The notes: a model not told the origin generated them from the sequence alone. Shown: positions 1-64,000, counted from the first letter of the stretch. The stretch is 64,000 nucleotides of DNA from Antedon mediterranea (GCF_964355755.1 NC_092673.1:16216948-16280947); one strand, 5' to 3'. Made by a program: numbers and translations.

Positions 1-2281
1 TTAGTTTTAAGTTTTGACCACAGATTCTTTATGTAGAATAGTATGGTATATAAATTAACCATTTCCTTCGACTATAAAATAAAAATAAAAGCACACTATT
101 GTCAAGTCACTGGCATTATGAACGGCAATAATTAATATGTAGTACAGCTTCAGTAATTGCATGTGAATAAAATTTAAACAGTAGTCTTAAAATATGCATT
201 ACACAATGACAATGTTACATGTAAACTTACCACAGGAAGATATTAAAAGGAGGGTCGTAGTCTGGATCATCATCATCATCTGATTCACTTATGTCAATTT
301 CAATAGTCATACTAGAAAAACAAGCATAACACAGTTTTAATTGCAATACAATTGTCTACCTAATTTGATATTGGTTGATGGATATTAAATGATTTGATTT
401 CTATGGAATTTGAATTCAATGTTTATGTACTGTACAATCACCATAAACTGTTCACCATCAGTACAACATGCATTCTTTGTTATTGCAAAATATATTTACT
501 TTGACTTTCCAGCATTGCTTTCATATTCTGCCTTTCTTTCAGTATCACTTTCACTAAAAATAAAAAAATATCATTTAAACCATTGAATATTCACCCTTTT
601 CAATTGTAAAATATTGTTTAAATAAATAAATTACATTGTATAGTGCATCATTACAGATTTACTGTACAATCACTTGTCAGTGAACTTACAGAAGGAGTTA
701 TTATTTACTAACAATTTACATTGAGTGCCTTTGAAGCCCACCATCACATACCATTCCAAGTATCACATCACATCTCCCAGGTCACAAGAAACATAGAAAA
801 TGTAATGATTCTTAACAAATATAATATACCAATGCCATCTGATAATGTTACTGTTATTTCAGCAATTCAGTAAATTAAACATTGACTTACAATTCATTAG
901 AAGATGAAAGTGCTGGTGCTGGTGAACTGGCTGAACCATGACTAGTAGTAGTGCTTAATTGATCTATTCCAGATATACCTGAAAGGCTGAAAGCAAACCA
1001 ACAATGTGTTGTAAACTGATTGAATTGTTGATTACCAATTCACAAGTAACAATTTATTACAATTGTTGTAATCATGGTTATTTTTGTATTATAGTATAAT
1101 TAACACAGGCCTAATGGCCAACTTAATTAAAAATCATATTTAGTTAGAACACATCATATTTTGCATTATTTATTTGATGTTACTTTTAAAATTGAAAATC
1201 ATAGAATCTTACTGAATTTCAGTCATGGAATCTGAACTATGATGTTGTGTCACCAATTTTGTTTCCACTGCCATCATTGGAGTGGATGTCATTGCTGTTG
1301 CAAACTGGGGAGATACTTGTTTTTTTCACTTGTTGCAAACTCCTACTAGGCCTAGCACCACTAGGCATAGTCCTAGCAGTACTAGTACTAGTAGTACTAC
1401 TACAAGGCCTACTAGTTGTAGAAGTCATTTCATTTAGAAGGCATTGTCATCGTTGACTGCTTTGTTTTCTCATACCTATAATAGTATTAATAATTTATGT
1501 ATAGACAGGCCTAGTAGTAGAATTTAGAATAAACATGCATGATGGCTAATAAATATAATGTGAAGGCTCCATGACTAGCTATAACGAGTAGGCCTAGGCC
1601 TACTAGTTAGGCCTATATAAAATAGGCCTAGCCTAGAGGCCTACCTATCTTATTTATATGCTAAATAATTTAATTTTTTTTAGAAGGGCTAGGCCCCTAG
1701 CCTACTTTACTAGAGTAGTATGCCTAGCCTAGGAGGAGGTAGGACGGACGGCCCTGCTGGGCCCACCACCACCCAGACAGTCAGAATACTCACATATCGA
1801 GTAAAAATGTTGCAACTTCAGTCTCGCTCTCAAGATTGTTTGAATCCTGAACTGCTGTCCATCTTACAAAAACTTCCGGACTTAGCAGTATTCTGCGATT
1901 ATTGATATTGGTATTTATTCTACTTTTCCGTCTCTTTTTTTCTGAATTTGTGCTTCTGACCCTTCTGACTCGCCATCATAAGAATGTTTTCTGTCCCCGC
2001 GCGCGCGAGAGGTTGTTGTTCCTCCGGCAGCCGGCAGCAGTGCGATTTTGATCAAGTTTTTCCCCTGAGCAAATCCAGGGGCAAAGGTTAAAATCAATCG
2101 GAAGTCGGTTGGCTGCCAGCCAACCGACTTCCGGTTGACTATTTTTTACTTTAAATTACGATTTTCTGAGGTAAATAATTTTTTTTTTGATCCAATTTTT
2201 TTTCAAAGTGAATAACTTTTATGTATCATTAAAATGGCCTTTAAAAAAAAAAAAATTTTTGTTCAGGGGGACAATACATCT
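1..2281 (-). mobile_element. End of a Kolobok-type DNA transposon carrying a decayed, spliced gene (possible transposase 5' exons)
   Basis: Terminus TTAA|AGATGTATTGTCCCC (TTAA 2282-2285), inserted at the TTAA seen empty at about 12698 in a paralogous intron unit. Minus-strand exons at about 1794-1979, 1213-1475, 891-978, 500-556 and 231-312 encode ...FVRWTAVQDSNNLESETEVATFLLD, S/T-rich and DDDDPDYDPPF segments, with frameshifts. Confidence 0.55.
2094..2138. repeat. GC-rich hairpin (17-bp perfect inverted repeat)
   Basis: CGGAAGTCGGTTGGCTG-C-CAGCCAACCGACTTCCG at 2099-2133. Confidence 0.9.
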
Positions 2282-3144
2282 TTAAGAACAGTTCCGTCTC
2301 TTATCTTATGACTTTTCGGGGAAAAATGACATTATTAAAGTTGTTATATAAAATTTGATACTAGTAAGTGTCAATAGATGGTTCTTAAATACATGACCTT
2401 TGGTAAATATCTGAAAATTGCACTGTACACAAGGCAAATAAATACAGATATGATGGAATTTATGTTGTCAAATATAATTTTCATCCTGAGAATTACCTGA
2501 ATTTTGTTTATTGCATGGCATTGTTCACCAAATTCCTGTCTTGGTACAATTGATGATGGGATGGTTTAAGGCTTCATGATATGATATGATCTTCATCGAG
2601 TCATGATATGATATGATCTTCATCGAGGAAAATGGTTTAAACTAAATTTGTTATCGTTAATATCTAACTTAGCTTAATTATGATATTGGTTTCATTGGGT
2701 GTTAAAAATCAGTACTGAAAGTATGTACCAACTTTCTCTACCATTGAGTATAAATTCTAGAAGTTGGACTTAATTTACTAAATTTCCCATTACCTAAATA
2801 TATATGTAAATTCATTTAACTGCTTATTGGCTTCATATTGTTAACATCTAAACATTTGTTTGTACAATTTTATGAAATATGTATTTTATTAATGTTCAAA
2901 TTTTGTGATTGATATTGTACAGTAAGTAGATTTTAATGATTACTTACATTAAGTAATAGGCTAACAATCACTAGATCTGATCCATGGTAATATATTATAT
3001 TTTGTTTTCATTTATCAATAATGATAATTAGAATTTTATCACATTATTTAGCAGTAATTGTTGTTGTTTGTATTTACAGAAAAAAACAATTTCACATAAT
3101 GTCTGTTGTCAGTATTTATAAACTTCATTATGATTCCTTTCCAG

Positions 3145-3264
3145 TATGGTGACACTATATTACATTCATATCTGGGGAATCGTGGATATACAACAACTAT
3201 ACCTACCTTAGAAATAGTGACGTGTCTCATTCAGCATGGGTCACCAGTAGCATTGCAAAATAAG
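3145..3264 (+). CDS. Ankyrin-repeat exon (40 aa)
   Basis: tttccag|YGDTILHSYLGNRGYTTTIPTLEIVTCLIQHGSPVALQNK|gtaatg; fits the GxTPLH...LEIVxxLIxHGA ankyrin consensus. Confidence 0.85.
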
Positions 3265-6200
3265 GTAATGTACAGGGATTTGCTAGTGTAATAAGCTAAC
3301 ATTATATAGATCTGCTGAAGTAAACCATTTAATGAGAGAAAAAAGAAAGCACATTAACAAAAATCAAATTTTTGAATTAGTAATTCGTTTGAACGGATTA
3401 ATAATCTGTTCAAACGAATTAGTAATCCGTTCAAACGAATTGCAACATATACAACAAGTGCCATTTAAAGTATATGTTGTAATTCGTTTAAACGAATTAC
3501 TAATTTGTTTAAACAGATTACTAATTCGTTCAAACGAATTACTAATTCGTTCAAACAGATTAGTAATCCGTTTAAACAAATTATTAATTTGTTTAAACAA
3601 ATTATTAATTTGTTTAAACGGATTACTAATTCGTTTGAACGAATTAGTAATCCGTTTAAACAAATTATTAATTCGTTTAAACAAATTAGTAATCCGTTTA
3701 AACAAATTAGTAATTCGTTTGAACGAATTAGTAATTCGTTTGAACAAATTAGTAATCCGTTTAAACAAATTAGTAATTCGTTTGAACGGATTAGTAATCC
3801 GTTTAAACGAATTACAACATATACTTTAAATGGCACTTGTTGTATATGTTGCAATTCGTTTGAACGGATTACTAATTCGTTTGAACAGATTATTAATCCG
3901 TTCAAACGAATTACTAATTCGTTAGAACGGATTACGTTCGAAAAACATACACTTAAAATGGCATTAATGGGCTTTCGTAACAAACCAACTAAAAAAATAA
4001 CTAAATAGTTATATATGATTTATGATAACTGATTTAAAGTGTACAGTTACCTATCATATAACATAAATCTTTAATTTTCTCAATGAAAAATCTTCATAGT
4101 AACCTACAATAATAATAATATCCTGGATTTATATAGCGCCTAATGTTGTTAAACCTCTAAGCGCTGAACATTTTCCTGATCAAACACCTATGGAAACATT
4201 CTCCCATAACGCAGCTAGTAATAAGCGCAAAGTTGTGTCTTGATCTAACCGGGTTCCCAATTATACACCTGGGTGGAGAGAGGCAAACGTAAAGTAAAGT
4301 ATCTTGCCTAAGGATACAAGCAATGCGGCGAGAGTTGGATTCGAAACTCGATCTCACGATCAGCAGTCCAACGTCCTTACAATGTTGTTAACATTTTTAT
4401 GACCTTAAAACAAATATAAATTGCTCATTATTACTGTATGTACTTTAAGATAACGATTGACAATGGTCTAATTAATTGTAAATATGAAATAAAATGGGAC
4501 ATGCTACATTTGACTATTAATAAACTAACAAATTAAAAAATGTTTATGTTAAAAATAGAATCTGATTTCAATAAAAAAGGATTATTAATTGTTAATAACC
4601 TGCTCCCGCCCTTTACTTACTTTACAATAAAATACTTCTGTAAGTCTTATCACATACAGTATGAATATGGCCTTAAAGAGATCCTTTTCCAAACAAACAT
4701 TTTGCACAAAAGGAAGAGAAATGTAAATAATGTTTAGTTTAGTAAAAATGTTTGAGCAATGCGATTTCAAAAAGAAATTTAATATGAAATTATTCTTTTC
4801 AAACAGTGCCGTATCTTATCTTATGACTTTTTGGAAAAAATGATTCTATTAAAGTTGCCAGTTAAAATTTGATATACTGGTAATTAAGTGCCCACAGATG
4901 GTTCTCGAATACATAAACTTTGGTAAATAACTGAATATTGTCTAAGTCGGTCTGTACACAAAGCAAATAAATATAGATATGATGGAATTTATGTAGTCAA
5001 ATATAATTGTCATCTTGAGAATTACCTTAATTTTGTTTATTGCATGGTATTGTTCACCAAATTCCTGTCTTGGTACATTTGATAATGGGATGGGATCGTC
5101 AATATAGTACACTGGTTTTCATTAGGTGTTAAAAATTAGTACTGAAAGTATTTACCAACTTTCTCTACCATTGGGTAAAAATTCTAAAAGTTGAACTTAA
5201 TTTACAGAAATTTCCCATTACGTAAATTTATATATAAATTCATTAAACTGCTTATTGGCCTCATATTTTTAATATCTCAACATTTGTTTGTACAATTTTA
5301 TGAAATATTTATTTTATAACGTTCAAATTTTGTGATTGCCATTGTACAGTAATTAGATTTTGATGATTACTTACATTAAGTAATAGGCTAACAATCACTA
5401 GATCTGATCCATGGTAATATATTATATTTTGTTTTCATTTATCAATAATGATAATTAGGATTTTATCACATTATTTAGCAGTAATTGTTGTTGTTTGTAT
5501 TAACAAAAAAAAAACCAATTTCACATAATGTCTGTTGTCAGTATTTATAAACTTCATGATTACGATTCCTTTCCAGAATGGGAACACTCCATTACATGAG
5601 TGTCTGTGGCTTGGAGACCCTACCTTAGAAATAGTGACGTGTCTCATTCAGCATGAGGCGCCAGTAGCATTGCAAAATAAGGTAAATGTATAGGGATTTG
5701 CTAGTGTAATAAGCTAACATTCTATAGATCTACTGAAGTAAACCATTTAATGAGAGAAAAAAGTAAGCACATTAACAAAAATCAAATTTGATTAAAACAA
5801 ACCAAATAAAAAATAACTAAATAGTTATATATGATTTATGATAACTGATTTAAAGTGTACAGTTACCTATCATATAACATAAATCTTTAATTTTCTTAAT
5901 GAACAAAAAAATCAATTTTTTTTATATATTCAGTTATTAATTAACAATTATTGACAATGGTCTAATATGAAATAAAATGCGACAACTACTAAACAATTAA
6001 AAATGTTTATGTTAAAAAAATTAATAGAATCTGATTTTAATAAAAAATAATTATTAATTAAAAACCTGCTCCCTCCCTTACCTTACAAAAAATGCTTCTG
6101 TCAGTCTATCCAGCTAATTATGAAAATGGCCTTAAAGAAATCTTTTTCCAACCTAGGGTTCTCACAGATGCTTCTCGAATACATGAACTTTGGTAAATAA

Positions 6201-9200
6201 CTGAAAATTGCACTGGACACCAGGCAAATAAATACAGATATGATGGAATTTATGTAGTCAAATATAATTGTCATCCTGAGAATTACCTTAATTTTGTTTA
6301 TTGCATGGTATTGTTCACCAAATTCCTGTCTTGGTACATTTGATGATGGGATGTTATCAGGTTTCATGATATGATATGATTTTCATCGAGGCAAATGGTT
6401 TAAATTAAATTTGTTATCGTTAATATCTAACTTAGCTTAATTATGATATTGGTTTCATTGGGTGTTAAAATTCAGTACTGAAAGTATGTACCAACTTTCT
6501 CTACCATTGAGTATAAATTCTAGAAGTTGCACTTAATTTACTAAAATTTCCCATTACCTAAATATATATGTAAATTCATTTAACTGCTTATTGGCTTCAT
6601 ATTGTTAACATCTAAACATTTGTTTGTACAATTTTATGAAATATGTATTTTATTAATGTTCAAATTTTGTGATTGATATTGTACAGTAAGTAGATTTTAA
6701 TGATTACTTACATTAAGTAATAGGCTAACAATCACTAGATCTGATCCATGGTAATATATTATATTTTGTTTTCATTTATCAATAATGATAATTAGAATTT
6801 TATCACATTATTTAGCAGTAATTGTTGTTGTTTGTATTTACAAAAAAAAACAATTTCACATAATGTCTGTTTGTCAGTATTTATAAGCTTCATGATTATC
6901 ATTCCTTTCCAGGATGGTAACACTCTATTACATTCATATCTGAGGAGTGGATATCTGAGGCGTGTATATACAACAACTATACTGGTACCTACCTTAGAAA
7001 TAGTGACGTATCTCATAATGTCTGTTGTCAGTATTTATAAACTTCATTATGATTCCTTTCCAGTCTGGTGACACTCTATTACATTCATATCTGAGGAGTG
7101 GAAATACACCTACCTTAGAAATAGTGACGTGTCTCATTCAGCATGGGACACCAGTAGCATTGCAAAATAAGGTAAATGTACAGGAATTTGCTAGTGTAAT
7201 AAGCTAACATTATATAGATCTGCTGAAGTAAACCATTTAATGAGAGAAAAAAGTAAGCACATTAACAAAAATCAAATTTTATTAAAACAAACCAAATAAA
7301 AAAATAACTAAATAGTTATATATGATTTATGATAACTGATTTAAAGTGTACAGTTACCTATCATATAATATAAATCTTTAATTTTCTTAATGAACAATAA
7401 AATCTATTTTTTTTATATATTCAGTTATTAATTAACAATTATTGATAATGGTCTAATTAATTGTAAATATGAAATAAAATGGGACAACTACTAAACAAAA
7501 ATTAATAGAATCTGATTTTAATAAAAAAAAATTATTAATTGATAATGATTATTAATTAATAATGTGCTCCTTCCCTTATCTTACAAAAAAAATTCTTCTG
7601 TCAGTCTATCTAGCTAATTATAAACATGGCCTTAAACTACATCTGGAGATCCTTTTCCAACCTAGGATCTTTTTGTGCAAACATTTTTTGATCTTCATCG
7701 AGGCAAATGATAAATTTGTTTTGATCGTCAATATTCATTCATTCATTCATTCATTCAGGCTTATTGCCTGACTTTATTTACTTTAGGCCTCTGGCCCCTA
7801 GTAATTAATAAAATAATAATTACATTGAAAAATAAAGCAATTTATGGTCACAAGATAAATGAATTAATTAACTTATAAGCATGATAAATATATTTAGATA
7901 GATTATCAATAATTATTGGATCCTGTGATGAAATTAAACGGCAGAATTTAAAAGTATTTGGATTTTCAAAAAATAAAGAAGGTATAAATTTTTTTCTGAT
8001 TTCCTTGTAACGAGAGCAAACTGTAACAAAATGATATTCACCTTCAACTTCATTTATATCACATATTTTACATAACCTATTGTTGCGCTCTATTCTTTTC
8101 CATCTTCCCTTTTCTACCTCTAGTTGAAGTGTGCCCGGTCTTTTAGTTGACTTAAAGCTCGCTTATATCTAGTATCAAGGGTCTGTAGTAAGTATCCATC
8201 TACTCCGAAATTGTTTTTGAACATTTTATAATATCTTAATTTTGAAGAAATATTTATGCTTTCATGAAAGGATTGGCGTTCCATATCGGTTAGCCTTTCT
8301 TTTATTTGATTAATTATATGAAATTTATCAAGGACATTATTTTGTGAAAACCATATGTTTCCATGACCAATAGAGCATAACATATGTTTTACATCGCTTA
8401 CCCAACAATTACTATTATTTTGCGCTTTATGAAGTTGAGATTTATAACATTTCTTCGCATATCTGTCCTCGTTCATATTTACTAGTCTTACCCAATAACG
8501 GATAACATTGAGTACACCTTCGATTGATAAAGAGAATCGTCTACATTCCCCTCTAATTGAAACATTTGTGGCTGATTTCCCGACCCCTAAAACATATCTA
8601 CAGAAATTATTTTGAATATCATCAATTTTGTTGTTGTTTAGTTTTCCCCATATTTCACTACCATACAGTATAATTGGGTTTATTTTAACATCAAATAAGT
8701 TAGTTCCAAATATTCACTAGTAAATGTCCATATTTCTGATATACTATATTTTTGAGTGAGAAAAGTGCTTTATTAGCCTGTGTATTATTTTGTTCTCTGG
8801 CCTTTTCCCAAATTCCTGAACAATCGAAAGTGACTCCAAGATATTTAAGAGATTTTACTATTTCAATTTCTTTACCAAGTTAATTCCACTTTTCGTAGTT
8901 CTTAAGTTTTCCATTTAAAAAAAATACTATTTTACTTTTGTCAATGTTAACTACCAATCCCTACCTATTACAATAATATGCTAATTTATTTAAAAGATCT
9001 TGTAATGAGTACACTGTATCACTGATTAAAACTAGATCATCTGCATACAGTAGGTGATTAATATTTATGTTATCAATTTTTATTTTGTTTCGATTTTCAG
9101 CAGTATGATAACTCAGTTATATCATTAATTATTAAATAATAATGAAGATAAAGGTGACCCTTGTTGTATTCCTACTTCACATTTAAAGGATTCTCCAATT

Positions 9201-12200
9201 TGTTGCCAACCTTTACATGCCCTTTTAATTTACTATACATTGTTTTTATAACTTTGATTATTTTACCTTTTATACCAGATTTTCTTAGTTTACAAGGAAA
9301 TCGTGTCTAATAGAATCGAAAGCGCGTTTTAAATCTATAAACGCCATGTACACAGTTCCTCGTTTTTTTGAGAAATATTTGTTAACAATTGTGTATAAAA
9401 TAAATATGTTATCAATAGTACGACAATCTTTTCTAAACCATCCCTGTTCTTGATGTAATATTTCATTTTCTTCTGTCCATTTGCTTAATCTATTGCTTAT
9501 AATGTATAACAAGCACGAATGTGCAATACTCGGGGTACAGCGAAAGAAGCTGTAATGACGTCATAAGACCGGATGTAACGTCACATACACATCAATAACC
9601 GCGCTACCAAATACGGCTATACGGTACCATCTTCGAGACGTGATATGGCTGCATCCGGTTTGAAATTAAAAAATCCAGCTCTATAGATTTGAGGACATGT
9701 CCCTGTAGTATATTCATGCTAAATCTGAGCTCAATACTACAACGAATAAGGGAGGAGTAGTACTTTATAAATCGCACTTTTTGCTCAATAGTGTCCAGAT
9801 GGAAGAAGAAGAGGAAAAGATGAGAGAGTCCTAGACTCAGGTACCCCGGGTAATAAAACGAGATATACTCTATATCATATTACGTATACAGTATATTTCA
9901 CCATAAAGTTAAAGAAAAATAGGTTTCGTCAGGGCTCGAACCGGGACCTTCTGCGTGTTAAGCAGACTTGACCACCACTACACTACGAAACCTCTTACAC
10001 TAAAAATGTGGGTTACACAAAGTTTTTTTATCCATTTAAATTACAAATAAATATGGTAATAAGCATAAAGCAAAATAAACGTGTGTAAAAGTGATAATTA
10101 CCGATTACACAAAGTAAGTATTTAAAAAAATAATAAAAATAAGATATAGTGTGTATAATTATCATATTGCGTATACAGTACTTTTCACCATATAAAGTTT
10201 AAAAAAAAAACCTTCGTCCGGGCTCGAACCAGGTACCTTCTGCGTGTTAAGCAAACGTGATAACCACTCGCCAAGAAGCCGCATATAACTACATAACGCT
10301 GTGGTGTGTGTCACACATTGTGGCTTCTTAATTGAAAAAATTAATTAACAAAAAAGCACGAATGTGCGATACTCGGGGTGCAGCAAATGAAGCTGTAATG
10401 ACGTCATAAGACGGGATGTGACGTCACATACACATCAATAACCTACCAAATACGGCTATATGGTACCACTCGCCAAGAAGCCGCATATAACTACATAACG
10501 CTGTGGTGTGTGTCACACATTGTGGCTTCTTAATTGAAAAAATTAATTAACAAAAAAGCACGAATGTGCGATACTCGGGGTGCAGCAAATGAAGCTGTAA
10601 TGACGTCATAAGACGGGATGTGACGTCACATACACATCAATAACCTACCAAATACGGCTATATGGTACCATATCCGAGACGTCATATGGCTGCATCCGAT
10701 TTGAAATTTAAAAATCTGTCTCTATAGCTTTGAGGACATGTCCCTGTAGTATATTCATGCCAAATCCCAGCTCAATACTACAACGAATAAGGGAGGAGTA
10801 GTACTTTAAAAATCGCACTTTTTACTCAATAGTGTCCAGATGGAGGAAGAGGAGAAAATGAGTAAGTACTAGACTCGGGTACCCCGAGTAAAAACACCTT
10901 GCCTAAAGTGAATATTAAGGATACGCCACTTTAATTTGCTGGTTGATCTCTTTTACTCTTTTTAAATATAGGAATAATAATGCTTGTTGCCCATTGCTGG
11001 GAAAAATTTCCAGAGGTAAAAATACTATTAAAAATTTTCGTAATTGCGCTAATAGCAGCATTTGGCATACAAGTAAAAAATTCAATTGGGAATCCATCAA
11101 TACCTGGAGCTTTACCCCTTTTCTGTGCTTTAATTGCATAAATTACTTCTTCCCGGCTGATTTCTTCATTGTAACAATCGTTATGTTCGCAATTGTTATC
11201 GTTATCGTCTTCTATATTGATTTCTTGTATATTATTTGTTTGATTTTGGAACATTGTTTTGAAGTAATCATGCCATTTTTTAAGTGTAATGTTTGTCACA
11301 TTTTGTTGTCGTTTGGTTTTAAGGTTTTTCCAAAATATTGTACTGTTATGTTCCTTTATTAACCTGATTAATTTTTGTTGTGATGAATTTTTATGTTTAT
11401 TTTTTTTAAATTTTATTAATTTTTTATAACTCCTTTTCTTTAACAGATATTCATTTAATAGGGTGTTAGTTTTGTATTTTCTATATTTATTAAGAATGCT
11501 ACGAATAATAATTTTCTTTTTTATGCATTGACGATCAAACCATGTATTCTTGGGCAATTTTGTGCATTTTTGTTGTATTTGTGTTTGTTTTTTTGTATTT
11601 ATGTACATTTATAGTACACTGGTTTTCATTAGGTGTTAAAAATCAGTACCGGAAGTATGTACAAACTTTCTCTACCATTGAGTATAAATTCTAGAAGTTG
11701 TACTTAATTTACTAAAATTTCCCATTACCTAAATATATATGTAAATTCATTTAACTGCTTATTGGCTTCATATTGTTAACATCTAAACATTTGTTTGTAC
11801 AATTTTATGAAATATGTATTTTATTAATGTTTACATTTTGTGATTGATATTGTACAGTACGTAGATTTTAATGATTACTTACATTAAGTAATAGGCTAAC
11901 AATCACTAGATCTGATCCATGGTAAGATATTATATTTTGTTTTCATTTATCAATAATGATAATTAGGATTTTATCACATTATTTAGCAGTAATTGTTGTT
12001 GTTTGTATTTACAAAAAAAAACAATTTCACATAATGTCTGTTGTCAGTATTTATAAACGTTCATGATTATGATTTTTTTCCAGGATGGTAACACTCCATT
12101 ACAGTCATATCTGTGGAGTGTATATACACCTACCTTAGAAATAGTTACGTGTCTCATTCAGCATGGGGCACCATTAGCATTGCAAAATAAGGTAAATGTA

Positions 12201-15200
12201 CAGGGATTTGCTAGTGTAATAGGCTAACATTCTATAGATCTGCTGAAGTAAACCCATTAACAAAAATCAAATTTTATTAAAACAAACCAAATAAAAAAAT
12301 AACTAAATAGTTATATATGATTTATGATAACTGATTTAAAATGTAAAGTCTAATTAATTGTAAATATGAAATAAAATTTGACAACTACTAAACAACTAAA
12401 AAATGTTTATGTTAAAAAAATTAATAGAATCTGATTTTAATAAAAAATGATTATTAATTAAAAACCTGCTCCCTCCCTTACCTTACAAAAAATGCTTCTG
12501 TCAGTCTATCCAGCTAATTATGAACATGGCTTTAAAGAAATCCTTTTCCAACCTAGGGTCTTTTTGTGCAAACATTTGCCACAAAATGAAGAGAAATGTA
12601 CACAATGTTTTGTTAGTTTTCAAAATCTAAATTGTTTGAGTAATGCAATTTAAAAAAGAAAAGTAATATGAAATTAGTCTTTTCAAACTGAATGCTTTTA
12701 AGAAAAGTTCCGTCTCTTATCTTATGACTTTTTTGAAAAAATTAATTCTCGTTTTTTTTTTTATTCAGTATATTACACAGAGGCGCCTTACAAAATGGAA
12801 CCATCTTAGCTTCAAGGCGCCTCAGATTAACAAATACAACATTTTAAAACAACTAACAGAAACATCAATTAAATCTTCCAGAATTAACAAGAAATTGTTG
12901 TACATAATAAAATAATAAAGCATTTTCACAATTCGAAAGAAGATCGGAACCAAAAATAAAAATTTCACTTAAAAATGTAAAATTAAATGTTAAAGAAAAA
13001 TCCTTGGCTAAGATATCCTCAATAATTGAGTTAGCGCTTACAAGTAGAATATCTCTTTGTGTATTATAATTAGGGCAGTAACATAAGAAATGAAGCGGAT
13101 TCTCAACATTAAAGCCACAAGTACAATTTGGATTGTCCCGAAGTCCATGTAAGAATAAATGCGAATTGAGACAGCTGAAACCAAGTCGGATTCTAGTGTG
13201 AATTTGGTTAATCTTCTTATCACCTGTATCATAATAAGAACGTTTTTTTGTTTCAAACAAATTGGATTTCAGTAGCAATTTTTTAAACTCAACAAGAAAT
13301 GAGGAATTTTTTATTTCATTATTTAACTCATTCCAATGTGTTATAATAGATGGGACAAAAGATAAACGATATGATGTGGTCTTACAAAATGGAATTATTA
13401 TATTTCGGATGTTACGCAAGTTATAAACTTCAATATTGTCAGAAAAATTAAATAAGAAGTAAAGATACACTGGTGTTAACTTATGAATAATTTTAAAAAA
13501 CAGTATTAGGTTAAGAAATTGTCTACGTTTTTCCAATGATAACCAGCCTAATTCTTATCTTAATGCATTATGACTTGTATGTTTCCACGCACCAGTACAT
13601 ATTCTACCTGCAGAAATCTGGATATTTTCTAGTTCATCACTTAATTTATCTGGGATATTACACCAAACAGGAGCTGCATATTCCATTAATGGTCTAACGT
13701 GTGATATGTAAATGTGACAGAGAGCCTGTCGAGGTAGAATATGTTTGACACGACGTAGCATATTTAAAGATAAAGACGCTTTGTTAATTACAGATTGGAT
13801 ATGGGAATCCCACTTGAGTTTTGCATTAAGCATTAAACCAAGATGCCTATGATCATTTACAAATTGTAGATTTACATTATTGAAATTTAAACTAACATAG
13901 TTATCTAAATGTTTACGTGTAAACAGTATAGCTTTCGTTTTGTTAGCATTGAATGTTACTTTCCATTTTTTTGCCCAATTATAAATGACATTAAGATCAC
14001 CATTTAATTTTTGTTCTGAAATATTACGATCTGTACAAATATCATATAACGAAGTATCATCTGCATATACACTAATATTAGATTTGATATTATCAACCAT
14101 ATCATTTATGAATACAATAAATAAAAATGGACCCAAAACAGATCCTTGGGGTACTCCTGCTGTAATGGTCACCCAATGACTGGTAGTTCCTTCAATAATA
14201 ACACGTTGCTCACGTGAGTTTAAGTAACTTTGGAACCATTTTAGAAGAGTGCCATTAATTCCATATTGATTTAATTTGTATATAATCCCATTATGCCAAA
14301 CTTTATCGAAGGCTTTGGAAATATCCAAAAATACCGAGATTACTTCTTTCCTTAAATCTAAAGCTCTATTAAATGTATCTATAAGATAAAGAAGTTGATA
14401 CGTTGTCGAGTCACCTGGTGTAAAACCAGATTGGAATTGAGTAAGAAGTTTATTATCCACAAAGTATTTATATACTATATCAAAAACTGCACGCTCAAAA
14501 ATTTTTGCAAAGTTGGAAAGTATGGATATAGGGCGGTAGTTCTCAATAAGGGATTTATTGCCTTTTTTATGCAGAGGAATGATATTTGATTTTTTCCATT
14601 CCACAGGAAAATATCCTTGGCTTATGCAGAAGTTATAAAGCTTTGTCAAATGGGGTGCAATAATTTCAGCAGATTCTATTAGTATGATACTGTGAATTTC
14701 ATCAGGTCCCATCGCCTTGTTTTTATCCAGCATAGTTAATAATTTCATGATCTCATCAACAGATAATTTGAGAGTTGAGAGTCTCGATGCAGTTCTATAT
14801 GTGAAGTCCGAAGGAAAATCATCATGATTAGGAATAAACGATTGAGATTTAAAATAATTGTTAAACGCTTTAACTTTCTCACTATTTAAAGTTAGGACAT
14901 CATCGTTTAATTTGATTGGAGGAATCTTATAATATTGTTTGGAATTACAAACTGAATTTATGGTAGACCACCAAGTTTTTGAATCACAGTTTTTATTCAT
15001 TAATAAATCAAATTGTTTATCCAAAAAAGTTTGTTTAGCTTTTCTTATTGCTTTAACAACTTTTGCGCGAATTTTCTTAAAACGTTGCATATGCGAATTT
15101 GAGTTATTTCGAGTGGAATGGGCGCGATTTCTTTTGCGAATAAGAGTTCTAATATGAGCATTAATCCAAGGCTTGTCATTAGGACGCACAGTTATAATTT

Positions 15201-18200
15201 TAGATATAATATAGTTATCAACACAATTATTAAATAAGTCAATCCAATTATGACAAACATCTTCAACCTTTGAAGATGAATAAACTTCTTCCCAATTTAC
15301 AGAATTAAGAATCAGTTTTTTCAAAAAGATATATTTTACGATTGTATGGCTTGTCCCGTGTGATACGAATATCAATATTTGCATATACTGGACTGTGATC
15401 ACAATTTAAAAGTGGGCACAATGCACCAAAATCATTAATATATACATTTTGACTAGTAACTATATGGTCAATACAAGACCGTTGGTCTTTTATACAACGT
15501 GTTGGCATATTGATGTGTTGAGTTAAACCGTTTTGTTGTAAAAATTCGTAAAATGATTTTCCAAATCTATTTGTGTTTCCATCATTGTACCAGTTGTTAT
15601 TTTGAGCATTCATATCGCCCATCATTAAAGTTAAGCTGTGTCGAGACAAAACAAAGTTATTAGTACTGTTTTGAAAATAGTCAAGTAGATCCTGATCAGA
15701 TTGAACATCACTTTGTGGTGGCCTATAACATACATAAGTCAAAATCGTCCAGTTTGAAACTTGTATTTCACACCTTATCACATCTGAGATCATTACAAAT
15801 ATGGGAATTAACTAAGTGTATAGAATTAGATATGTAAAAAGCACATCTGCCGCCATGGCGGTTTCTATCATTTCTAATAGGTTCTTGATAACCGTCTAGT
15901 AAAATGTCATGGTTCAAGATAGTTTGATCTAGCCATGTTTCTGTTAAAGCAATAATATCATAGTTATTTAAATTTGCTAGGTGTTGAATTTCAGCTAGTT
16001 TACCTGGAACGATTAGACTACGTATGTTAATATGGCAAACTGTAAACTGTTCCGGACCAGGATTTGGATGTATATCGCCGCACATTAAAAGCATGCACAT
16101 TAGAACATTATTACGCCCCAAATTTATGATAAATAAATTATCCATTATCAGTAAAAAAAATAAGTAAAGTACTCACTTTAAAAACGCTAGCACATATGAG
16201 AACACTTAGCCAAACGAACATAGTAAACATTGAAATAAAAACAAGAGAACACGTTTTTGCTATCTAAAATCAACAAATAATGGTCAAATTCCGTCGGTAA
16301 GAAACGTACTGTTAATGACACTGCACAGTCTAAACGTTCTTAATGTTCAGCAATCAGTCGTTCAAAATCATTTTCATTCTTGATATGCTTGGGTTTTTCT
16401 TCACCTTTACATAGGGCCCATATCTTGCATCTGTTAGTCCAGGCACGTTGAACTCCATCATGGTGTCTTACCTTCCAAAAGAGATTGAAATTTGCTTTTG
16501 TTAGGTCTTCCGAGATATAAACCGGCATACCCTTCAGTTTGGATTTGGCTGCAAACACATTGTTACGGGTCCTGATTGAATTGAACCGAACAATTATTGG
16601 CCTAGGCTTGTCAGTAATAGGACCGATTCGATGAGATACTTCAATATCGTCGGACTTGAAAGTGATACCCATTTTGTCGCGAATAATTCTCGTTAAAATA
16701 TAATATACTAGTAAGTGCTCACAGATGCTTCTCGAATACATGAACTTTGGTAAATAACTGAAAATTGCACTGTACACAAAGCAATACAGATATGATGGAA
16801 TTTATGTATTCAAATATAATTGTCATCCTGAGAATTACCTTAATTTTGTTTATTGCATGGTATTGTTCACCAAATTCCTGTCTTGGTACATTTGATGATG
16901 GGATGGTACTGTATCAGGCTTCATGATATGATATGATCTTCATCGAGGCAAATGATAAATTTGTTTTGATCGTCAATATTCATTCATTCATTCATTCATT
17001 CAGGCTTATCGCCTGACTATTTACTTTAGGCCTCTGGCCCCTAGTAATTAATAAAATAATAATTACATTGAAAAATAAAGCAATTTATGGTCACAAGATA
17101 AATGAATTAATTAATTTCGTTCTCTAAGCAAAACATATATCTTAACTTATAAGCATGATAAATATATTTAGATAGATTATCAATAATTATTGGATCCTGT
17201 GATGATATTAAACGGCAGAATTTAAAAGTATTTGGATTTTCAAAAAATAAAGAAGGTATAAATATTTTTCTGATTTCCTTGTAACGAGAGCAAACTGTAA
17301 CAAAATGATATTCATCTTCAACTTCGTTTTTATCACATATTTTACATAACCTATTTCTGCGTTCTATTCTTTTCCAGTACAGTAAGTAGATAACCATAAT
17401 AAATGCACACGCTCCCAAAGTAATAATGACTTATCTATTCCATTATGGAATAACTCTCAGGGTAAAAGAACTTTTGTTTTATTATAGATCAACTAAATTA
17501 TGGAATTCTCTACCAAATAACACAAAATCAGAACTGCATAATATGTCTTTGGCAACTTTTAAATCTTCACTATAGAAATCATATATGTATTAACCTTTTT
17601 GCCTTCACAATTGTAAATAGTTTTATATCTGTTTTCTTTTCTTTTGTTTTTCTTTTTTTTTTTTTTTTTGTTGTATGTTTACTGAACCACTTTGGAAATC
17701 AGTACATTTGTATTGAAAGTGTATTTCAGTTTAAAGAAAGAAGAAATAAATAAATAGATTTTAATGATTACTTACATTAAAGTAATAGGCTAACAATCAC
17801 TAGATCTGATCCATGGTAAGATATTATATTTTGTTTTCATTTATCAATAATGATAATTAGGATTTTATCACATTATTTAGCAGTAATTGTTGTTGTTTAT
17901 ATTAACAAAAAAAAACAATTTCACATAATGTCTGTTGTCAGTATTTATAAACATTCATGATTATGATTCCTTTCCAGTATCGTGACACTCCATTACATTC
18001 ATATTTGAAGAGAACTGCACCTACCTTAGAAATAGTGACGTGTCTCATTCAGCATGAGGCGCCAGTAGCATTGCAAAATAAGGTAAATGTATAGGGATTT
18101 GCTAGTGTAATAAGCTAACATTCTATAGATCTACTGAAGTAAACCATTTAATGAGAGAAAAAAGTAAGCACATTAACAAAAATCAAATTTGATTAAAACA

Positions 18201-21200
18201 AACCAAATAAAAAATAACTAAATAGTTATATATGATTTATGATAACTGATTTAAAGTGTACAGTTACCTATCATATAACATAAATCTTTAATTTTCTTAA
18301 TGAACAAAAAAATCAATTTTTTTTATATATTCAGTTATTAATTAACAATTATTGACAATGGTCTAATATGAAATAAAATGCGACAACTACTAAACAATTA
18401 AAAATGTTTATGTTAAAAAAATTAATAGAATCTGATTTTAATAAAAAATAATTATTAATTAAAAACCTGCTCCCTCCCTTACCTTACAAAAAATGCTTCT
18501 GTCAGTCTATCCAGCTAATTATGAAAATGGCCTTAAAGAAATCTTTTTCCAACCTAGGGTTCTCACAGATGCTTCTCGAATACATGAACTTTGGTAAATA
18601 ACTGAAAATTGCACTGGACACCAGGCAAATAAATACAGATATGATGGAATTTATGTAGTCAAATATAATTGTCATCCTGAGAATTACCTTAATTTTGTTT
18701 ATTGCATGGTATTGTTCACCAAATTCCTGTCTTGGTACATTTGATGATGGGATGTTATCAGGTTTCATGATATGATATGATTTTCATCGAGGCAAATGGT
18801 TTAAATTAAATTTGTTATCGTTAATATCTAACTTAGCTTAATTATGATATTGGTTTCATTGGGTGTTAAAAATCAGTACTGAAAGTATGTACCAACTTTC
18901 TCTACCATTGAGTATAAATTCTAGAAGTTGCACTTAATTTACTAAAATTTCCCATTACCTAAATATATATGTAAATTCATTTAACTGCTTATTGGCTTCA
19001 TATTGTTAACATCTAAACATTTGTTTGTACAATTTTATGAAATATGTATTTTATTAATGTTCAAATTTTGTGATTGATATTGTACAGTAAGTAGATTTTA
19101 ATGATTACTTACATTAAGTAATAGGCTAACAATCACTAGATCTGATCCATGGTAATATATTATATTTTGTTTTCATTTATCAATAATGATAATTAGAATT
19201 TTATCACATTATTTAGCAGTAATTGTTGTTGTTTGTATTTACAAAAAAAAACAATTTCACATAATGTCTGTTTGTCAGTATTTATAAGCTTCATGATTAT
19301 CATTCCTTTCCAGGATGGTAACACTCTATTACATTCATATCTGAGGAGTGGATATCTGAGGCGTGTATATACAACAACTATACTGGTACCTACCTTAGAA
19401 ATAGTGACGTATCTCATAATGTCTGTTGTCAGTATTTATAAACTTCATTATGATTCCTTTCCAGTCTGGTGACACTCTATTACATTCATATCTGAGGAGT
19501 GGAAATACACCTACCTTAGAAATAGTGACGTGTCTCATTCAGCATGGGACACCAGTAGCATTGCAAAATAAGGTAAATGTACAGGAATTTGCTAGTGTAA
19601 TAAGCTAACATTATATAGATCTGCTGAAGTAAACCATTTAATGAGAGAAAAAAGTAAGCACATTAACAAAAATCAAATTTTATTAAAACAAACCAAATAA
19701 AAAAATAACTAAATAGTTATATATGATTTATGATAACTGATTTAAAGTGTACAGTTACCTATCATATAATATAAATCTTTAATTTTCTTAATGAACAATA
19801 AAATCTATTTTTTTTATATATTCAGTTATTAATTAACAATTATTGATAATGGTCTAATTAATTGTAAATATGAAATAAAATGGGACAACTACTAAACAAA
19901 AATTAATAGAATCTGATTTTAATAAAAAAAAATTATTAATTGATAATGATTATTAATTAATAATGTGCTCCTTCCCTTATCTTACAAAAAAAATTCTTCT
20001 GTCAGTCTATCTAGCTAATTATAAACATGGCCTTAAACTACATCTGGAGATCCTTTTCCAACCTAGGATCTTTTTGTGCAAACATTTTTTGATCTTCATC
20101 GAGGCAAATGATAAATTTGTTTTGATCGTCAATATTCATTCATTCATTCATTCATTCAGGCTTATTGCCTGACTTTATTTACTTTAGGCCTCTGGCCCCT
20201 AGTAATTAATAAAATAATAATTACATTGAAAAATAAAGCAATTTATGGTCACAAGATAAATGAATTAATTAACTTATAAGCATGATAAATATATTTAGAT
20301 AGATTATCAATAATTATTGGATCCTGTGATGAAATTAAACGGCAGAATTTAAAAGTATTTGGATTTTCAAAAAATAAAGAAGGTATAAATTTTTTTCTGA
20401 TTTCCTTGTAACGAGAGCAAACTGTAACAAAATGATATTCACCTTCAACTTCATTTATATCACATATTTTACATAACCTATTGTTGCGCTCTATTCTTTT
20501 CCATCTTCCCTTTTCTACCTCTAGTTGAAGTGTGCCCGGTCTTTTAGTTGACTTAAAGCTCGCTTATATCTAGTATCAAGGGTCTGTAGTAAGTATCCAT
20601 CTACTCCGAAATTGTTTTTGAACATTTTATAATATCTTAATTTTGAAGAAATATTTATGCTTTCATGAAAGGATTGGCGTTCCATATCGGTTAGCCTTTC
20701 TTTTATTTGATTAATTATATGAAATTTATCAAGGACATTATTTTGTGAAAACCATATGTTTCCATGACCAATAGAGCATAACATATGTTTTACATCGCTT
20801 ACCCAACAATTACTATTATTTTGCGCTTTATGAAGTTGAGATTTATAACATTTCTTCGCATATCTGTCCTCGTTCATATTTACTAGTCTTACCCAATAAC
20901 GGATAACATTGAGTACACCTTCGATTGATAAAGAGAATCGTCTACATTCCCCTCTAATTGAAACATTTGTGGCTGATTTCCCGACCCCTAAAACATATCT
21001 ACAGAAATTATTTTGAATATCATCAATTTTGTTGTTGTTTAGTTTTCCCCATATTTCACTACCATACAGTATAATTGGGTTTATTTTAACATCAAATAAG
21101 TTAGTTCCAAATATTCACTAGTAAATGTCCATATTTCTGATATACTATATTTTTGAGTGAGAAAAGTGCTTTATTAGCCTGTGTATTATTTTGTTCTCTG

Positions 21201-24200
21201 GCCTTTTCCCAAATTCCTGAACAATCGAAAGTGACTCCAAGATATTTAAGAGATTTTACTATTTCAATTTCTTTACCAAGTTAATTCCACTTTTCGTAGT
21301 TCTTAAGTTTTCCATTTAAAAAAAATACTATTTTACTTTTGTCAATGTTAACTACCAATCCCTACCTATTACAATAATATGCTAATTTATTTAAAAGATC
21401 TTGTAATGAGTACACTGTATCACTGATTAAAACTAGATCATCTGCATACAGTAGGTGATTAATATTTATGTTATCAATTTTTATTTTGTTTCGATTTTCA
21501 GCAGTATGATAACTCAGTTATATCATTAATTATTAAATAATAATGAAGATAAAGGTGACCCTTGTTGTATTCCTACTTCACATTTAAAGGATTCTCCAAT
21601 TTGTTGCCAACCTTTACATGCCCTTTTAATTTACTATACATTGTTTTTATAACTTTGATTATTTTACCTTTTATACCAGATTTTCTTAGTTTACAAGGAA
21701 ATCGTGTCTAATAGAATCGAAAGCGCGTTTTAAATCTATAAACGCCATGTACACAGTTCCTCGTTTTTTTGAGAAATATTTGTTAACAATTGTGTATAAA
21801 ATAAATATGTTATCAATAGTACGACAATCTTTTCTAAACCATCCCTGTTCTTGATGTAATATTTCATTTTCTTCTGTCCATTTGCTTAATCTATTGCTTA
21901 TAATGTATAACAAGCACGAATGTGCAATACTCGGGGTACAGCGAAAGAAGCTGTAATGACGTCATAAGACCGGATGTAACGTCACATACACATCAATAAC
22001 CGCGCTACCAAATACGGCTATACGGTACCATCTTCGAGACGTGATATGGCTGCATCCGGTTTGAAATTAAAAAATCCAGCTCTATAGATTTGAGGACATG
22101 TCCCTGTAGTATATTCATGCTAAATCTGAGCTCAATACTACAACGAATAAGGGAGGAGTAGTACTTTATAAATCGCACTTTTTGCTCAATAGTGTCCAGA
22201 TGGAAGAAGAAGAGGAAAAGATGAGAGAGTCCTAGACTCAGGTACCCCGGGTAATAAAACGAGATATACTCTATATCATATTACGTATACAGTATATTTC
22301 ACCATAAAGTTAAAGAAAAATAGGTTTCGTCAGGGCTCGAACCGGGACCTTCTGCGTGTTAAGCAGACTTGACCACCACTACACTACGAAACCTCTTACA
22401 CTAAAAATGTGGGTTACACAAAGTTTTTTTATCCATTTAAATTACAAATAAATATGGTAATAAGCATAAAGCAAAATAAACGTGTGTAAAAGTGATAATT
22501 ACCGATTACACAAAGTAAGTATTTAAAAAAATAATAAAAATAAGATATAGTGTGTATAATTATCATATTGCGTATACAGTACTTTTCACCATATAAAGTT
22601 TAAAAAAAAAACCTTCGTCCGGGCTCGAACCAGGTACCTTCTGCGTGTTAAGCAAACGTGATAACCACTCGCCAAGAAGCCGCATATAACTACATAACGC
22701 TGTGGTGTGTGTCACACATTGTGGCTTCTTAATTGAAAAAATTAATTAACAAAAAAGCACGAATGTGCGATACTCGGGGTGCAGCAAATGAAGCTGTAAT
22801 GACGTCATAAGACGGGATGTGACGTCACATACACATCAATAACCTACCAAATACGGCTATATGGTACCACTCGCCAAGAAGCCGCATATAACTACATAAC
22901 GCTGTGGTGTGTGTCACACATTGTGGCTTCTTAATTGAAAAAATTAATTAACAAAAAAGCACGAATGTGCGATACTCGGGGTGCAGCAAATGAAGCTGTA
23001 ATGACGTCATAAGACGGGATGTGACGTCACATACACATCAATAACCTACCAAATACGGCTATATGGTACCATATCCGAGACGTCATATGGCTGCATCCGA
23101 TTTGAAATTTAAAAATCTGTCTCTATAGCTTTGAGGACATGTCCCTGTAGTATATTCATGCCAAATCCCAGCTCAATACTACAACGAATAAGGGAGGAGT
23201 AGTACTTTAAAAATCGCACTTTTTACTCAATAGTGTCCAGATGGAGGAAGAGGAGAAAATGAGTAAGTACTAGACTCGGGTACCCCGAGTAAAAACACCT
23301 TGCCTAAAGTGAATATTAAGGATACGCCACTATAATTTGCTGGTTGATCTCTTTTACTCTTTTTAAATATAGGAATAATAATGCTTGTTGCCCATTGCTG
23401 GGAAAAATTTCCAGAGGTAAAAATACTATTAAAAATTTTCGTAATTGCGCTAATAGCAGCATTTGGCATACAAGTAAAAAATTCAATTGGGAATCCATCA
23501 ATACCTGGAGCTTTACCCCTTTTCTGTGCTTTAATTGCATAAATTACTTCTTCCCGGCTGATTTCTTCATTGTAACAATCGTTATGTTCGCAATTGTTAT
23601 CGTTATCGTCTTCTATATTGATTTCTTGTATATTATTTGTTTGATTTTGGAACATTGTTTTGAAGTAATCATGCCATTTTTTAAGTGTAATGTTTGTCAC
23701 ATTTTGTTGTCGTTTGGTTTTAAGGTTTTTCCAAAATATTGTACTGTTATGTTCCTTTATTAACCTGATTAATTTTTGTTGTGATGAATTTTTATGTTTA
23801 TTTTTTTTAAATTTTATTAATTTTTTATAACTCCTTTTCTTTAACAGATATTCATTTAATAGGGTGTTAGTTTTGTATTTTCTATATTTATTAAGAATGC
23901 TACGAATAATAATTTTCTTTTTTATGCATTGACGATCAAACCATGTATTCTTGGGCAATTTTGTGCATTTTTGTTGTATTTGTGTTTGTTTTTTTGTATT
24001 TATGTACATTTATAGTACACTGGTTTTCATTAGGTGTTAAAAATCAGTACCGGAAGTATGTACAAACTTTCTCTACCATTGAGTATAAATTCTAGAAGTT
24101 GCACTTAATTTACTAAAATTTCCCATTACCTAAATTTATATGTAAATTCATTTAACTGCTTATTGGTCTCATATTGTTAACATCTAAACATTTGTTTGTA

Positions 24201-27200
24201 CAATTTTATGAAATATGTATTTTATTAATGTTTACATTTTGTGATTGATATTGTACAGTACGTAGATTTTAATGATTACTTACATTAAGTAATAGGCTAA
24301 CAATCACTAGATCTGATCCATGGTAAGATATTATATTTTGTTTTCATTTATCAATAATGATAATTAGGATTTTATCACATTATTTAGCAGTAATTGTTGT
24401 TGTTTGTATTTACAAAAAAAAACAATTTCACATAATGTCTGTTGTCAGTATTTATAAACGTTCATGATTATGATTTTTTTCCAGGATGGTAACACTCCAT
24501 TACAGTCATATCTGTGGAGTGTATATACACCTACCTTAGAAATAGTTACGTGTCTCATTCAGCATGGGGCACCATTAGCATTGCAAAATAAGGTAAATGT
24601 ACAGGGATTTGCTAGTGTAATAGGCTAACATTCTATAGATCTGCTGAAGTAAACCCATTAACAAAAATCAAATTTTATTAAAACAAACCAAATAAAAAAA
24701 TAACTAAATAGTTATATATGATTTATGATAACTGATTTAAAATGTAAAGTCTAATTAATTGTAAATATGAAATAAAATTTGACAACTACTAAACAACTAA
24801 AAAATGTTTATGTTAAAAAAATTAATAGAATCTGATTTTAATAAAAAATGATTATTAATTAAAAACCTGCTCCCTCCCTTACCTTACAAAAAATGCTTCT
24901 GTCAGTCTATCCAGCTAATTATGAACATGGCTTTAAAGAAATCCTTTTCCAACCTAGGGTCTTTTTGTGCAAACATTTGCCACAAAATGAAGAGAAATGT
25001 ACACAATGTTTTGTTAGTTTTCAAAATCTAAATTGTTTGAGTAATGCAATTTAAAAAAGAAAAGTAATATGAAATTAGTCTTTTCAAACTGAATGCTTTT
25101 AAGAAAAGTTCCGTCTCTTATCTTATGACTTTTTTGAAAAAATTAATTCTCGTTTTTTTTTTATTCAGTATATTACACAGAGGCGCCTTACAAAATGGAA
25201 CCATCTTAGCTTCAAGGCGCCTCAGATTAACAAATACAACATTTTAAAACAACTAACAGAAACATCAATTAAATCTTCCAGAATTAACAAGAAATTGTTG
25301 TACATAATAAAATAATAAAGCATTTTCACAATTCGAAAGAAGATCGGAACCAAAAATAAAAATTTCACTTAAAAATGTTAAATTAAATGTTAAAGAAAAA
25401 TCCTTGGCTAAGATATCCTCAATAATTGAGTTAGCGCTTACAAGTAGAATATCTCTTTGTGTATTATAATTAGGGCAGTAACATAAGAAATGAAGCGGAT
25501 TCTCAACATTAAAGCCACAAGTACAATTTGGATTGTCCCGAAGTCCATGTAAGAATAAATGCGAATTGAGACAGCTGAAACCAAGTCGGATTCTAGTGTG
25601 AATTTGGTTAATCTTCTTATCACCTGTATCATAATAAGAACGTTTTTTTGTTTCAAACAAATTGGATTTCAGTAGCAATTTTTTAAACTCAACAAGAAAT
25701 GAGGAATTTTTTATTTCATTATTTAACTCATTCCAATGTGTTATAATAGATGGGACAAAAGATAAACGATATGATGTGGTCTTACAAAATGGAATTATTA
25801 TATTTCGGATGTTACGCAAGTTATAAACTTCAATATTGTCAGAAAAATTAAATAAGAAGTAAAGATACACTGGTGTTAACTTATGAATAATTTTAAAAAA
25901 CAGTATTAGGTTAAGAAATTGTCTACGTTTTTCCAATGATAACCAGCCTAATTCTTGTCTTAATGCATTATGACTTGTATGTTTCCACGCACCAGTACAT
26001 ATTCTACCTGCAGAAATCTGGATATTTTCTAGTTCATCACTTAATTTATCTGGGATATTACACCAAACAGGAGCTGCATATTCCATTAATGGTCTAACGT
26101 GTGATATGTAAATGTGACAGAGAGCCTGTCGAGGTAGAATATGTTTGACACGACGTAGCATATTTAAAGATAAAGACGCTTTGTTAATTACAGATTGGAT
26201 ATGGGAATCCCACTTGAGTTTTGCATTAAGCATTAAACCAAGATGCCTATGATCATTTACAAATTGTAGATTTACATTATTGAAATTTAAACTAACATAG
26301 TTATCTAAATGTTTACGTGTAAACAGTATAGCTTTCGTTTTGTTAGCATTGAATGTTACTTTCCATTTTTTTGCCCAATTATAAATGACATTAAGATCAC
26401 CATTTAATTTTTGTTCTGAAATATTACGATCTGTACAAATATCATATAACGAAGTATCATCTGCATATACACTAATATTAGATTTGATATTATCAACCAT
26501 ATCATTTATGAATACAATAAATAAAAATGGACCCAAAACAGATCCTTGGGGTACTCCTGCTGTAATGGTCACCCAATGACTGGTAGTTCCTTCAATAATA
26601 ACACGTTGCTCACGTGAGTTTAAGTAACTTTGGAACCATTTTAGAAGAGTGCCATTAATTCCATATTGATTTAATTTGTATATAATCCCATTATGCCAAA
26701 CTTTATCGAAGGCTTTGGAAATATCCAAAAATACCGAGATTACTTCTTTCCTTAAATCTAAAGCTCTATTAAATGTATCTATAAGATAAAGAAGTTGATA
26801 CGTTGTCGAGTCACCTGGTGTAAAACCAGATTGGAATTGAGTAAGAAGTTTATTATCCACAAAGTATTTATATACTATATCAAAAACTGCACGCTCAAAA
26901 ATTTTTGCAAAGTTGGAAAGTATGGATATAGGGCGGTAGTTCTCAATAAGGGATTTATTGCCTTTTTTATGCAGAGGAATGACATTTGATTTTTTCCATT
27001 CCACAGGAAAATATCCTTGGCTTATGCAGAAGTTATAAAGCTTTGTCAAATGGGGTGCAATAATTTCAGCAGATTCTATTAGTATGATACTGTGAATTTC
27101 ATCAGGTCCCATCGCCTTGTTTTTATCCAGCATAGTTAATAATTTCATGATCTCATCAACAGATAATTTGAGAGTTGAGAGTCTCGATGCAGTTCTATAT

Positions 27201-30200
27201 GTGAAGTCCGAAGGAAAATCATCATGATTAGGAATAAACGATTGAGATTTAAAATAATTGTTAAACGCTTTAACTTTCTCACTATTTAAAGTTAGGACAT
27301 CATCGTTTAATTTGATTGGAGGAATCTTATAATATTGTTTGGAATTACAAACTGAATTTATGGTAGACCACCAAGTTTTTGAATCACAGTTTTTATTCAT
27401 TAATAAATCAAATTGTTTATCCAAAAAAGTTTGTTTAGCTTTTCTTATTGCTTTAACAACTTTTGCGCGAATTTTCTTAAAACGTTGCATTTGCGAATTT
27501 GAGTTATTTCGAGTGGAATGGGCGCGATTTCTTTTGCGAATAAGAGTTCTAATATGAGCATTAATCCAAGGCTTGTCATTAGGACGCACAGTTATAATTT
27601 TAGATATAATATAGTTATCAACACAATTATTAAATAAGTCAATCCAATTATGACAAACATCTTCAACCTTTGAAGATGAATAAACTTCTTCCCAATTTAC
27701 AGAATTAAGAGCATTACGATATAAATTAAAATCAGTTTTTTCAAAAAGATATATTTTACGATTGTATGGCTTGTCCCGTGTGATACGAATATCAATATTT
27801 GCATATACTGGACTGTGATCACAATTTAAAAGTGGGCACAATGCACCAAAATCATTAATATATACATTTTGACTAGTAACTATATGGTCAATACAAGACC
27901 GTTGGTCTTTTATACAACGTGTTGGCATATTGATGTGTTGAGTTAAACCGTTTTGTTGTAAAAATTCGTAAAATGATTTTCCAAATCTATTTGTGTTTCC
28001 ATCATTGTACCAGTTGTTATTTTGAGCATTCATATCGCCCATCATTAAAGTTAAGCTGTGTCGAGACAAAACAAAGTTATTAGTACTGTTTTGAAAATAG
28101 TCAAGTAGATCCTGATCAGATTGAACATCACTTTGTGGTGGCCTATAACATACATAAGTCAAAATCGTCCAGTTTGAAACTTGTATTTCACACCTTATCA
28201 CATCTGAGATCATTACAAATATGGGAATTAACTAAGTGTATAGAATTAGATATGTAAAAAGCACATCTGCCGCCATGGCGGTTTCTATCATTTCTAATAG
28301 GTTCTCTTGATAACCGTCTAGTAAAATGTCATGGTTCAAGATAGTTTGATCTAGCCATGTTTCTGTTAAAGCAATAATATCATAGTTATTTAAATTTGCT
28401 AGGTGTTGAATTTCAGCTAGTTTACCTGGAACGATTAGACTACGTATGTTAATATGGCAAACTGTAAACTGTTCCGGACCAGGATTTGGATGTATATCGC
28501 CGCACATTAAAAGCATGCACATTAGAACATTATTACGCCCCAAATTTATGATAAATAAATTATCCATTATCAGTAAAAAAAATAAGTAAAGTACTCACTT
28601 TAAAAACGCTAGCACATATGAGAACACTTAGCCAAACGAACATAGTAAACATTGAAATAAAAACAAGAGAACACGTTTTTGCTATCTAAAATCAACAAAT
28701 AATGGTCAAATTCCGTCGGTAAGAAACGTACTGTTAATGACACCGCACAGTCTAAACGTTCTTAATGTTCAGCAATCAGTCGTTCAAAATCATTTTCATT
28801 CTTGATATGCTTGGGTTTTTCTTCACCTTTACACAGGGCCCATATCTTGCATCTGTTAGTCCAGGCACGTTGAACTCCATCATGGTGTCTTACCTTCCAA
28901 AAGAGATTGAAATTTGCTTTTGTTAGGTCTTCCGAGATATAAACCGGCATACCCTTCAGTTTGGATTTGGCTGCAAACACATTGTTACGGGTCCTGATTG
29001 AATTGAACCGAACAATTATTGGCCTAGGCTTGTCAGTAATAGGACCGATTCGATGAGATACTTCAATATCGTCGGACTTGAAAGTGATACCCATTTTGTC
29101 GCGAATAATTCTCGTTAAAATATAATATACTAGTAAGTGCTCACAGATGCTTCTCGAATACATGAACTTTGGTAAATAACTGAAAATTGCACTGTACACA
29201 AAGCAATACAGATATGATGGAATTTATGTATTCAAATATAATTGTCATCCTGAGAATTACCTTAATTTTGTTTATTGCATGGTATTGTTCACCAAATTCC
29301 TGTCTTGGTACATTTGATGATGGGATGGTACTGTATCAGGCTTCATGATATGATATGATCTTCATCGAGGCAAATGATAAATTTGTTTTGATCGTCAATA
29401 TTCATTCATTCATTCATGATGGCTTATCGCCTGACTATTTACTTTAGGCCTCTGGCCCCTAGTAATTAATAAAATAATAATTACATTGAAAAATAAAGCA
29501 ATTTATGGTCACAAGATAAATGAATTAATTAATTTCGTTCTCTAAGCAAAACATATATCTTAACTTATAAGCATGATAAATATATTTAGATAGATTATCA
29601 ATAATTATTGGATCCTGTGATGATATTAAACGGCAGAATTTAAAAGTATTTGGATTTTCAAAAAATAAAGAAGGTATAAATATTTTTCTGATTTCCTTGT
29701 AACGAGAGCAAACTGTAACAAAATGATATTCATCTTCAACTTCGTTTTTATCACATATTTTACATAACCTATTTCTGCGTTCTATTCTTTTCCAGTACAG
29801 TAAGTAGATAACCATAATAAATGCACCCGCTCCCAAAGTAATAATGACTTATCTATTCCATTATGGAATAACTCTCAGGGTAAAAGAACTTTTGTTTATA
29901 GATCAACTAAATTATGGAATTCTCTACCAAATAACACAAAATCAGAACTGCATAATATGTCTTTGGCAACTTTTAAATCTTCACTATAGAAAACATATAT
30001 GTATTAACCTTTTTGCCTTCACAATTGTAAATAGTTTTATATCTGTTTTCTTTCCTTTTGTTTTTCTTTTTATTTTATTTTTGTTGTAAATATGTTTACT
30101 GAACCACTTTGGAAATCAGTACATTTGTATTGAAAGTGTATTTCAGTTTAAAGAAAGAAGAAATAAATAAATAGATTTTAATGATTACTTACATTAAAGT

Positions 30201-33200
30201 AATAGGCTAACAATCACTAGATCTGATCCATGGTAAGATATTATATTTTGTTTTCATTTATCAATAATGATAATTAGGATTTTATCACATTATTTAGCAG
30301 TAATTGTTGTTGTTTATATTAACAAAAAAAAACAATTTCACATAATGTCTGTTGTCAGTATTTATAAACATTCATGATTATGATTCCTTTCCAGTATGGT
30401 GACACTCCATTACATTCATATTTGAAGAGAACTGCACCTACCTTAGAAATAGTGACGTGTCTCGATCAGCATGGGGCACCAGTAGGATTGCAAAATAAGG
30501 TAATGTACAGGGATTTGCTAGTGTAATAGGCTAACATTCTATACATCTGATGTGGTAAACCATTCTATTTTGTTCTGGTTTACCACATTATTTAGCAGTA
30601 ATTTTTACTGTATTGTCTCATATTATGGTATATCTGCAGCATTGCAAAATAGGGTAATGTAGGCTTACAAAGAATTGTCAGGACAATTTCACATTTTATT
30701 GTTATCATGAGTATTTATAAACTTCAACTTCAGTATCAATTAGCCTCCATATTAATCAATAGTATTACTACCTCAAAGAGTAGTATTATTTAATCACACT
30801 TACAGATATAGAATTCTAAAGTGTTTGATTTTGTTCACATTTTTCTCTTTTTACGCATAGCACATTCTAACAAGTTTGTTTTGATTTAGATATTCATTTA
30901 TAAGTCAACTATAATTGTAATGTTTTGTTGTTGTTTTAATATTTCATTTGTATCTGGATAGTATCCAAATATTATTTTCTTTGAAAGTTTATAGTAAAAC
31001 TATTTGTTGTTTTATATTATGGCTCAAACATTTTAACACATCTACCTACTGTTCCAAAGTAAACTTTTATTCAATTTATCTCTCTCTCTCTCTCCTCCAT
31101 CTTTCAATGTTGAAGGCGGTAGACTATAAACGGCAGCGCTCAAGTTTTGGTTTGGATACAGGAGTTATAGGTGGCGCACTGTACAAATTGATGTCATTTA
31201 TTGGCAAATAGTAATTTCTATTCACGTCCTAATTTACAACCAATGTTAAAAAATAGTAAATGTACGTGTTATCACATGATGCTCTTTCATCCAATCTCTA
31301 GATGGTAAATGTTTGAGCCATGACATAATACTGTATGTATGTGATGTGTAATTAAAGTGTGTTATATTGTATATCAATAATTTCTCAAAACTACTAATAA
31401 CTAAACCCATTTTTTTAATAGGATGGAAATACACTTGTCTCTCTTTTAGAAAGTAACAGGCGGATAGAGAGGGAAAGAAAAACTGAAATTTTAAACTTCT
31501 TAGAAGGTAAGTGAAGTTTTAATTATTGAAATTTTAGGATCAACTAGTTTCATTGCAAACGATAAAGATTTGATTTCTCATCAAGTGAAGAAGAATGTCC
31601 AGATAAAGAAAATTAACATTTATGATATATCATTCACAGGTTTATTATAGATTAAATAATTCAGTGGGATAGTAGTATACATGGAAGTTGTGATATGTTG
31701 CAAGATGTAAATTATTTTGCTATTAATACGATAAAAATAACACAAAAATGCACACTTTAAAATTCCTTTGAAATAAAAATATTAAATAAATCATTTTTCA
31801 AATCAAATCAATCTCTTTATTCAATACATCAAAACAGTACACATAACAAAAATAAAGAGATTTTAATGATGATGATGATGATTTTAAGATGAAAGGGACC
31901 TTCAATAAACCTCAAGGGGCTTTTGATAGGAGGCTTTACTTTAAACTAGTTACAATAATCGGATGGGGGATATGCATTGTTAAGGAATATTTAAACTTTA
32001 TTAATTGCACATAAATGTAAAATGTAGATTTTTTTTTTAAATGTAATCTATTTTATATATAATACTATGTACAATTGGTATTCGCATTCAAGGCAAACAA
32101 TTTACGATAGGAGGAGATAAATATTGAATATAAAAATCTAATTTTCTTGTTAAATCCCAGTTTTTGTTTCCACAATGGATGAATTTCCTTCACACATTTT
32201 AAATAATAATTCGTCTTCTTCGAGGAGCTGAATCACCGGATTTTCAGCGCGCCGTGCGTACCAGGTTACTACCGAAAATGATGGCGCTTAATTAAAAGTT
32301 CTTAGTAGATATACAGTAGCTCTATATCTATTAGCCTTAAAAGTTATCCCCTTAATAGCTCTATTACCTATTAAGCACTTCCTAATAGGTTTTACCTCAT
32401 TAGCATAATTCAAAACCCCTACTAATAGTGTTAGATAGATTTTTCACTATTTTCAATCTGTGAGTAACACAGTTGTATGCATCTATCTATTGTCTACTAT
32501 AATAGCAATACCAAGGGCTACCAGCAACCTATTAATATACATAAACAAACTGATAATAGCCAGTAACTTTTAATAAGCTATCTATTTTATACAATAGATA
32601 GATATGGACTACCAGATAGCTATTAGAAATCTATGAGTATCATATCTATCTATCTACTGTCTACTTATTATAGCTATACAAGACTACCAATGACCTATCA
32701 ATGGACTATAAAGAAACTGATAATAGTCAGTTAAATATTAATCAACTATCTATTTTATAGCTGGGAAGTAGTCGTTCCATCATTGACTCATTGAGTTAAA
32801 ATCCTTAGTAGGCGAGATAAAAAGGTCTACTAAAAAACTACTAAAAATAGAGCTATTTCTACTTAAGTCTACTTAAATCTACTAATTTTTTTACTATGGG
32901 TAAAACCAATAGACAAATTCAAACTCCTCCTTCCCACATTCGCATTCGAGGCAAACAATTTACGATAGGAGGAGATAAATATTGAATATAAAAATAAAAC
33001 ATTTTCTTGTTAATCCCATTTTTGTTTCCACAATGAATGAATTTTCTTCACACATTTTTAAGCCGCTTAAGAATACTATTTTTCTGTATGTAAAATTAAG
33101 CATCCCATAAAGCATAACCAAGCTCTACCAAGTGTATAAAGAACAGTGCCCTTATTGTAGGCCTTTAAAAATGCAATTCCATGTCTATATTGGCAAAATT

Positions 33201-36200
33201 CAGCCCAAACCATGGTGGGCTCAAGTTCAAGTTATCTTTATTGTGTTTTCACACAGGTATAAAAACTAAATTGGTTACTGGTCATAAAACAGAATATAAA
33301 TAAAAACATTTAAAAAGTTTAAGGCCTATTAAAAACTTACGATAGGTGGTCAATAATTCCTACTGCCAAATTGTGAATCATACCAGTTATTCATTTCAGG
33401 ATTACTTTATTTTCATTTTACACAGTGAAACCATCCTAATTTGAACCGTATAGAAATGATTTAGATTCAGGATCTCTGTCAAAAAATGTTGCATAACGCC
33501 TATATGTTTGGATGAGTTTGAGTTCCACACAATTTTTAGGACATAATTAATAACTTTAACTGTATACATTTTAGTTAAAAAAATACATTATTATTATAGT
33601 ATATCCAGAATGAATGAATTGCTACAGTCACCCACAAGCTTTTATATAACCTTATACCATTGAAAAAGTTTAAAGATACCATATGACAATTCAAGAGTTT
33701 TGCCAAGCTGTGACTTTTAATATAGTGTTTTTTATGAAAATATGTAATATGTAATATTTTTGTTTTGTGCATTTTTTTAGATTTACCAAGTACTGTTGAT
33801 GAGCAATTTCAAACACAATTTCAGAAACATACAAGTGACAAACAGAAAACAAAACTTCTTAAGCCAGAGAGTGGTGAGTTTAAGAATAAGAGCTGCTGTA
33901 TGTTTTATGATTGTATCTATATTAATTATTATAATTTAACAGAATTGTGATTAAAATGGGATTTCAGTAAAGAGAGAATTAGACGCTAATGTTATTAAAA
34001 AAACATTTCTGAGCGGTACTGTAAAAAGGCGAAAAGTGTGCAACTGATAACAAATAACAAATGGACAGATTTTATTTATCATAAATAAAACAAACAGTTG
34101 ATTGTTTCCATTTAAAATACTATAATAATGGAATGAAGCTAGTTTGCAGATTTATGTGGCATGCTTGCTTGATTTTTGCTTGATTGTTGATTTTTAGGTT
34201 ATTTATATGCATTATCATGCGATCACGCACGTAGAACCTTTCTTTAATAATATCATCATATTTTATTCACTTTTCAACTCGAATTTGCGTTATACGAGCA
34301 CATCAAAAGTGACAGGCTATGCACGTGTAAGTTAACAAAATGGTGAAAATATGCTAAATTTTAAAAATAATATAGATCGTCAGAAAGCTCGGGAACACAT
34401 ATTTTTTATTTCATTTTCTTGAAGTGTATGTATCATGTATGATTTATTATGAAATTAAGAGTACAAAAGTTGATAAGTCATTATTAATTGCATTTTAAAT
34501 TTAAAAAAATTTATTTCGACAATCAAAAAATTATGACATTTTCTTAGGCCAAAATAACAAACTTTAACTTTCTTCTTTCAAAATAAAAGTTCATATATTA
34601 AAGTTAAAATTATATAGTTTGACAGTGCATCATTTTTTAACATTTTTAAAGATGTCATCATAGTAAAAAATTATAATTCATTGCGGTATATAATAATCTA
34701 TCTGCGCCAAAGTGGTTACTGTATAGTAAATACACGGAGGAATCTTTCTACAACTTTTAGTCAGTTGTGTATAGGCTAAAATAGTCCTTGGCTGTACTGC
34801 TAATAACTAATTGTACTGTATATTCATTACATTGGTGGTGGGGGGAGGGGCGGTGTTCTTCTAAACACCAAGCCCTTCAAAGTATAACTAATCTCTACCA
34901 AGTGTATAAAGTGTATATTTTACAAAATATTTATATTATACAAACATTTAGAGTGTTAATTGCATTTTAAGCAATAATACATTTAGAGCAATTATGACAC
35001 ATTGTACATTCTAGGCTATTTTTTTACTATTAATATTTACAAAAGTGTAGCGTACACACATAATGGGGAACTAACGACTGGGGACAGTGTGCACGTTTTC
35101 TGAGCGTGCTTTAGTAGGACCAGAAAAGCCTTTAAAGGTGCAATTCCAGGTCTATATTGACAAAATTGTTTGACATCAGCCTAAACCATGGTGGGGCTCG
35201 AGTTATCTTTATTGTGTTTTGACAAACAGGTATAAAAACAAAAATGGTTACTGGTCATAAAACAGAATATAAATAAAAACATTCAAAAAGTTCAAAGCAT
35301 ATTGAAAACTTACGATAGATGTTTTTAATCGCATTTCCTACTGCCTAATTCTGAATCATACCAGTTATTCATTTCAGGATTGCTTTATTTTCACTTTACC
35401 CATTGAAACCATGCTAATCAACTGTATGTTGCTATAATTTCAACGATTTAGATTCAGGGTCGCTGTCAAAAATTGTTGCATAACGTCTATATGTTTGGAT
35501 GAGTTTGTGTTCATCATAGTAAAAAATTATAATTCATTGCGGTATGTAATAATCTATCTGCGCCAAAGTGGTTACTGCATGTGGTCTGTGCTCGTGTCTA
35601 TGGCATTCAAGGTACCGAGATCGAGTCTCACATTGGGAAACGAAATAAGATTTTTTTTTTATTATTCATATTGTTTGTTCAATTTTATTTTTTAGTGTAT
35701 AGATTATACACATAATTTATAATGAAATCTAGATAAAAAGTAAGTAATGTCTTTATTATTAATTATGTAACAATGTGATTTATGACATTATACGCAGAGG
35801 GATCTTTGATCGGATTGTGATACCGGCTATTGTATTCGCGTTAGCAAGATCCTATATCTATATATAAATTTACGTAAGGGCAAAATTCGATAAATCGCGG
35901 TTTATTTCCAGAATTTATACTCGATGGTATATAAAGTTGGTTCGTACTTTCGGTACTCATTTTAACCACCTGATGTAACCCTGTTTACTAATTAAATTGA
36001 GTTCGATAATTAGTTATTGACGATTAAAACGAATTTAGGTTCAACGATTTGCCCCAAATAGGGGTGTTTCGTGGTTGTGGTATACACTGTATAATGGATG
36101 TCAATCTTAATAAATACCCACACACAATAATACGAGGATGCTTCGCATTTTCCTATCTCCTCCTCAATAATTGTTTTTAATAGCTGAAAACCGGTTGAAC

Positions 36201-39200
36201 AGCTCGAGTACAGCATCATAATGTTGAAGATTTTCTTTAAAAAATACTATTTTGATAGATTTAAATTAATATACGTTTATACAAATGTTTTGATCTGGGA
36301 TAAATGGAACATTCCAATCTCTGTTCCACAAGTTTCTATTCCCTCAGGCGTCGTAAAGACAAGTACAGTCATAACAGAAATTCGATCCATTTTTTTTCAA
36401 TCTGTGCGGATTACCAATAAAAAAAACCCCCAAAAATCATATCTTTAACAACGTATTAACAGGAATACTATCAAGTTTCCAACTCTTAACCAACGGAGGA
36501 ACTACTTTTATTGTATTTGTCTCTATAAATGTATCAATGTGTCATTTGGGTCCTTTCTCCTTTCTTTATTTGAATATTCTTAAAAACGGATTTACCATTA
36601 TGGGCCCTCAACAAGACAAAACAACAAACAACAACAAAGAATTATAAAAATTAAAATAAAGATATGAACAAGATGATAATGACAAAGAAGTTTGTGTTAA
36701 TAAGAATGACATTACTCTAACATTAAAATTAGTATCATATTTTAACACAAAGAATATAATGCTGATTATTAAGACAAACATAAAGTGGGTAGTTTTGTTG
36801 TACTGTAGTTGAATTTCTAAAGCTGATTATAGATATAGAAAGTTATTATAATGTTTCACAAATCTATCTGAAAACAATGATTTCAACAATAAATATAGCA
36901 TAGCATAGTTAAATGTAGACAGTGAACAATTTTATTCCCTGGTGGTAGTGTTTTCTCTGCTTTGGCCCTCCTCAGCACTCCACATTTTGCTGAAACAAAT
37001 AAAAATATAAATTTACATCATTGTGTGAACAGGTGCCATGTTAAAATATATTAAATATAAATTAGACAAATTTCACAAATTTCATATTGTAGTGAATTTA
37101 TCTTTAGTTGGTTCCGAGCTTTCTCAGGCGTATATCCACTCGACGTACACAGCTGTCGTTCCGAGCTTTCTCGGGCGTATATATTTCCACGCGACGTACA
37201 CAGCTGTCACTGAATAATAACTCATACAAAAAGTATAATTAACTCAACTAGAACTTTTATTCCTTGTAATTCGATTAATACATCTTTCTACCACTACCAG
37301 TCAAGCCTTATTATATTCTTTATCATCTTTCCGTTTATCTACTCTGATCTTATTCTCTCTTCTTCTTACTAACTATTACATTCTACTTTTATACAAGATA
37401 TGCAAATTTTAGGCTTCAGAGGAGGATAACATTTTCCCTCCGAAATTTACACGATTTTGATTGGCTAATAATAAGGCGGACGTGGACTAAAGCATCCTTC
37501 TCTAATCACAGAGAATCACAACATCAATAATATGACATTCCCCTGTTTGGGAAAAAGATTGTGTCAATCTTTCCAAAAATTTAACATTTAAAACCATTTT
37601 ACTTTAAACTATCTACTAATAACACCTCTATAATATTATTTATGCACGACTTAATCCATCTGCATTTCCATTTAATGATCCTTTCTTGTAAATAACTTTA
37701 AATTTATATCCTTGTAAAAACAGAGCCCATCTCATAAGTCTAACATTGGCACCCTTCATTGAGTCCATCCATCTCAATGCCTGGTGGTCAGTATGAACTT
37801 GAAATTCACAACCATACAGATAATACTTAAGTTTATTGATAGCCCAAACAAAAGAGAGGCACTCTTTTTCTGGCACAGAATATCTCTGCTCATGTACAGA
37901 TAACTTTCTACTTAAGTACACAATGGGATAATCATTACCCTCACCATCTATTTGGCTCAGCACTGCACCTATGCCATAATTTGAGGCATCGGTTTGCAAT
38001 ATAAACATCTTATCAAAATTTGGGGCTTTTAATACATTATCATCAGTAAGTCGTTTCTTTAAAGTTACAAAGGCATTTTCACATTGTTCATTCCACTTAA
38101 CGGTATTACTTTTACTCTTTAAAGTTAAATCAATCAACGGCTTAGCAATATCGGCATAGTTCTGTACAAATTTTCTGTAATAGCCAGTTAATCCGAGAAA
38201 TGATCGGACTTGTTTCTTAGACAAAGGTCTGGGGAACTTTTCCACAGCCTCAACCTTATCAATCATGGGTCTAATTTCTCCATTACCAATCTTATGCCCC
38301 AGAAATTCTACCTGAGCATAGGCAATTTTACATTTCAAAGGCTTTGCTGTCAATCCAGCACTACTTAATCTTTCTAATACATCATTCAAATGAAAAATAT
38401 GATCTTTCCAAGTTTGACTATAAATACATATGTCATCTATATATGCCTTAGCATATCCCTCAGTACCTTGTAATACCTTATCCATTAATCTTTGGAAAGT
38501 ACTAGAGCTATTTTGCATACCAAATGGAAGTACATTATAACAATACTGTCCAAATTGTGTAATAAATGCTGATTTGTCTTTGGTCTTAGGATCCAGAGGC
38601 ACCTGGTAAAATCCTTTAGTTAGATCTAACGTAGTTATGTATATTGCGGATGATACCTCATCCAACATTTCGTCTATGCGAGGCATAACATAAGGGTCAA
38701 ATTGTGTAGTCTTATTTAGTGATCTAAAATATGTCACCATTCTAATTTGATTCTGGCCTTTCTCCAGGGCAATAATAGATGCAGCATAGGCACTAACTGT
38801 AGGTTCTATTATACCCATAGCCAACATACTATCTAATTCTTCTTTCAATTTACCCTTTAATGCTTGGGGCGTTCTATATGCCCTATGCCTTATAGGCATT
38901 TCACCATTAGTCTTAATTTCATGTGTCACTAAGTGAGTTCTACCTGGTACATCCGAGAATACATTCTGTTGGTACTTTAACAATTCTGTTAATTGTTTAG
39001 TTTGTGTATCATTTAAATTACTACTAACGTTAACATCTCTCCATGTTTGTGATTGATGATAAGACAATCCTATGTCTATTTCACTATCTAACTCATTGTC
39101 ATGGACTGTTTCATTTAAGTCTACTTCTTCTATCGACTGAACATTTGTTACTACATAATAACCATCTTTACTTATTTCTACTTTATCATACCATCTCTTT

Positions 39201-42200
39201 AACATATTAACATGTAGAATTTGTTTTTCTTTTCTTCTACCTCCTATGTATATTTCATAATTTACATCATTGACCTTTTTTGTAACAGTGAAGGGGCCTT
39301 GCCATTTACTGTCTAACTTACTATTTCCTACTGGAAGGAATATCAACACTTTGTCCCCTTCTACAAATTCTCTATCAATAGCATTCTTGTTATAATTGTG
39401 GGACATAATTTCTTGTTGTTCAAGTTTGTTTACATTAGCATCTTTCATTAATTCCTCCATTTTTTCTCTTATGTCTAACATGTATTTGATAACATCAGTA
39501 GATGTTTCTTCATCTTCTACCCAATTACTTTTGAGTAAACTCAAGGGTCCCCTCACCTCTCTACCATAAAGCAATTTAAAAGGTGAATGGCCCGTCGCTT
39601 TACTAGGAACTTCTCTGTATGCAAACAGAAAGGGGGGTATGTAGTTATCCCAATTTTTTCTTTGCTTAACTGTAAGTGTCCTTATCATATTTTTCAATGT
39701 ACCGTGGAATCTTTCAACAAGCCCATTGCTTTGGGGGTGGTACACTGTAGTCTTTAATTGATTAATCCCCAACATACTACATATAGATTGCATAATTGAA
39801 GACATGAAATTAGTTCCTTGATCATGTACAATCTCTTCGGGTAATCCTACTCTAGTAAAGACTTCTATTAGAGCCCTGGCTACTGTTTCAGCTCTAACAT
39901 TGGGTAACGGGATAGCATCCGGATATCTCGTAGCATAGTCAATTATAGTAAGCATATATTTGTTATTACGGCTTGTTCTAGATAAGGGTCCAACAATATC
40001 TATCGCTATACGTTTAAATGGTGTACTTATAATCGGTAATGGTATCAAAGTATGTTTCCTTTTACTTTTACCCTTCTCTACCTTTTGGCATTCCTTACAG
40101 ACTTTACAATAGACTACAACATCTTTAAATATACCTGGCCAATAGAATTGGTTCAGGATCCTACTTTTAGTTTTCTCAACACCCATGTGACCTGCAAATG
40201 GCACATTATGACCTAAGTGTAATACACCCTGTCTACATTGAGTGGGTAATACAATCTGTTCCACTTGGTTATTCTTATCTTTAATACTACTCCAATTTCT
40301 CATCAATATACCTTGTCTCATAAAGAAACACACCCTATGCTGACCTATTTCTTCTATAGGGACTACCCTGTCAAACACTCCTTTGAGTGAGTCATCCTTA
40401 GTTTGCAATTTGATCAGTTCTTGTTTAGTTAGGTTCAGCTTGTGCTGTTGTTCATAAGTTTTACGTTTGACTGTTTTATCTTTAGCTTTATCCTCATTTT
40501 CGTCAAACAAATTATTCATTTCTGTTCCATTCATATCATCTAAACACTTAGTTTTATTTACTTTGTTGTCATTTACTACTGTTTTCAACATTTGTACATT
40601 AGTTTCTTTAGGCGGCTCTTCTATCGGCTTAAAGTTACTATCTTTCCCTAACAATATCATTTCGTCTTGTATTCTAACATCATTTTCTATTCTGGCTTGC
40701 TCCCTAGTTAGGACGAACATTTCTTTAGCCATTGTTTCCCCACAATTCTGGTCCAAATCATGACCCAATAACATATCCCTCTGTAATCCTTCGATTACGG
40801 CTACAATCACTTTTCCTGTCACTATCTTACTTTCTATAGCTACTTCAGCTAAGGGGACGGTAATATCGCCTCCTATACCTCTTAACGTAACCCATTTTCC
40901 TGGCAAGTAACATTTGTTAGGCACTAGACTTTCCTTAACAGCTGACTTGGTACATCCCGAGTCTCTAAGCATAGTTATATCCTGTCCTTCTAATTTTCCT
41001 GGTATTATACACTTCTCCATTTTATTTTCTACACTATCCATAACTACTTGGGGTCTATCTGATTTTATTCCTTCACATCTTAAGCCATCTTTCACATTCG
41101 GGCCCTTCTTAGTGTCACTAGTCTTTCCTTTTGCTACCATCTTAGGACAATCCCCTATTTTATGTCCCTTCTCCTTACAATTAAAGCATAGGCCATTAAT
41201 CCATTCATTTGAAGGTTCTCTCTGTTGGAAATTTCTACCATAGTTATGGAATTTGCCTCCCCTTCCGCGATACCTATTGTATCCTTACTGCCTAGCTCCA
41301 GGGTTATTCTGAGTCGTACTATTCTTAGGTTTACTATTTTCTTGGCCCTTATAATACGTAGGCTTATTTTCAGAATTTACGGCATTCCAATAGCCACGGC
41401 CACCTCTATTAGCTATATAATCATCGGCTATCATAGCCATATCATAGCTCTTATTTACTTGTTTATCTCTAAGATAAAGCCTCAGATCTTCAGGCATTTT
41501 ATCAAGTGCCTGTTCCATTATAATCATTTCAATAATGCCTGCAGCATCATCTTCTTTTACATTAGCACATTTCATCCAACATTTTAAATAATGGGAGAGC
41601 TCATTCAGCCATTCCCTGATGGACATATCTTTAACTCTGTTTGAATTTCTAAATTTAAATCTGTAGGTCTCAGCGGACACATCATACTTTTCTAAGATTG
41701 CCTTCTTTAAGGTATCATAATCTACACATTCTTTTACGGTTAAGGATGCATATGCTGTCCTAGCTTTACCAGACAGTTCAGGTGCTAACCTAGCGGACCA
41801 CGTATTTTTATCCCAACCTGTGGCTTCTGCCAAGTGTTCAAATGTTCTAAAATATATATCAATATCATCTGATTCCTTCAAAGTAGGAACCTTTACCTTC
41901 ATTTCATCTACTATATTCCTAGCATTACTGTAGCTAGACCTATTTTCTAATTCCATCATTTTCACTCTTTCTTGTGATTCAATTTTTCTTAGCTCTATAT
42001 CTTGTTGGTATTCTAACTTTTTGTTTTCGGCCTCGGCCTCGAACTTCATTCGAAAATATTCGAGCATCATATCTTTAGGCATACCGCCGGGTATTTCGGG
42101 CAAATCAATATCCCTAGCCATGTTATCATACATTTCATTGACTTGGTCAACCATATCTTCCCTAGTATCTTTGTCTGACATAGTCTTATCTATATTTTTA

Positions 42201-45200
42201 CCCGATCTTAAAGTTGTCATGCTAATAACAATTTACTAATGAAATATGTAAACTTATGTATACAAAATATGTTATAAAAGTATTTGTATTACCTTGATTC
42301 CATTCAGATATGTAAAAATATGAAATCCACATAAATTTTTTAAATGCAATACAATATAAGACATTAATTTACTTCAAAGTCACAAACAACGTTCCAAGTT
42401 CGCTCCGTACAAAAATTTACTTTCGAAATAAAAACAGTTTACAAAATCAGCTTTGCAAATCTTCTCAAAATTTTCTGGGCTTCCTTCTGTTACTTCAGTC
42501 TTCTTCTTTCAGATCTCGGTGAATATATACAGTATCTCCGATGAATATCCAGCAGTCTTGAGTAGGTACCTTGAGCTCAACAGTACTTCTTCTTCGTTGT
42601 AATATCCAAACAACGCACGGTATACAAACTGTCAGGAATCCAGATCTTCGTAACCATTTAACTTTTTGGTTACTGATTTAACAGGCCCGTAGAGTAGGCA
42701 CTGTCACTTCTTCTTCTTCTTCTTCTTGATACTTAAATCATGTAAACAAAAATTTTCACCGCTGCCACCATGTAGTGAATTTATCTTTAGTTGGTTCCGA
42801 GCTTTCTCAGGCGTATATCCACTCGACGTACACAGCTGTCGTTCCGAGCTTTCTCGGGCGTATATATTTCCACGCGACGTACACAGCTGTCACTGAATAA
42901 TAACTCATACAAAAAGTATAATTAACTCAACTAGAACTTTTATTCCTTGTAATTCGATTAATACATCTTTCTACCACTACCAGTCAAGCCTTATTATATT
43001 CTTTATCATCTTTCCGTTTATCTACTCTGATCTTATTCTCTCTTCTTCTTACTAACTATTACATTCTACTTTTATACAAGATATGCAAATTTTAGGCTTC
43101 AGAGGAGGATAACATTTTCCCTCCGAAATTTACACGATTTTGATTGGCTAATAATAAGGCGGACGTGGACTAAAGCATCCTTCTCTAATCACAGAGAATC
43201 ACAACATCAATAATATGACACATATATATCTTGTTTTTAAAATAGACTTATATATATATTATATAAAAATCATAGATAAAATCTCATTGATAAGATGATA
43301 AGTGAGGGTACCAATGCCTATTATTGTAGATAAAGGTTATATATAATAATATGATTGTTATCATGATGATGATCAAGATATGATAATGACACTCGGGCTA
43401 TATTCAGACATAGCCTCACCAGCCTTTGTAACCTACACCAGTATAAAAATATAGAAATTATTATTATATGGTAGCATTATGAACATTAACAATTTTTGCC
43501 AAGTTGTGTCTATTAATATTTCTTTTTATGAAAAATATGTGTTAAATATTTTGTATGTTACATTTTTTAGATTTACCAAGTCTTGTTAGTGAACAGTTTG
43601 AGAAACTAATGGTTGAAGAACAGAAAACAAAGCTTAAACCAGTGATTGGTGAGTTTAAGAATAGTATAAGGAGTTGTATGGTTCAATGTAACATATTGTG
43701 ATTAAAATGGTATTTCAGTAGTGGACTTGTAGTAAGAATTTCATTCATTTTGTTTATCATATATTATATAATATACAAATTCTTATAATTGCGTGCAACT
43801 TCAATAGCTTAAATTGTCCTTGGCTGTACTTCTATGATTATAAGTTTCTCAATCATGGTTCAAAATTTGGCACAAAACATTTTCAATGAGTTGAAAGATT
43901 AAGAGAATAATTTAATTGGTCAGATGTTTTGTCTTATTCTGACGTAATTGCACTGTATACTCAGTTCAATGAGAACACTTTGCGAACAAATTTAAAAGTA
44001 TTTCACAGATTGGACTCAAACCCATGACCTCCAGATTACTAGCATTGCGTATATACCTCCAGACCACCGAGCTCAGTAGTCTAAAGAGGTTTGAGTCCCA
44101 TCCACACACTCATTATAGTGTAAATATCTTTTTAAATGGTTACATATTATTTTAGTTACTGTTCATGTATTAATTACAACAGATGGCATGGTAATGATAC
44201 CACAACCAAAGTTGGCTGCAATAATATTAAAAACATGAAAAACTATTTTTGTTATAAAATTAAATAGAACTAACACTGTGCAAGTCAAGTTGAAATTAAT
44301 GAATTGAGGAAAATAGACAATCTTACATTGCTGTATATAAATTGTTCTGCTAGTTAACTTAATGACATGTTCAAATATAAGCTGTATTGTCTACTTACTG
44401 TACAGTGTTAATATAATCTTGACAATAAACATGATTTGGTACTATTTTTGTTAAGAAGTTATACTCTAAAGAGAGCTAACATTGTAAGTTTGTGATGGAA
44501 GAAAGTATAATTGTATAATGAAGGAGATTGTAACAATTACTATATAACAAACACAATTAAAATAATATTTCATTCTGCAGATCAAATGGAGTTAATTGTG
44601 GGATCCACAGGTGGAACTCTTCACCTTAAGGATGAAGACATAAAGTTGCAGATACAACCTGGAGCAATTGAAGGGGAGAAAGTTAAAGTATCTCTAGAAC
44701 ATTGTTTTGAGGAAACAGGCATGCCTGTACTTTATCCTCATGGATCAATAATATCACCTATTGTTAAATGTGGACCAGAAGGCACCAGCTTTAACAAGCC
44801 CATTTCATTGTCATTTCCACACTATGCTGTAAATGAAGAGAATTGGGAATTCACTCTACTTGTTAAAGATCGCATTCAAGATGAATGGAAACGTGATGAA
44901 AAGGACATACAGTTTACTTTAAAAAACGGTCGATGTTATATAACATTAATTCATTTCAGTTTTTATGCACTAATTGGTCATGTAAGAAATTTCTTTGGTA
45001 AGAAAAGAATGTTGTTAGGAGTTTTTGGAAAGATGCTTGCAAATGATGAATATCAACTTCAAACAAGACTTTTTAAGCCGTCAGATAAACAGGTAATTAC
45101 TATTTGTTGTTAAACTGTATTTAAATAAGGTAGTTCTTAATTTACTTACATTAACAAATATTTTCAAAATATAGATATAATAAATAGTTGTTTTGTCATA

Positions 45201-48200
45201 TTTGGTCAATAACATTAACCTAGAGTAGTTAATTTGGCATAATATTTATTCTCTTATTTTTATATACCTTAAAATTATACAGTGTACAATCATGTATTGA
45301 ATTGATTCCTGATCATTATAAAATATGCTGTAAAGAAGTAAACATGATGATTGCATTGTACACTTCCCTCATATAATTAATAAACTAATATACACAGTCA
45401 CAAATAACATTAAGTATATGTATTTCAGACGATAAAAGAAGAGCACAGTGAAATTGGTGAGAAGCCTTTAATAACACCAGTAGATATACTATCTATGTAT
45501 AAGGACATGAACATTACTGTAGCAGTATCACAACAGGAATGGAAAGTTCATGAGAAAAAAAAAGTAGGAATATCAATATTTTTAGTAGATTGGCATGGTA
45601 AAGAATTATGCATTAAACATGTTTTTGCAGGAATACCACATAACTTGAGAATTCATAATGATAATTGATCAATAAATAAAATCTCTATTGCTATCCATAT
45701 ATTTAGCATACTGGATCACGATACTGAGTTAAGATCTTTAACTCTGTCTACACTGTCAAACTAGTTTGACAAAAAAAGTGTGATATATACAAATATGGTA
45801 GTGATATGCCCAAAAATGGTAGTGATATGACATCATCTTGTCCATATATAGGCACATTTGTTAGACAGAGCTTTAGAATAAAAATGCTGTCTTTTGATTA
45901 GTCTCGTTGGAGGATGCACACTTTTTAATTGCAGTTAGCCATTTTTATATTTCTCATTGAGAGAAAAACTTTTTGAATGAAAGCATTATCATAACATATA
46001 ACACATAACATTATAAACAAAATTATTTTAAAAAAATGTATTCACCAAAGCAATCAATTTAACTACAGTGCCTTTGAGCTGTAACTTTTTATCTCCTGGC
46101 TCCTTTTTTCCCTTAGACTGTCACTGCTGAATACCTATGGCGTGGAACACCATTGCAGAATTTTCTTTTAAAAAGAGGTAATTCATTAGCAAATGTCCTA
46201 AAGGCAACAGTATCACTGTCACAAGAGTCAAATGATATTGATCCAGTGGAAGTGAATTGTAAGTATTTAAAATGCAACAACAATTAAAGTCTAAATTTAG
46301 AATGATTGTAATAAATAAAATGTACTATTCAAATACGGTAATCAGACATTACCATCCATGACAATAACCACCCATTATTGACTGTACCAATGTTAGAATA
46401 TGAGGTGGAAACAATGTAGGTGTTGGCTTGTTTTTTATCTAGCACTACAATACACTTTGGTTACATTGCTAGTTCCTAAAACACCTTAATTCTTTCGCAT
46501 ATCAAGCAGAGGATTTTTATTTCGAATATCGGTTGGGTGTTTTTTTTTCTAATTCTTACAGATTTTCTCATCTTAATTTTTTTATATTATTTAATTTCCA
46601 GTATAATATTACTAGTCAAGTTTTTCTATATATATATTCACTATATATAAATCTGGTTTCTTTTTTTATTGAAAAAATGATTAAATATTTTATTTGTTAT
46701 AGGTGATGTTGAGACATCAGGACCAAATCCAGGTATGTTATATTAATTGTGGTAATGATTAAGTCTGTTTTCACTTTGACCAGAGAAAAGGCATAAGCCA
46801 ATACGTCTGAGGCAGATACTAGATGCAAGGGCTGCCAGCAGTTCTGATTTTAAATGCTTATGGGATCCCAACTCCCAGACGGTCTCCCATCCAAGCTCCA
46901 ACCGGGTCCAACGTTGCTTAACTTTGGTGATCAGACAAGAAAACCAGTGTTTCAACATGATAAGGCCGTATCATATCATGTAGTGCATGAACAAACAAAA
47001 AACAGACTACAATTTGTAGAATTTAATTCACCACCATTTCTATGGAAAATTATACAATAAAGAGTGCCCTTAAGCACCATTTTGTCTGGCACTATTAGCC
47101 ATATTTTATCAACTTTACAGGTTATATTCCGACCAATGTGAATAGTTTTATGGTAAGCGCCGGCAGGCATCTATACCGCATTTTGCCAGCATGACTATGA
47201 AAATTTTTAGACCATGATACATTATAGCAAATATATTTACTGTAATTTTTAGCTAATTTGTTCATCCCATGCTGGTACAGGTGTTCCTCCCAGTACAGGT
47301 GTGTCTTCAGGTGCAGGTGTGTCTTCAGGTACAGGTGTGTCTTCAGGTACAGGTGTTCCTTCCAGTACAGGTGTGTATTCTGGTGCAGGTGTGTCTTCTT
47401 GTACAGATAAACAAAATTTTCAAAACTTTCTTTTATTTAAAAGTCGAAGATAGCCAGGTCTCGGGTCCATTCTGTTGTCGTCACAGATTGATATCTTCAT
47501 CAGTACTAATATGAATGGATGATTAGGTGGGAACACGAACGCTAGTTGATCATACCCAGTACCGTTTGATCGTACGATTAATCGGGAAACCTCCTCACGA
47601 TATATATACTATATTCTATATAATAACATTAAAATGTTTACTTTTCTTGTCACAGTTACATAGTAATATTTTTAGTTAATGGTTATAGTTACTCAATAAT
47701 AGTATAATTGTTTGTTGCAGAAACAAGAAATCCATTGGAAGACAAGTTCAACAAGTTAAATTATGATCTCAGTGAAGTATTTATGAAGTATCAGAAAAGA
47801 TATTATTTTTTGAGATGTTGTCTCTCTGAGCACATTGCATTACAGGTCCTTGGCAATAGAGATTGCATAGCAAATGATTATTTCAATGAACTCTCTGAGA
47901 AAGGATATATCAAACCAACTGATGTTGGTCTTTTGCTAAATATTGCAGAATTATCAGAAATTCGGGAAGCTAGAAATGTTGTAGCACAGTATATGAGAGA
48001 CAACAATGTTAAAAATACTGATAGACATAAGTTGTCCCCATATAGGAAAAGATTGTGCAAGGCATTGACAGAGTTTAACCCAAATGAAATCAATAAGATT
48101 AATGCTTTTTATCAATTGGAATTATCAACCATTTGGGATGTTACATTTGAGTTAGAGAGCAACAACAAATTAGTAGATGAATCACAGAGAAAGGTTTTTG

Positions 48201-51200
48201 CCTACATTCTTGGACCAATTCCTAAGAAGATACTTGGTATGTACAATATTTTTTGTGTTATGTAAACATGCTCTAAAATAATTGTCTATAGAGTAGGTGT
48301 TGTTAATAAAAATATTAGTTTTTATGAAAAGATTTTGCTGGTGGCCTTTATTTTACACTGACAATCTGTATTGATAAGAAAATACTAAAAGTACAGTACA
48401 TTTTCTCACATCAGATCAGACCATATGTTTTAGTATGTGGCTGCCTTGAATGAAAACTTCAAAACTATTGCAGAGAAATTCATTTTTAATGCTAATTTAT
48501 TTTAAAAAAATAAACAACAGACAAAATAGCTAATAGTATTATTAAAGACACCTTCCCTACAATTTGTGACGTTTTGTAAAAATAATACATACATATTACT
48601 TTAAAAACATTAAACCAGGTCATTCCTTGTCGTAAATGTACGTTTTATGGTAAATTATGATAAAAAGTGAGAAACAATGCACTACCTAAGTAGCTCGCGG
48701 CGATGACCTCTCGTGGACCACGGTCTTTAGGCCTAGCCTAGCTAGGCTTAGTTTTGTAGGCCTAGCTGGTAAACATCGGTAACGTACGAACATCGTACGC
48801 TAGCTATATACCTAGCCTGACGTTGTATAGTTAAAGCATTAATTGTCTTTCTATTTTTGCCACATAGACCAGGCGCCCGGAAGATTTATTCATGTGAAAT
48901 GATACAAAAGGTTTGATGATGTAGTTAGGTGCGTATTAGGGTGAGATGCAATATTCTTCATTGCTGCCGGGTCACAGCCTGTACAATGGGCCTGTGGGGA
49001 TCATAACATAGGGGGGTAAAAATGCATTTATTCATGTTAAGCGATACAAGGATAAACTTTTTTGGATATCATTCGCAGTGGGCTACTAATGATTACATCA
49101 CCAATAACAGCAACTTTATCCTGTACGGGGCGCCAACGGGGGCGCCAAACAGCAACATTTTAGGGCCACGCCCAAATGGGTTTATTCATGTGAAGCGATA
49201 CAAGGTTGAATCTTTATTTAATGGCAGCAGTACATATTGGGGATGACAAAAACACCAATGACAGCAACTTTATCCTGTACATAAGCTCAGACAGCAGCCC
49301 TAAAGGTCCGCAGTTTCCCCCTATTCGGCTATATACTCGGCGCGTATGTCGTCTTATGGCGTTCAGCTGAGTTAGAAATACGTGATACGGACTCGGACTG
49401 ACAATAAATGCACAGTAGAATGATAAAACAATAAATAAAGAGAGCAGTTGTTTGCTGTACCAAATCATCAAACATCAAACTCTTAGGAACTCGCCCAAAA
49501 TGGGTTTATCCATGAAGTATGAATCATTAAAAAAAAAATGTTGTTTTTTTCACTTTATCCGGTACACAGCAGCTCAAATGCCCGAGGCTCCATTCGTGAT
49601 CAACAATGTCGATAATACAAACACATTCACGATAACGAGTGACTTTTATTTTAAAATTTAAATATATTATTATATTATTTTGGAATAATAAATAACACCA
49701 ACAAAAACACTTAAAATAACCAACAGCAGATTTGTATTTTAGGGTAACATTTTGAACAATCAATTTTATATAAAAATCAATATTTCGATCAAAATAATAT
49801 AATTTAAAAATATTTTTCAGATAAACTAAATAATTACACTCATAATGATCGATACCGGTACCTATTATTGTACATTATTATTATAACTCGATTTAAATAT
49901 TGTTTTAATTACACACTAGACACTATAGTGATATGTCTATATGAAAAGAGGCAACGAAATTTAAATTTGCAACATTTTTTAACATAACATAACATAATAG
50001 TAGAGTAAAGAATAGTTTGAATTCAACATAATCACTTGGAGAATTGGTAAGGTATAGATTAGACTATCGATTGCACACTATTACTGTATTTTAAACTCAA
50101 TTTAAATTAAAAAAAGTAACCGTTTTCATGTGAATTAGACTGATAAAAACCAAAAAAAAACTTAATCTGCCAACATTTTAAGCATCGTTACTTGTCCATA
50201 ATGAATTGACTACTGTATTTTTTGACAACTGGAAAAAAGAAATTCAAGAAGATCACCTGTTCGTCATTTCCACCATGTGAAATCACAATCACACAGCATC
50301 TGTTGAGGGCAAATTATGTATCTATTATGTGGATACACGCTCATACTTTTCAGCCAACACAAAACTTACAGTGACCCATTAAACTATGGATGGGTTGATA
50401 ATGGTGATGGAAGGCATGTACCTAAATGGTTTAATGGAAATGCTCTACCAGATACGTTGACTAGTGATCCACACTCGGAACAAAGTGCTGAATCAAACAC
50501 AGTTCTTGACGATACTGATCCAAGAATATTGGAACAAAGTGATGATGAAGAACTTGAAATAATAGATTTTGAAGCTGAAATCGATGATGACCAACCTTGG
50601 AGTCACGTGATGACAGTGAAAGTGACTGTGATGATGACGAATAGATAAACTCAAAAGATTTTAAAAAGAAAATCCAATAGCCCCTATTGGTTTTATTATA
50701 TCGTGTATTCTGTTTAGCTAGTAACAATGGAATATGATGAATGTATTCAGTTATTTAATGCATACAGCCAGTAACCTCAATGTCTTTGCTCAATTGTGCT
50801 TATACAGTGTATTCGACCTGGGTTCAGTTAGAGAAAAATAATGTGCAATAATCAATACAGTAGTCGATTCATTGTTGATAAGTAACGATATTTAATTGTG
50901 TCCAGTATTATTAATGTTGAGTTTTATCAGATATCACTTTCTTATGTTAGTTAGTAAAATAATGTGCAATAATCAATACATTAGTCGATCCATTGTGGAT
51001 AAGTAACGATATTTAATTTGGTTCACTATTATTAATATTAATTAATGTTGCCTTTTATCAGATATCACTGTATAATGTTAGTACAGTAACAATTTTAAAT
51101 TTGAATTGGACAGTTATAGTAAAATAATGTGCAATAATCGATACAGTAGTCGATCCATTATGGATAAGTACCGATATTTAATTTGGTTCTGAGTATGTTG

Positions 51201-54200
51201 CATTTTATCAGATATCACTGTCTAATGTTAGTATAGTAACAATTTTAAATTTGACTAGGGCAGTTATAGTAAAATAATGTACAGTAATCAATACAGTAGT
51301 CGATCCATTATGGATAAGTAACGATATTTAATTCGATTCAGTTTTTTGCATTTTATCAGATATCACTTTCTTATGTTAGTTAGGAAATAATGTGCAATAA
51401 TCAATACAGTAGTCGATCCATTGTGGATAAGTAACGATATTTAATTCGATTCAGTTTGTTGCATTTTATCAGATATCACTTTCTTATGTTAGTTAGTAAA
51501 TAATGTGCAATAATCAATACAGTAGTCGATCCATTGTGGATAAGTAACGATATTTAATTTGGTTCAGTATTATTAATATTAATTAATGTTGCCTTTTATC
51601 AGATATCACTGTCTAATGTTAGTACAGTAACAATTAAAAGTTTGACTTTGGTTCAGTTAAAGTAAAACAATGTGCAGTAATCGATACAGTAGTCGATCCA
51701 TTATGGACAAGTAACGATGTTTAAAATGTTGGCAGATTAAGTTATTTGTTGGTTTTTATCAGTCTAATTCACATGAAAACGGTTACTTTTTAAAAATTTA
51801 AATTGAGTTAAAAATACAGTAATAGTGTGCAATCGATAGTCTAATCTATACCTTACCAATTCTCTAAGTGATTATGTTGAATTCGAACTATTATTTACTT
51901 TACTATTATGTTATGTTATGTTAAAAAATGTTGCAAATTTAGATTTCGTTGCCTTTTTTTATATACACATATCACTAAGTGTCTAATTAAAACAATATTT
52001 AAATCGAGTTATAATAATAATGTACAATAATCGGTACCGGTGTCGATCATTATGAGTGTAATTATTTAGTTATCTGAAAAATATTCTTAAATTATATTAT
52101 TTTGATCGAAATAATGATTTTGATATAATATTGATTGTTCAGAATGTTACCCTAAAATACAAATCTGCTGTTGGTTATTTTAAGTGTTTTTGTTGGTGTT
52201 ATTTATTATTCCAAAATAAAGATATATTTCAATTATAAAATAAAAGATCGTGAATGTGTGGGCATTTGAGCTGCTGTGTACCGGATAAAGTGAAAAAAAA
52301 CATTTTTTCAAAAATGATTACACACTTCATGGATAAACCCATTTTGGGCGAGTTCCTAAGAGTTTGATGTTTGATGATTTGGCACAGGAAACAACTGCTC
52401 TCTTTATTTATTGTTTTAGCATTCTACTGTGCCGAGTCCGTATTTCTAACTCAGCTGAACGCCATTAGACGACATACGCGCCGAGTATATAGCCGAATAG
52501 GGGGAAACTGCGGACCTTTAGGGCTGCTGTCTGAGCTTATGTACAGGATAAAGTTGCTGTCATTGGTGTTTTTGTCATCCTCAATATATACTACTGCCAT
52601 TAAAAAAAGATTCAACCTTGTATTGCTTCACATGAATAAACCCATTTGGGCGTGGCCCTAAAATGTTGCTGTTTGGCGCCCCGTACAGGATAAAGTTGCT
52701 GTCATTGGTGATGTAATCATTAGTAGTCCACTGCGAATGATATCCAAAAAAGTTTATCCTTGTATCGCTTCACATAAATAAATGCATTTTTACCCCCCTA
52801 TGTTATGATCCCCACAGGCCCTATGTACAGGCTGTAACCCGGCAGCAATGTCAAATATTGTTTCTCGCCCTAATACGCACCTAACTACGTCATCAAACCT
52901 TTTGTATCTTTTCACATGAATAAATCTTCCGGGCGCCCGGTCTAACACTCCGTTGATACAAATTGAGGAAAACTCGGTATTTTCGCTGAAAAGTTAGGAG
53001 TCTTCCATTTGTTTTGGCCTCACGATCGATCGAAAAGTGGGTGAATTACATACGAAAAACAAAAATATCAATCCGCGCGCAATGCATTTTGCGATTTATA
53101 GCGGGCCGCTATAATTAATAGAATCGGCTTATTTTTCACATTTTTAATCATTTAAAGACGAAAAAAGTTATCGCAATAGGACCATATAGTATTAACATTA
53201 AATATAGTTTGAGATCTTAAATTAGATCTAAAAAATGTAGGGAAGGTGTCTTTAATGTCACCAAGTTGATTTAATGATAGATGATACCACACATACTGAC
53301 ATGAAATTATTAAAATATTAAAAAAAAATCGTATCTCTTCACAGATGAGCAAGACGATACAGCGACTACTACACAAGCCAGTGAACAAGGTATGATCCAT
53401 TGATGATACAGTCAAGTGTATCTATATATAAATTTACGTAAGGGCAAAATTAGGTAAATCGCGCGTTATTTCTAGAATGTTTACTCGATGGTATATAAAG
53501 TTGGTTCGTACTTTCGGTAATGATTTTAACCACCTGATGTAACCCTGTTTACTAATTAAATTGAGTTCGATAATTAGTTATTGACGATTAAAACGAATTT
53601 AGGTTCCACGATTTGCCCCAAATAGGGGTGTTTTTCGATCGTGGTATACACTGTCTAATGGATGTCCGTCTTGAAAAATACGAGGATGCTTCGCATTTTC
53701 CTATCTCCTCCTACGATAATTGTTTTTAATGGCTGAAAACCGGTTGAACAGCTCGAGTACAGCATCATAATGTTGAAGACAGGCCGATTTTCTTTAAAAA
53801 AATACTATTTTGATAGATTTAATATACGTTTATATAAATGTATTGATTTGCGATGAATGGAACATTCCAATCTCTGTTCCACAAGTGTCTATTCCCTCAG
53901 GCGTCGTAAAGGCAAGTACTGTATACTCATAACAGAAAAAATTCGATCCATTTTTTTTTTCAATCTGTGCTGCAGAGGTTGGATATACATTTTTTTAAAC
54001 GGATAATGAGCTAGCGTTTTCACTCGCCGTATATTATGTACAAATCGTTATTATTGCAGTTAATTCACCCTTCCCTCACTGGCATGAGTAGCGTTGTAAA
54101 ACCAGTAGAGGATAGGCCTACGGTACATCACATGCCCTAAACGCAGAACAACTTTGGTGGGTAGGGTAGGAACCAACTTAAGTATGAATTGGCTCTAAGA

Positions 54201-57200
54201 AACAATTGAAAACCATTAGGCCTACTAATTAAGTTGAGTTAGATAATTTAATATTTATTGACGATTAAATCGAATTTATGATTTTCCCCGAATAGAGGTG
54301 GTTTTCACAAATTGTATAATAATAATAATAATAGGATTTTTATAGCGCACATACCAATCAAGAGTGCTCAAGGCACATATAAACATATACACGTCGTAGT
54401 GATGTATCGTTACATGTACTGTACTATTTCAATCGACTAGGACGGTGATAGTTTCAACAAAGTATTACATCGCAATGTTTTACTGTGTTTAGTGGTATAT
54501 TATTTGTAAAACATGAAAACAATAATAATAATAATAACTGGTACTTGATATAGCGCATTATGCTGAAAGCCCTCAATGCGCTTTACAAAGACAGAACAAA
54601 TTTAGAAAATTACAAATTAAAAAGGTGGGTTTTGAGGAGAGATTGGAAGACACTGCACTGGTGGAAGTAGCCTGACGGATTTCTATAGGCAACACATTCC
54701 ATAGAGAAACGGATGTCGAAGAAAATGAACGATTTCCATAAAACTTAGTAGATGGAAGGATGAATTAATATATGGGCAAGAAGAGACTCAGATCTAGATC
54801 TCAGAGACCGCTTAGGAACATAAGGTTGAATAAGTTCAATTAATATTTCGTTACTAAATGAATAAAGAATATATTTAAAAATTGTTCCTCTTTGCACCCA
54901 TCCTCTTCCCCATCCCTCAACCCTAATGTTTCATACAAAGCACAAATTAAGTTTGTTTAAATTTGACTTAAGCAATTGGTCTCATTTTGTGACAGTTTCT
55001 CTTTCGGAAGTAATTCCCAGTGTGCTAATTTTAGTTGAGTACATAAATCACAGTGTCTATTTATTCGTTCCTGTAAACGACATGTATTATTGTCCTGCGG
55101 TACGTACATTTGAAATCGCCAGTTTTTTAACGCTGACATTATTATGTATTCGAGAACCATCTGTGGGCACGACCTAGATGGTACGCGAGCGTACAATCTA
55201 GTAAATACCAATTTACATTTTGTCAAACCAAAATTGAACTGTTCACCGCTGTTAAAAAACCAAGCATTATTATTATTAAACTATCTGTTTTTTTTGGCTT
55301 AACTCTTTCACTGCGTGTATCCGGTATTACTAAGTATAAACAAATGTCGTTGAACTGTGGTATACTCGGTATTACAGGGTATGAGAAAAATTATTATTTA
55401 TTTGTATTTGCCTATAATATAGCACCCTCTATAATTTTTTTGATAAACTTGAATACAGTATTTGCAATTCATTAAAACTAATTTTTAGCACAACATGCGC
55501 CCTCTATAGTTGTTAATATCGTCTTGAAATTTCTATTTCAACTTGCGCCCTCTATCACATGTTATTATTATTATAACCTTGTAATTAAAATTATTTTAAC
55601 CATGGAAAGTTATATTATTAACTACAATGACACATAAACATTCTCCAGTTACCAATTTACCCACCCCAATAGAACAATATCATGTTCATTCTGCAAAAAG
55701 AATTCTGAATTAGTCGTTAGTTTTTCTGTAATTTGATGATTTTGACCAACAATTTTATGCCAAATTTTTTATAAAATGATAAAAATAATTCAAATTTGTT
55801 TGATATTTGTATTCGTTACACATATCTTCATCAATATCCAGTGAGAAAACCATATTCCATAAAAATTATAGAAAAAATAGTTTTTATCATAAATTGATAA
55901 AAAAAACAGAAAATCCAAAATAGATGTAATGTCATTAATATGCAAATTAGCTTTTTTTTACTTCCAACCATAGACCAACCTTTTAAAATAATTAAAAAAT
56001 TATGTCATTTATTCTTTTTTGCACATTTCTTAAATGCATATATGCACATAGCTGGGACTAATGCTTCAATGAAGTAAATGTTTGTGTATATTAAATAATT
56101 AATAATTTATTGCCATCTGCCACAACTTCCCATCTTATTAAAATAATACTAATGACAATGGCAGTGAAATAAGAAATAATACTTGGACAAAACATGCAAA
56201 ATTCTATTATTTCACAAGATTCCAATAAAAACTACTTTTTTCACAGATGTGCAAGATGGTTCAGTGACCTCTGCATTACCACAGTCTGATATCCAAGGCA
56301 GTCAACAAGGTAGGATCCACTGGTTGATTCCAGAGGTTAATCATCTATTAGTGGTTACATTTTAAAATAAAACTTAATAGACATATTATAATAATAACTG
56401 TAGCACATTTTGAGTTATTCAAACTGTATACATTTTAGATGAAAATGTATAGTTATGTTACTCTCCAAAATGAACATAAAATGTATAGTTATGTTACTCT
56501 CCAAAATGAACATAAAATGTATAGTTATGTTACTCTCCAAAATGAACATAAAATGTATAGTTATGTTACTCTCCAAAATGAACATAAAATGTATAGTTAT
56601 GTTACTCTCCAAAATGAACATAAAATGTATAGTTATGTTACTCTCCAAAATGAAAATGATGAACATAAACAGTCATTTATTTGTGTGTCACTCATACAAA
56701 ATAAAAAGCTTTGTCATTAATGTGTAATGTATAACTGTCTTTTTTGTATTTTTGTTGAACAGAATTAACAAAGCTATTAGCATCAGATTCACCAGTTACT
56801 GTTAATGAGGAATTAAAAACACAAATGAAGAAAGTGATGATTGCGGAACAGGAAAGAAAACTTGAAGCAGAGAGCGGTGAGTTAAGGATCATAAATTAAT
56901 TTACTTTTTATTTCGTCACACTCAACAGTGACACAAGTCAAGTCAATTGCAAAGTTCAACAATAGAAAATGATGAACATATTTAAACATAATTATATAAA
57001 CAAAATCCAAAGCAGTCTTAAGCTGGCCTTTAATATACTGTTCAACATACACATAACTGTCTTTTCTGGATGTTTTTATTGACCAGAAGTGACAAAGCAA
57101 TTACCATCGGATTCATCAGATACTCTTAGTGATGAATTTCAAACACAAGTAGTGGAACAGGAAACTAAACCTGAACCAGAGAGTGGTGAGTCTCATAAAA

Positions 57201-59455
57201 TATTAGTTGTATTATTATGGTTAAACTAACTTTAAATGTGATATTATAGAATGGATTTTAGCTACATTTTTTTTTTATTTCAACATTTATAAAAAAAAGA
57301 ATGTCTTTAAACAGAATTAGAAAAAAATACTAAATTCATACATGTAAACGATTGATAAGGTAAATGACTTATTTAACTAATCTTTAAAACAACATGTCTT
57401 TTATTATTAGTGAAGAATAAAAGCTGATACACTGAACAATATCTGCATAAATACTGTCATGATATTTATATATAAGTTGCTGTGACACTTACAGGCCACC
57501 GTACTTTGATCACACAAACAAAAGATATTCATTATGGTCGGCAATGTATTATCAACAAACTTAAAAATAAGAGATAGTTCTCTATCCATTGTAAATAGAA
57601 CAGTTTATATTTCATCAAAGAACGTATTGTTAATCAATCTTATTTTGATATGCTTGATCTATAAATTCAACAACAGAATAATTATGATTGGTCAAAGCTC
57701 TCTGTGAAGCTGTCAACATCTTGAAATTAGCATGCAACATACAAATACATTGCAAAATAATAACAAATTGATATTAATAATCAAATTAGGGTGTGGTACA
57801 TTGTGTAGGTCTATGGTACAGGGCTCAGGTGGCAGGCCTTTTAGGGTGTGGTACATTGTATAGGTCCATGGTACAGGGCTCAGGTGGCAGGCCTTTACTT
57901 TACTTGCCAACTAATGTTTATTTTTTTCTTGTATCAATTTTCTAGTTTTTTATTGTAATATGGTCCCCTAATGCTATTTTTTGTAATATATTTATAGACC
58001 ATAAATCAATTTTTAAAAATGAGGTTCTGCACAGTGAATTTATGGTTTTGTGGTTGATTGTGTTGAGTAATGAATAATCAAATGCTTGTGATATTTAATT
58101 CCTAATACTGATACTCATTTCAGATCTGCAGTCGCCAGAAAATGACAGGTAAGTAGGTACTGTATAATGAGTGTATCACAGTATCTATACTGTTTATTTA
58201 TACTCTCCAATACCATAGAGATAGACCAACACCCTGCTAGTTAATTGTATGCCCTGAGATGATAGTCTGGAAGGGATATTATTACTATCACTTGTGTGTC
58301 TATCAGTTCATTTGTATATATTAATAACATAACCTATTAATACAACCAAAGTTCTACCATAAAAATAGTGTTGAAACAATTATACACAAAATCAAGAATT
58401 ATAACAAACATCAAAAGAACTTTTAAACCCAAATAATAATAATGAAACAATCCTGATTTTATATAGAATTACATTCTGCATAAACTTAACGGAGGATGAC
58501 GGACCTTTTGTCCTACCAATATTTTCAATTTCAGTAAGATATATGCCACACTTCCGTTTTGGCCGACAGACTCCTATATTTATACTTGTCTCCTTATGCT
58601 CCTGGTTTTATATTCTCCCGTATTACAAAGATAACTGAACTTAATGTGTTGCTTTCTGCAATAAAATATAAAAAAAAGAAGCTCAAAACACATACAAATT
58701 TATGATATTTAAGTCATAATTTATTGATCCCCTTATTGAAGGGGATTCTTTTCGCATAGCCATCATGGTACCAATTGCTCCTTGCATTTCCTAATTTTGA
58801 TAATAATACTGTAAAAAAGGGAGTGGGGAGGGGTTGCTAGAACCATAAAACCCTCCTGCTTACGAGTCTGTTATCCTTATTTTAGGGAGTGGGGAGGGGT
58901 TGCTAGAACCATAAAACCCTCCTGCTTACGAGTCTGAATCCTTATTATAGGGAGTGGGGAGGGTTTGCTAGACCATAAAACCCTCCTTCTTATGAGTCTG
59001 TTATCCTTATTATAGGGAGTGGGGAGGGTTTGCTAGACCATAAACCCTCCTTCTTACGAGTCTGTTATCCTTATTATAGGGAGTGGGGAGGGTTTGCTAG
59101 ACCATAAAACCCTCCTGCTTACGAGTCTGTTATCCTTATTATAGGAAGTGGGGAGGGTTTGCTAGAACCATACTTACTTACGAGTCTGTTATCCTTATTA
59201 TAGGGAGTGGGGAGGGTTTGCTAGAACCATACTTACTTACGAGTCTGTTATCCTTATTATAGGGAGTGGGGAGGGTTTGCTAGAACCATACTTACTTACG
59301 AGTCTGTTATCCTTATTATAGGGAGTGGGGAGGGTTTGCTAAAACCATAAAACCCTCCTGCTTACGAGTCTGTTATCTTTATTATAGTTTTACTAATGTG
59401 TACATATACATTTTTATTTTTAGCCTGAAAGAAAGCATACAGACATTTGTCAAAG
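3145..59455 (+). CDS. Multi-exon gene (partial at both ends): ankyrin-repeat array - linker - ZU5 - UPA-like - tandem DED-like - linkers
   Basis: 22 exons with AG/GT boundaries and matching phases, no internal stops: 3145-3264, 5577-5681, 7064-7171, 12084-12191, 17978-18082, 19465-19572, 24485-24592, 30395-30499 (all phase 0-0), 31422-31506 (0-1), 33781-33873, 43571-43648 (1-1), 44581-45092 (1-0), 45429-45563 (0-0), 46117-46258 (0-1), 46703-46732, 47721-48236, 53345-53389, 56247-56309, 56763-56876, 57087-57185 (1-1), 58124-58148 (1-2), 59424-59455 (2-1). Joining into one transcript is inferred from phase compatibility. Confidence 0.75.
3372..3979. mobile_element. Foldback/MITE-like insertion built from 21-bp tandem repeats in inverted orientation
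   Basis: Unit about attagtaattcgtttgaacga; the arm containing caacatatacaacaagtgccatttaaagtatatgttg (about 3442-3480) is inverted at about 3815-3852; right end gggctttcgta; absent from paralogous units (empty site about 5790). Confidence 0.7.
4107..4380 (-). mobile_element. tRNA-derived SINE
   Basis: B-box-like gtttcgaatcc on the minus strand (about 4337-4347), conserved core tacacctgggtggagagaggc...cttgcc, (ATT)n tail; absent from paralogous units. Confidence 0.7.
5577..5681 (+). CDS. Ankyrin-repeat exon (35 aa)
   Basis: tttccag|NGNTPLHECLWLGDPTLEIVTCLIQHEAPVALQNK|gtaaat. Confidence 0.85.
6913..7016 (+). pseudogene. Truncated ankyrin exon (acceptor intact, 3' part and donor deleted); duplicate at 19314-19417
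   Basis: tttccag|DGNTLLHSYLRSGYLRRVYTTTILVPTLEIVTYLI then runs directly into the intron sequence that precedes the next exon (cataatgtctgttgtcag). Confidence 0.75.
7064..7171 (+). CDS. Ankyrin-repeat exon (36 aa)
   Basis: tttccag|SGDTLLHSYLRSGNTPTLEIVTCLIQHGTPVALQNK|gtaaat. Confidence 0.85.
9509..10891. mobile_element. Composite Helentron-type non-autonomous (HINE/DINE-1-like) insertion: two related units flanking tRNA-Val-derived DNA; duplicate at about 21910-23292
   Basis: Starts aacaagcacgaatgtgc (hairpin) with subterminal tactcgggg; ends actcgggtaccccgagtaaaa; splits the LINE ORF (LGKVF|LYIISNRL) in a T-run without TSD; 202-bp internal tandem duplication 10263-10667. Confidence 0.65.
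9922..9992 (-). tRNA. tRNA-Val(AAC)-like pseudogene; partial second copy about 10213-10268; duplicates at 22323-22393 and about 22614-22669
   Basis: Reverse complement GGTTTCGTAGTGTAGTGGTGGTCAAGTCTGCTTAACACGCAGAAGGTCCCGGTTCGAGCCCTGACGAAACC: acceptor stem, AAC anticodon loop, T-loop; D-stem broken; followed by a T-run. Confidence 0.75.
12084..12191 (+). CDS. Ankyrin-repeat exon (36 aa)
   Basis: tttccag|DGNTPLQSYLWSVYTPTLEIVTCLIQHGAPLALQNK|gtaaat. Confidence 0.85.
12754..16683 (-). mobile_element. CR1-clade LINE (ORF1 3' part plus APE-RT ORF2), copy 1 with nonsense and indel lesions
   Basis: CGDIHPNPGP, LTETWL, GDMN, DHSPV endonuclease motifs; GVPQGSVLGP, YADD RT motifs; poly(A) tail; flanking direct repeat TAATTCTCGTT (12743-12753, 16684-16694). 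Confidence 0.95.
16980..17375 (-). mobile_element. 3' fragment of the same LINE as 7734-11610, at the paralogous insertion site; duplicate about 29401-29794
   Basis: Same gatcgtcaatat(tcat)n junction and RLCKICDKNEVEDEYHF C-terminus. Confidence 0.85.
17376..17756 (+). mobile_element. 3' end of another CR1/L2-group LINE; duplicate about 29795-30173
   Basis: ...GKRTFVYRSTKLWNSLP...FKSSL then a (TAAA)n tail. Confidence 0.7.
17978..18082 (+). CDS. Ankyrin-repeat exon (35 aa), chimeric duplication-junction exon
   Basis: tttccag|YRDTPLHSYLKRTAPTLEIVTCLIQHEAPVALQNK|gtaaat; 5' half like exon 30395, 3' half and downstream intron like exon 5577. Confidence 0.85.
19465..19572 (+). CDS. Ankyrin-repeat exon (36 aa), copy of 7064-7171
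   Basis: Same sequence at +12401 offset. Confidence 0.8.
24485..24592 (+). CDS. Ankyrin-repeat exon (36 aa), copy of 12084-12191
   Basis: Same sequence at +12401 offset. Confidence 0.8.
25155..29105 (-). mobile_element. CR1-clade LINE, copy 2 (982-aa ORF2 segment 25265-28213)
   Basis: Duplicate of 12754-16683 without the 20-bp deletion and the CAA>TAA stop, but interrupted near the endonuclease N-terminus. Confidence 0.95.
30395..30499 (+). CDS. Ankyrin-repeat exon (35 aa)
   Basis: tttccag|YGDTPLHSYLKRTAPTLEIVTCLDQHGAPVGLQNK|gtaatg. Confidence 0.85.
31422..31506 (+). CDS. Ankyrin C-terminal capping repeat exon
   Basis: ttttaatag|DGNTLVSLLESNRRIERERKTEILNFLE(g)|gtaagt; GNT...EILxFL pattern; phase 0 to 1 bridges the array to the downstream phase-1 exons. 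Confidence 0.75.
33781..33873 (+). CDS. Linker exon (DLPS...KPES family)
   Basis: tttttag|DLPSTVDEQFQTQFQKHTSDKQKTKLLKPES|gtgagt. Confidence 0.7.
35857..36410 (+). mobile_element. 5' part of a non-autonomous Helitron (same family as 53421 and 61912)
   Basis: A|TCTATATATAAATTTACGTAAGGGC start; about 550 bp similar to the other copies; 3' end not found. Confidence 0.7.
37640..41140 (-). CDS. pol: Pol polyprotein: protease, integrase, reverse transcriptase, RNase H
   Basis: LRDSGCT (protease); H..GHMG...CKEC, DIVGPL, DQGTNF, ERFHGTLK (integrase); YIDD (RT); TDAS...EKECL...TDHQAL...ADGLSR (RNase H). Confidence 0.97.
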   Translation of the reverse strand: MVAKGKTSDTKKGPNVKDGLRCEGIKSDRPQVVMDSVENKMEKCIIPGKLEGQDITMLRDSGCTKSAVKESLVPNKCYLPGKWVTLRGIGGDITVPLAEVAIESKIVTGKVIVAVIEGLQRDMLLGHDLDQNCGETMAKEMFVLTREQARIENDVRIQDEMILLGKDSNFKPIEEPPKETNVQMLKTVVNDNKVNKTKCLDDMNGTEMNNLFDENEDKAKDKTVKRKTYEQQHKLNLTKQELIKLQTKDDSLKGVFDRVVPIEEIGQHRVCFFMRQGILMRNWSSIKDKNNQVEQIVLPTQCRQGVLHLGHNVPFAGHMGVEKTKSRILNQFYWPGIFKDVVVYCKVCKECQKVEKGKSKRKHTLIPLPIISTPFKRIAIDIVGPLSRTSRNNKYMLTIIDYATRYPDAIPLPNVRAETVARALIEVFTRVGLPEEIVHDQGTNFMSSIMQSICSMLGINQLKTTVYHPQSNGLVERFHGTLKNMIRTLTVKQRKNWDNYIPPFLFAYREVPSKATGHSPFKLLYGREVRGPLSLLKSNWVEDEETSTDVIKYMLDIREKMEELMKDANVNKLEQQEIMSHNYNKNAIDREFVEGDKVLIFLPVGNSKLDSKWQGPFTVTKKVNDVNYEIYIGGRRKEKQILHVNMLKRWYDKVEISKDGYYVVTNVQSIEEVDLNETVHDNELDSEIDIGLSYHQSQTWRDVNVSSNLNDTQTKQLTELLKYQQNVFSDVPGRTHLVTHEIKTNGEMPIRHRAYRTPQALKGKLKEELDSMLAMGIIEPTVSAYAASIIALEKGQNQIRMVTYFRSLNKTTQFDPYVMPRIDEMLDEVSSAIYITTLDLTKGFYQVPLDPKTKDKSAFITQFGQYCYNVLPFGMQNSSSTFQRLMDKVLQGTEGYAKAYIDDICIYSQTWKDHIFHLNDVLERLSSAGLTAKPLKCKIAYAQVEFLGHKIGNGEIRPMIDKVEAVEKFPRPLSKKQVRSFLGLTGYYRKFVQNYADIAKPLIDLTLKSKSNTVKWNEQCENAFVTLKKRLTDDNVLKAPNFDKMFILQTDASNYGIGAVLSQIDGEGNDYPIVYLSRKLSVHEQRYSVPEKECLSFVWAINKLKYYLYGCEFQVHTDHQALRWMDSMKGANVRLMRWALFLQGYKFKVIYKKGSLNGNADGLSRA
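41285..42220 (-). CDS. gag: Gag of the gypsy element (stops at an in-frame TAA before the CCHC knuckle)
   Basis: FRTFEHLAEATGW...YDTLKKAILEKY..SAETYRFKFR capsid motifs; CFNCKEKGHKIGDC follows in the same frame after the stop. Confidence 0.9.
   Translation of the reverse strand: MTTLRSGKNIDKTMSDKDTREDMVDQVNEMYDNMARDIDLPEIPGGMPKDMMLEYFRMKFEAEAENKKLEYQQDIELRKIESQERVKMMELENRSSYSNARNIVDEMKVKVPTLKESDDIDIYFRTFEHLAEATGWDKNTWSARLAPELSGKARTAYASLTVKECVDYDTLKKAILEKYDVSAETYRFKFRNSNRVKDMSIREWLNELSHYLKCWMKCANVKEDDAAGIIEMIIMEQALDKMPEDLRLYLRDKQVNKSYDMAMIADDYIANRGGRGYWNAVNSENKPTYYKGQENSKPKNSTTQNNPGARQ
43571..43648 (+). CDS. Linker exon (DLPS...KPES family)
   Basis: ttttttag|DLPSLVSEQFEKLMVEEQKTKLKPVI|gtgagt; paralog of 33781. 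Confidence 0.7.
44581..45092 (+). CDS. ZU5 domain exon with HFS motif, start of UPA-like domain
   Basis: VGSTGGTL...IKLQIQPGAI...IISPIVKCGPEGTSFNKPISLSFPH...ITLIHFSFY are ZU5 hallmark motifs (UNC5/PIDD1/ankyrin type); acceptor ctgcag ends 44580, donor gtaatt at 45093. Confidence 0.9.
45429..46258 (+). CDS. Two exons (45429-45563, 46117-46258) of a UPA-like beta-rich domain
   Basis: TIKEEHSEIGEKPLITPV...ITVAVSQQEWKV and TVTAEYLWRG...LKATVSLSQ; position directly after ZU5; UPA identity inferred. Confidence 0.65.
45742..45872. mobile_element. Short MITE remnant
   Basis: Terminal inverted ctctgtcta...tagacagag with internal 22-bp repeats (atggtagtgatatg). Confidence 0.45.
46703..46732 (+). CDS. 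30-bp linker microexon
   Basis: ttgttatag|CDVETSGPNP|gtatgt, phase 1-1. Confidence 0.6.
46750..46970 (-). mobile_element. 5S rRNA-derived SINE (SINE3-like) or 5S pseudogene with attached body
   Basis: Reverse complement of 46872-46970 (TACGGCCTTATCATGTTGAAAC...CTGATCACCAAAGTTAAGCAACG...CTTGGATGGGAGACCGTCTGGGAG) matches 5S rRNA including the A and C boxes. Confidence 0.75.
47253..47406 (+). pseudogene. Decayed linker exon made of 18-bp repeats (GVSSGT-like)
   Basis: Acceptor ttttttag; G/S/T/P repeat frame is one base off phase 1; donor position reads ataaac rather than gtaaac. Confidence 0.45.
47721..48236 (+). CDS. Tandem death effector domain-like (DED-DED) exon
   Basis: Helical 172-aa exon: FNKLNYDLSE...DYFNELSEKGYIKPTDVGLL...VVAQY, then LSPYRKRL...IWDVTFELE; resembles the paired DEDs of the caspase-8/c-FLIP prodomain; ttgcag acceptor, gtatgt donor. 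Confidence 0.7.
48865..52944 (+). mobile_element. Internally deleted Academ-like DNA transposon with 1.2-1.3 kb TIRs
   Basis: TAGACC...GGTCTA termini, 3-bp TSD ACA, arms 48865-50181 and 51721-52944; central remnant FPPCEITITQHLLRANYVSIMW...DPLNYGW...PKWF (about 50230-50640), like the C-terminus of Academ proteins. Confidence 0.75.
50835..51720. repeat. Tandem repeat (about 120-150 bp unit, about 7 copies) inside the Academ-like element
   Basis: Recurring aataatgtgcaataatcaatacagtagtcgatccattgtggataagtaacgatatttaatt. Confidence 0.9.
53345..59455 (+). CDS. Six short linker exons after the DEDs (53345-53389, 56247-56309, 56763-56876, 57087-57185, 58124-58148, 59424-59455)
   Basis: DEQDDTATTTQASEQ / DVQDGSVTSALPQSDIQGSQQ / ELTKLLASDSPV...EQERKLEAES / EVTKQLPSDSS...EQETKPEPES / DLQSPEND / SLKESIQTFVK, each with canonical splice sites and compatible phase. 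Confidence 0.65.
53421..55201 (+). mobile_element. Non-autonomous Helitron (complete)
   Basis: A|TC...CTAG|T boundaries, subterminal hairpin gtacgc-ga-gcgtac (55181-55194), no TSD; similar to 61912-63245. Confidence 0.85.
54520..54840 (-). mobile_element. L2-type LINE 3' fragment nested in the Helitron
   Basis: ELIQPYVPKRSLRS...YGNRSFS...LWNVLP...LKTHLF with an (ATT)n tail; absent from the 62-63 kb Helitron copy. Confidence 0.8.
56442..56654. repeat. 36-bp minisatellite, about 6 copies
   Basis: aaaatgtatagttatgttactctccaaaatgaacat repeated. Confidence 0.95.
58817..59387. repeat. G-rich minisatellite, about 58-66 bp unit, about 9 copies
   Basis: agggagtggggagggtttgctagaaccata...ttacgagtctgttatccttattat repeated. 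Confidence 0.95.
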
Positions 59456-59543
59456 GTAATTTCCTTAGTCTTATGTTGGTGAGTTAAGGATCATAAATGA
59501 ATTTACTTTTTATTTTATTTCACCACCACACAAGTCAAGTCAG

Positions 59544-60165
59544 TGTAATATAACGATATACTTTTATAATTAAGAAATTGACCTTTGTATCGGAATTCAA
59601 ATAAGTTCACAAACTTGACCCAGAAAGTCCAGAGGAGAGTTTGTCCAGATGTTTTAATGACCATTTAGTTTACAATCGAATCCCTAAAGAATAACTTTGT
59701 GACTGTTCCCATCATAAAACAATTAGATATTGACAGTTTTTAGCAGAGATTGGACAGGGCCAATTCATCATTGTAACCTCCCCAGATAAGATCAATCACT
59801 CCCACTTAAACACCTCTGGATCAACTTAGGACCAATCGTTACCCTCACAGATTACGTAGTGACATATGCAAATGAACCGAAGCCAATATACCCCCAAGTT
59901 TCAGAAGAGCCCAGACACACCTTACAGCCACCTCACGGAGCACACACCTTACAGCCACCTCACGGAGCACACACCTTACAGCCACTTCTTCAGAAGCAGA
60001 CCTACACACTTCACACCTCACTGACAGCATCACTGATCCTCCGTTCCTTATCTATACTTATAGTTGTATATTGTACTGAAGTATTATACTGAATAAACAA
60101 TATGTGTTACGACAGTTAAGCGAGTAAGAGTCTTCATTAGTACCTCAACACAACATTATATTACA
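59544..60165 (+). mobile_element. Solo LTR (622 bp)
   Basis: TGTAATATAA...TTATATTACA inverted ends, 4-bp TSD TCAG, AATAAA at about 60092, empty paralogous site at about 56940; internal 30-bp tandem repeat. Confidence 0.8.
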
Positions 60166-60269
60166 TCAGTTACAACGTTGAACAATAGAAAATGATCAAT
60201 AGACATTTATTTAAACATATATAACTCAATCAAAATATCTTATGTCTTAAGCTGCTATATTAGCTATTA

Positions 60270-63200
60270 TCTGATATCAATCTCCGGACTGAATTCTGCG
60301 AAATCTGCTGGACACGACGGTATTGATGGTAAGCTCGTTCGGGCGGCAGCCCCCATCATCGCACCTTTCCTCACACAGATTATTAAATACTTCCATCTCC
60401 AGTCAAAGCTTCCCTCTCTCGTGGAAAATTGGTAAGATTACTCCCATCTTTAAATCCGGTAACAAACATCTACCGGATAACTACAGACCTATATCTGTGT
60501 TACCTATCATGTCTAAAGTGATTGAGAAGGCCGTCGGTATGCAAGTACTGGAATATCTTTCTTCAAATAATCTTCTCTGCCCTAACCAATCTGGATTTCG
60601 TCCCACTTATTCTACACTCACTGCTATTACCAAAACTCATGACAGCTGGATCCACAGTATAAATGAAGGTAAAATCATTGGTTCAGTTTTTATTGATCTA
60701 AGGAAAGCTTTCGATCTAGTAAACTACGAAATTCTGTTACGTAAACTTCTCTTTTATGGTTTTTCCGAATTGGCTGTGAAATGGTTTACATCCTATCTTT
60801 CTGGACGTCAGCAACATGTTTGTTATAAATCAACTATATCTTCATCTATTAATGTCAACGCTGGTATACCTCAAGGATCCAACCTTGGGCCACTGTTATT
60901 CTCCATATACATAAATGATCTCCCCAATTGTTTATCGTACTCTTCAATGGATATGTTTGCTGATGATACCATAATTTACAATTCTAGCGATAAGGTAGAC
61001 GATATTGCAACCAATCTTAATTTTGACTTAGATAAAATCGCCAATTGGCTAATTCTAGCTAATAGTCTAGCGCTCAATACTAAAAAAACTGAAGTGATGG
61101 TAATTGGAACGCCACAAAGGCTTTCTTTACTCGGGCCTATAAATGTTTCTATTAGCAACTTACCTATCAAACAGGTCACCCAACATAAGCATCTTGGCAT
61201 CATTCTTGACCACCATCTTACTTTTATTCCGCACGTTGATAAGTTGTGCAACAAATTAAGTTCCTCTATCTCCATCCTCGCCCGAACTCGAAAATTTGTC
61301 CACCAAGCTACATCTCTTATGTTATACAATGCTCTTGTCTTACCTCATATTGACTATTGTTGTTCTCTCTGGGGCTCACGAGCACCACTCGTTGCTAAAG
61401 TCCAGAAACTTCAAAATAGAGCTAAAAGAGTTATCTTGAAAGTTCACCCTCATACCCCATCCCACCTTGTTGATAACACCATTTCTATCTCATCCGTTTC
61501 TCAACGTTATCAGTTTCAACTTGGTTGTCTCGCCTATCGGGCTTCCACCAACACCGTTCCGGATTACATCAGTCGCATGTTAACCAGGGCTCAGCCTGGA
61601 GGTCGACCTACTACCAGATCCATCTCTAATTGTAATTATATTATTCCTCGACCTTCTTTAGAGATTTTTAAACAATGTTTCAGTTATAAAGCGCCTATGT
61701 ATTGTAATATGATTCCTAAAATCATTCGACAATCTGAAAACGTTATTTCCTTTAAACGTGAACTTAAACAATTTATTTCCAGTTAATATTGTTCGTACTA
61801 TGTATATATATATATATTTTTTTTTTATCTGTCAACAATTTTAACTTTTATATGAATTTTATATAATCATTGTAAATTTTTAAGCCTTTAATATATTTTA
61901 TGTCATTTGAATCTATATATAAATTTACGTAAGGGCAAAATTCGGTAAATCGCGCCTTACTTTTAGAATTTTTACTCGATGGTATATAAAGTTGGTTCGT
62001 ACTTTCGGTACTGATTTTAACCACCTGATTTAACCCTATTTACTAATTAAATTAAGTTAGATAATTAGTTATTGACGATTAAAACGAATTTAGGTTCAAC
62101 GATTTGCCCCAAAGAGGGGTGTTTTCCGATCGTGGTATACACTGTCTAATGGATGTCTATCTTGAAAAATACCCGCCACAAAAATGCGAGGAGGCTTCGC
62201 ATTTTCCTATCTCCTCCTACGATAATTGTTTTTAATAGCTGAAAACCCGTTGAACAGCTAGAGTACAGCATCATAATGTTGAAGACAGGCCGATTTTCTT
62301 TAAAAAATACTATTTTGATAGATTTAATATACGATTCTACAAATGTATTGATTTGCGATGAATGGAACATCCCAATCTCTCAGTCTGCCGGAGTTTAACA
62401 CAAGTAGGTAAATTTATGAGCCCTTGGTTTAACATATACGGTAGGTAAATATATGGGCCCTTTGAGAATAAACTTGCAATACTTCGACAATACTGTAAAT
62501 ACCTATTATTAACTATTGTTGGTCAACATTTGAATCAAACATTTCTAACTGTGAATGTTCGTACTGTTAAATGTAATATAAAAATATATACAAATAAACT
62601 TTATTACTGAGATTGTGGATAGGCTCTACTGTTAGATATATAAACACATTATTATATACAAATAAACTTTATACTATAGACAGTTCCTTCTCAACGTTTG
62701 TATTAATTAATAATTACCAAAAATATAAACGTCGTAGTGGTGTATATCGTGTACTTTAATATTTCAATCGATTATGACAGTGACAGTTTTAACAAAGTAT
62801 TAAATCGCAAATGTTTTACTGTATTTAGATGTAGGCCTATATTATTTATAGGTCTATAAAACATGAAAGAAATATTTCGTTACTGAGTGGATAAAGAGTA
62901 TATCTAAAAATTGTTCTTCTTTGTACCTATCCGCTTTCCCATCCCTCAACCCTAATGTTACATACAAAACACAAATTGGGTTTCTTTAAATGAGTCCAAA
63001 TCAAACATTTGGACTCATTTTGTGATAAGTTTCTCCTTCGGAAGTAATTCCCAGGGTGCTAATTTTAGTTGACTACACAAATCATCGTGTCTATTTATTC
63101 GTTTCTGTAAACGACAATGTATTATAGTCCTGCGGTACGTACATTTGAAATCGCCAGTTTTGTTACGCTGAAATTACTGTGTATTCGAGAACCATCTGTG

Positions 63201-63365
63201 AGTACGACCTAGATGGTACGCGAGCGAAGCGAGCGTACCATCTATATTTAATATTTTATGTGTTGTACTGTATGTATGTTTTATCGAGGGCCCTGAATGA
63301 TCAGTTCTATTAGGAACTGGATAGGCTACCCTCAGTAAATATGGTAATAAATAAATAAATAAAGA
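60270..63365 (+). mobile_element. 5'-truncated CR1/L2-group LINE (RT ORF 60323-61786); 3' UTR interrupted by a Helitron
   Basis: NYRPISVLP, FIDLRKAFDLV, GIPQGSNLGPLLF, FADD; 3' stem-loop and (TAAA)n tail at about 63285-63365. Confidence 0.9.
61912..63245 (+). mobile_element. Non-autonomous Helitron nested in the LINE 3' UTR
   Basis: A|TCTATATATAAATTTACG start; terminal hairpin ggtacgc...gcgtacc then CTAT (degenerate CTRR). Confidence 0.8.
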
Positions 63366-63369
63366 CAAA

Positions 63370-64000
63370 TTCTACATTCTAGGCTGATATTTACATTTTT
63401 AATTTTTTTACAATTAATATTTACAAAAGTGTAGCGTACACACATAATGGGGAACTAACGACTGGGGACAGTGGGCACGTTTTCTGGGCGTGCTTTAGTA
63501 GGACCAGAAAAGCGCCCTTATTGTAAGCCTTTAAAGGTGCAATTCCAGGTCTATATTGACAAAATTGTTTGACATCAGCCTAAACCATGGTGGGGCTTGA
63601 GTGATCTTTATTGTGTTTTGACAAACAGGTATAAAAACTAAATTGGTTACTGGTCATAAAACAGAATATAAATAAAAACATTCAAAAAGTTCAAAGCATA
63701 TTGAAAACTTACGATAGATGTTTTTAATCGCATTTCCTACTGCCTAATTCTGAATCATACCAGTTATTCATTTCAGGATTACTTTATTTTCACTTTACCC
63801 ATTGAAACCATGCTAATCAACTGTATGTTGCTAGAATTTCAACGATTTAGATTCAGGGTCGCTGTCAAAAAATGTCTATATGTTTGGATGAGTTTGAGTT
63901 CCACAATTTTTTTTAGGACATAATTTAAATTAATAACTGTAGTTGTTAACTGTATACATTATTATTATTATAGTATATTCAGAATGAATGATTTCTTGTA
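63370..64000 (+). repeat. Duplicated intron block, paralogous to about 33120-33620 and 35000-35510
   Basis: Shared tgcaattcca.gtctatattg.caaaatt...aaaccatggtggg...ggttactggtcataaaacagaatataaataaaaacatt. Confidence 0.85.

What the first reader, a model, noticed from the sequence alone, without database searches (positions are those of the whole stretch)
3145..59455. Hidden PIDD-like death-fold gene: variable ankyrin sensor - ZU5(HFS) - UPA - tandem DED
Seen: 22 phase-compatible exons spell an uninterrupted frame of about 945 codons, ANK x8 + C-cap / linkers / ZU5 / UPA-like / DED-DED / linkers, across 56 kb of TE-filled introns. Established: PIDD1 is LRR-ZU5-ZU5-UPA-DD and UNC5CL is ZU5-UPA-DD, both death-fold signalling scaffolds; tandem DEDs recruit caspase-8/FADD-type partners; canonical ankyrins have divergent repeats, two ZU5 domains and a DD. 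Inference: a single ZU5 combined with near-identical expanding ANK repeats and internal tandem DEDs fits neither family, and looks like a lineage-specific intracellular immune or cell-death receptor with an ankyrin recognition module.
Basis: partly seen in the sequence, partly recalled or inferred. Interest (0 to 1): 0.88.

Follow-up and report, generated by a model that had tools for sequence, protein, structure and literature searches.

The report
Mosaic ankyrin death-effector gene, feather star
In what is very likely a feather star, a chain of exons spells variable ankyrin repeats, a ZU5-UPA domain with the His-Phe-Ser motif that related proteins use to cut themselves, and a pair of death-effector domains predicted to fold like those of caspase-8; they likely form one protein, probably membrane-anchored, that would sense a target and trigger cell-death or immune signalling, and its parts appear to have been swapped among related genes.

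Summary
22 GT-AG exons (3145-59455) give 945 codons with no stop, and the frame is open at both ends. ZU5 is certain (Pfam 3e-19). The 47721-48236 exon is predicted to fold as a tandem DED (pLDDT 95; caspase-8 tDED, Z 14.6). UPA is supported through paralogs. All named homologs but one weak metagenome hit are crinoid. New here: (1) a paralog with a 97%-identical tail ends in a transmembrane helix, so the protein is probably tail-anchored; (2) the cleavage nucleophile is Ser/Cys/Thr in 9 of 9 paralog ZU5 domains; (3) each module has a different nearest relative, and the same ankyrin head sits on a ROC GTPase elsewhere, which points to module swapping at phase-1 introns; (4) a 12.4-kb tandem duplication breaks inside an ankyrin exon and makes a chimeric repeat. 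Not shown: one transcript from ankyrin to ZU5 (no annotated homolog has both), cleavage, ligand, partner, immune role, positive selection. It likely works like NLRP1/CARD8/PIDD1 but is a member of none. The scan noted ankyrin-ZU5-UPA-death-domain genes earlier in sea urchins (unchecked). Verdict: new variant of a known kind, interest 0.58.

The parts
3145..3264 (+). ANK exon 1 (40 aa, phase 0-0); an N-cap and at least one more repeat probably lie upstream of the window
   Evidence: Pfam Ank E 0.009; 100% to residues 70-109 of RefSeq model P0078, which has an N-cap and one repeat before it; that N-cap is not in the window
5577..5681 (+). ANK exon 2
   Evidence: Pfam Ank E 7.5e-6, above the curated cut-off; follows exon 1 in P0078
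7064..7171 (+). ANK exon 3
   Evidence: Ank E 5.5e-4
12084..12191 (+). ANK exon 4
   Evidence: Ank E 0.008
17978..18082 (+). ANK exon 5, a chimera: 5' part like exon 8, 3' part like exon 2; the duplication breakpoint lies at 18020-18046 in the invariant core
   Evidence: 35 consecutive informative sites follow exon 8's region, then the following sites follow exon 2's region (the only exception is the last gap column)
19465..19572 (+). ANK exon 6, letter-identical to exon 3
24485..24592 (+). ANK exon 7, letter-identical to exon 4
30395..30499 (+). ANK exon 8
   Evidence: Ank E 0.013
31422..31506 (+). ankyrin C-cap exon (phase 0-1)
   Evidence: identical to the C-cap of P0080; joined GT..AG to 33781 in one contig of run X5, 26 letters on the short side
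33781..33873 (+). linker exon 1 (phase 1-1); the switch point: followed by linker 2 and ZU5 in P0012, by ROC in P0080
43571..43648 (+). linker exon 2 (phase 1-1)
   Evidence: 89% to P0012 residues 43-70
44581..45092 (+). ZU5 domain and start of UPA
   Evidence: Pfam ZU5 E 3e-19; UNC5B cytoplasmic domain E 2.6e-7
44952..44960 (+). His-Phe-Ser, predicted autoproteolysis site before the last ZU5 strand
   Evidence: Ser/Cys/Thr after Phe in 9 of 9 complete paralog ZU5 domains; loop position in the model of paralog P0013
45429..45563 (+). UPA exon
   Evidence: no Pfam hit on its own; aligns with paralog UPA regions; paralog P0013 has Pfam UPA E 6.5e-5, below the cut-off, and its model matches the NLRP1 FIIND chain, Z 10.6, rmsd 2.9, 112 aligned
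46117..46258 (+). UPA exon (end of UPA, phase 0-1)
   Evidence: as above; 80% to P0009
46703..46732 (+). 30-nt linker exon (phase 1-1)
   Evidence: matches P0077
   Evidence: present in P0077; X5 contig 15 joins 47349 to 47718, which equals a GT..AG cut 47353-47720; frame open
47721..48236 (+). tandem death effector domain, one phase 1-1 exon
   Evidence: AlphaFold2 pLDDT 95.4, pTM 0.88; caspase-8 tDED 4zbw Z 14.6, rmsd 2.6, 151 aligned; 45 of 64 homologs have a DED hit at E<=0.01
53345..53389 (+). tail exon, least supported of the 22
   Evidence: frame and splice sites only; resembles 56247-56309; absent from P0025
56247..56309 (+). tail exon
   Evidence: part of a 108 of 111 identical match to P0025
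56763..56876 (+). tail exon, homologous to linker exons 1 and 2
57087..57185 (+). tail exon, homologous to linker exons 1 and 2
58124..58148 (+). 25-nt tail exon
59424..59455 (+). last exon in the window; in P0025 it is followed by a 21-residue hydrophobic C-terminus whose exon is not in the window
   Evidence: (Kyte-Doolittle 2.89 in P0025; no matching exon in 59456-64000)
5621..30437 (.). 12.4-kb tandem duplication (about 5621-18020 and 18022-30437) that adds three ANK exons and copies of two LINE-type elements
   Evidence: 99.57% identity, 20 mismatches, 9 gap openings; about 0.13% substitutions in the core
37088..43220 (-). recent LTR retrotransposon in the intron between linker exons 1 and 2 (not part of the protein)
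   Evidence: identical 450-bp LTRs, 5-bp target-site duplication, SCAN-bearing gag and integrase before RT

Best explanation
These exons likely make one crinoid protein, ankyrin array - linkers - ZU5 - UPA - tandem DED - acidic tail - probable C-terminal membrane anchor, which is predicted to cut itself at His-Phe|Ser and would act as an NLRP1/CARD8/PIDD1-style trigger for DED-based cell-death or immune signalling. Shown by sequence or tools: the open exon chain, the ZU5 domain, the motif, the predicted caspase-8-like tDED fold, crinoid paralogs that join linker-ZU5-UPA-tDED and tDED-tail-TM, and a tandem duplication that breaks inside an ankyrin exon. Inferred steps: (1) one transcript (about 0.75). 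(2) Autoproteolysis leaves an N-terminal ANK-ZU5 piece held non-covalently on a membrane-bound UPA-tDED piece (about 0.7 for cleavage, 0.65 for the anchor). (3) The variable beta-turn/first-helix face of the repeats binds a foreign or modified protein, or is attacked by one. Removal or displacement of the N-piece frees UPA-tDED to oligomerise on the membrane and nucleate DED chains with a caspase-8/FADD-type partner or with the tDED-bearing NLR and ROCO proteins of the same family (about 0.6). (4) The family appears to diversify in the germ line in two ways: unequal crossing-over between one-repeat ankyrin exons (phase 0-0), and exchange of whole modules at phase-1 introns.
For: Exon chain and chance control. 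ZU5. tDED fold: 9 of the top 11 VIA rows are tandem DEDs of caspase-8, cFLIP or vFLIP, and the other two are single DEDs; every Foldseek row shown is a caspase-8, cFLIP or vFLIP DED structure, though none reaches E<=0.001. ZU5-UPA supramodule in the paralog model: UNC5b E 2.3e-17, NLRP1 and CARD8 complexes E 8.8e-7 and 2.8e-4. Nucleophile limited to S/C/T in 9 of 9 paralog ZU5s, the three residues that can start the acyl shift (PMC3210808, passages); non-cleaving UNC5B has Leu-Gly at the aligned Phe-Ser. Junction support from overlapping RefSeq models: ANK-ANK (P0078), ANK-C-cap-linker 1 (P0080), linker 1-linker 2-ZU5-UPA-tDED (P0012), tDED-tail-TM (P0025). C-terminal hydrophobic helices also in P0013 and P0014. 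Joins at predicted splice sites in run X5. Immune context: 11 of 64 tDED homologs carry NACHT; others carry ROC-COR, URGCP-GTPase, TRIM-NHL, PARP14-like or kinase domains. Variation sits on the binding face: 11 of 30 sites vary in codons 1-10 against 11 of 215 in the upstream introns. Mosaicism: the window's tDED groups with ROCO tDEDs (100/97; AU p 0.006 against grouping with P0012/P0013), and its ZU5-UPA groups with P0010/P0077/P0011 (96/99; AU p 0.0006).
Against: No annotated protein joins ANK and ZU5: 0 of 9 ZU5-exon homologs carry ANK and 0 of 7 ANK homologs carry ZU5, while 3 of those 7 carry ROC. The exon 8 to C-cap join was not among the 8 joints listed. The C-cap to linker 1 join is one contig with 26 letters on its short side, laid at 88% likeness, and could come from the ANK-ROC paralog, whose C-cap is identical. 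X5 is only guessed to be RNA. pN/pS among five repeats is about 1.1 (5' part) and 1.0 (3' part), so positive selection is not shown; the downstream intron (8 of 61) varies as much as the 3' exon half (8 of 63). 0 of 64 tDED homologs has a caspase domain, so the partner is unknown. The TM exon is outside the window, and 945 codons hold no hydrophobic helix (maximum 1.14). The paralog models are automatic predictions in a repeat-rich cluster and may themselves be chimeric or split. The clades in the tDED AU test were named after a first tree had been seen.
Confidence: 0.5

Rival explanations
1. Same single protein, but it is a brake or scaffold rather than a sensor: a cFLIP/vFLIP-like tDED without enzyme that caps DED chains of NLR or ROCO relatives, with the ankyrins as ordinary docking sites.
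For: cFLIP and vFLIP tDEDs score within about 3 Z units of caspase-8 (Z 11.5-12.9). No catalytic domain in the model. No excess of amino-acid changes among repeats.
Against: Repeat variation is concentrated on the binding face relative to the upstream introns. A conserved cleavage nucleophile fits a release switch. UPA promotes death-fold filaments in NLRP1/CARD8 (PMC11874512, passages).
Confidence: 0.2
2. Two transcription units, or alternative products: the ANK-C-cap-linker 1 head is expressed alone or splices to a ROC-COR module outside the window, while linker-ZU5-UPA-tDED-tail is a separate gene.
For: RefSeq keeps ANK-only (P0078, P0079, P0082) and ZU5-tDED (P0012, P0013) models apart, and the one model with this C-cap continues into ROC (P0080). 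P0078 matches exons 1-2 and then stops. X5 contig 15 carries about 480 nt of intron before 47281, which could be an internal start.
Against: No ROC sequence in the window. Linker exon 1 has a phase-1 acceptor and no start codon, and in P0012 it runs straight into linker 2 and ZU5. The C-cap exon has no stop. Phases agree at all 21 junctions.
Confidence: 0.2
3. A young, neutrally drifting or dying copy from a turbulent gene cluster, with the repeat count inflated by an assembly that placed two haplotypes end to end.
For: The two 12.4-kb blocks are 99.6% identical. pN/pS about 1. A donor-less pseudo-exon at 6913, an Ile-to-Asp change in repeat 8, and a fresh LTR element in an intron.
Against: All 22-23 exons and splice sites are intact. 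The blocks differ by about 0.13% in the core with multi-base indels, less than the 0.3-0.4% seen between the window and two contigs of run X1 (3 of 1076, 2 of 454; a thin basis). The breakpoint is a clean in-frame switch inside an exon. An artefact would lower the repeat count from 8 to 5 but leave the architecture unchanged.
Confidence: 0.1

Closest known systems
NLRP1 / CARD8 (FIIND = ZU5-UPA, then CARD)
   Same: A single ZU5, then UPA, then a death fold; cleavage motif before the last ZU5 strand; N-terminal piece predicted to restrain a UPA-death-fold piece (PMC3210808, PMC7483925, passages; structural matches).
   Different: Ankyrin array instead of NACHT-LRR or a disordered N-terminus; tandem DED instead of CARD; HFS rather than SFS; no Pfam FIIND hit on the exon; probable tail anchor.
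PIDD1 (LRR-ZU5-ZU5-UPA-DD)
   Same: Repeat domain, then ZU5 with His-Phe-Ser, then UPA and a death fold (PMC9162469, passages).
   Different: ANK not LRR; one ZU5 not two; tDED not DD; long acidic tail and probable TM; member of an expanded mosaic family rather than a single conserved gene.
UNC5 cytoplasmic module / UNC5CL (TM-ZU5-UPA-DD)
   Same: Best sequence and structure match for ZU5-UPA; UNC5CL keeps autoproteolysis and is membrane-bound (PMC10084454, passage).
   Different: The TM is predicted at the C-terminus, not before ZU5; ankyrin head; tDED.
Canonical ankyrins (24 ANK - ZU5-ZU5-UPA-DD)
   Same: ANK repeats N-terminal to ZU5-UPA and a death fold.
   Different: Near-identical, recently duplicated 35-40-residue repeats; one ZU5 with a cleavage motif; tDED.
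Caspase-8 / cFLIP / vFLIP tandem DED
   Same: Predicted fold over the whole 171-residue exon.
   Different: Internal position, no caspase domain, 12-19% identity; belongs to a crinoid tDED family fused to NACHT-LRR, ROC-COR and others.
Repeat-shuffling candidate receptors: brown algal LRR-ROCO genes; fungal NLRs with highly conserved ANK repeats
   Same: One exon per repeat with a uniform phase (PMC11378527, passages); near-identical ANK repeats varying on the concave face (PMC4986451, passages).
   Different: Here the head sits on ZU5-UPA-tDED (or on ROC in paralogs), in an animal; positive selection, shown in those systems, is not shown here.

Membership tests
PIDD1 | N-terminal leucine-rich repeats | tested here: not met
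   the N-terminal exons in the window are ankyrin repeats; the closest model begins with an ankyrin N-cap (P0078)
PIDD1 | two ZU5 domains | tested here: not met
   one ZU5 locus in the window
PIDD1 | His-Phe-Ser motif at the end of ZU5 | tested here: met
   44952-44960; motif only, cleavage not tested
PIDD1 | C-terminal death domain (DD) | tested here: not met
   tandem DED Z 14.6 against best DD Z 8.8
PIDD1 | RAIDD/caspase-2 recruitment | not testable with these tools
   needs bench work
NLRP1/CARD8 (FIIND proteins) | ZU5-UPA supramodule followed by a death fold | tested here: met
   (UPA shown on paralog P0013)
NLRP1/CARD8 (FIIND proteins) | Pfam FIIND (PF13553) sequence signature | tested here: inconclusive
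   no hit on single exons or paralogs; the joined domain was not scanned; FIIND clusters appear at ranks 2-20 by Atlas features, scores under 0.9
NLRP1/CARD8 (FIIND proteins) | C-terminal CARD | tested here: not met
   CARD rows score Z 7.6 or less against 14.6 for tDED
NLRP1/CARD8 (FIIND proteins) | autoproteolysis, DPP9 binding, functional degradation | not testable with these tools
   needs bench work
UNC5 / UNC5CL | single ZU5 then UPA | tested here: met
UNC5 / UNC5CL | transmembrane helix N-terminal of ZU5 | tested here: not met
   no 19-residue window above 1.14 Kyte-Doolittle in 945 codons
UNC5 / UNC5CL | C-terminal DD | tested here: not met
Canonical ankyrins | 24 ankyrin repeats | tested here: inconclusive
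   8 in the window, start upstream; the closest model P0078 implies about one more plus an N-cap
Canonical ankyrins | ZU5-ZU5-UPA-DD | tested here: not met
   one ZU5, tDED
Tandem-DED proteins (caspase-8/10, cFLIP, vFLIP) | two packed DED folds | tested here: met
   (predicted model)
Tandem-DED proteins (caspase-8/10, cFLIP, vFLIP) | N-terminal position with a caspase(-like) domain behind, or standing alone | tested here: not met
   internal, followed by an acidic tail
Tandem-DED proteins (caspase-8/10, cFLIP, vFLIP) | binding to FADD or caspase-8 DEDs | not tested
   no crinoid FADD or caspase-8 sequence was in hand
ROCO proteins | ROC-COR tandem | tested here: not met
   no ROC or COR match in the window; paralogs with the same head or tDED do have it

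The most novel reading that the evidence does not exclude
Crinoids run a combinatorial family of intracellular receptors built from interchangeable exon modules: variable ankyrin heads, a choice of switch (self-cleaving ZU5-UPA or ROC-COR GTPase), a tandem-DED output and an optional tail anchor. This gene is a membrane-anchored, DED-based counterpart of the NLRP1/CARD8 functional-degradation tripwire, caught while adding a chimeric recognition repeat by unequal crossing-over.
Probability: 0.3. Interest if true: 0.8.

Novelty: new variant of a known kind. Interest (0 to 1): 0.58.

Why it matters
The self-cleaving ZU5-UPA-death-fold switch is known from a few mammalian proteins (NLRP1, CARD8, PIDD1, UNC5CL) with CARD or DD outputs. 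A version wired to tandem DEDs, probably held on a membrane by its tail and fed by a fast-changing ankyrin head, would show the same logic rebuilt for a caspase-8-type pathway in the earliest-branching echinoderm class, whose immunity is barely studied. The locus also exposes two testable routes to receptor diversity: repeat gain with chimera formation inside an exon, and module exchange at phase-1 introns between ZU5-type and ROCO-type genes. New domain mixes are common in marine invertebrate immune families (PMC8195603, PMC2575513), which tempers the surprise. The RefSeq models found here hold only parts of this architecture, so the family is easy to miss.

Tried and rejected
Whole genome: none is held for this window, so the first and last exons and the paralog count could not be read. 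Sequencing runs: no RNA holder listed; X5 is only guessed to be RNA. X9 was laid in the hope that it was RNA and showed no splice join. In one search the joint table was cut (397 rows not shown), so the absence of other joins there means nothing. Pfam on the DED exon and the two UPA exons alone: no relevant hit. phmmer of the DED exon against PDB sequences: only MCM4 at E 0.36-0.56. The profile search gave caspase-8 at E 0.026-0.08, mixed with unrelated rows, too weak alone. The two DED halves show no sequence similarity to each other. Complex prediction of ZU5 with tDED (a test of UNC5b-like masking): no verdict, score 0.08 against a mark of 0.34, alignments not used; it is neither for nor against. 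Positive selection: pN/pS about 1, so the claim was dropped. A second tDED exon that could own the tail exons, and a ROC exon in the window: none found. The TM exon in 59456-64000: not found. The Atlas was closed for the window's own sequence; with paralogs it gave ZU5-UPA-DD, FIIND and DTHD1-type clusters and no row with ANK+ZU5+DED, but it holds only clusters of 50 or more. Literature: searches listed no paper on an ANK-ZU5-UPA-DED or crinoid tDED family; I judged most rows by listing only. Four architecture strings were absent from 13 supplement files of PMC8195603 (at least one file was cut when stored, and other spellings were not tried). PMC4258472 and PMC3307986 are not held; subscription papers were not searched. 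Earlier-findings look-ups by sequence and place, and two of three by words, were empty.

Full report
1. Is it there? The window is AT-rich animal DNA with LINE and LTR elements. The two long exons are the only open ones among 141 and 180 AG..GT stretches of their lengths; short exons are often open by chance and need homology. There is no start or stop codon, so both ends lie outside the window. A 23rd exon, 47281-47352, keeps the frame (969 codons) and occurs in a paralog model.

2. Domains. Five of the six distinct ankyrin exons were scanned and hit Pfam Ank at E 7.5e-6 to 0.013; one passes the curated cut-off. The 44581 exon is ZU5 (E 3e-19), and its best solved relative is the UNC5B cytoplasmic domain. 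The UPA exons give no Pfam hit alone, but they align with paralogs. An AlphaFold2 model of paralog P0013 (mean pLDDT 73, pTM 0.40) matches UNC5b at E 2.3e-17 and, over residues 162-289, the NLRP1 FIIND chain at Z 10.6. The 47721 exon has no Pfam DED hit, yet 45 of its 64 homologs have one at E<=0.01 and 12 of 64 pass the cut-off. Folded with 33 homologs it gives pLDDT 95.4. The best of 48,161 chains is caspase-8 tDED (Z 14.6, rmsd 2.6, 151 aligned), followed by other tDEDs, then single DEDs and PYDs; DD and CARD rows are at 8.8 or below. Foldseek agrees but reaches only E 1.1e-3.

3. Organism and family. All 7 longer homologs of the DED exon, all 9 of the ZU5 exon and 6 of 7 of the ankyrin profile are Antedon mediterranea RefSeq models. 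Of the 64 tDED homologs, 20 were named: 18 Antedon and 2 Anneissia japonica; the other 44 were not looked up. P0078 matches exons 1-2 at 69 of 70 residues, so the window is very likely Antedon or a close relative. The tDED family is fused to NACHT (11 of 64), ROC-COR, URGCP GTPase, TRIM-NHL, kinase, PARP14-like and ubiquitin domains, and to a caspase domain in 0 of 64.

4. One gene? No single annotated protein has the full architecture (0 of 9 and 0 of 7). Overlapping models cover nearly every junction: P0078 (ANK-ANK), P0080 (ANK-C-cap-linker 1), P0012 (linker 1-linker 2-ZU5-UPA-tDED), P0077 (the small exons before tDED) and P0025 (tDED-tail). Only 53345-53389 has no such support. In run X5, which the tool guesses to be RNA, one contig joins 31506 to 33781 across GT..AG (depth 110, 26 letters on the short side, 88% likeness). 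Another contig of 1103 letters joins 47352 to 47721 and stops at 48236, the predicted donor, with 41 letters left over (29 differences). These are one run, may come from paralogs, and do not include the exon 8 to C-cap join. The window has no ROC exon and no second tDED exon, so here linker 1 can lead only to linker 2 and ZU5, and the tail can attach only to this tDED, unless splicing leaves the window. I put one transcript at about 0.75.

5. (a) Tail anchor: P0025 is identical at 108 of 111 residues to the last five exons and then ends in a hydrophobic helix; P0013 and P0014 also end in one. The matching exon is not in the window. (b) The cleavage motif is constrained: all 9 complete paralog ZU5 domains have Phe followed by Ser, Cys or Thr (4 HFS, 3 HFC, 1 HFT, 1 SFT). 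In the P0013 model the motif lies in the loop before the last ZU5 strand, at modest confidence (pLDDT about 60). That is where CARD8 and PIDD cut, and those are the three residues able to start the acyl shift (PMC3210808, passages). (c) Mosaicism: the head and C-cap are closest to an ANK-ROC model (P0080), linkers 1-2 to P0012, ZU5-UPA to P0010/P0077/P0011, tDED to ROCO proteins P0001/P0006, and the tail to P0025. In a 54-row tree the window's tDED nests with ROCO tDEDs at 100/97 (rows kept were hits under 1e-14 covering 130 or more residues, with one of the four P0017 copies; P0002 was labelled COR by eye from its likeness to P0083). AU tests reject grouping it with P0012/P0013 for tDED (p 0.006, 15 selected rows; group named after the first tree) and for ZU5-UPA (p 0.0006, 10 rows). 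Every module boundary from the C-cap to the tail is a phase-1 intron, the classic condition for exon shuffling (recalled). Chimeric automatic models could inflate this picture. (d) Repeat gain: 5621-18020 and 18022-30437 are 99.57% identical. The switch from exon-8-like to exon-2-like sequence falls at 18020-18046, inside the invariant core of exon 5, which is therefore a new chimeric repeat. A haplotype artefact is not excluded.

6. Variable face. Differences among repeats concentrate in the beta-turn, the first helix and the loop after it, which also varies in length. Among four non-chimeric exons, 11 of 30 sites vary in codons 1-10 against 11 of 215 in the upstream introns (Fisher p 4e-6; sequences not independent); the 3' exon half has 8 of 63 and the downstream intron 8 of 61. 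pN/pS over five exons is 1.1 and 1.0, so diversifying selection is suggested by location only. The same surface is under selection in fungal NLR ankyrin arrays (PMC4986451, passages).

7. Mechanism. By analogy with NLRP1/CARD8 (PMC7483925, passages), PIDD1 (PMC9162469, passages) and UPA-promoted filaments (PMC11874512, passages), the protein would cut itself, keep ANK-ZU5 docked on a membrane-held UPA-tDED piece, and release that piece when the head binds, is displaced or is destroyed, to nucleate DED chains. Anatomy is shown or predicted by tools; cleavage, anchor, ligand, partner and outcome are inferred. Overall 0.5. Rivals: a FLIP-like brake (0.2), separate genes (0.2), a drifting copy or partial assembly artefact (0.1).

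8. Known or new. It fails defining features of PIDD1, NLRP1/CARD8, UNC5/UNC5CL, ankyrins and ROCOs, but probably works like the first two. Ten full-text searches listed no description of it. I read passages of 11 papers (PMC8195603, PMC3210808, PMC2575513, PMC11874512, PMC11463336, PMC11378527, PMC9162469, PMC8260672, PMC10084454, PMC7483925, PMC4986451), searched the supplements of PMC8195603, and saw PMC4358367 only as a listing; I read no paper whole. PMC8195603 shows that lineage-specific mixes of DED, ankyrin and ZU5/FIIND domains are common in sessile marine invertebrates. Unchecked notes of this scan report ankyrin-ZU5-UPA-DD genes in sea urchins. The general design is thus probably echinoderm-wide; the tDED output, intact nucleophile, tail anchor and exchange with ROCO genes are what is distinctive here. 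Novelty: new variant of a known kind. Interest 0.58.

Noticed in passing
window 37088-43220 (-): Young LTR retrotransposon with identical 450-bp LTRs, a 5-bp target-site duplication, a SCAN-bearing gag frame (315 aa) and a 1214-aa pol frame with integrase before RT, the order of Gmr1-type Gypsy elements (name recalled)..
   Followed up: partly
window 6913-7016 and 19314-19417; about 30632-30653: Donor-less ankyrin pseudo-exon just before exons 3 and 6, and a stray 3' ankyrin fragment after exon 8: debris of repeat turnover.
   Followed up: partly
window 33781, 43571, 56763, 57087 and the donor at 59479: Linker exons on both sides of ZU5-UPA-tDED are homologous to each other and share a donor context, which would give recombination anchors that flank the module.
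   Followed up: partly
proteins P0017, P0019, P0020, P0027, P0036, P0052, P0075, P0007: A large crinoid tandem-DED family, mostly below Pfam's cut-off, fused to ROC (four copies in P0017), ubiquitin, TRIM-NHL, URGCP GTPase, NACHT-LRR, kinase-MAM, NB-ARC-TPR and PARP14-like domains; not found described in my searches.
   Followed up: partly
proteins P0080, P0081, P0083, P0011: ANK-ROC(-COR)(-DED) and ROC-COR-DED-ZU5-UPA-tDED models that share modules with this gene: a crinoid ROCO expansion.
   Followed up: partly
window 1-2280: Unrelated sequence before the first ankyrin intron, with short minus-strand frames and a GC-rich patch near 1980-2130; possibly the end of a DNA transposon inserted in the gene's upstream intron.
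   Followed up: no
window 3370-3965, 50810-51760, 56440-56660, 58818-59390: Intronic tandem repeat arrays.
   Followed up: no
window 48865-50218 and 51684-52944: Inverted pair about 1.3 kb long (89% identical) around an internal region with a 113-aa open frame: probably a non-autonomous DNA transposon.
   Followed up: no

What the first reader, a model, noticed from the sequence alone, without database searches (positions are those of the whole stretch)
3145..30499. Natural DARPin-like cassette: one ankyrin repeat per phase-0 exon, fixed scaffold, hypervariable binding face
Seen: the last 21 codons (PTLEIVTCLIQHGxPVALQNK) and the introns are nearly constant. Variation concentrates at residue 1 (Y/N/S/D), residue 3 (D/N), residue 5 (I/P/L) and the segment after TxLH, which differs in sequence and length through in-frame indels: SYLGNRGYTTTI, ECLWLGD, SYLRSGNT, SYLWSVYT, SYLKRTA, and SYLRSGYLRRVYTTTILV in the truncated copy. 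Established: the beta-turn and inner helix form the ankyrin target-binding surface and are the positions randomised in DARPins; exon-per-repeat diversification is known for LRR/TPR immune candidates in Ectocarpus. Inference: diversifying selection on a recognition surface. The symmetric exons also allow in-frame skipping and combinatorial isoforms.
Basis: partly seen in the sequence, partly recalled or inferred. Interest (0 to 1): 0.82.

Follow-up and report, generated by a model that had tools for sequence, protein, structure and literature searches.

The report
Feather-star ankyrin-cassette self-cleaving death sensor
A feather-star gene carries a row of near-identical one-repeat ankyrin exons that differ mainly at their predicted binding face, and a predicted splice path joins them to a likely self-cleaving ZU5-UPA unit and likely death-effector domains, so it is likely a fast-diversifying intracellular immune sensor.

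Summary
Observation confirmed, with corrections. Ten phase-0 ankyrin exons (8 intact, 2 truncated) lie at 3145-30499. A 12.4-kb tandem duplication (0.17% substitutions) leaves only 6 distinct variable halves; its breakpoint lies inside an exon and made a chimeric repeat. The first 12 codons differ at 20% of sites, against 5.6% in the last 21 codons and 2.4% in the upstream intron. Selection is likely but not proven: omega 4.9 (p=0.001) with a shared mutation rate, 2.5 (p=0.15) with a free one.

Eight downstream exons join the array in one open 819-codon frame: C-cap, linkers, ZU5 with a PIDD-type HFS self-cleavage motif, UPA, and likely tandem DEDs. The source is a crinoid (exon 1 matches an Antedon mediterranea RefSeq model 100%). 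Paralogs put the same cassette on ROC-COR-DED; no ROC-COR was found in this window. One probable RNA run shows ankyrin-to-ankyrin splice joints in the family; exon skipping is untested.

The scan found this cassette three times before in the same genome, on ROCO genes. The ZU5-UPA-DED wiring is the new part. Best reading: a PIDD/CARD8-like sensor with a germline-diversified ankyrin face.

The parts
3145..3264 (+). ANK exon E1 (40 aa, longest intact loop)
   Evidence: 100% identical to residues 70-109 of RefSeq model P0010
5577..5681 (+). ANK exon E2 (35 aa); its 3' half is the left edge of the 12.4-kb duplication
   Evidence: Pfam Ank 26.4 bits, above cut-off
6913..7016 (+). truncated ANK exon E3t: acceptor, no donor, fused to the intron end in front of E4; reading from its acceptor to E4's donor is out of frame and hits a stop
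7064..7171 (+). ANK exon E4 (36 aa)
   Evidence: family exon-to-exon joints laid here in run X5 (table 5c)
12084..12191 (+). ANK exon E5 (36 aa)
17978..18082 (+). chimeric ANK exon E6: 5' half as E10 (1 difference in 36 nt), 3' half and downstream intron as E2 (0 differences)
19314..19417 (+). truncated ANK exon E7t (duplicate of E3t)
19465..19572 (+). ANK exon E8 (identical to E4)
24485..24592 (+). ANK exon E9 (identical to E5)
30395..30499 (+). ANK exon E10 (35 aa)
5619..30463 (.). 12.4-kb tandem duplication (5619-18046 / 18020-30463); crossover within a 27-nt stretch identical in E2 and E10
31422..31506 (+). C-cap exon (phase 0 to 1)
   Evidence: 28 of 28 aa identical to the cap of ANK-ROC paralog P0011
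33781..33873 (+). linker exon L1 (phase 1-1), shared by ANK-ROC paralog P0011 and ZU5 paralog P0005
43571..43648 (+). linker exon L2 (phase 1-1)
   Evidence: 89% to P0005
44581..45092 (+). ZU5 and start of UPA exon; HFS motif at 44952-44960; about 6-aa in-frame deletion relative to paralogs
   Evidence: Pfam ZU5 E=3e-19; UNC5B alignment
45429..45563 (+). UPA-region exon 2
46117..46258 (+). UPA-region exon 3
46703..46732 (+). 30-nt linker exon (phase 1-1)
   Evidence: like the stretch after UPA in P0013
47721..48236 (+). likely tandem death-effector-domain exon; the terminal exon after it was not located
   Evidence: top 11 structural matches are all DED proteins, Z 5.9-7.3, on a low-confidence model; Pfam DED below cut-off in paralogs

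Best explanation
The exons are the ankyrin-repeat region of one predicted crinoid gene, N-cap-(ANK)n-C-cap-ZU5-UPA-tandem DED, that likely acts as an intracellular non-self sensor: ligand binding to the variable ankyrin face would release or cluster a likely self-cleaved UPA-DED fragment that would recruit a caspase-8-like protease. Shown in the sequence: the exon array, the open 819-codon splice path, ZU5 with HFS, the intra-exon crossover, and the excess of amino-acid change at 5' codons. Diversity likely arises in the germ line in two ways. Unequal crossover between exon-intron units homogenises introns and the 3' half and changes repeat number and order (captured in E6). Selection likely keeps point changes at positions 3, 5, 10, 13 and 14 and in-frame indels in the helix-turn-helix. 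The gene likely derives from the crinoid ANK-ROC-COR-DED family by loss or swap of ROC-COR at a phase-1 junction. Inferred only: whole-gene splicing, autoproteolysis, ligand, caspase recruitment and immune role.
For: Sixteen exons join with AG/GT ends and matching phases into 819 codons with no stop. The C-cap and L1 match ANK-ROC paralog P0011, and L1-L2-ZU5-UPA-DED match paralog P0005. RefSeq model P0010 supplies the upstream N-cap and ATG and folds as an ankyrin stack (pLDDT 94.6, TM about 0.8 to DARPins). Exon-end-to-exon-start joints are listed for run X5 only, 1 of 4 runs. With a shared mutation rate, omega is 4.9 (5') against 0.77 (3'), p=0.0014 against omega=1. Among shown family-wide contig variants, 0 of 13 rows are synonymous in the first 12 codons against 5 of 15 in the 3' half, p=0.044. 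The same positions vary in arrays P0014 and P0020 with their own scaffolds. The F of HFS aligns to UNC5B Leu677 (by my residue count), the site of CARD8's scissile Phe296; PIDD cleaves at HF/S (PMC3210808 passages). F-[S/T/C] is kept in 10 of 10 paralogous ZU5 copies and H in 9 of 10; S, T and C are the three residues that can start the acyl shift. The top 11 fold matches of the last exon are DED proteins. Nearest atlas clusters for P0005 are ZU5-UPA-Death and FIIND proteins (a lead only).
Against: With its own rate for the 5' half, omega is 2.5 and not significant (p=0.15); synonymous against non-synonymous counts within the 5' half give p=0.09-0.22. The star-tree model ignores recombination and uses 5 units. 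The 3' half shows pN/pS about 1 and several framework changes. Two truncated exons offer a competing out-of-frame acceptor. ZU5 has a 6-aa deletion. RefSeq ends P0010 at E2, and no model matching this ZU5 exon exactly was returned among proteins of 299-2000 aa. No joint from E10 to the C-cap or from the C-cap onward was among the joints shown (15 shown, 140 hidden). X5 is only guessed to be RNA, covers introns too, and at least some of its joints come from paralogs. The DED model is weak (pLDDT 60, Z under 8). In one search, 26 variant rows were hidden and loop rows can be alignment artefacts. No immune data exist for this gene.
Confidence: 0.55

Rival explanations
1. A decaying paralog. The array is real, but this copy drifts under relaxed selection. 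The 5' half looks hypervariable because slippage raises its mutation rate or because conversion tracts homogenise everything except the already divergent part.
For: Free-rate model p=0.15 with a 3.1-fold 5' rate. pN/pS about 1 in the 3' half and framework changes. Truncated exons, a 6-aa ZU5 deletion and several transposon insertions. Short direct repeats in the loop.
Against: The frame stays open over 16 exons and all loop indels are in frame. The 5' changes fall on codon positions 1 and 2 (16 of 20 in the window; 12 of 13 shown rows family-wide). The same positions vary in two other arrays.
Confidence: 0.2
2. The protein is a variable recognition module for something other than pathogens (allorecognition, gamete or symbiont recognition, transposon products), or an UNC5CL-like signalling adaptor.
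For: No expression or challenge data were found. The closest named relatives by structure are UNC5CL and UNC5. Fungal NLRs with such repeats are mostly known from allorecognition (PMC13449251 passages).
Against: Tandem DED-like effector, lineage-specific expansion with module swapping and surface-biased change are the usual marks of conflict genes. Conserved adaptors do not show these.
Confidence: 0.13
3. The ankyrin array and the ZU5-UPA-DED exons belong to separate transcripts (a short ANK-only gene as in RefSeq P0010, and a ZU5 gene like P0005), and/or the 12.4-kb duplication is an assembly artefact.
For: RefSeq splits such loci into ANK-only and ZU5-only models. No locus-specific long-range joint was seen. 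The duplicate copies are 99.8% alike, and the best run holds only 0.72 of the sampled words.
Against: Phases match throughout, and the C-cap-L1 join is present in P0011 and L1-L2-ZU5 in P0005. P0010 ends inside E2 with residues not found at the exon's end. The duplication junction sits in 27 nt of exon homology, as unequal crossover predicts, and the copies differ by 21 substitutions and 7 indels.
Confidence: 0.12

Closest known systems
Brown-algal exon-shuffling LRR-ROCO and NB-ARC-TPR candidate receptors (PMC3341825, PMC11378527; passages read)
   Same: One repeat per exon, inactivated exons inside introns, repeat-number turnover, variation on the predicted binding face; paralogs of this gene are ROCO proteins.
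   Different: Ankyrin instead of LRR or TPR; phase 0 (algal LRR exons are phase 2 per PMC11378527); length-variable loop; animal host; this locus has ZU5-UPA-DED and no ROC-COR; alternative splicing is shown in algae and untested here.
PIDD1, UNC5CL and the FIIND proteins CARD8 and NLRP1 (PMC3210808, PMC7883297; passages read)
   Same: Sensor region, ZU5 with HF/S-type motif at the same structural position, UPA, C-terminal death-fold domain.
   Different: The sensor is a near-identical, variable ankyrin array, not LRR or a disordered region; one ZU5 (PIDD has two); likely tandem DED, not DD or CARD; multigene family; cleavage untested.
Fungal NLRs with highly conserved ANK repeats (PMC4986451; passages read)
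   Same: Ankyrin repeats with high internal identity, repeat-number change, and selected sites on the inner helix and beta-hairpin.
   Different: No NACHT or NB-ARC domain; the repeats are N-terminal and each lies on its own exon; the effector is C-terminal.
DARPins (PMC9611651, PMC3308923, PMC8229355; passages read; exact randomised positions recalled and consistent with the DARPin alignment)
   Same: N-cap, internal modules, C-cap; variation at positions 3, 5, 13, 14 and 10.
   Different: Positions 2, 26 and 33 are constant in the window; repeats are 35-40 aa with indels in the inter-helix turn; some framework positions vary; binding is untested.
Canonical ankyrins ANK1-3 (architecture recalled; PDB hits)
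   Same: ANK repeats followed by ZU5 and UPA and a death-fold domain.
   Different: Single ZU5 closer to UNC5B than to ankyrin (E 3e-7 against 2e-4); near-identical cassette repeats; likely DEDs; lineage-specific family.

Membership tests
Ankyrin repeat | profile match and helix-turn-helix-hairpin stack | tested here: met
   Pfam Ank on 6 of 6 exons tested (1 above cut-off, E 7.5e-6 to 0.03); P0010 above cut-off; model pLDDT 94.6 and TM about 0.8 to ankyrin structures
DARPin-like diversified scaffold | variation at library positions 2, 3, 5, 13, 14, 33 (26) on a fixed framework | tested here: inconclusive
   3, 5, 13, 14 vary; 2, 26, 33 are constant; framework position 7 and the inter-helix turn also vary. 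Position list recalled; numbering fits PMC3308923 passages
DARPin-like diversified scaffold | different repeat sets bind different targets | not testable with these tools
   no binding data
ROCO proteins | ROC-COR tandem | tested here: not met
   tblastn with 5 ROC- or COR-bearing paralogs found no ROC/COR match on the gene's strand in the window; paralogs P0014, P0011, P0019, P0020 carry ANK plus Roc
PIDD/UNC5CL/FIIND-type autoproteolytic proteins | ZU5 followed by UPA | tested here: met
   Pfam ZU5 E=3e-19; alignment runs into UNC5B UPA; Pfam UPA E=6.5e-5, under cut-off, in paralog P0006; atlas structure rows for P0005
PIDD/UNC5CL/FIIND-type autoproteolytic proteins | HF/S or SF/S motif at the end of ZU5 | tested here: met
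   HFS at 44952-44960, F aligned to UNC5B Leu677; F-[S/T/C] in 10 of 10 paralogous copies
PIDD/UNC5CL/FIIND-type autoproteolytic proteins | actual self-cleavage | not testable with these tools
   needs expression and a mutant control
PIDD1 orthology | LRR sensor, two ZU5 domains, death domain | tested here: not met
   ANK sensor, one ZU5, DED-like end
Tandem-DED proteins (caspase-8, FLIP type) | two DED folds in tandem | tested here: inconclusive
   top 11 matches are all DED proteins but Z 5.9-7.3 and model pLDDT 60; no Pfam DED on this exon, sub-threshold DED in 6 of 9 paralogs
Exon-shuffling candidate immune receptors (Ectocarpus type) | one repeat per symmetric exon, with inactivated exons in introns | tested here: met
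Exon-shuffling candidate immune receptors (Ectocarpus type) | diversifying selection on binding-face codons | tested here: inconclusive
   p=0.0014 with shared rate, p=0.15 with free rate; family-wide bias p=0.044 on shown rows
Exon-shuffling candidate immune receptors (Ectocarpus type) | alternative splicing of repeat exons | not testable with these tools
   only short contigs were available; joints show adjacent-type splicing, not skipping
NLR | NACHT or NB-ARC domain | tested here: not met
   the predicted splice path runs from C-cap and linkers straight to ZU5; no such Pfam hit on the window ORFs or paralogs scanned

The most novel reading that the evidence does not exclude
Feather stars have a modular repertoire of natural-DARPin sensors. 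A swappable, crossover-diversified (and perhaps alternatively spliced) ankyrin cassette is plugged into either a ROCO GTPase switch or, as here, a self-cleaving ZU5-UPA-tandem-DED unit that seeds caspase-8 filaments. That would be an invertebrate counterpart of NLRP1/CARD8 and PIDD with variable, antibody-like recognition.
Probability: 0.3. Interest if true: 0.85.

Novelty: new variant of a known kind. Interest (0 to 1): 0.6.

Why it matters
If true, it extends exon-per-repeat receptor diversification, described in brown algae (LRR, TPR) and paralleled in fungal NLRs, to ankyrin repeats in a deuterostome animal. It also couples that variable face to a PIDD/CARD8-like cleavage-and-death-fold output. 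How invertebrates diversify intracellular recognition is an open question, and this locus makes it testable: a small soluble protein, a defined cleavage site, and a captured crossover that shows how repeat order changes. The natural loop indels mark a binding element that standard DARPin libraries do not vary. No paper on this crinoid family turned up in my searches, which cover open-access text only.

Tried and rejected
No whole genome is held for this window, so family size and the upstream N-cap exon could not be read directly; the N-cap is taken from RefSeq model P0010. The run search listed no holder on record as RNA. Laying X5, X6, X8 and X9 on 30100-37050 showed intron cover in all four and no E10-to-C-cap or C-cap-to-L1 joint among the 15 joints shown of 155; this is no evidence either way. 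Summed contig depth is much higher over the ANK exon than over unique flanks, and 206 contigs of X1 lie on a 221-nt exon stretch. I use this only as a hint of many copies, since depth is no copy number. Higher exon than intron depth in X5 was likewise not used as a measure of expression. The minus-strand reading at 1-2244 was considered as a head-to-head partner gene and rejected as more likely a DNA-transposon remnant, since its ATG frame stops early (family assignment recalled). Canonical ankyrin, PIDD1 orthology, ROCO and NLR membership were rejected for this locus (membership table). Protein searches returned only Antedon mediterranea models as close relatives (top HMM hits); this does not show absence in other crinoids. 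A search of earlier findings by the ZU5 sequence, by place (near) and by words gave nothing. No complex prediction was run because no partner is known. PMC8048499 (passages) gave nothing usable. No supplementary files were read; the source-data tables of PMC8195603 could list crinoid architectures like this one.
Full report
Setting. The window is 31% GC animal DNA. Exon E1 is 100% identical over 40 aa to RefSeq model XP_071948736.1 of the feather star Antedon mediterranea (P0010), and all close relatives of the ZU5 exon carry the same species name. No whole genome is held.

Observation. A motif scan found ten ankyrin-like exons on the + strand. Eight are intact with AG/GT ends and phase 0 on both sides (105, 108 or 120 nt). 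Two are truncated, with an acceptor and no donor. Pfam Ank matched 6 of 6 exons tested, one above cut-off. The count is inflated by a tandem duplication: 5619-18046 and 18020-30463 align over 12,418 bases with 21 substitutions and 7 indels. E8 equals E4 and E9 equals E5. The breakpoint lies in 27 nt that are identical in E2 and E10, right after the variable part. E6 is therefore a chimera: it differs from E10 by 1 of 36 nt in the 5' part, and from E2 by 0 of 63 in the 3' part and 0 of 60 in the downstream intron. This is what unequal crossover between two cassette exons leaves behind. It adds three intact repeats and new neighbours without breaking the frame. I could not confirm the junction with reads.

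How variable, and why. Among distinct units, pairwise difference is 0.202 in the first 12 codons (6 units), 0.056 in the last 21 codons (5 units), 0.024 in about 210 nt of upstream intron and 0.065 in about 61 nt of downstream intron. Variable sites are 16 of 36 against 11 of 210 (p=7e-9), and 17 of 36 against 8 of 63 (p=2e-4). In the 5' part pN is 0.23 and pS 0.12; at positions 3, 5, 13 and 14, pN is 0.39 and pS 0.03 on only 2 synonymous sites; at framework positions pN/pS is 0.79. A codon model on a star tree of 5 intact units gives omega 4.9 (5') and 0.77 (3') with one mutation rate (p=0.0014 against omega=1). It gives 2.5 and p=0.15 if the 5' part has its own rate. The window alone therefore cannot separate selection from a locally raised rate or older divergence. 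Two outside lines favour selection. First, contig variants of four runs laid on E4: of the 38 exon rows shown (26 rows of the table hidden), 0 of 13 in the first 12 codons are synonymous against 5 of 15 in the last 21 codons (p=0.044). Second, two paralogous arrays with their own scaffolds (P0014, 8 repeats; P0020, 5 repeats parsed) vary at positions 3, 5, 10, 13 and 14 and are fixed at 4, 6, 8, 9, 11 and 12. Against a 'fixed scaffold': the 3' half has pN/pS 1.05 and some drastic framework changes.

Where the variation sits. P0010 (N-cap, an upstream E2-like repeat, E1, most of E2) folds with pLDDT 94.6 and matches ankyrin and DARPin structures at TM about 0.8. Exon residues 1 and 3 fall in the beta-hairpin; 8, 11 and 12 on or at the end of the inner helix. 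These correspond to DARPin positions 3, 5, 10, 13, 14. The six standard library positions are recalled; PMC9611651 passages confirm six X positions plus one Z, and PMC3308923 passages place position 10 toward the binding surface and 26 and 33 outside it. Positions 2, 26 and 33 are constant here. The in-frame indels lie between inner and outer helix (residues 80-90 of the model, pLDDT about 80), which standard libraries do not vary. I had secondary structure only, not coordinates, so the surface assignment rests on alignment.

The rest of the gene. Eight further exons (31422-48236) join E1-E10 with matching phases into 819 codons without a stop: C-cap, linkers L1 and L2, ZU5 (Pfam E=3e-19), three UPA-region exons, a 30-nt linker and a 172-codon helical exon. 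That last exon gave a weak model (pLDDT 60) whose top 11 structural matches are all DED proteins (vFLIP, caspase-8, PEA-15, FADD; Z 5.9-7.3). The ZU5 ends in HFS (44952-44960). Its Phe aligns with UNC5B Leu677 by my count of the alignment, the position of the scissile Phe296 of CARD8; PIDD cleaves at HF/S, and S, T or C can act as nucleophile (PMC3210808 passages). Ten of ten paralogous ZU5 copies keep F-[S/T/C], switching among exactly those three residues. Caveats: this ZU5 lacks about 6 aa found in paralogs, the terminal exon was not found, and the E3t/E7t acceptors must be skipped because their use is out of frame.

Family. An HMM of six exons against 1.84 billion proteins gave 111 hits; the 4 best, and 7 of the top 10, are Antedon models. 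P0014 is ANK-ROC-COR-DED; P0011, P0019 and P0020 are ANK plus Roc; P0004 is ROC-COR-DED-ZU5 followed by a region like this gene's last exon. The C-cap exon is identical to that of P0011 and linker L1 is shared by P0011 (followed by ROC) and P0005 (followed by L2-ZU5). No ROC or COR match was found on the gene's strand in the window. The gene is thus likely a ROC-COR-less derivative or module swap at a phase-1 junction.

Splicing. On E4, run X5 (guessed RNA) has contigs that run from the exon end straight into an exon start (7171/7172 to 7066, depth about 31 each), and loose ends reading into a next ankyrin exon; such joints are listed for none of X1, X8 or X10. This supports splicing of cassette exons in the family at 80% likeness. 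It does not show this locus in particular, skipping, or the link to ZU5.

Mechanism. Most likely, a cytosolic precursor cleaves itself at F/S and the halves stay together, as reported for CARD8 and PIDD. Ligand binding at the ankyrin face would free or cluster UPA-DED, which would recruit a caspase-8-like protease. Crossover changes repeat number and order, and selection renews the contact residues. All steps after the gene structure are inferred.

Comparison and novelty. It works like algal exon-shuffling ROCO receptors in how it diversifies (PMC3341825, PMC11378527 passages), like fungal ANK-NLRs in repeat type (PMC4986451 passages), and like PIDD1/CARD8 in predicted output. It is a member of none of these by defining domains. 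PMC8195603 passages describe expansions of death-fold proteins with variable ankyrin or ZU5-UPA parts in marine invertebrates, so the general theme is known. PMC5100051 passages call concerted repeat evolution rare in animals. Searches listed no paper on this crinoid family. The scan itself reported three ANK-cassette ROCO loci 0.2-1.4 Mb further along the same genome (unreviewed notes, read after I had reached the ROCO link). None of those notes, as shown, mentions ZU5-UPA.

Verdict. The feature is real and well above chance. It is a new variant of a known kind. The cassette is no longer unique to this window; the self-cleaving ZU5-UPA-DED output and the captured crossover are what this locus adds. 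Interest 0.6.

Noticed in passing
window 37088-43220 (- strand): LTR retrotransposon in the intron between L1 and L2: two identical 450-bp LTRs, a SCAN-domain gag ORF and a 1214-aa pol ORF with integrase upstream of reverse transcriptase. That order is recalled as typical of Gmr1-like gypsy elements; identical LTRs point to a very recent insertion.
   Followed up: partly
window 12865-16801 and 25265-29223 (- strand): A LINE-type endonuclease-reverse transcriptase element was duplicated with the 12.4-kb unit; one copy has a 988-codon open frame and the other is interrupted.
   Followed up: partly
window 3375-3935: Palindromic array of 21-bp units (about 560 bp, arms about 91% complementary) in the intron after E1, likely a non-autonomous DNA transposon or foldback element.
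   Followed up: no
window 1-2244 (- strand): Spliced, stop-interrupted reading with a TTAA-flanked end near 2244, likely a DNA transposon remnant (Kolobok-like by recalled end motif) lying in the intron upstream of E1.
   Followed up: partly
window 30611-30652: Degenerate remnant of an ANK exon 3' end with a donor-like GT just after E10, a further dead cassette fragment.
   Followed up: no
window 47260-47400: Array of 18-bp units, similar in translation to the GVSSGTG linker of paralog P0013; it may be a further exon or several microexons left out of my model.
   Followed up: no
window 48865-52944: Large foldback element with about 1.3-kb inverted arms and internal tandem repeats just downstream of the DED exon.
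   Followed up: no
proteins P0001-P0009, P0013, P0014, P0134-P0138: Crinoid paralogs mix ANK, ROC-COR, ZU5-UPA and DED-like blocks in many orders, with the residue after HF switching among Ser, Thr and Cys.
   Followed up: partly
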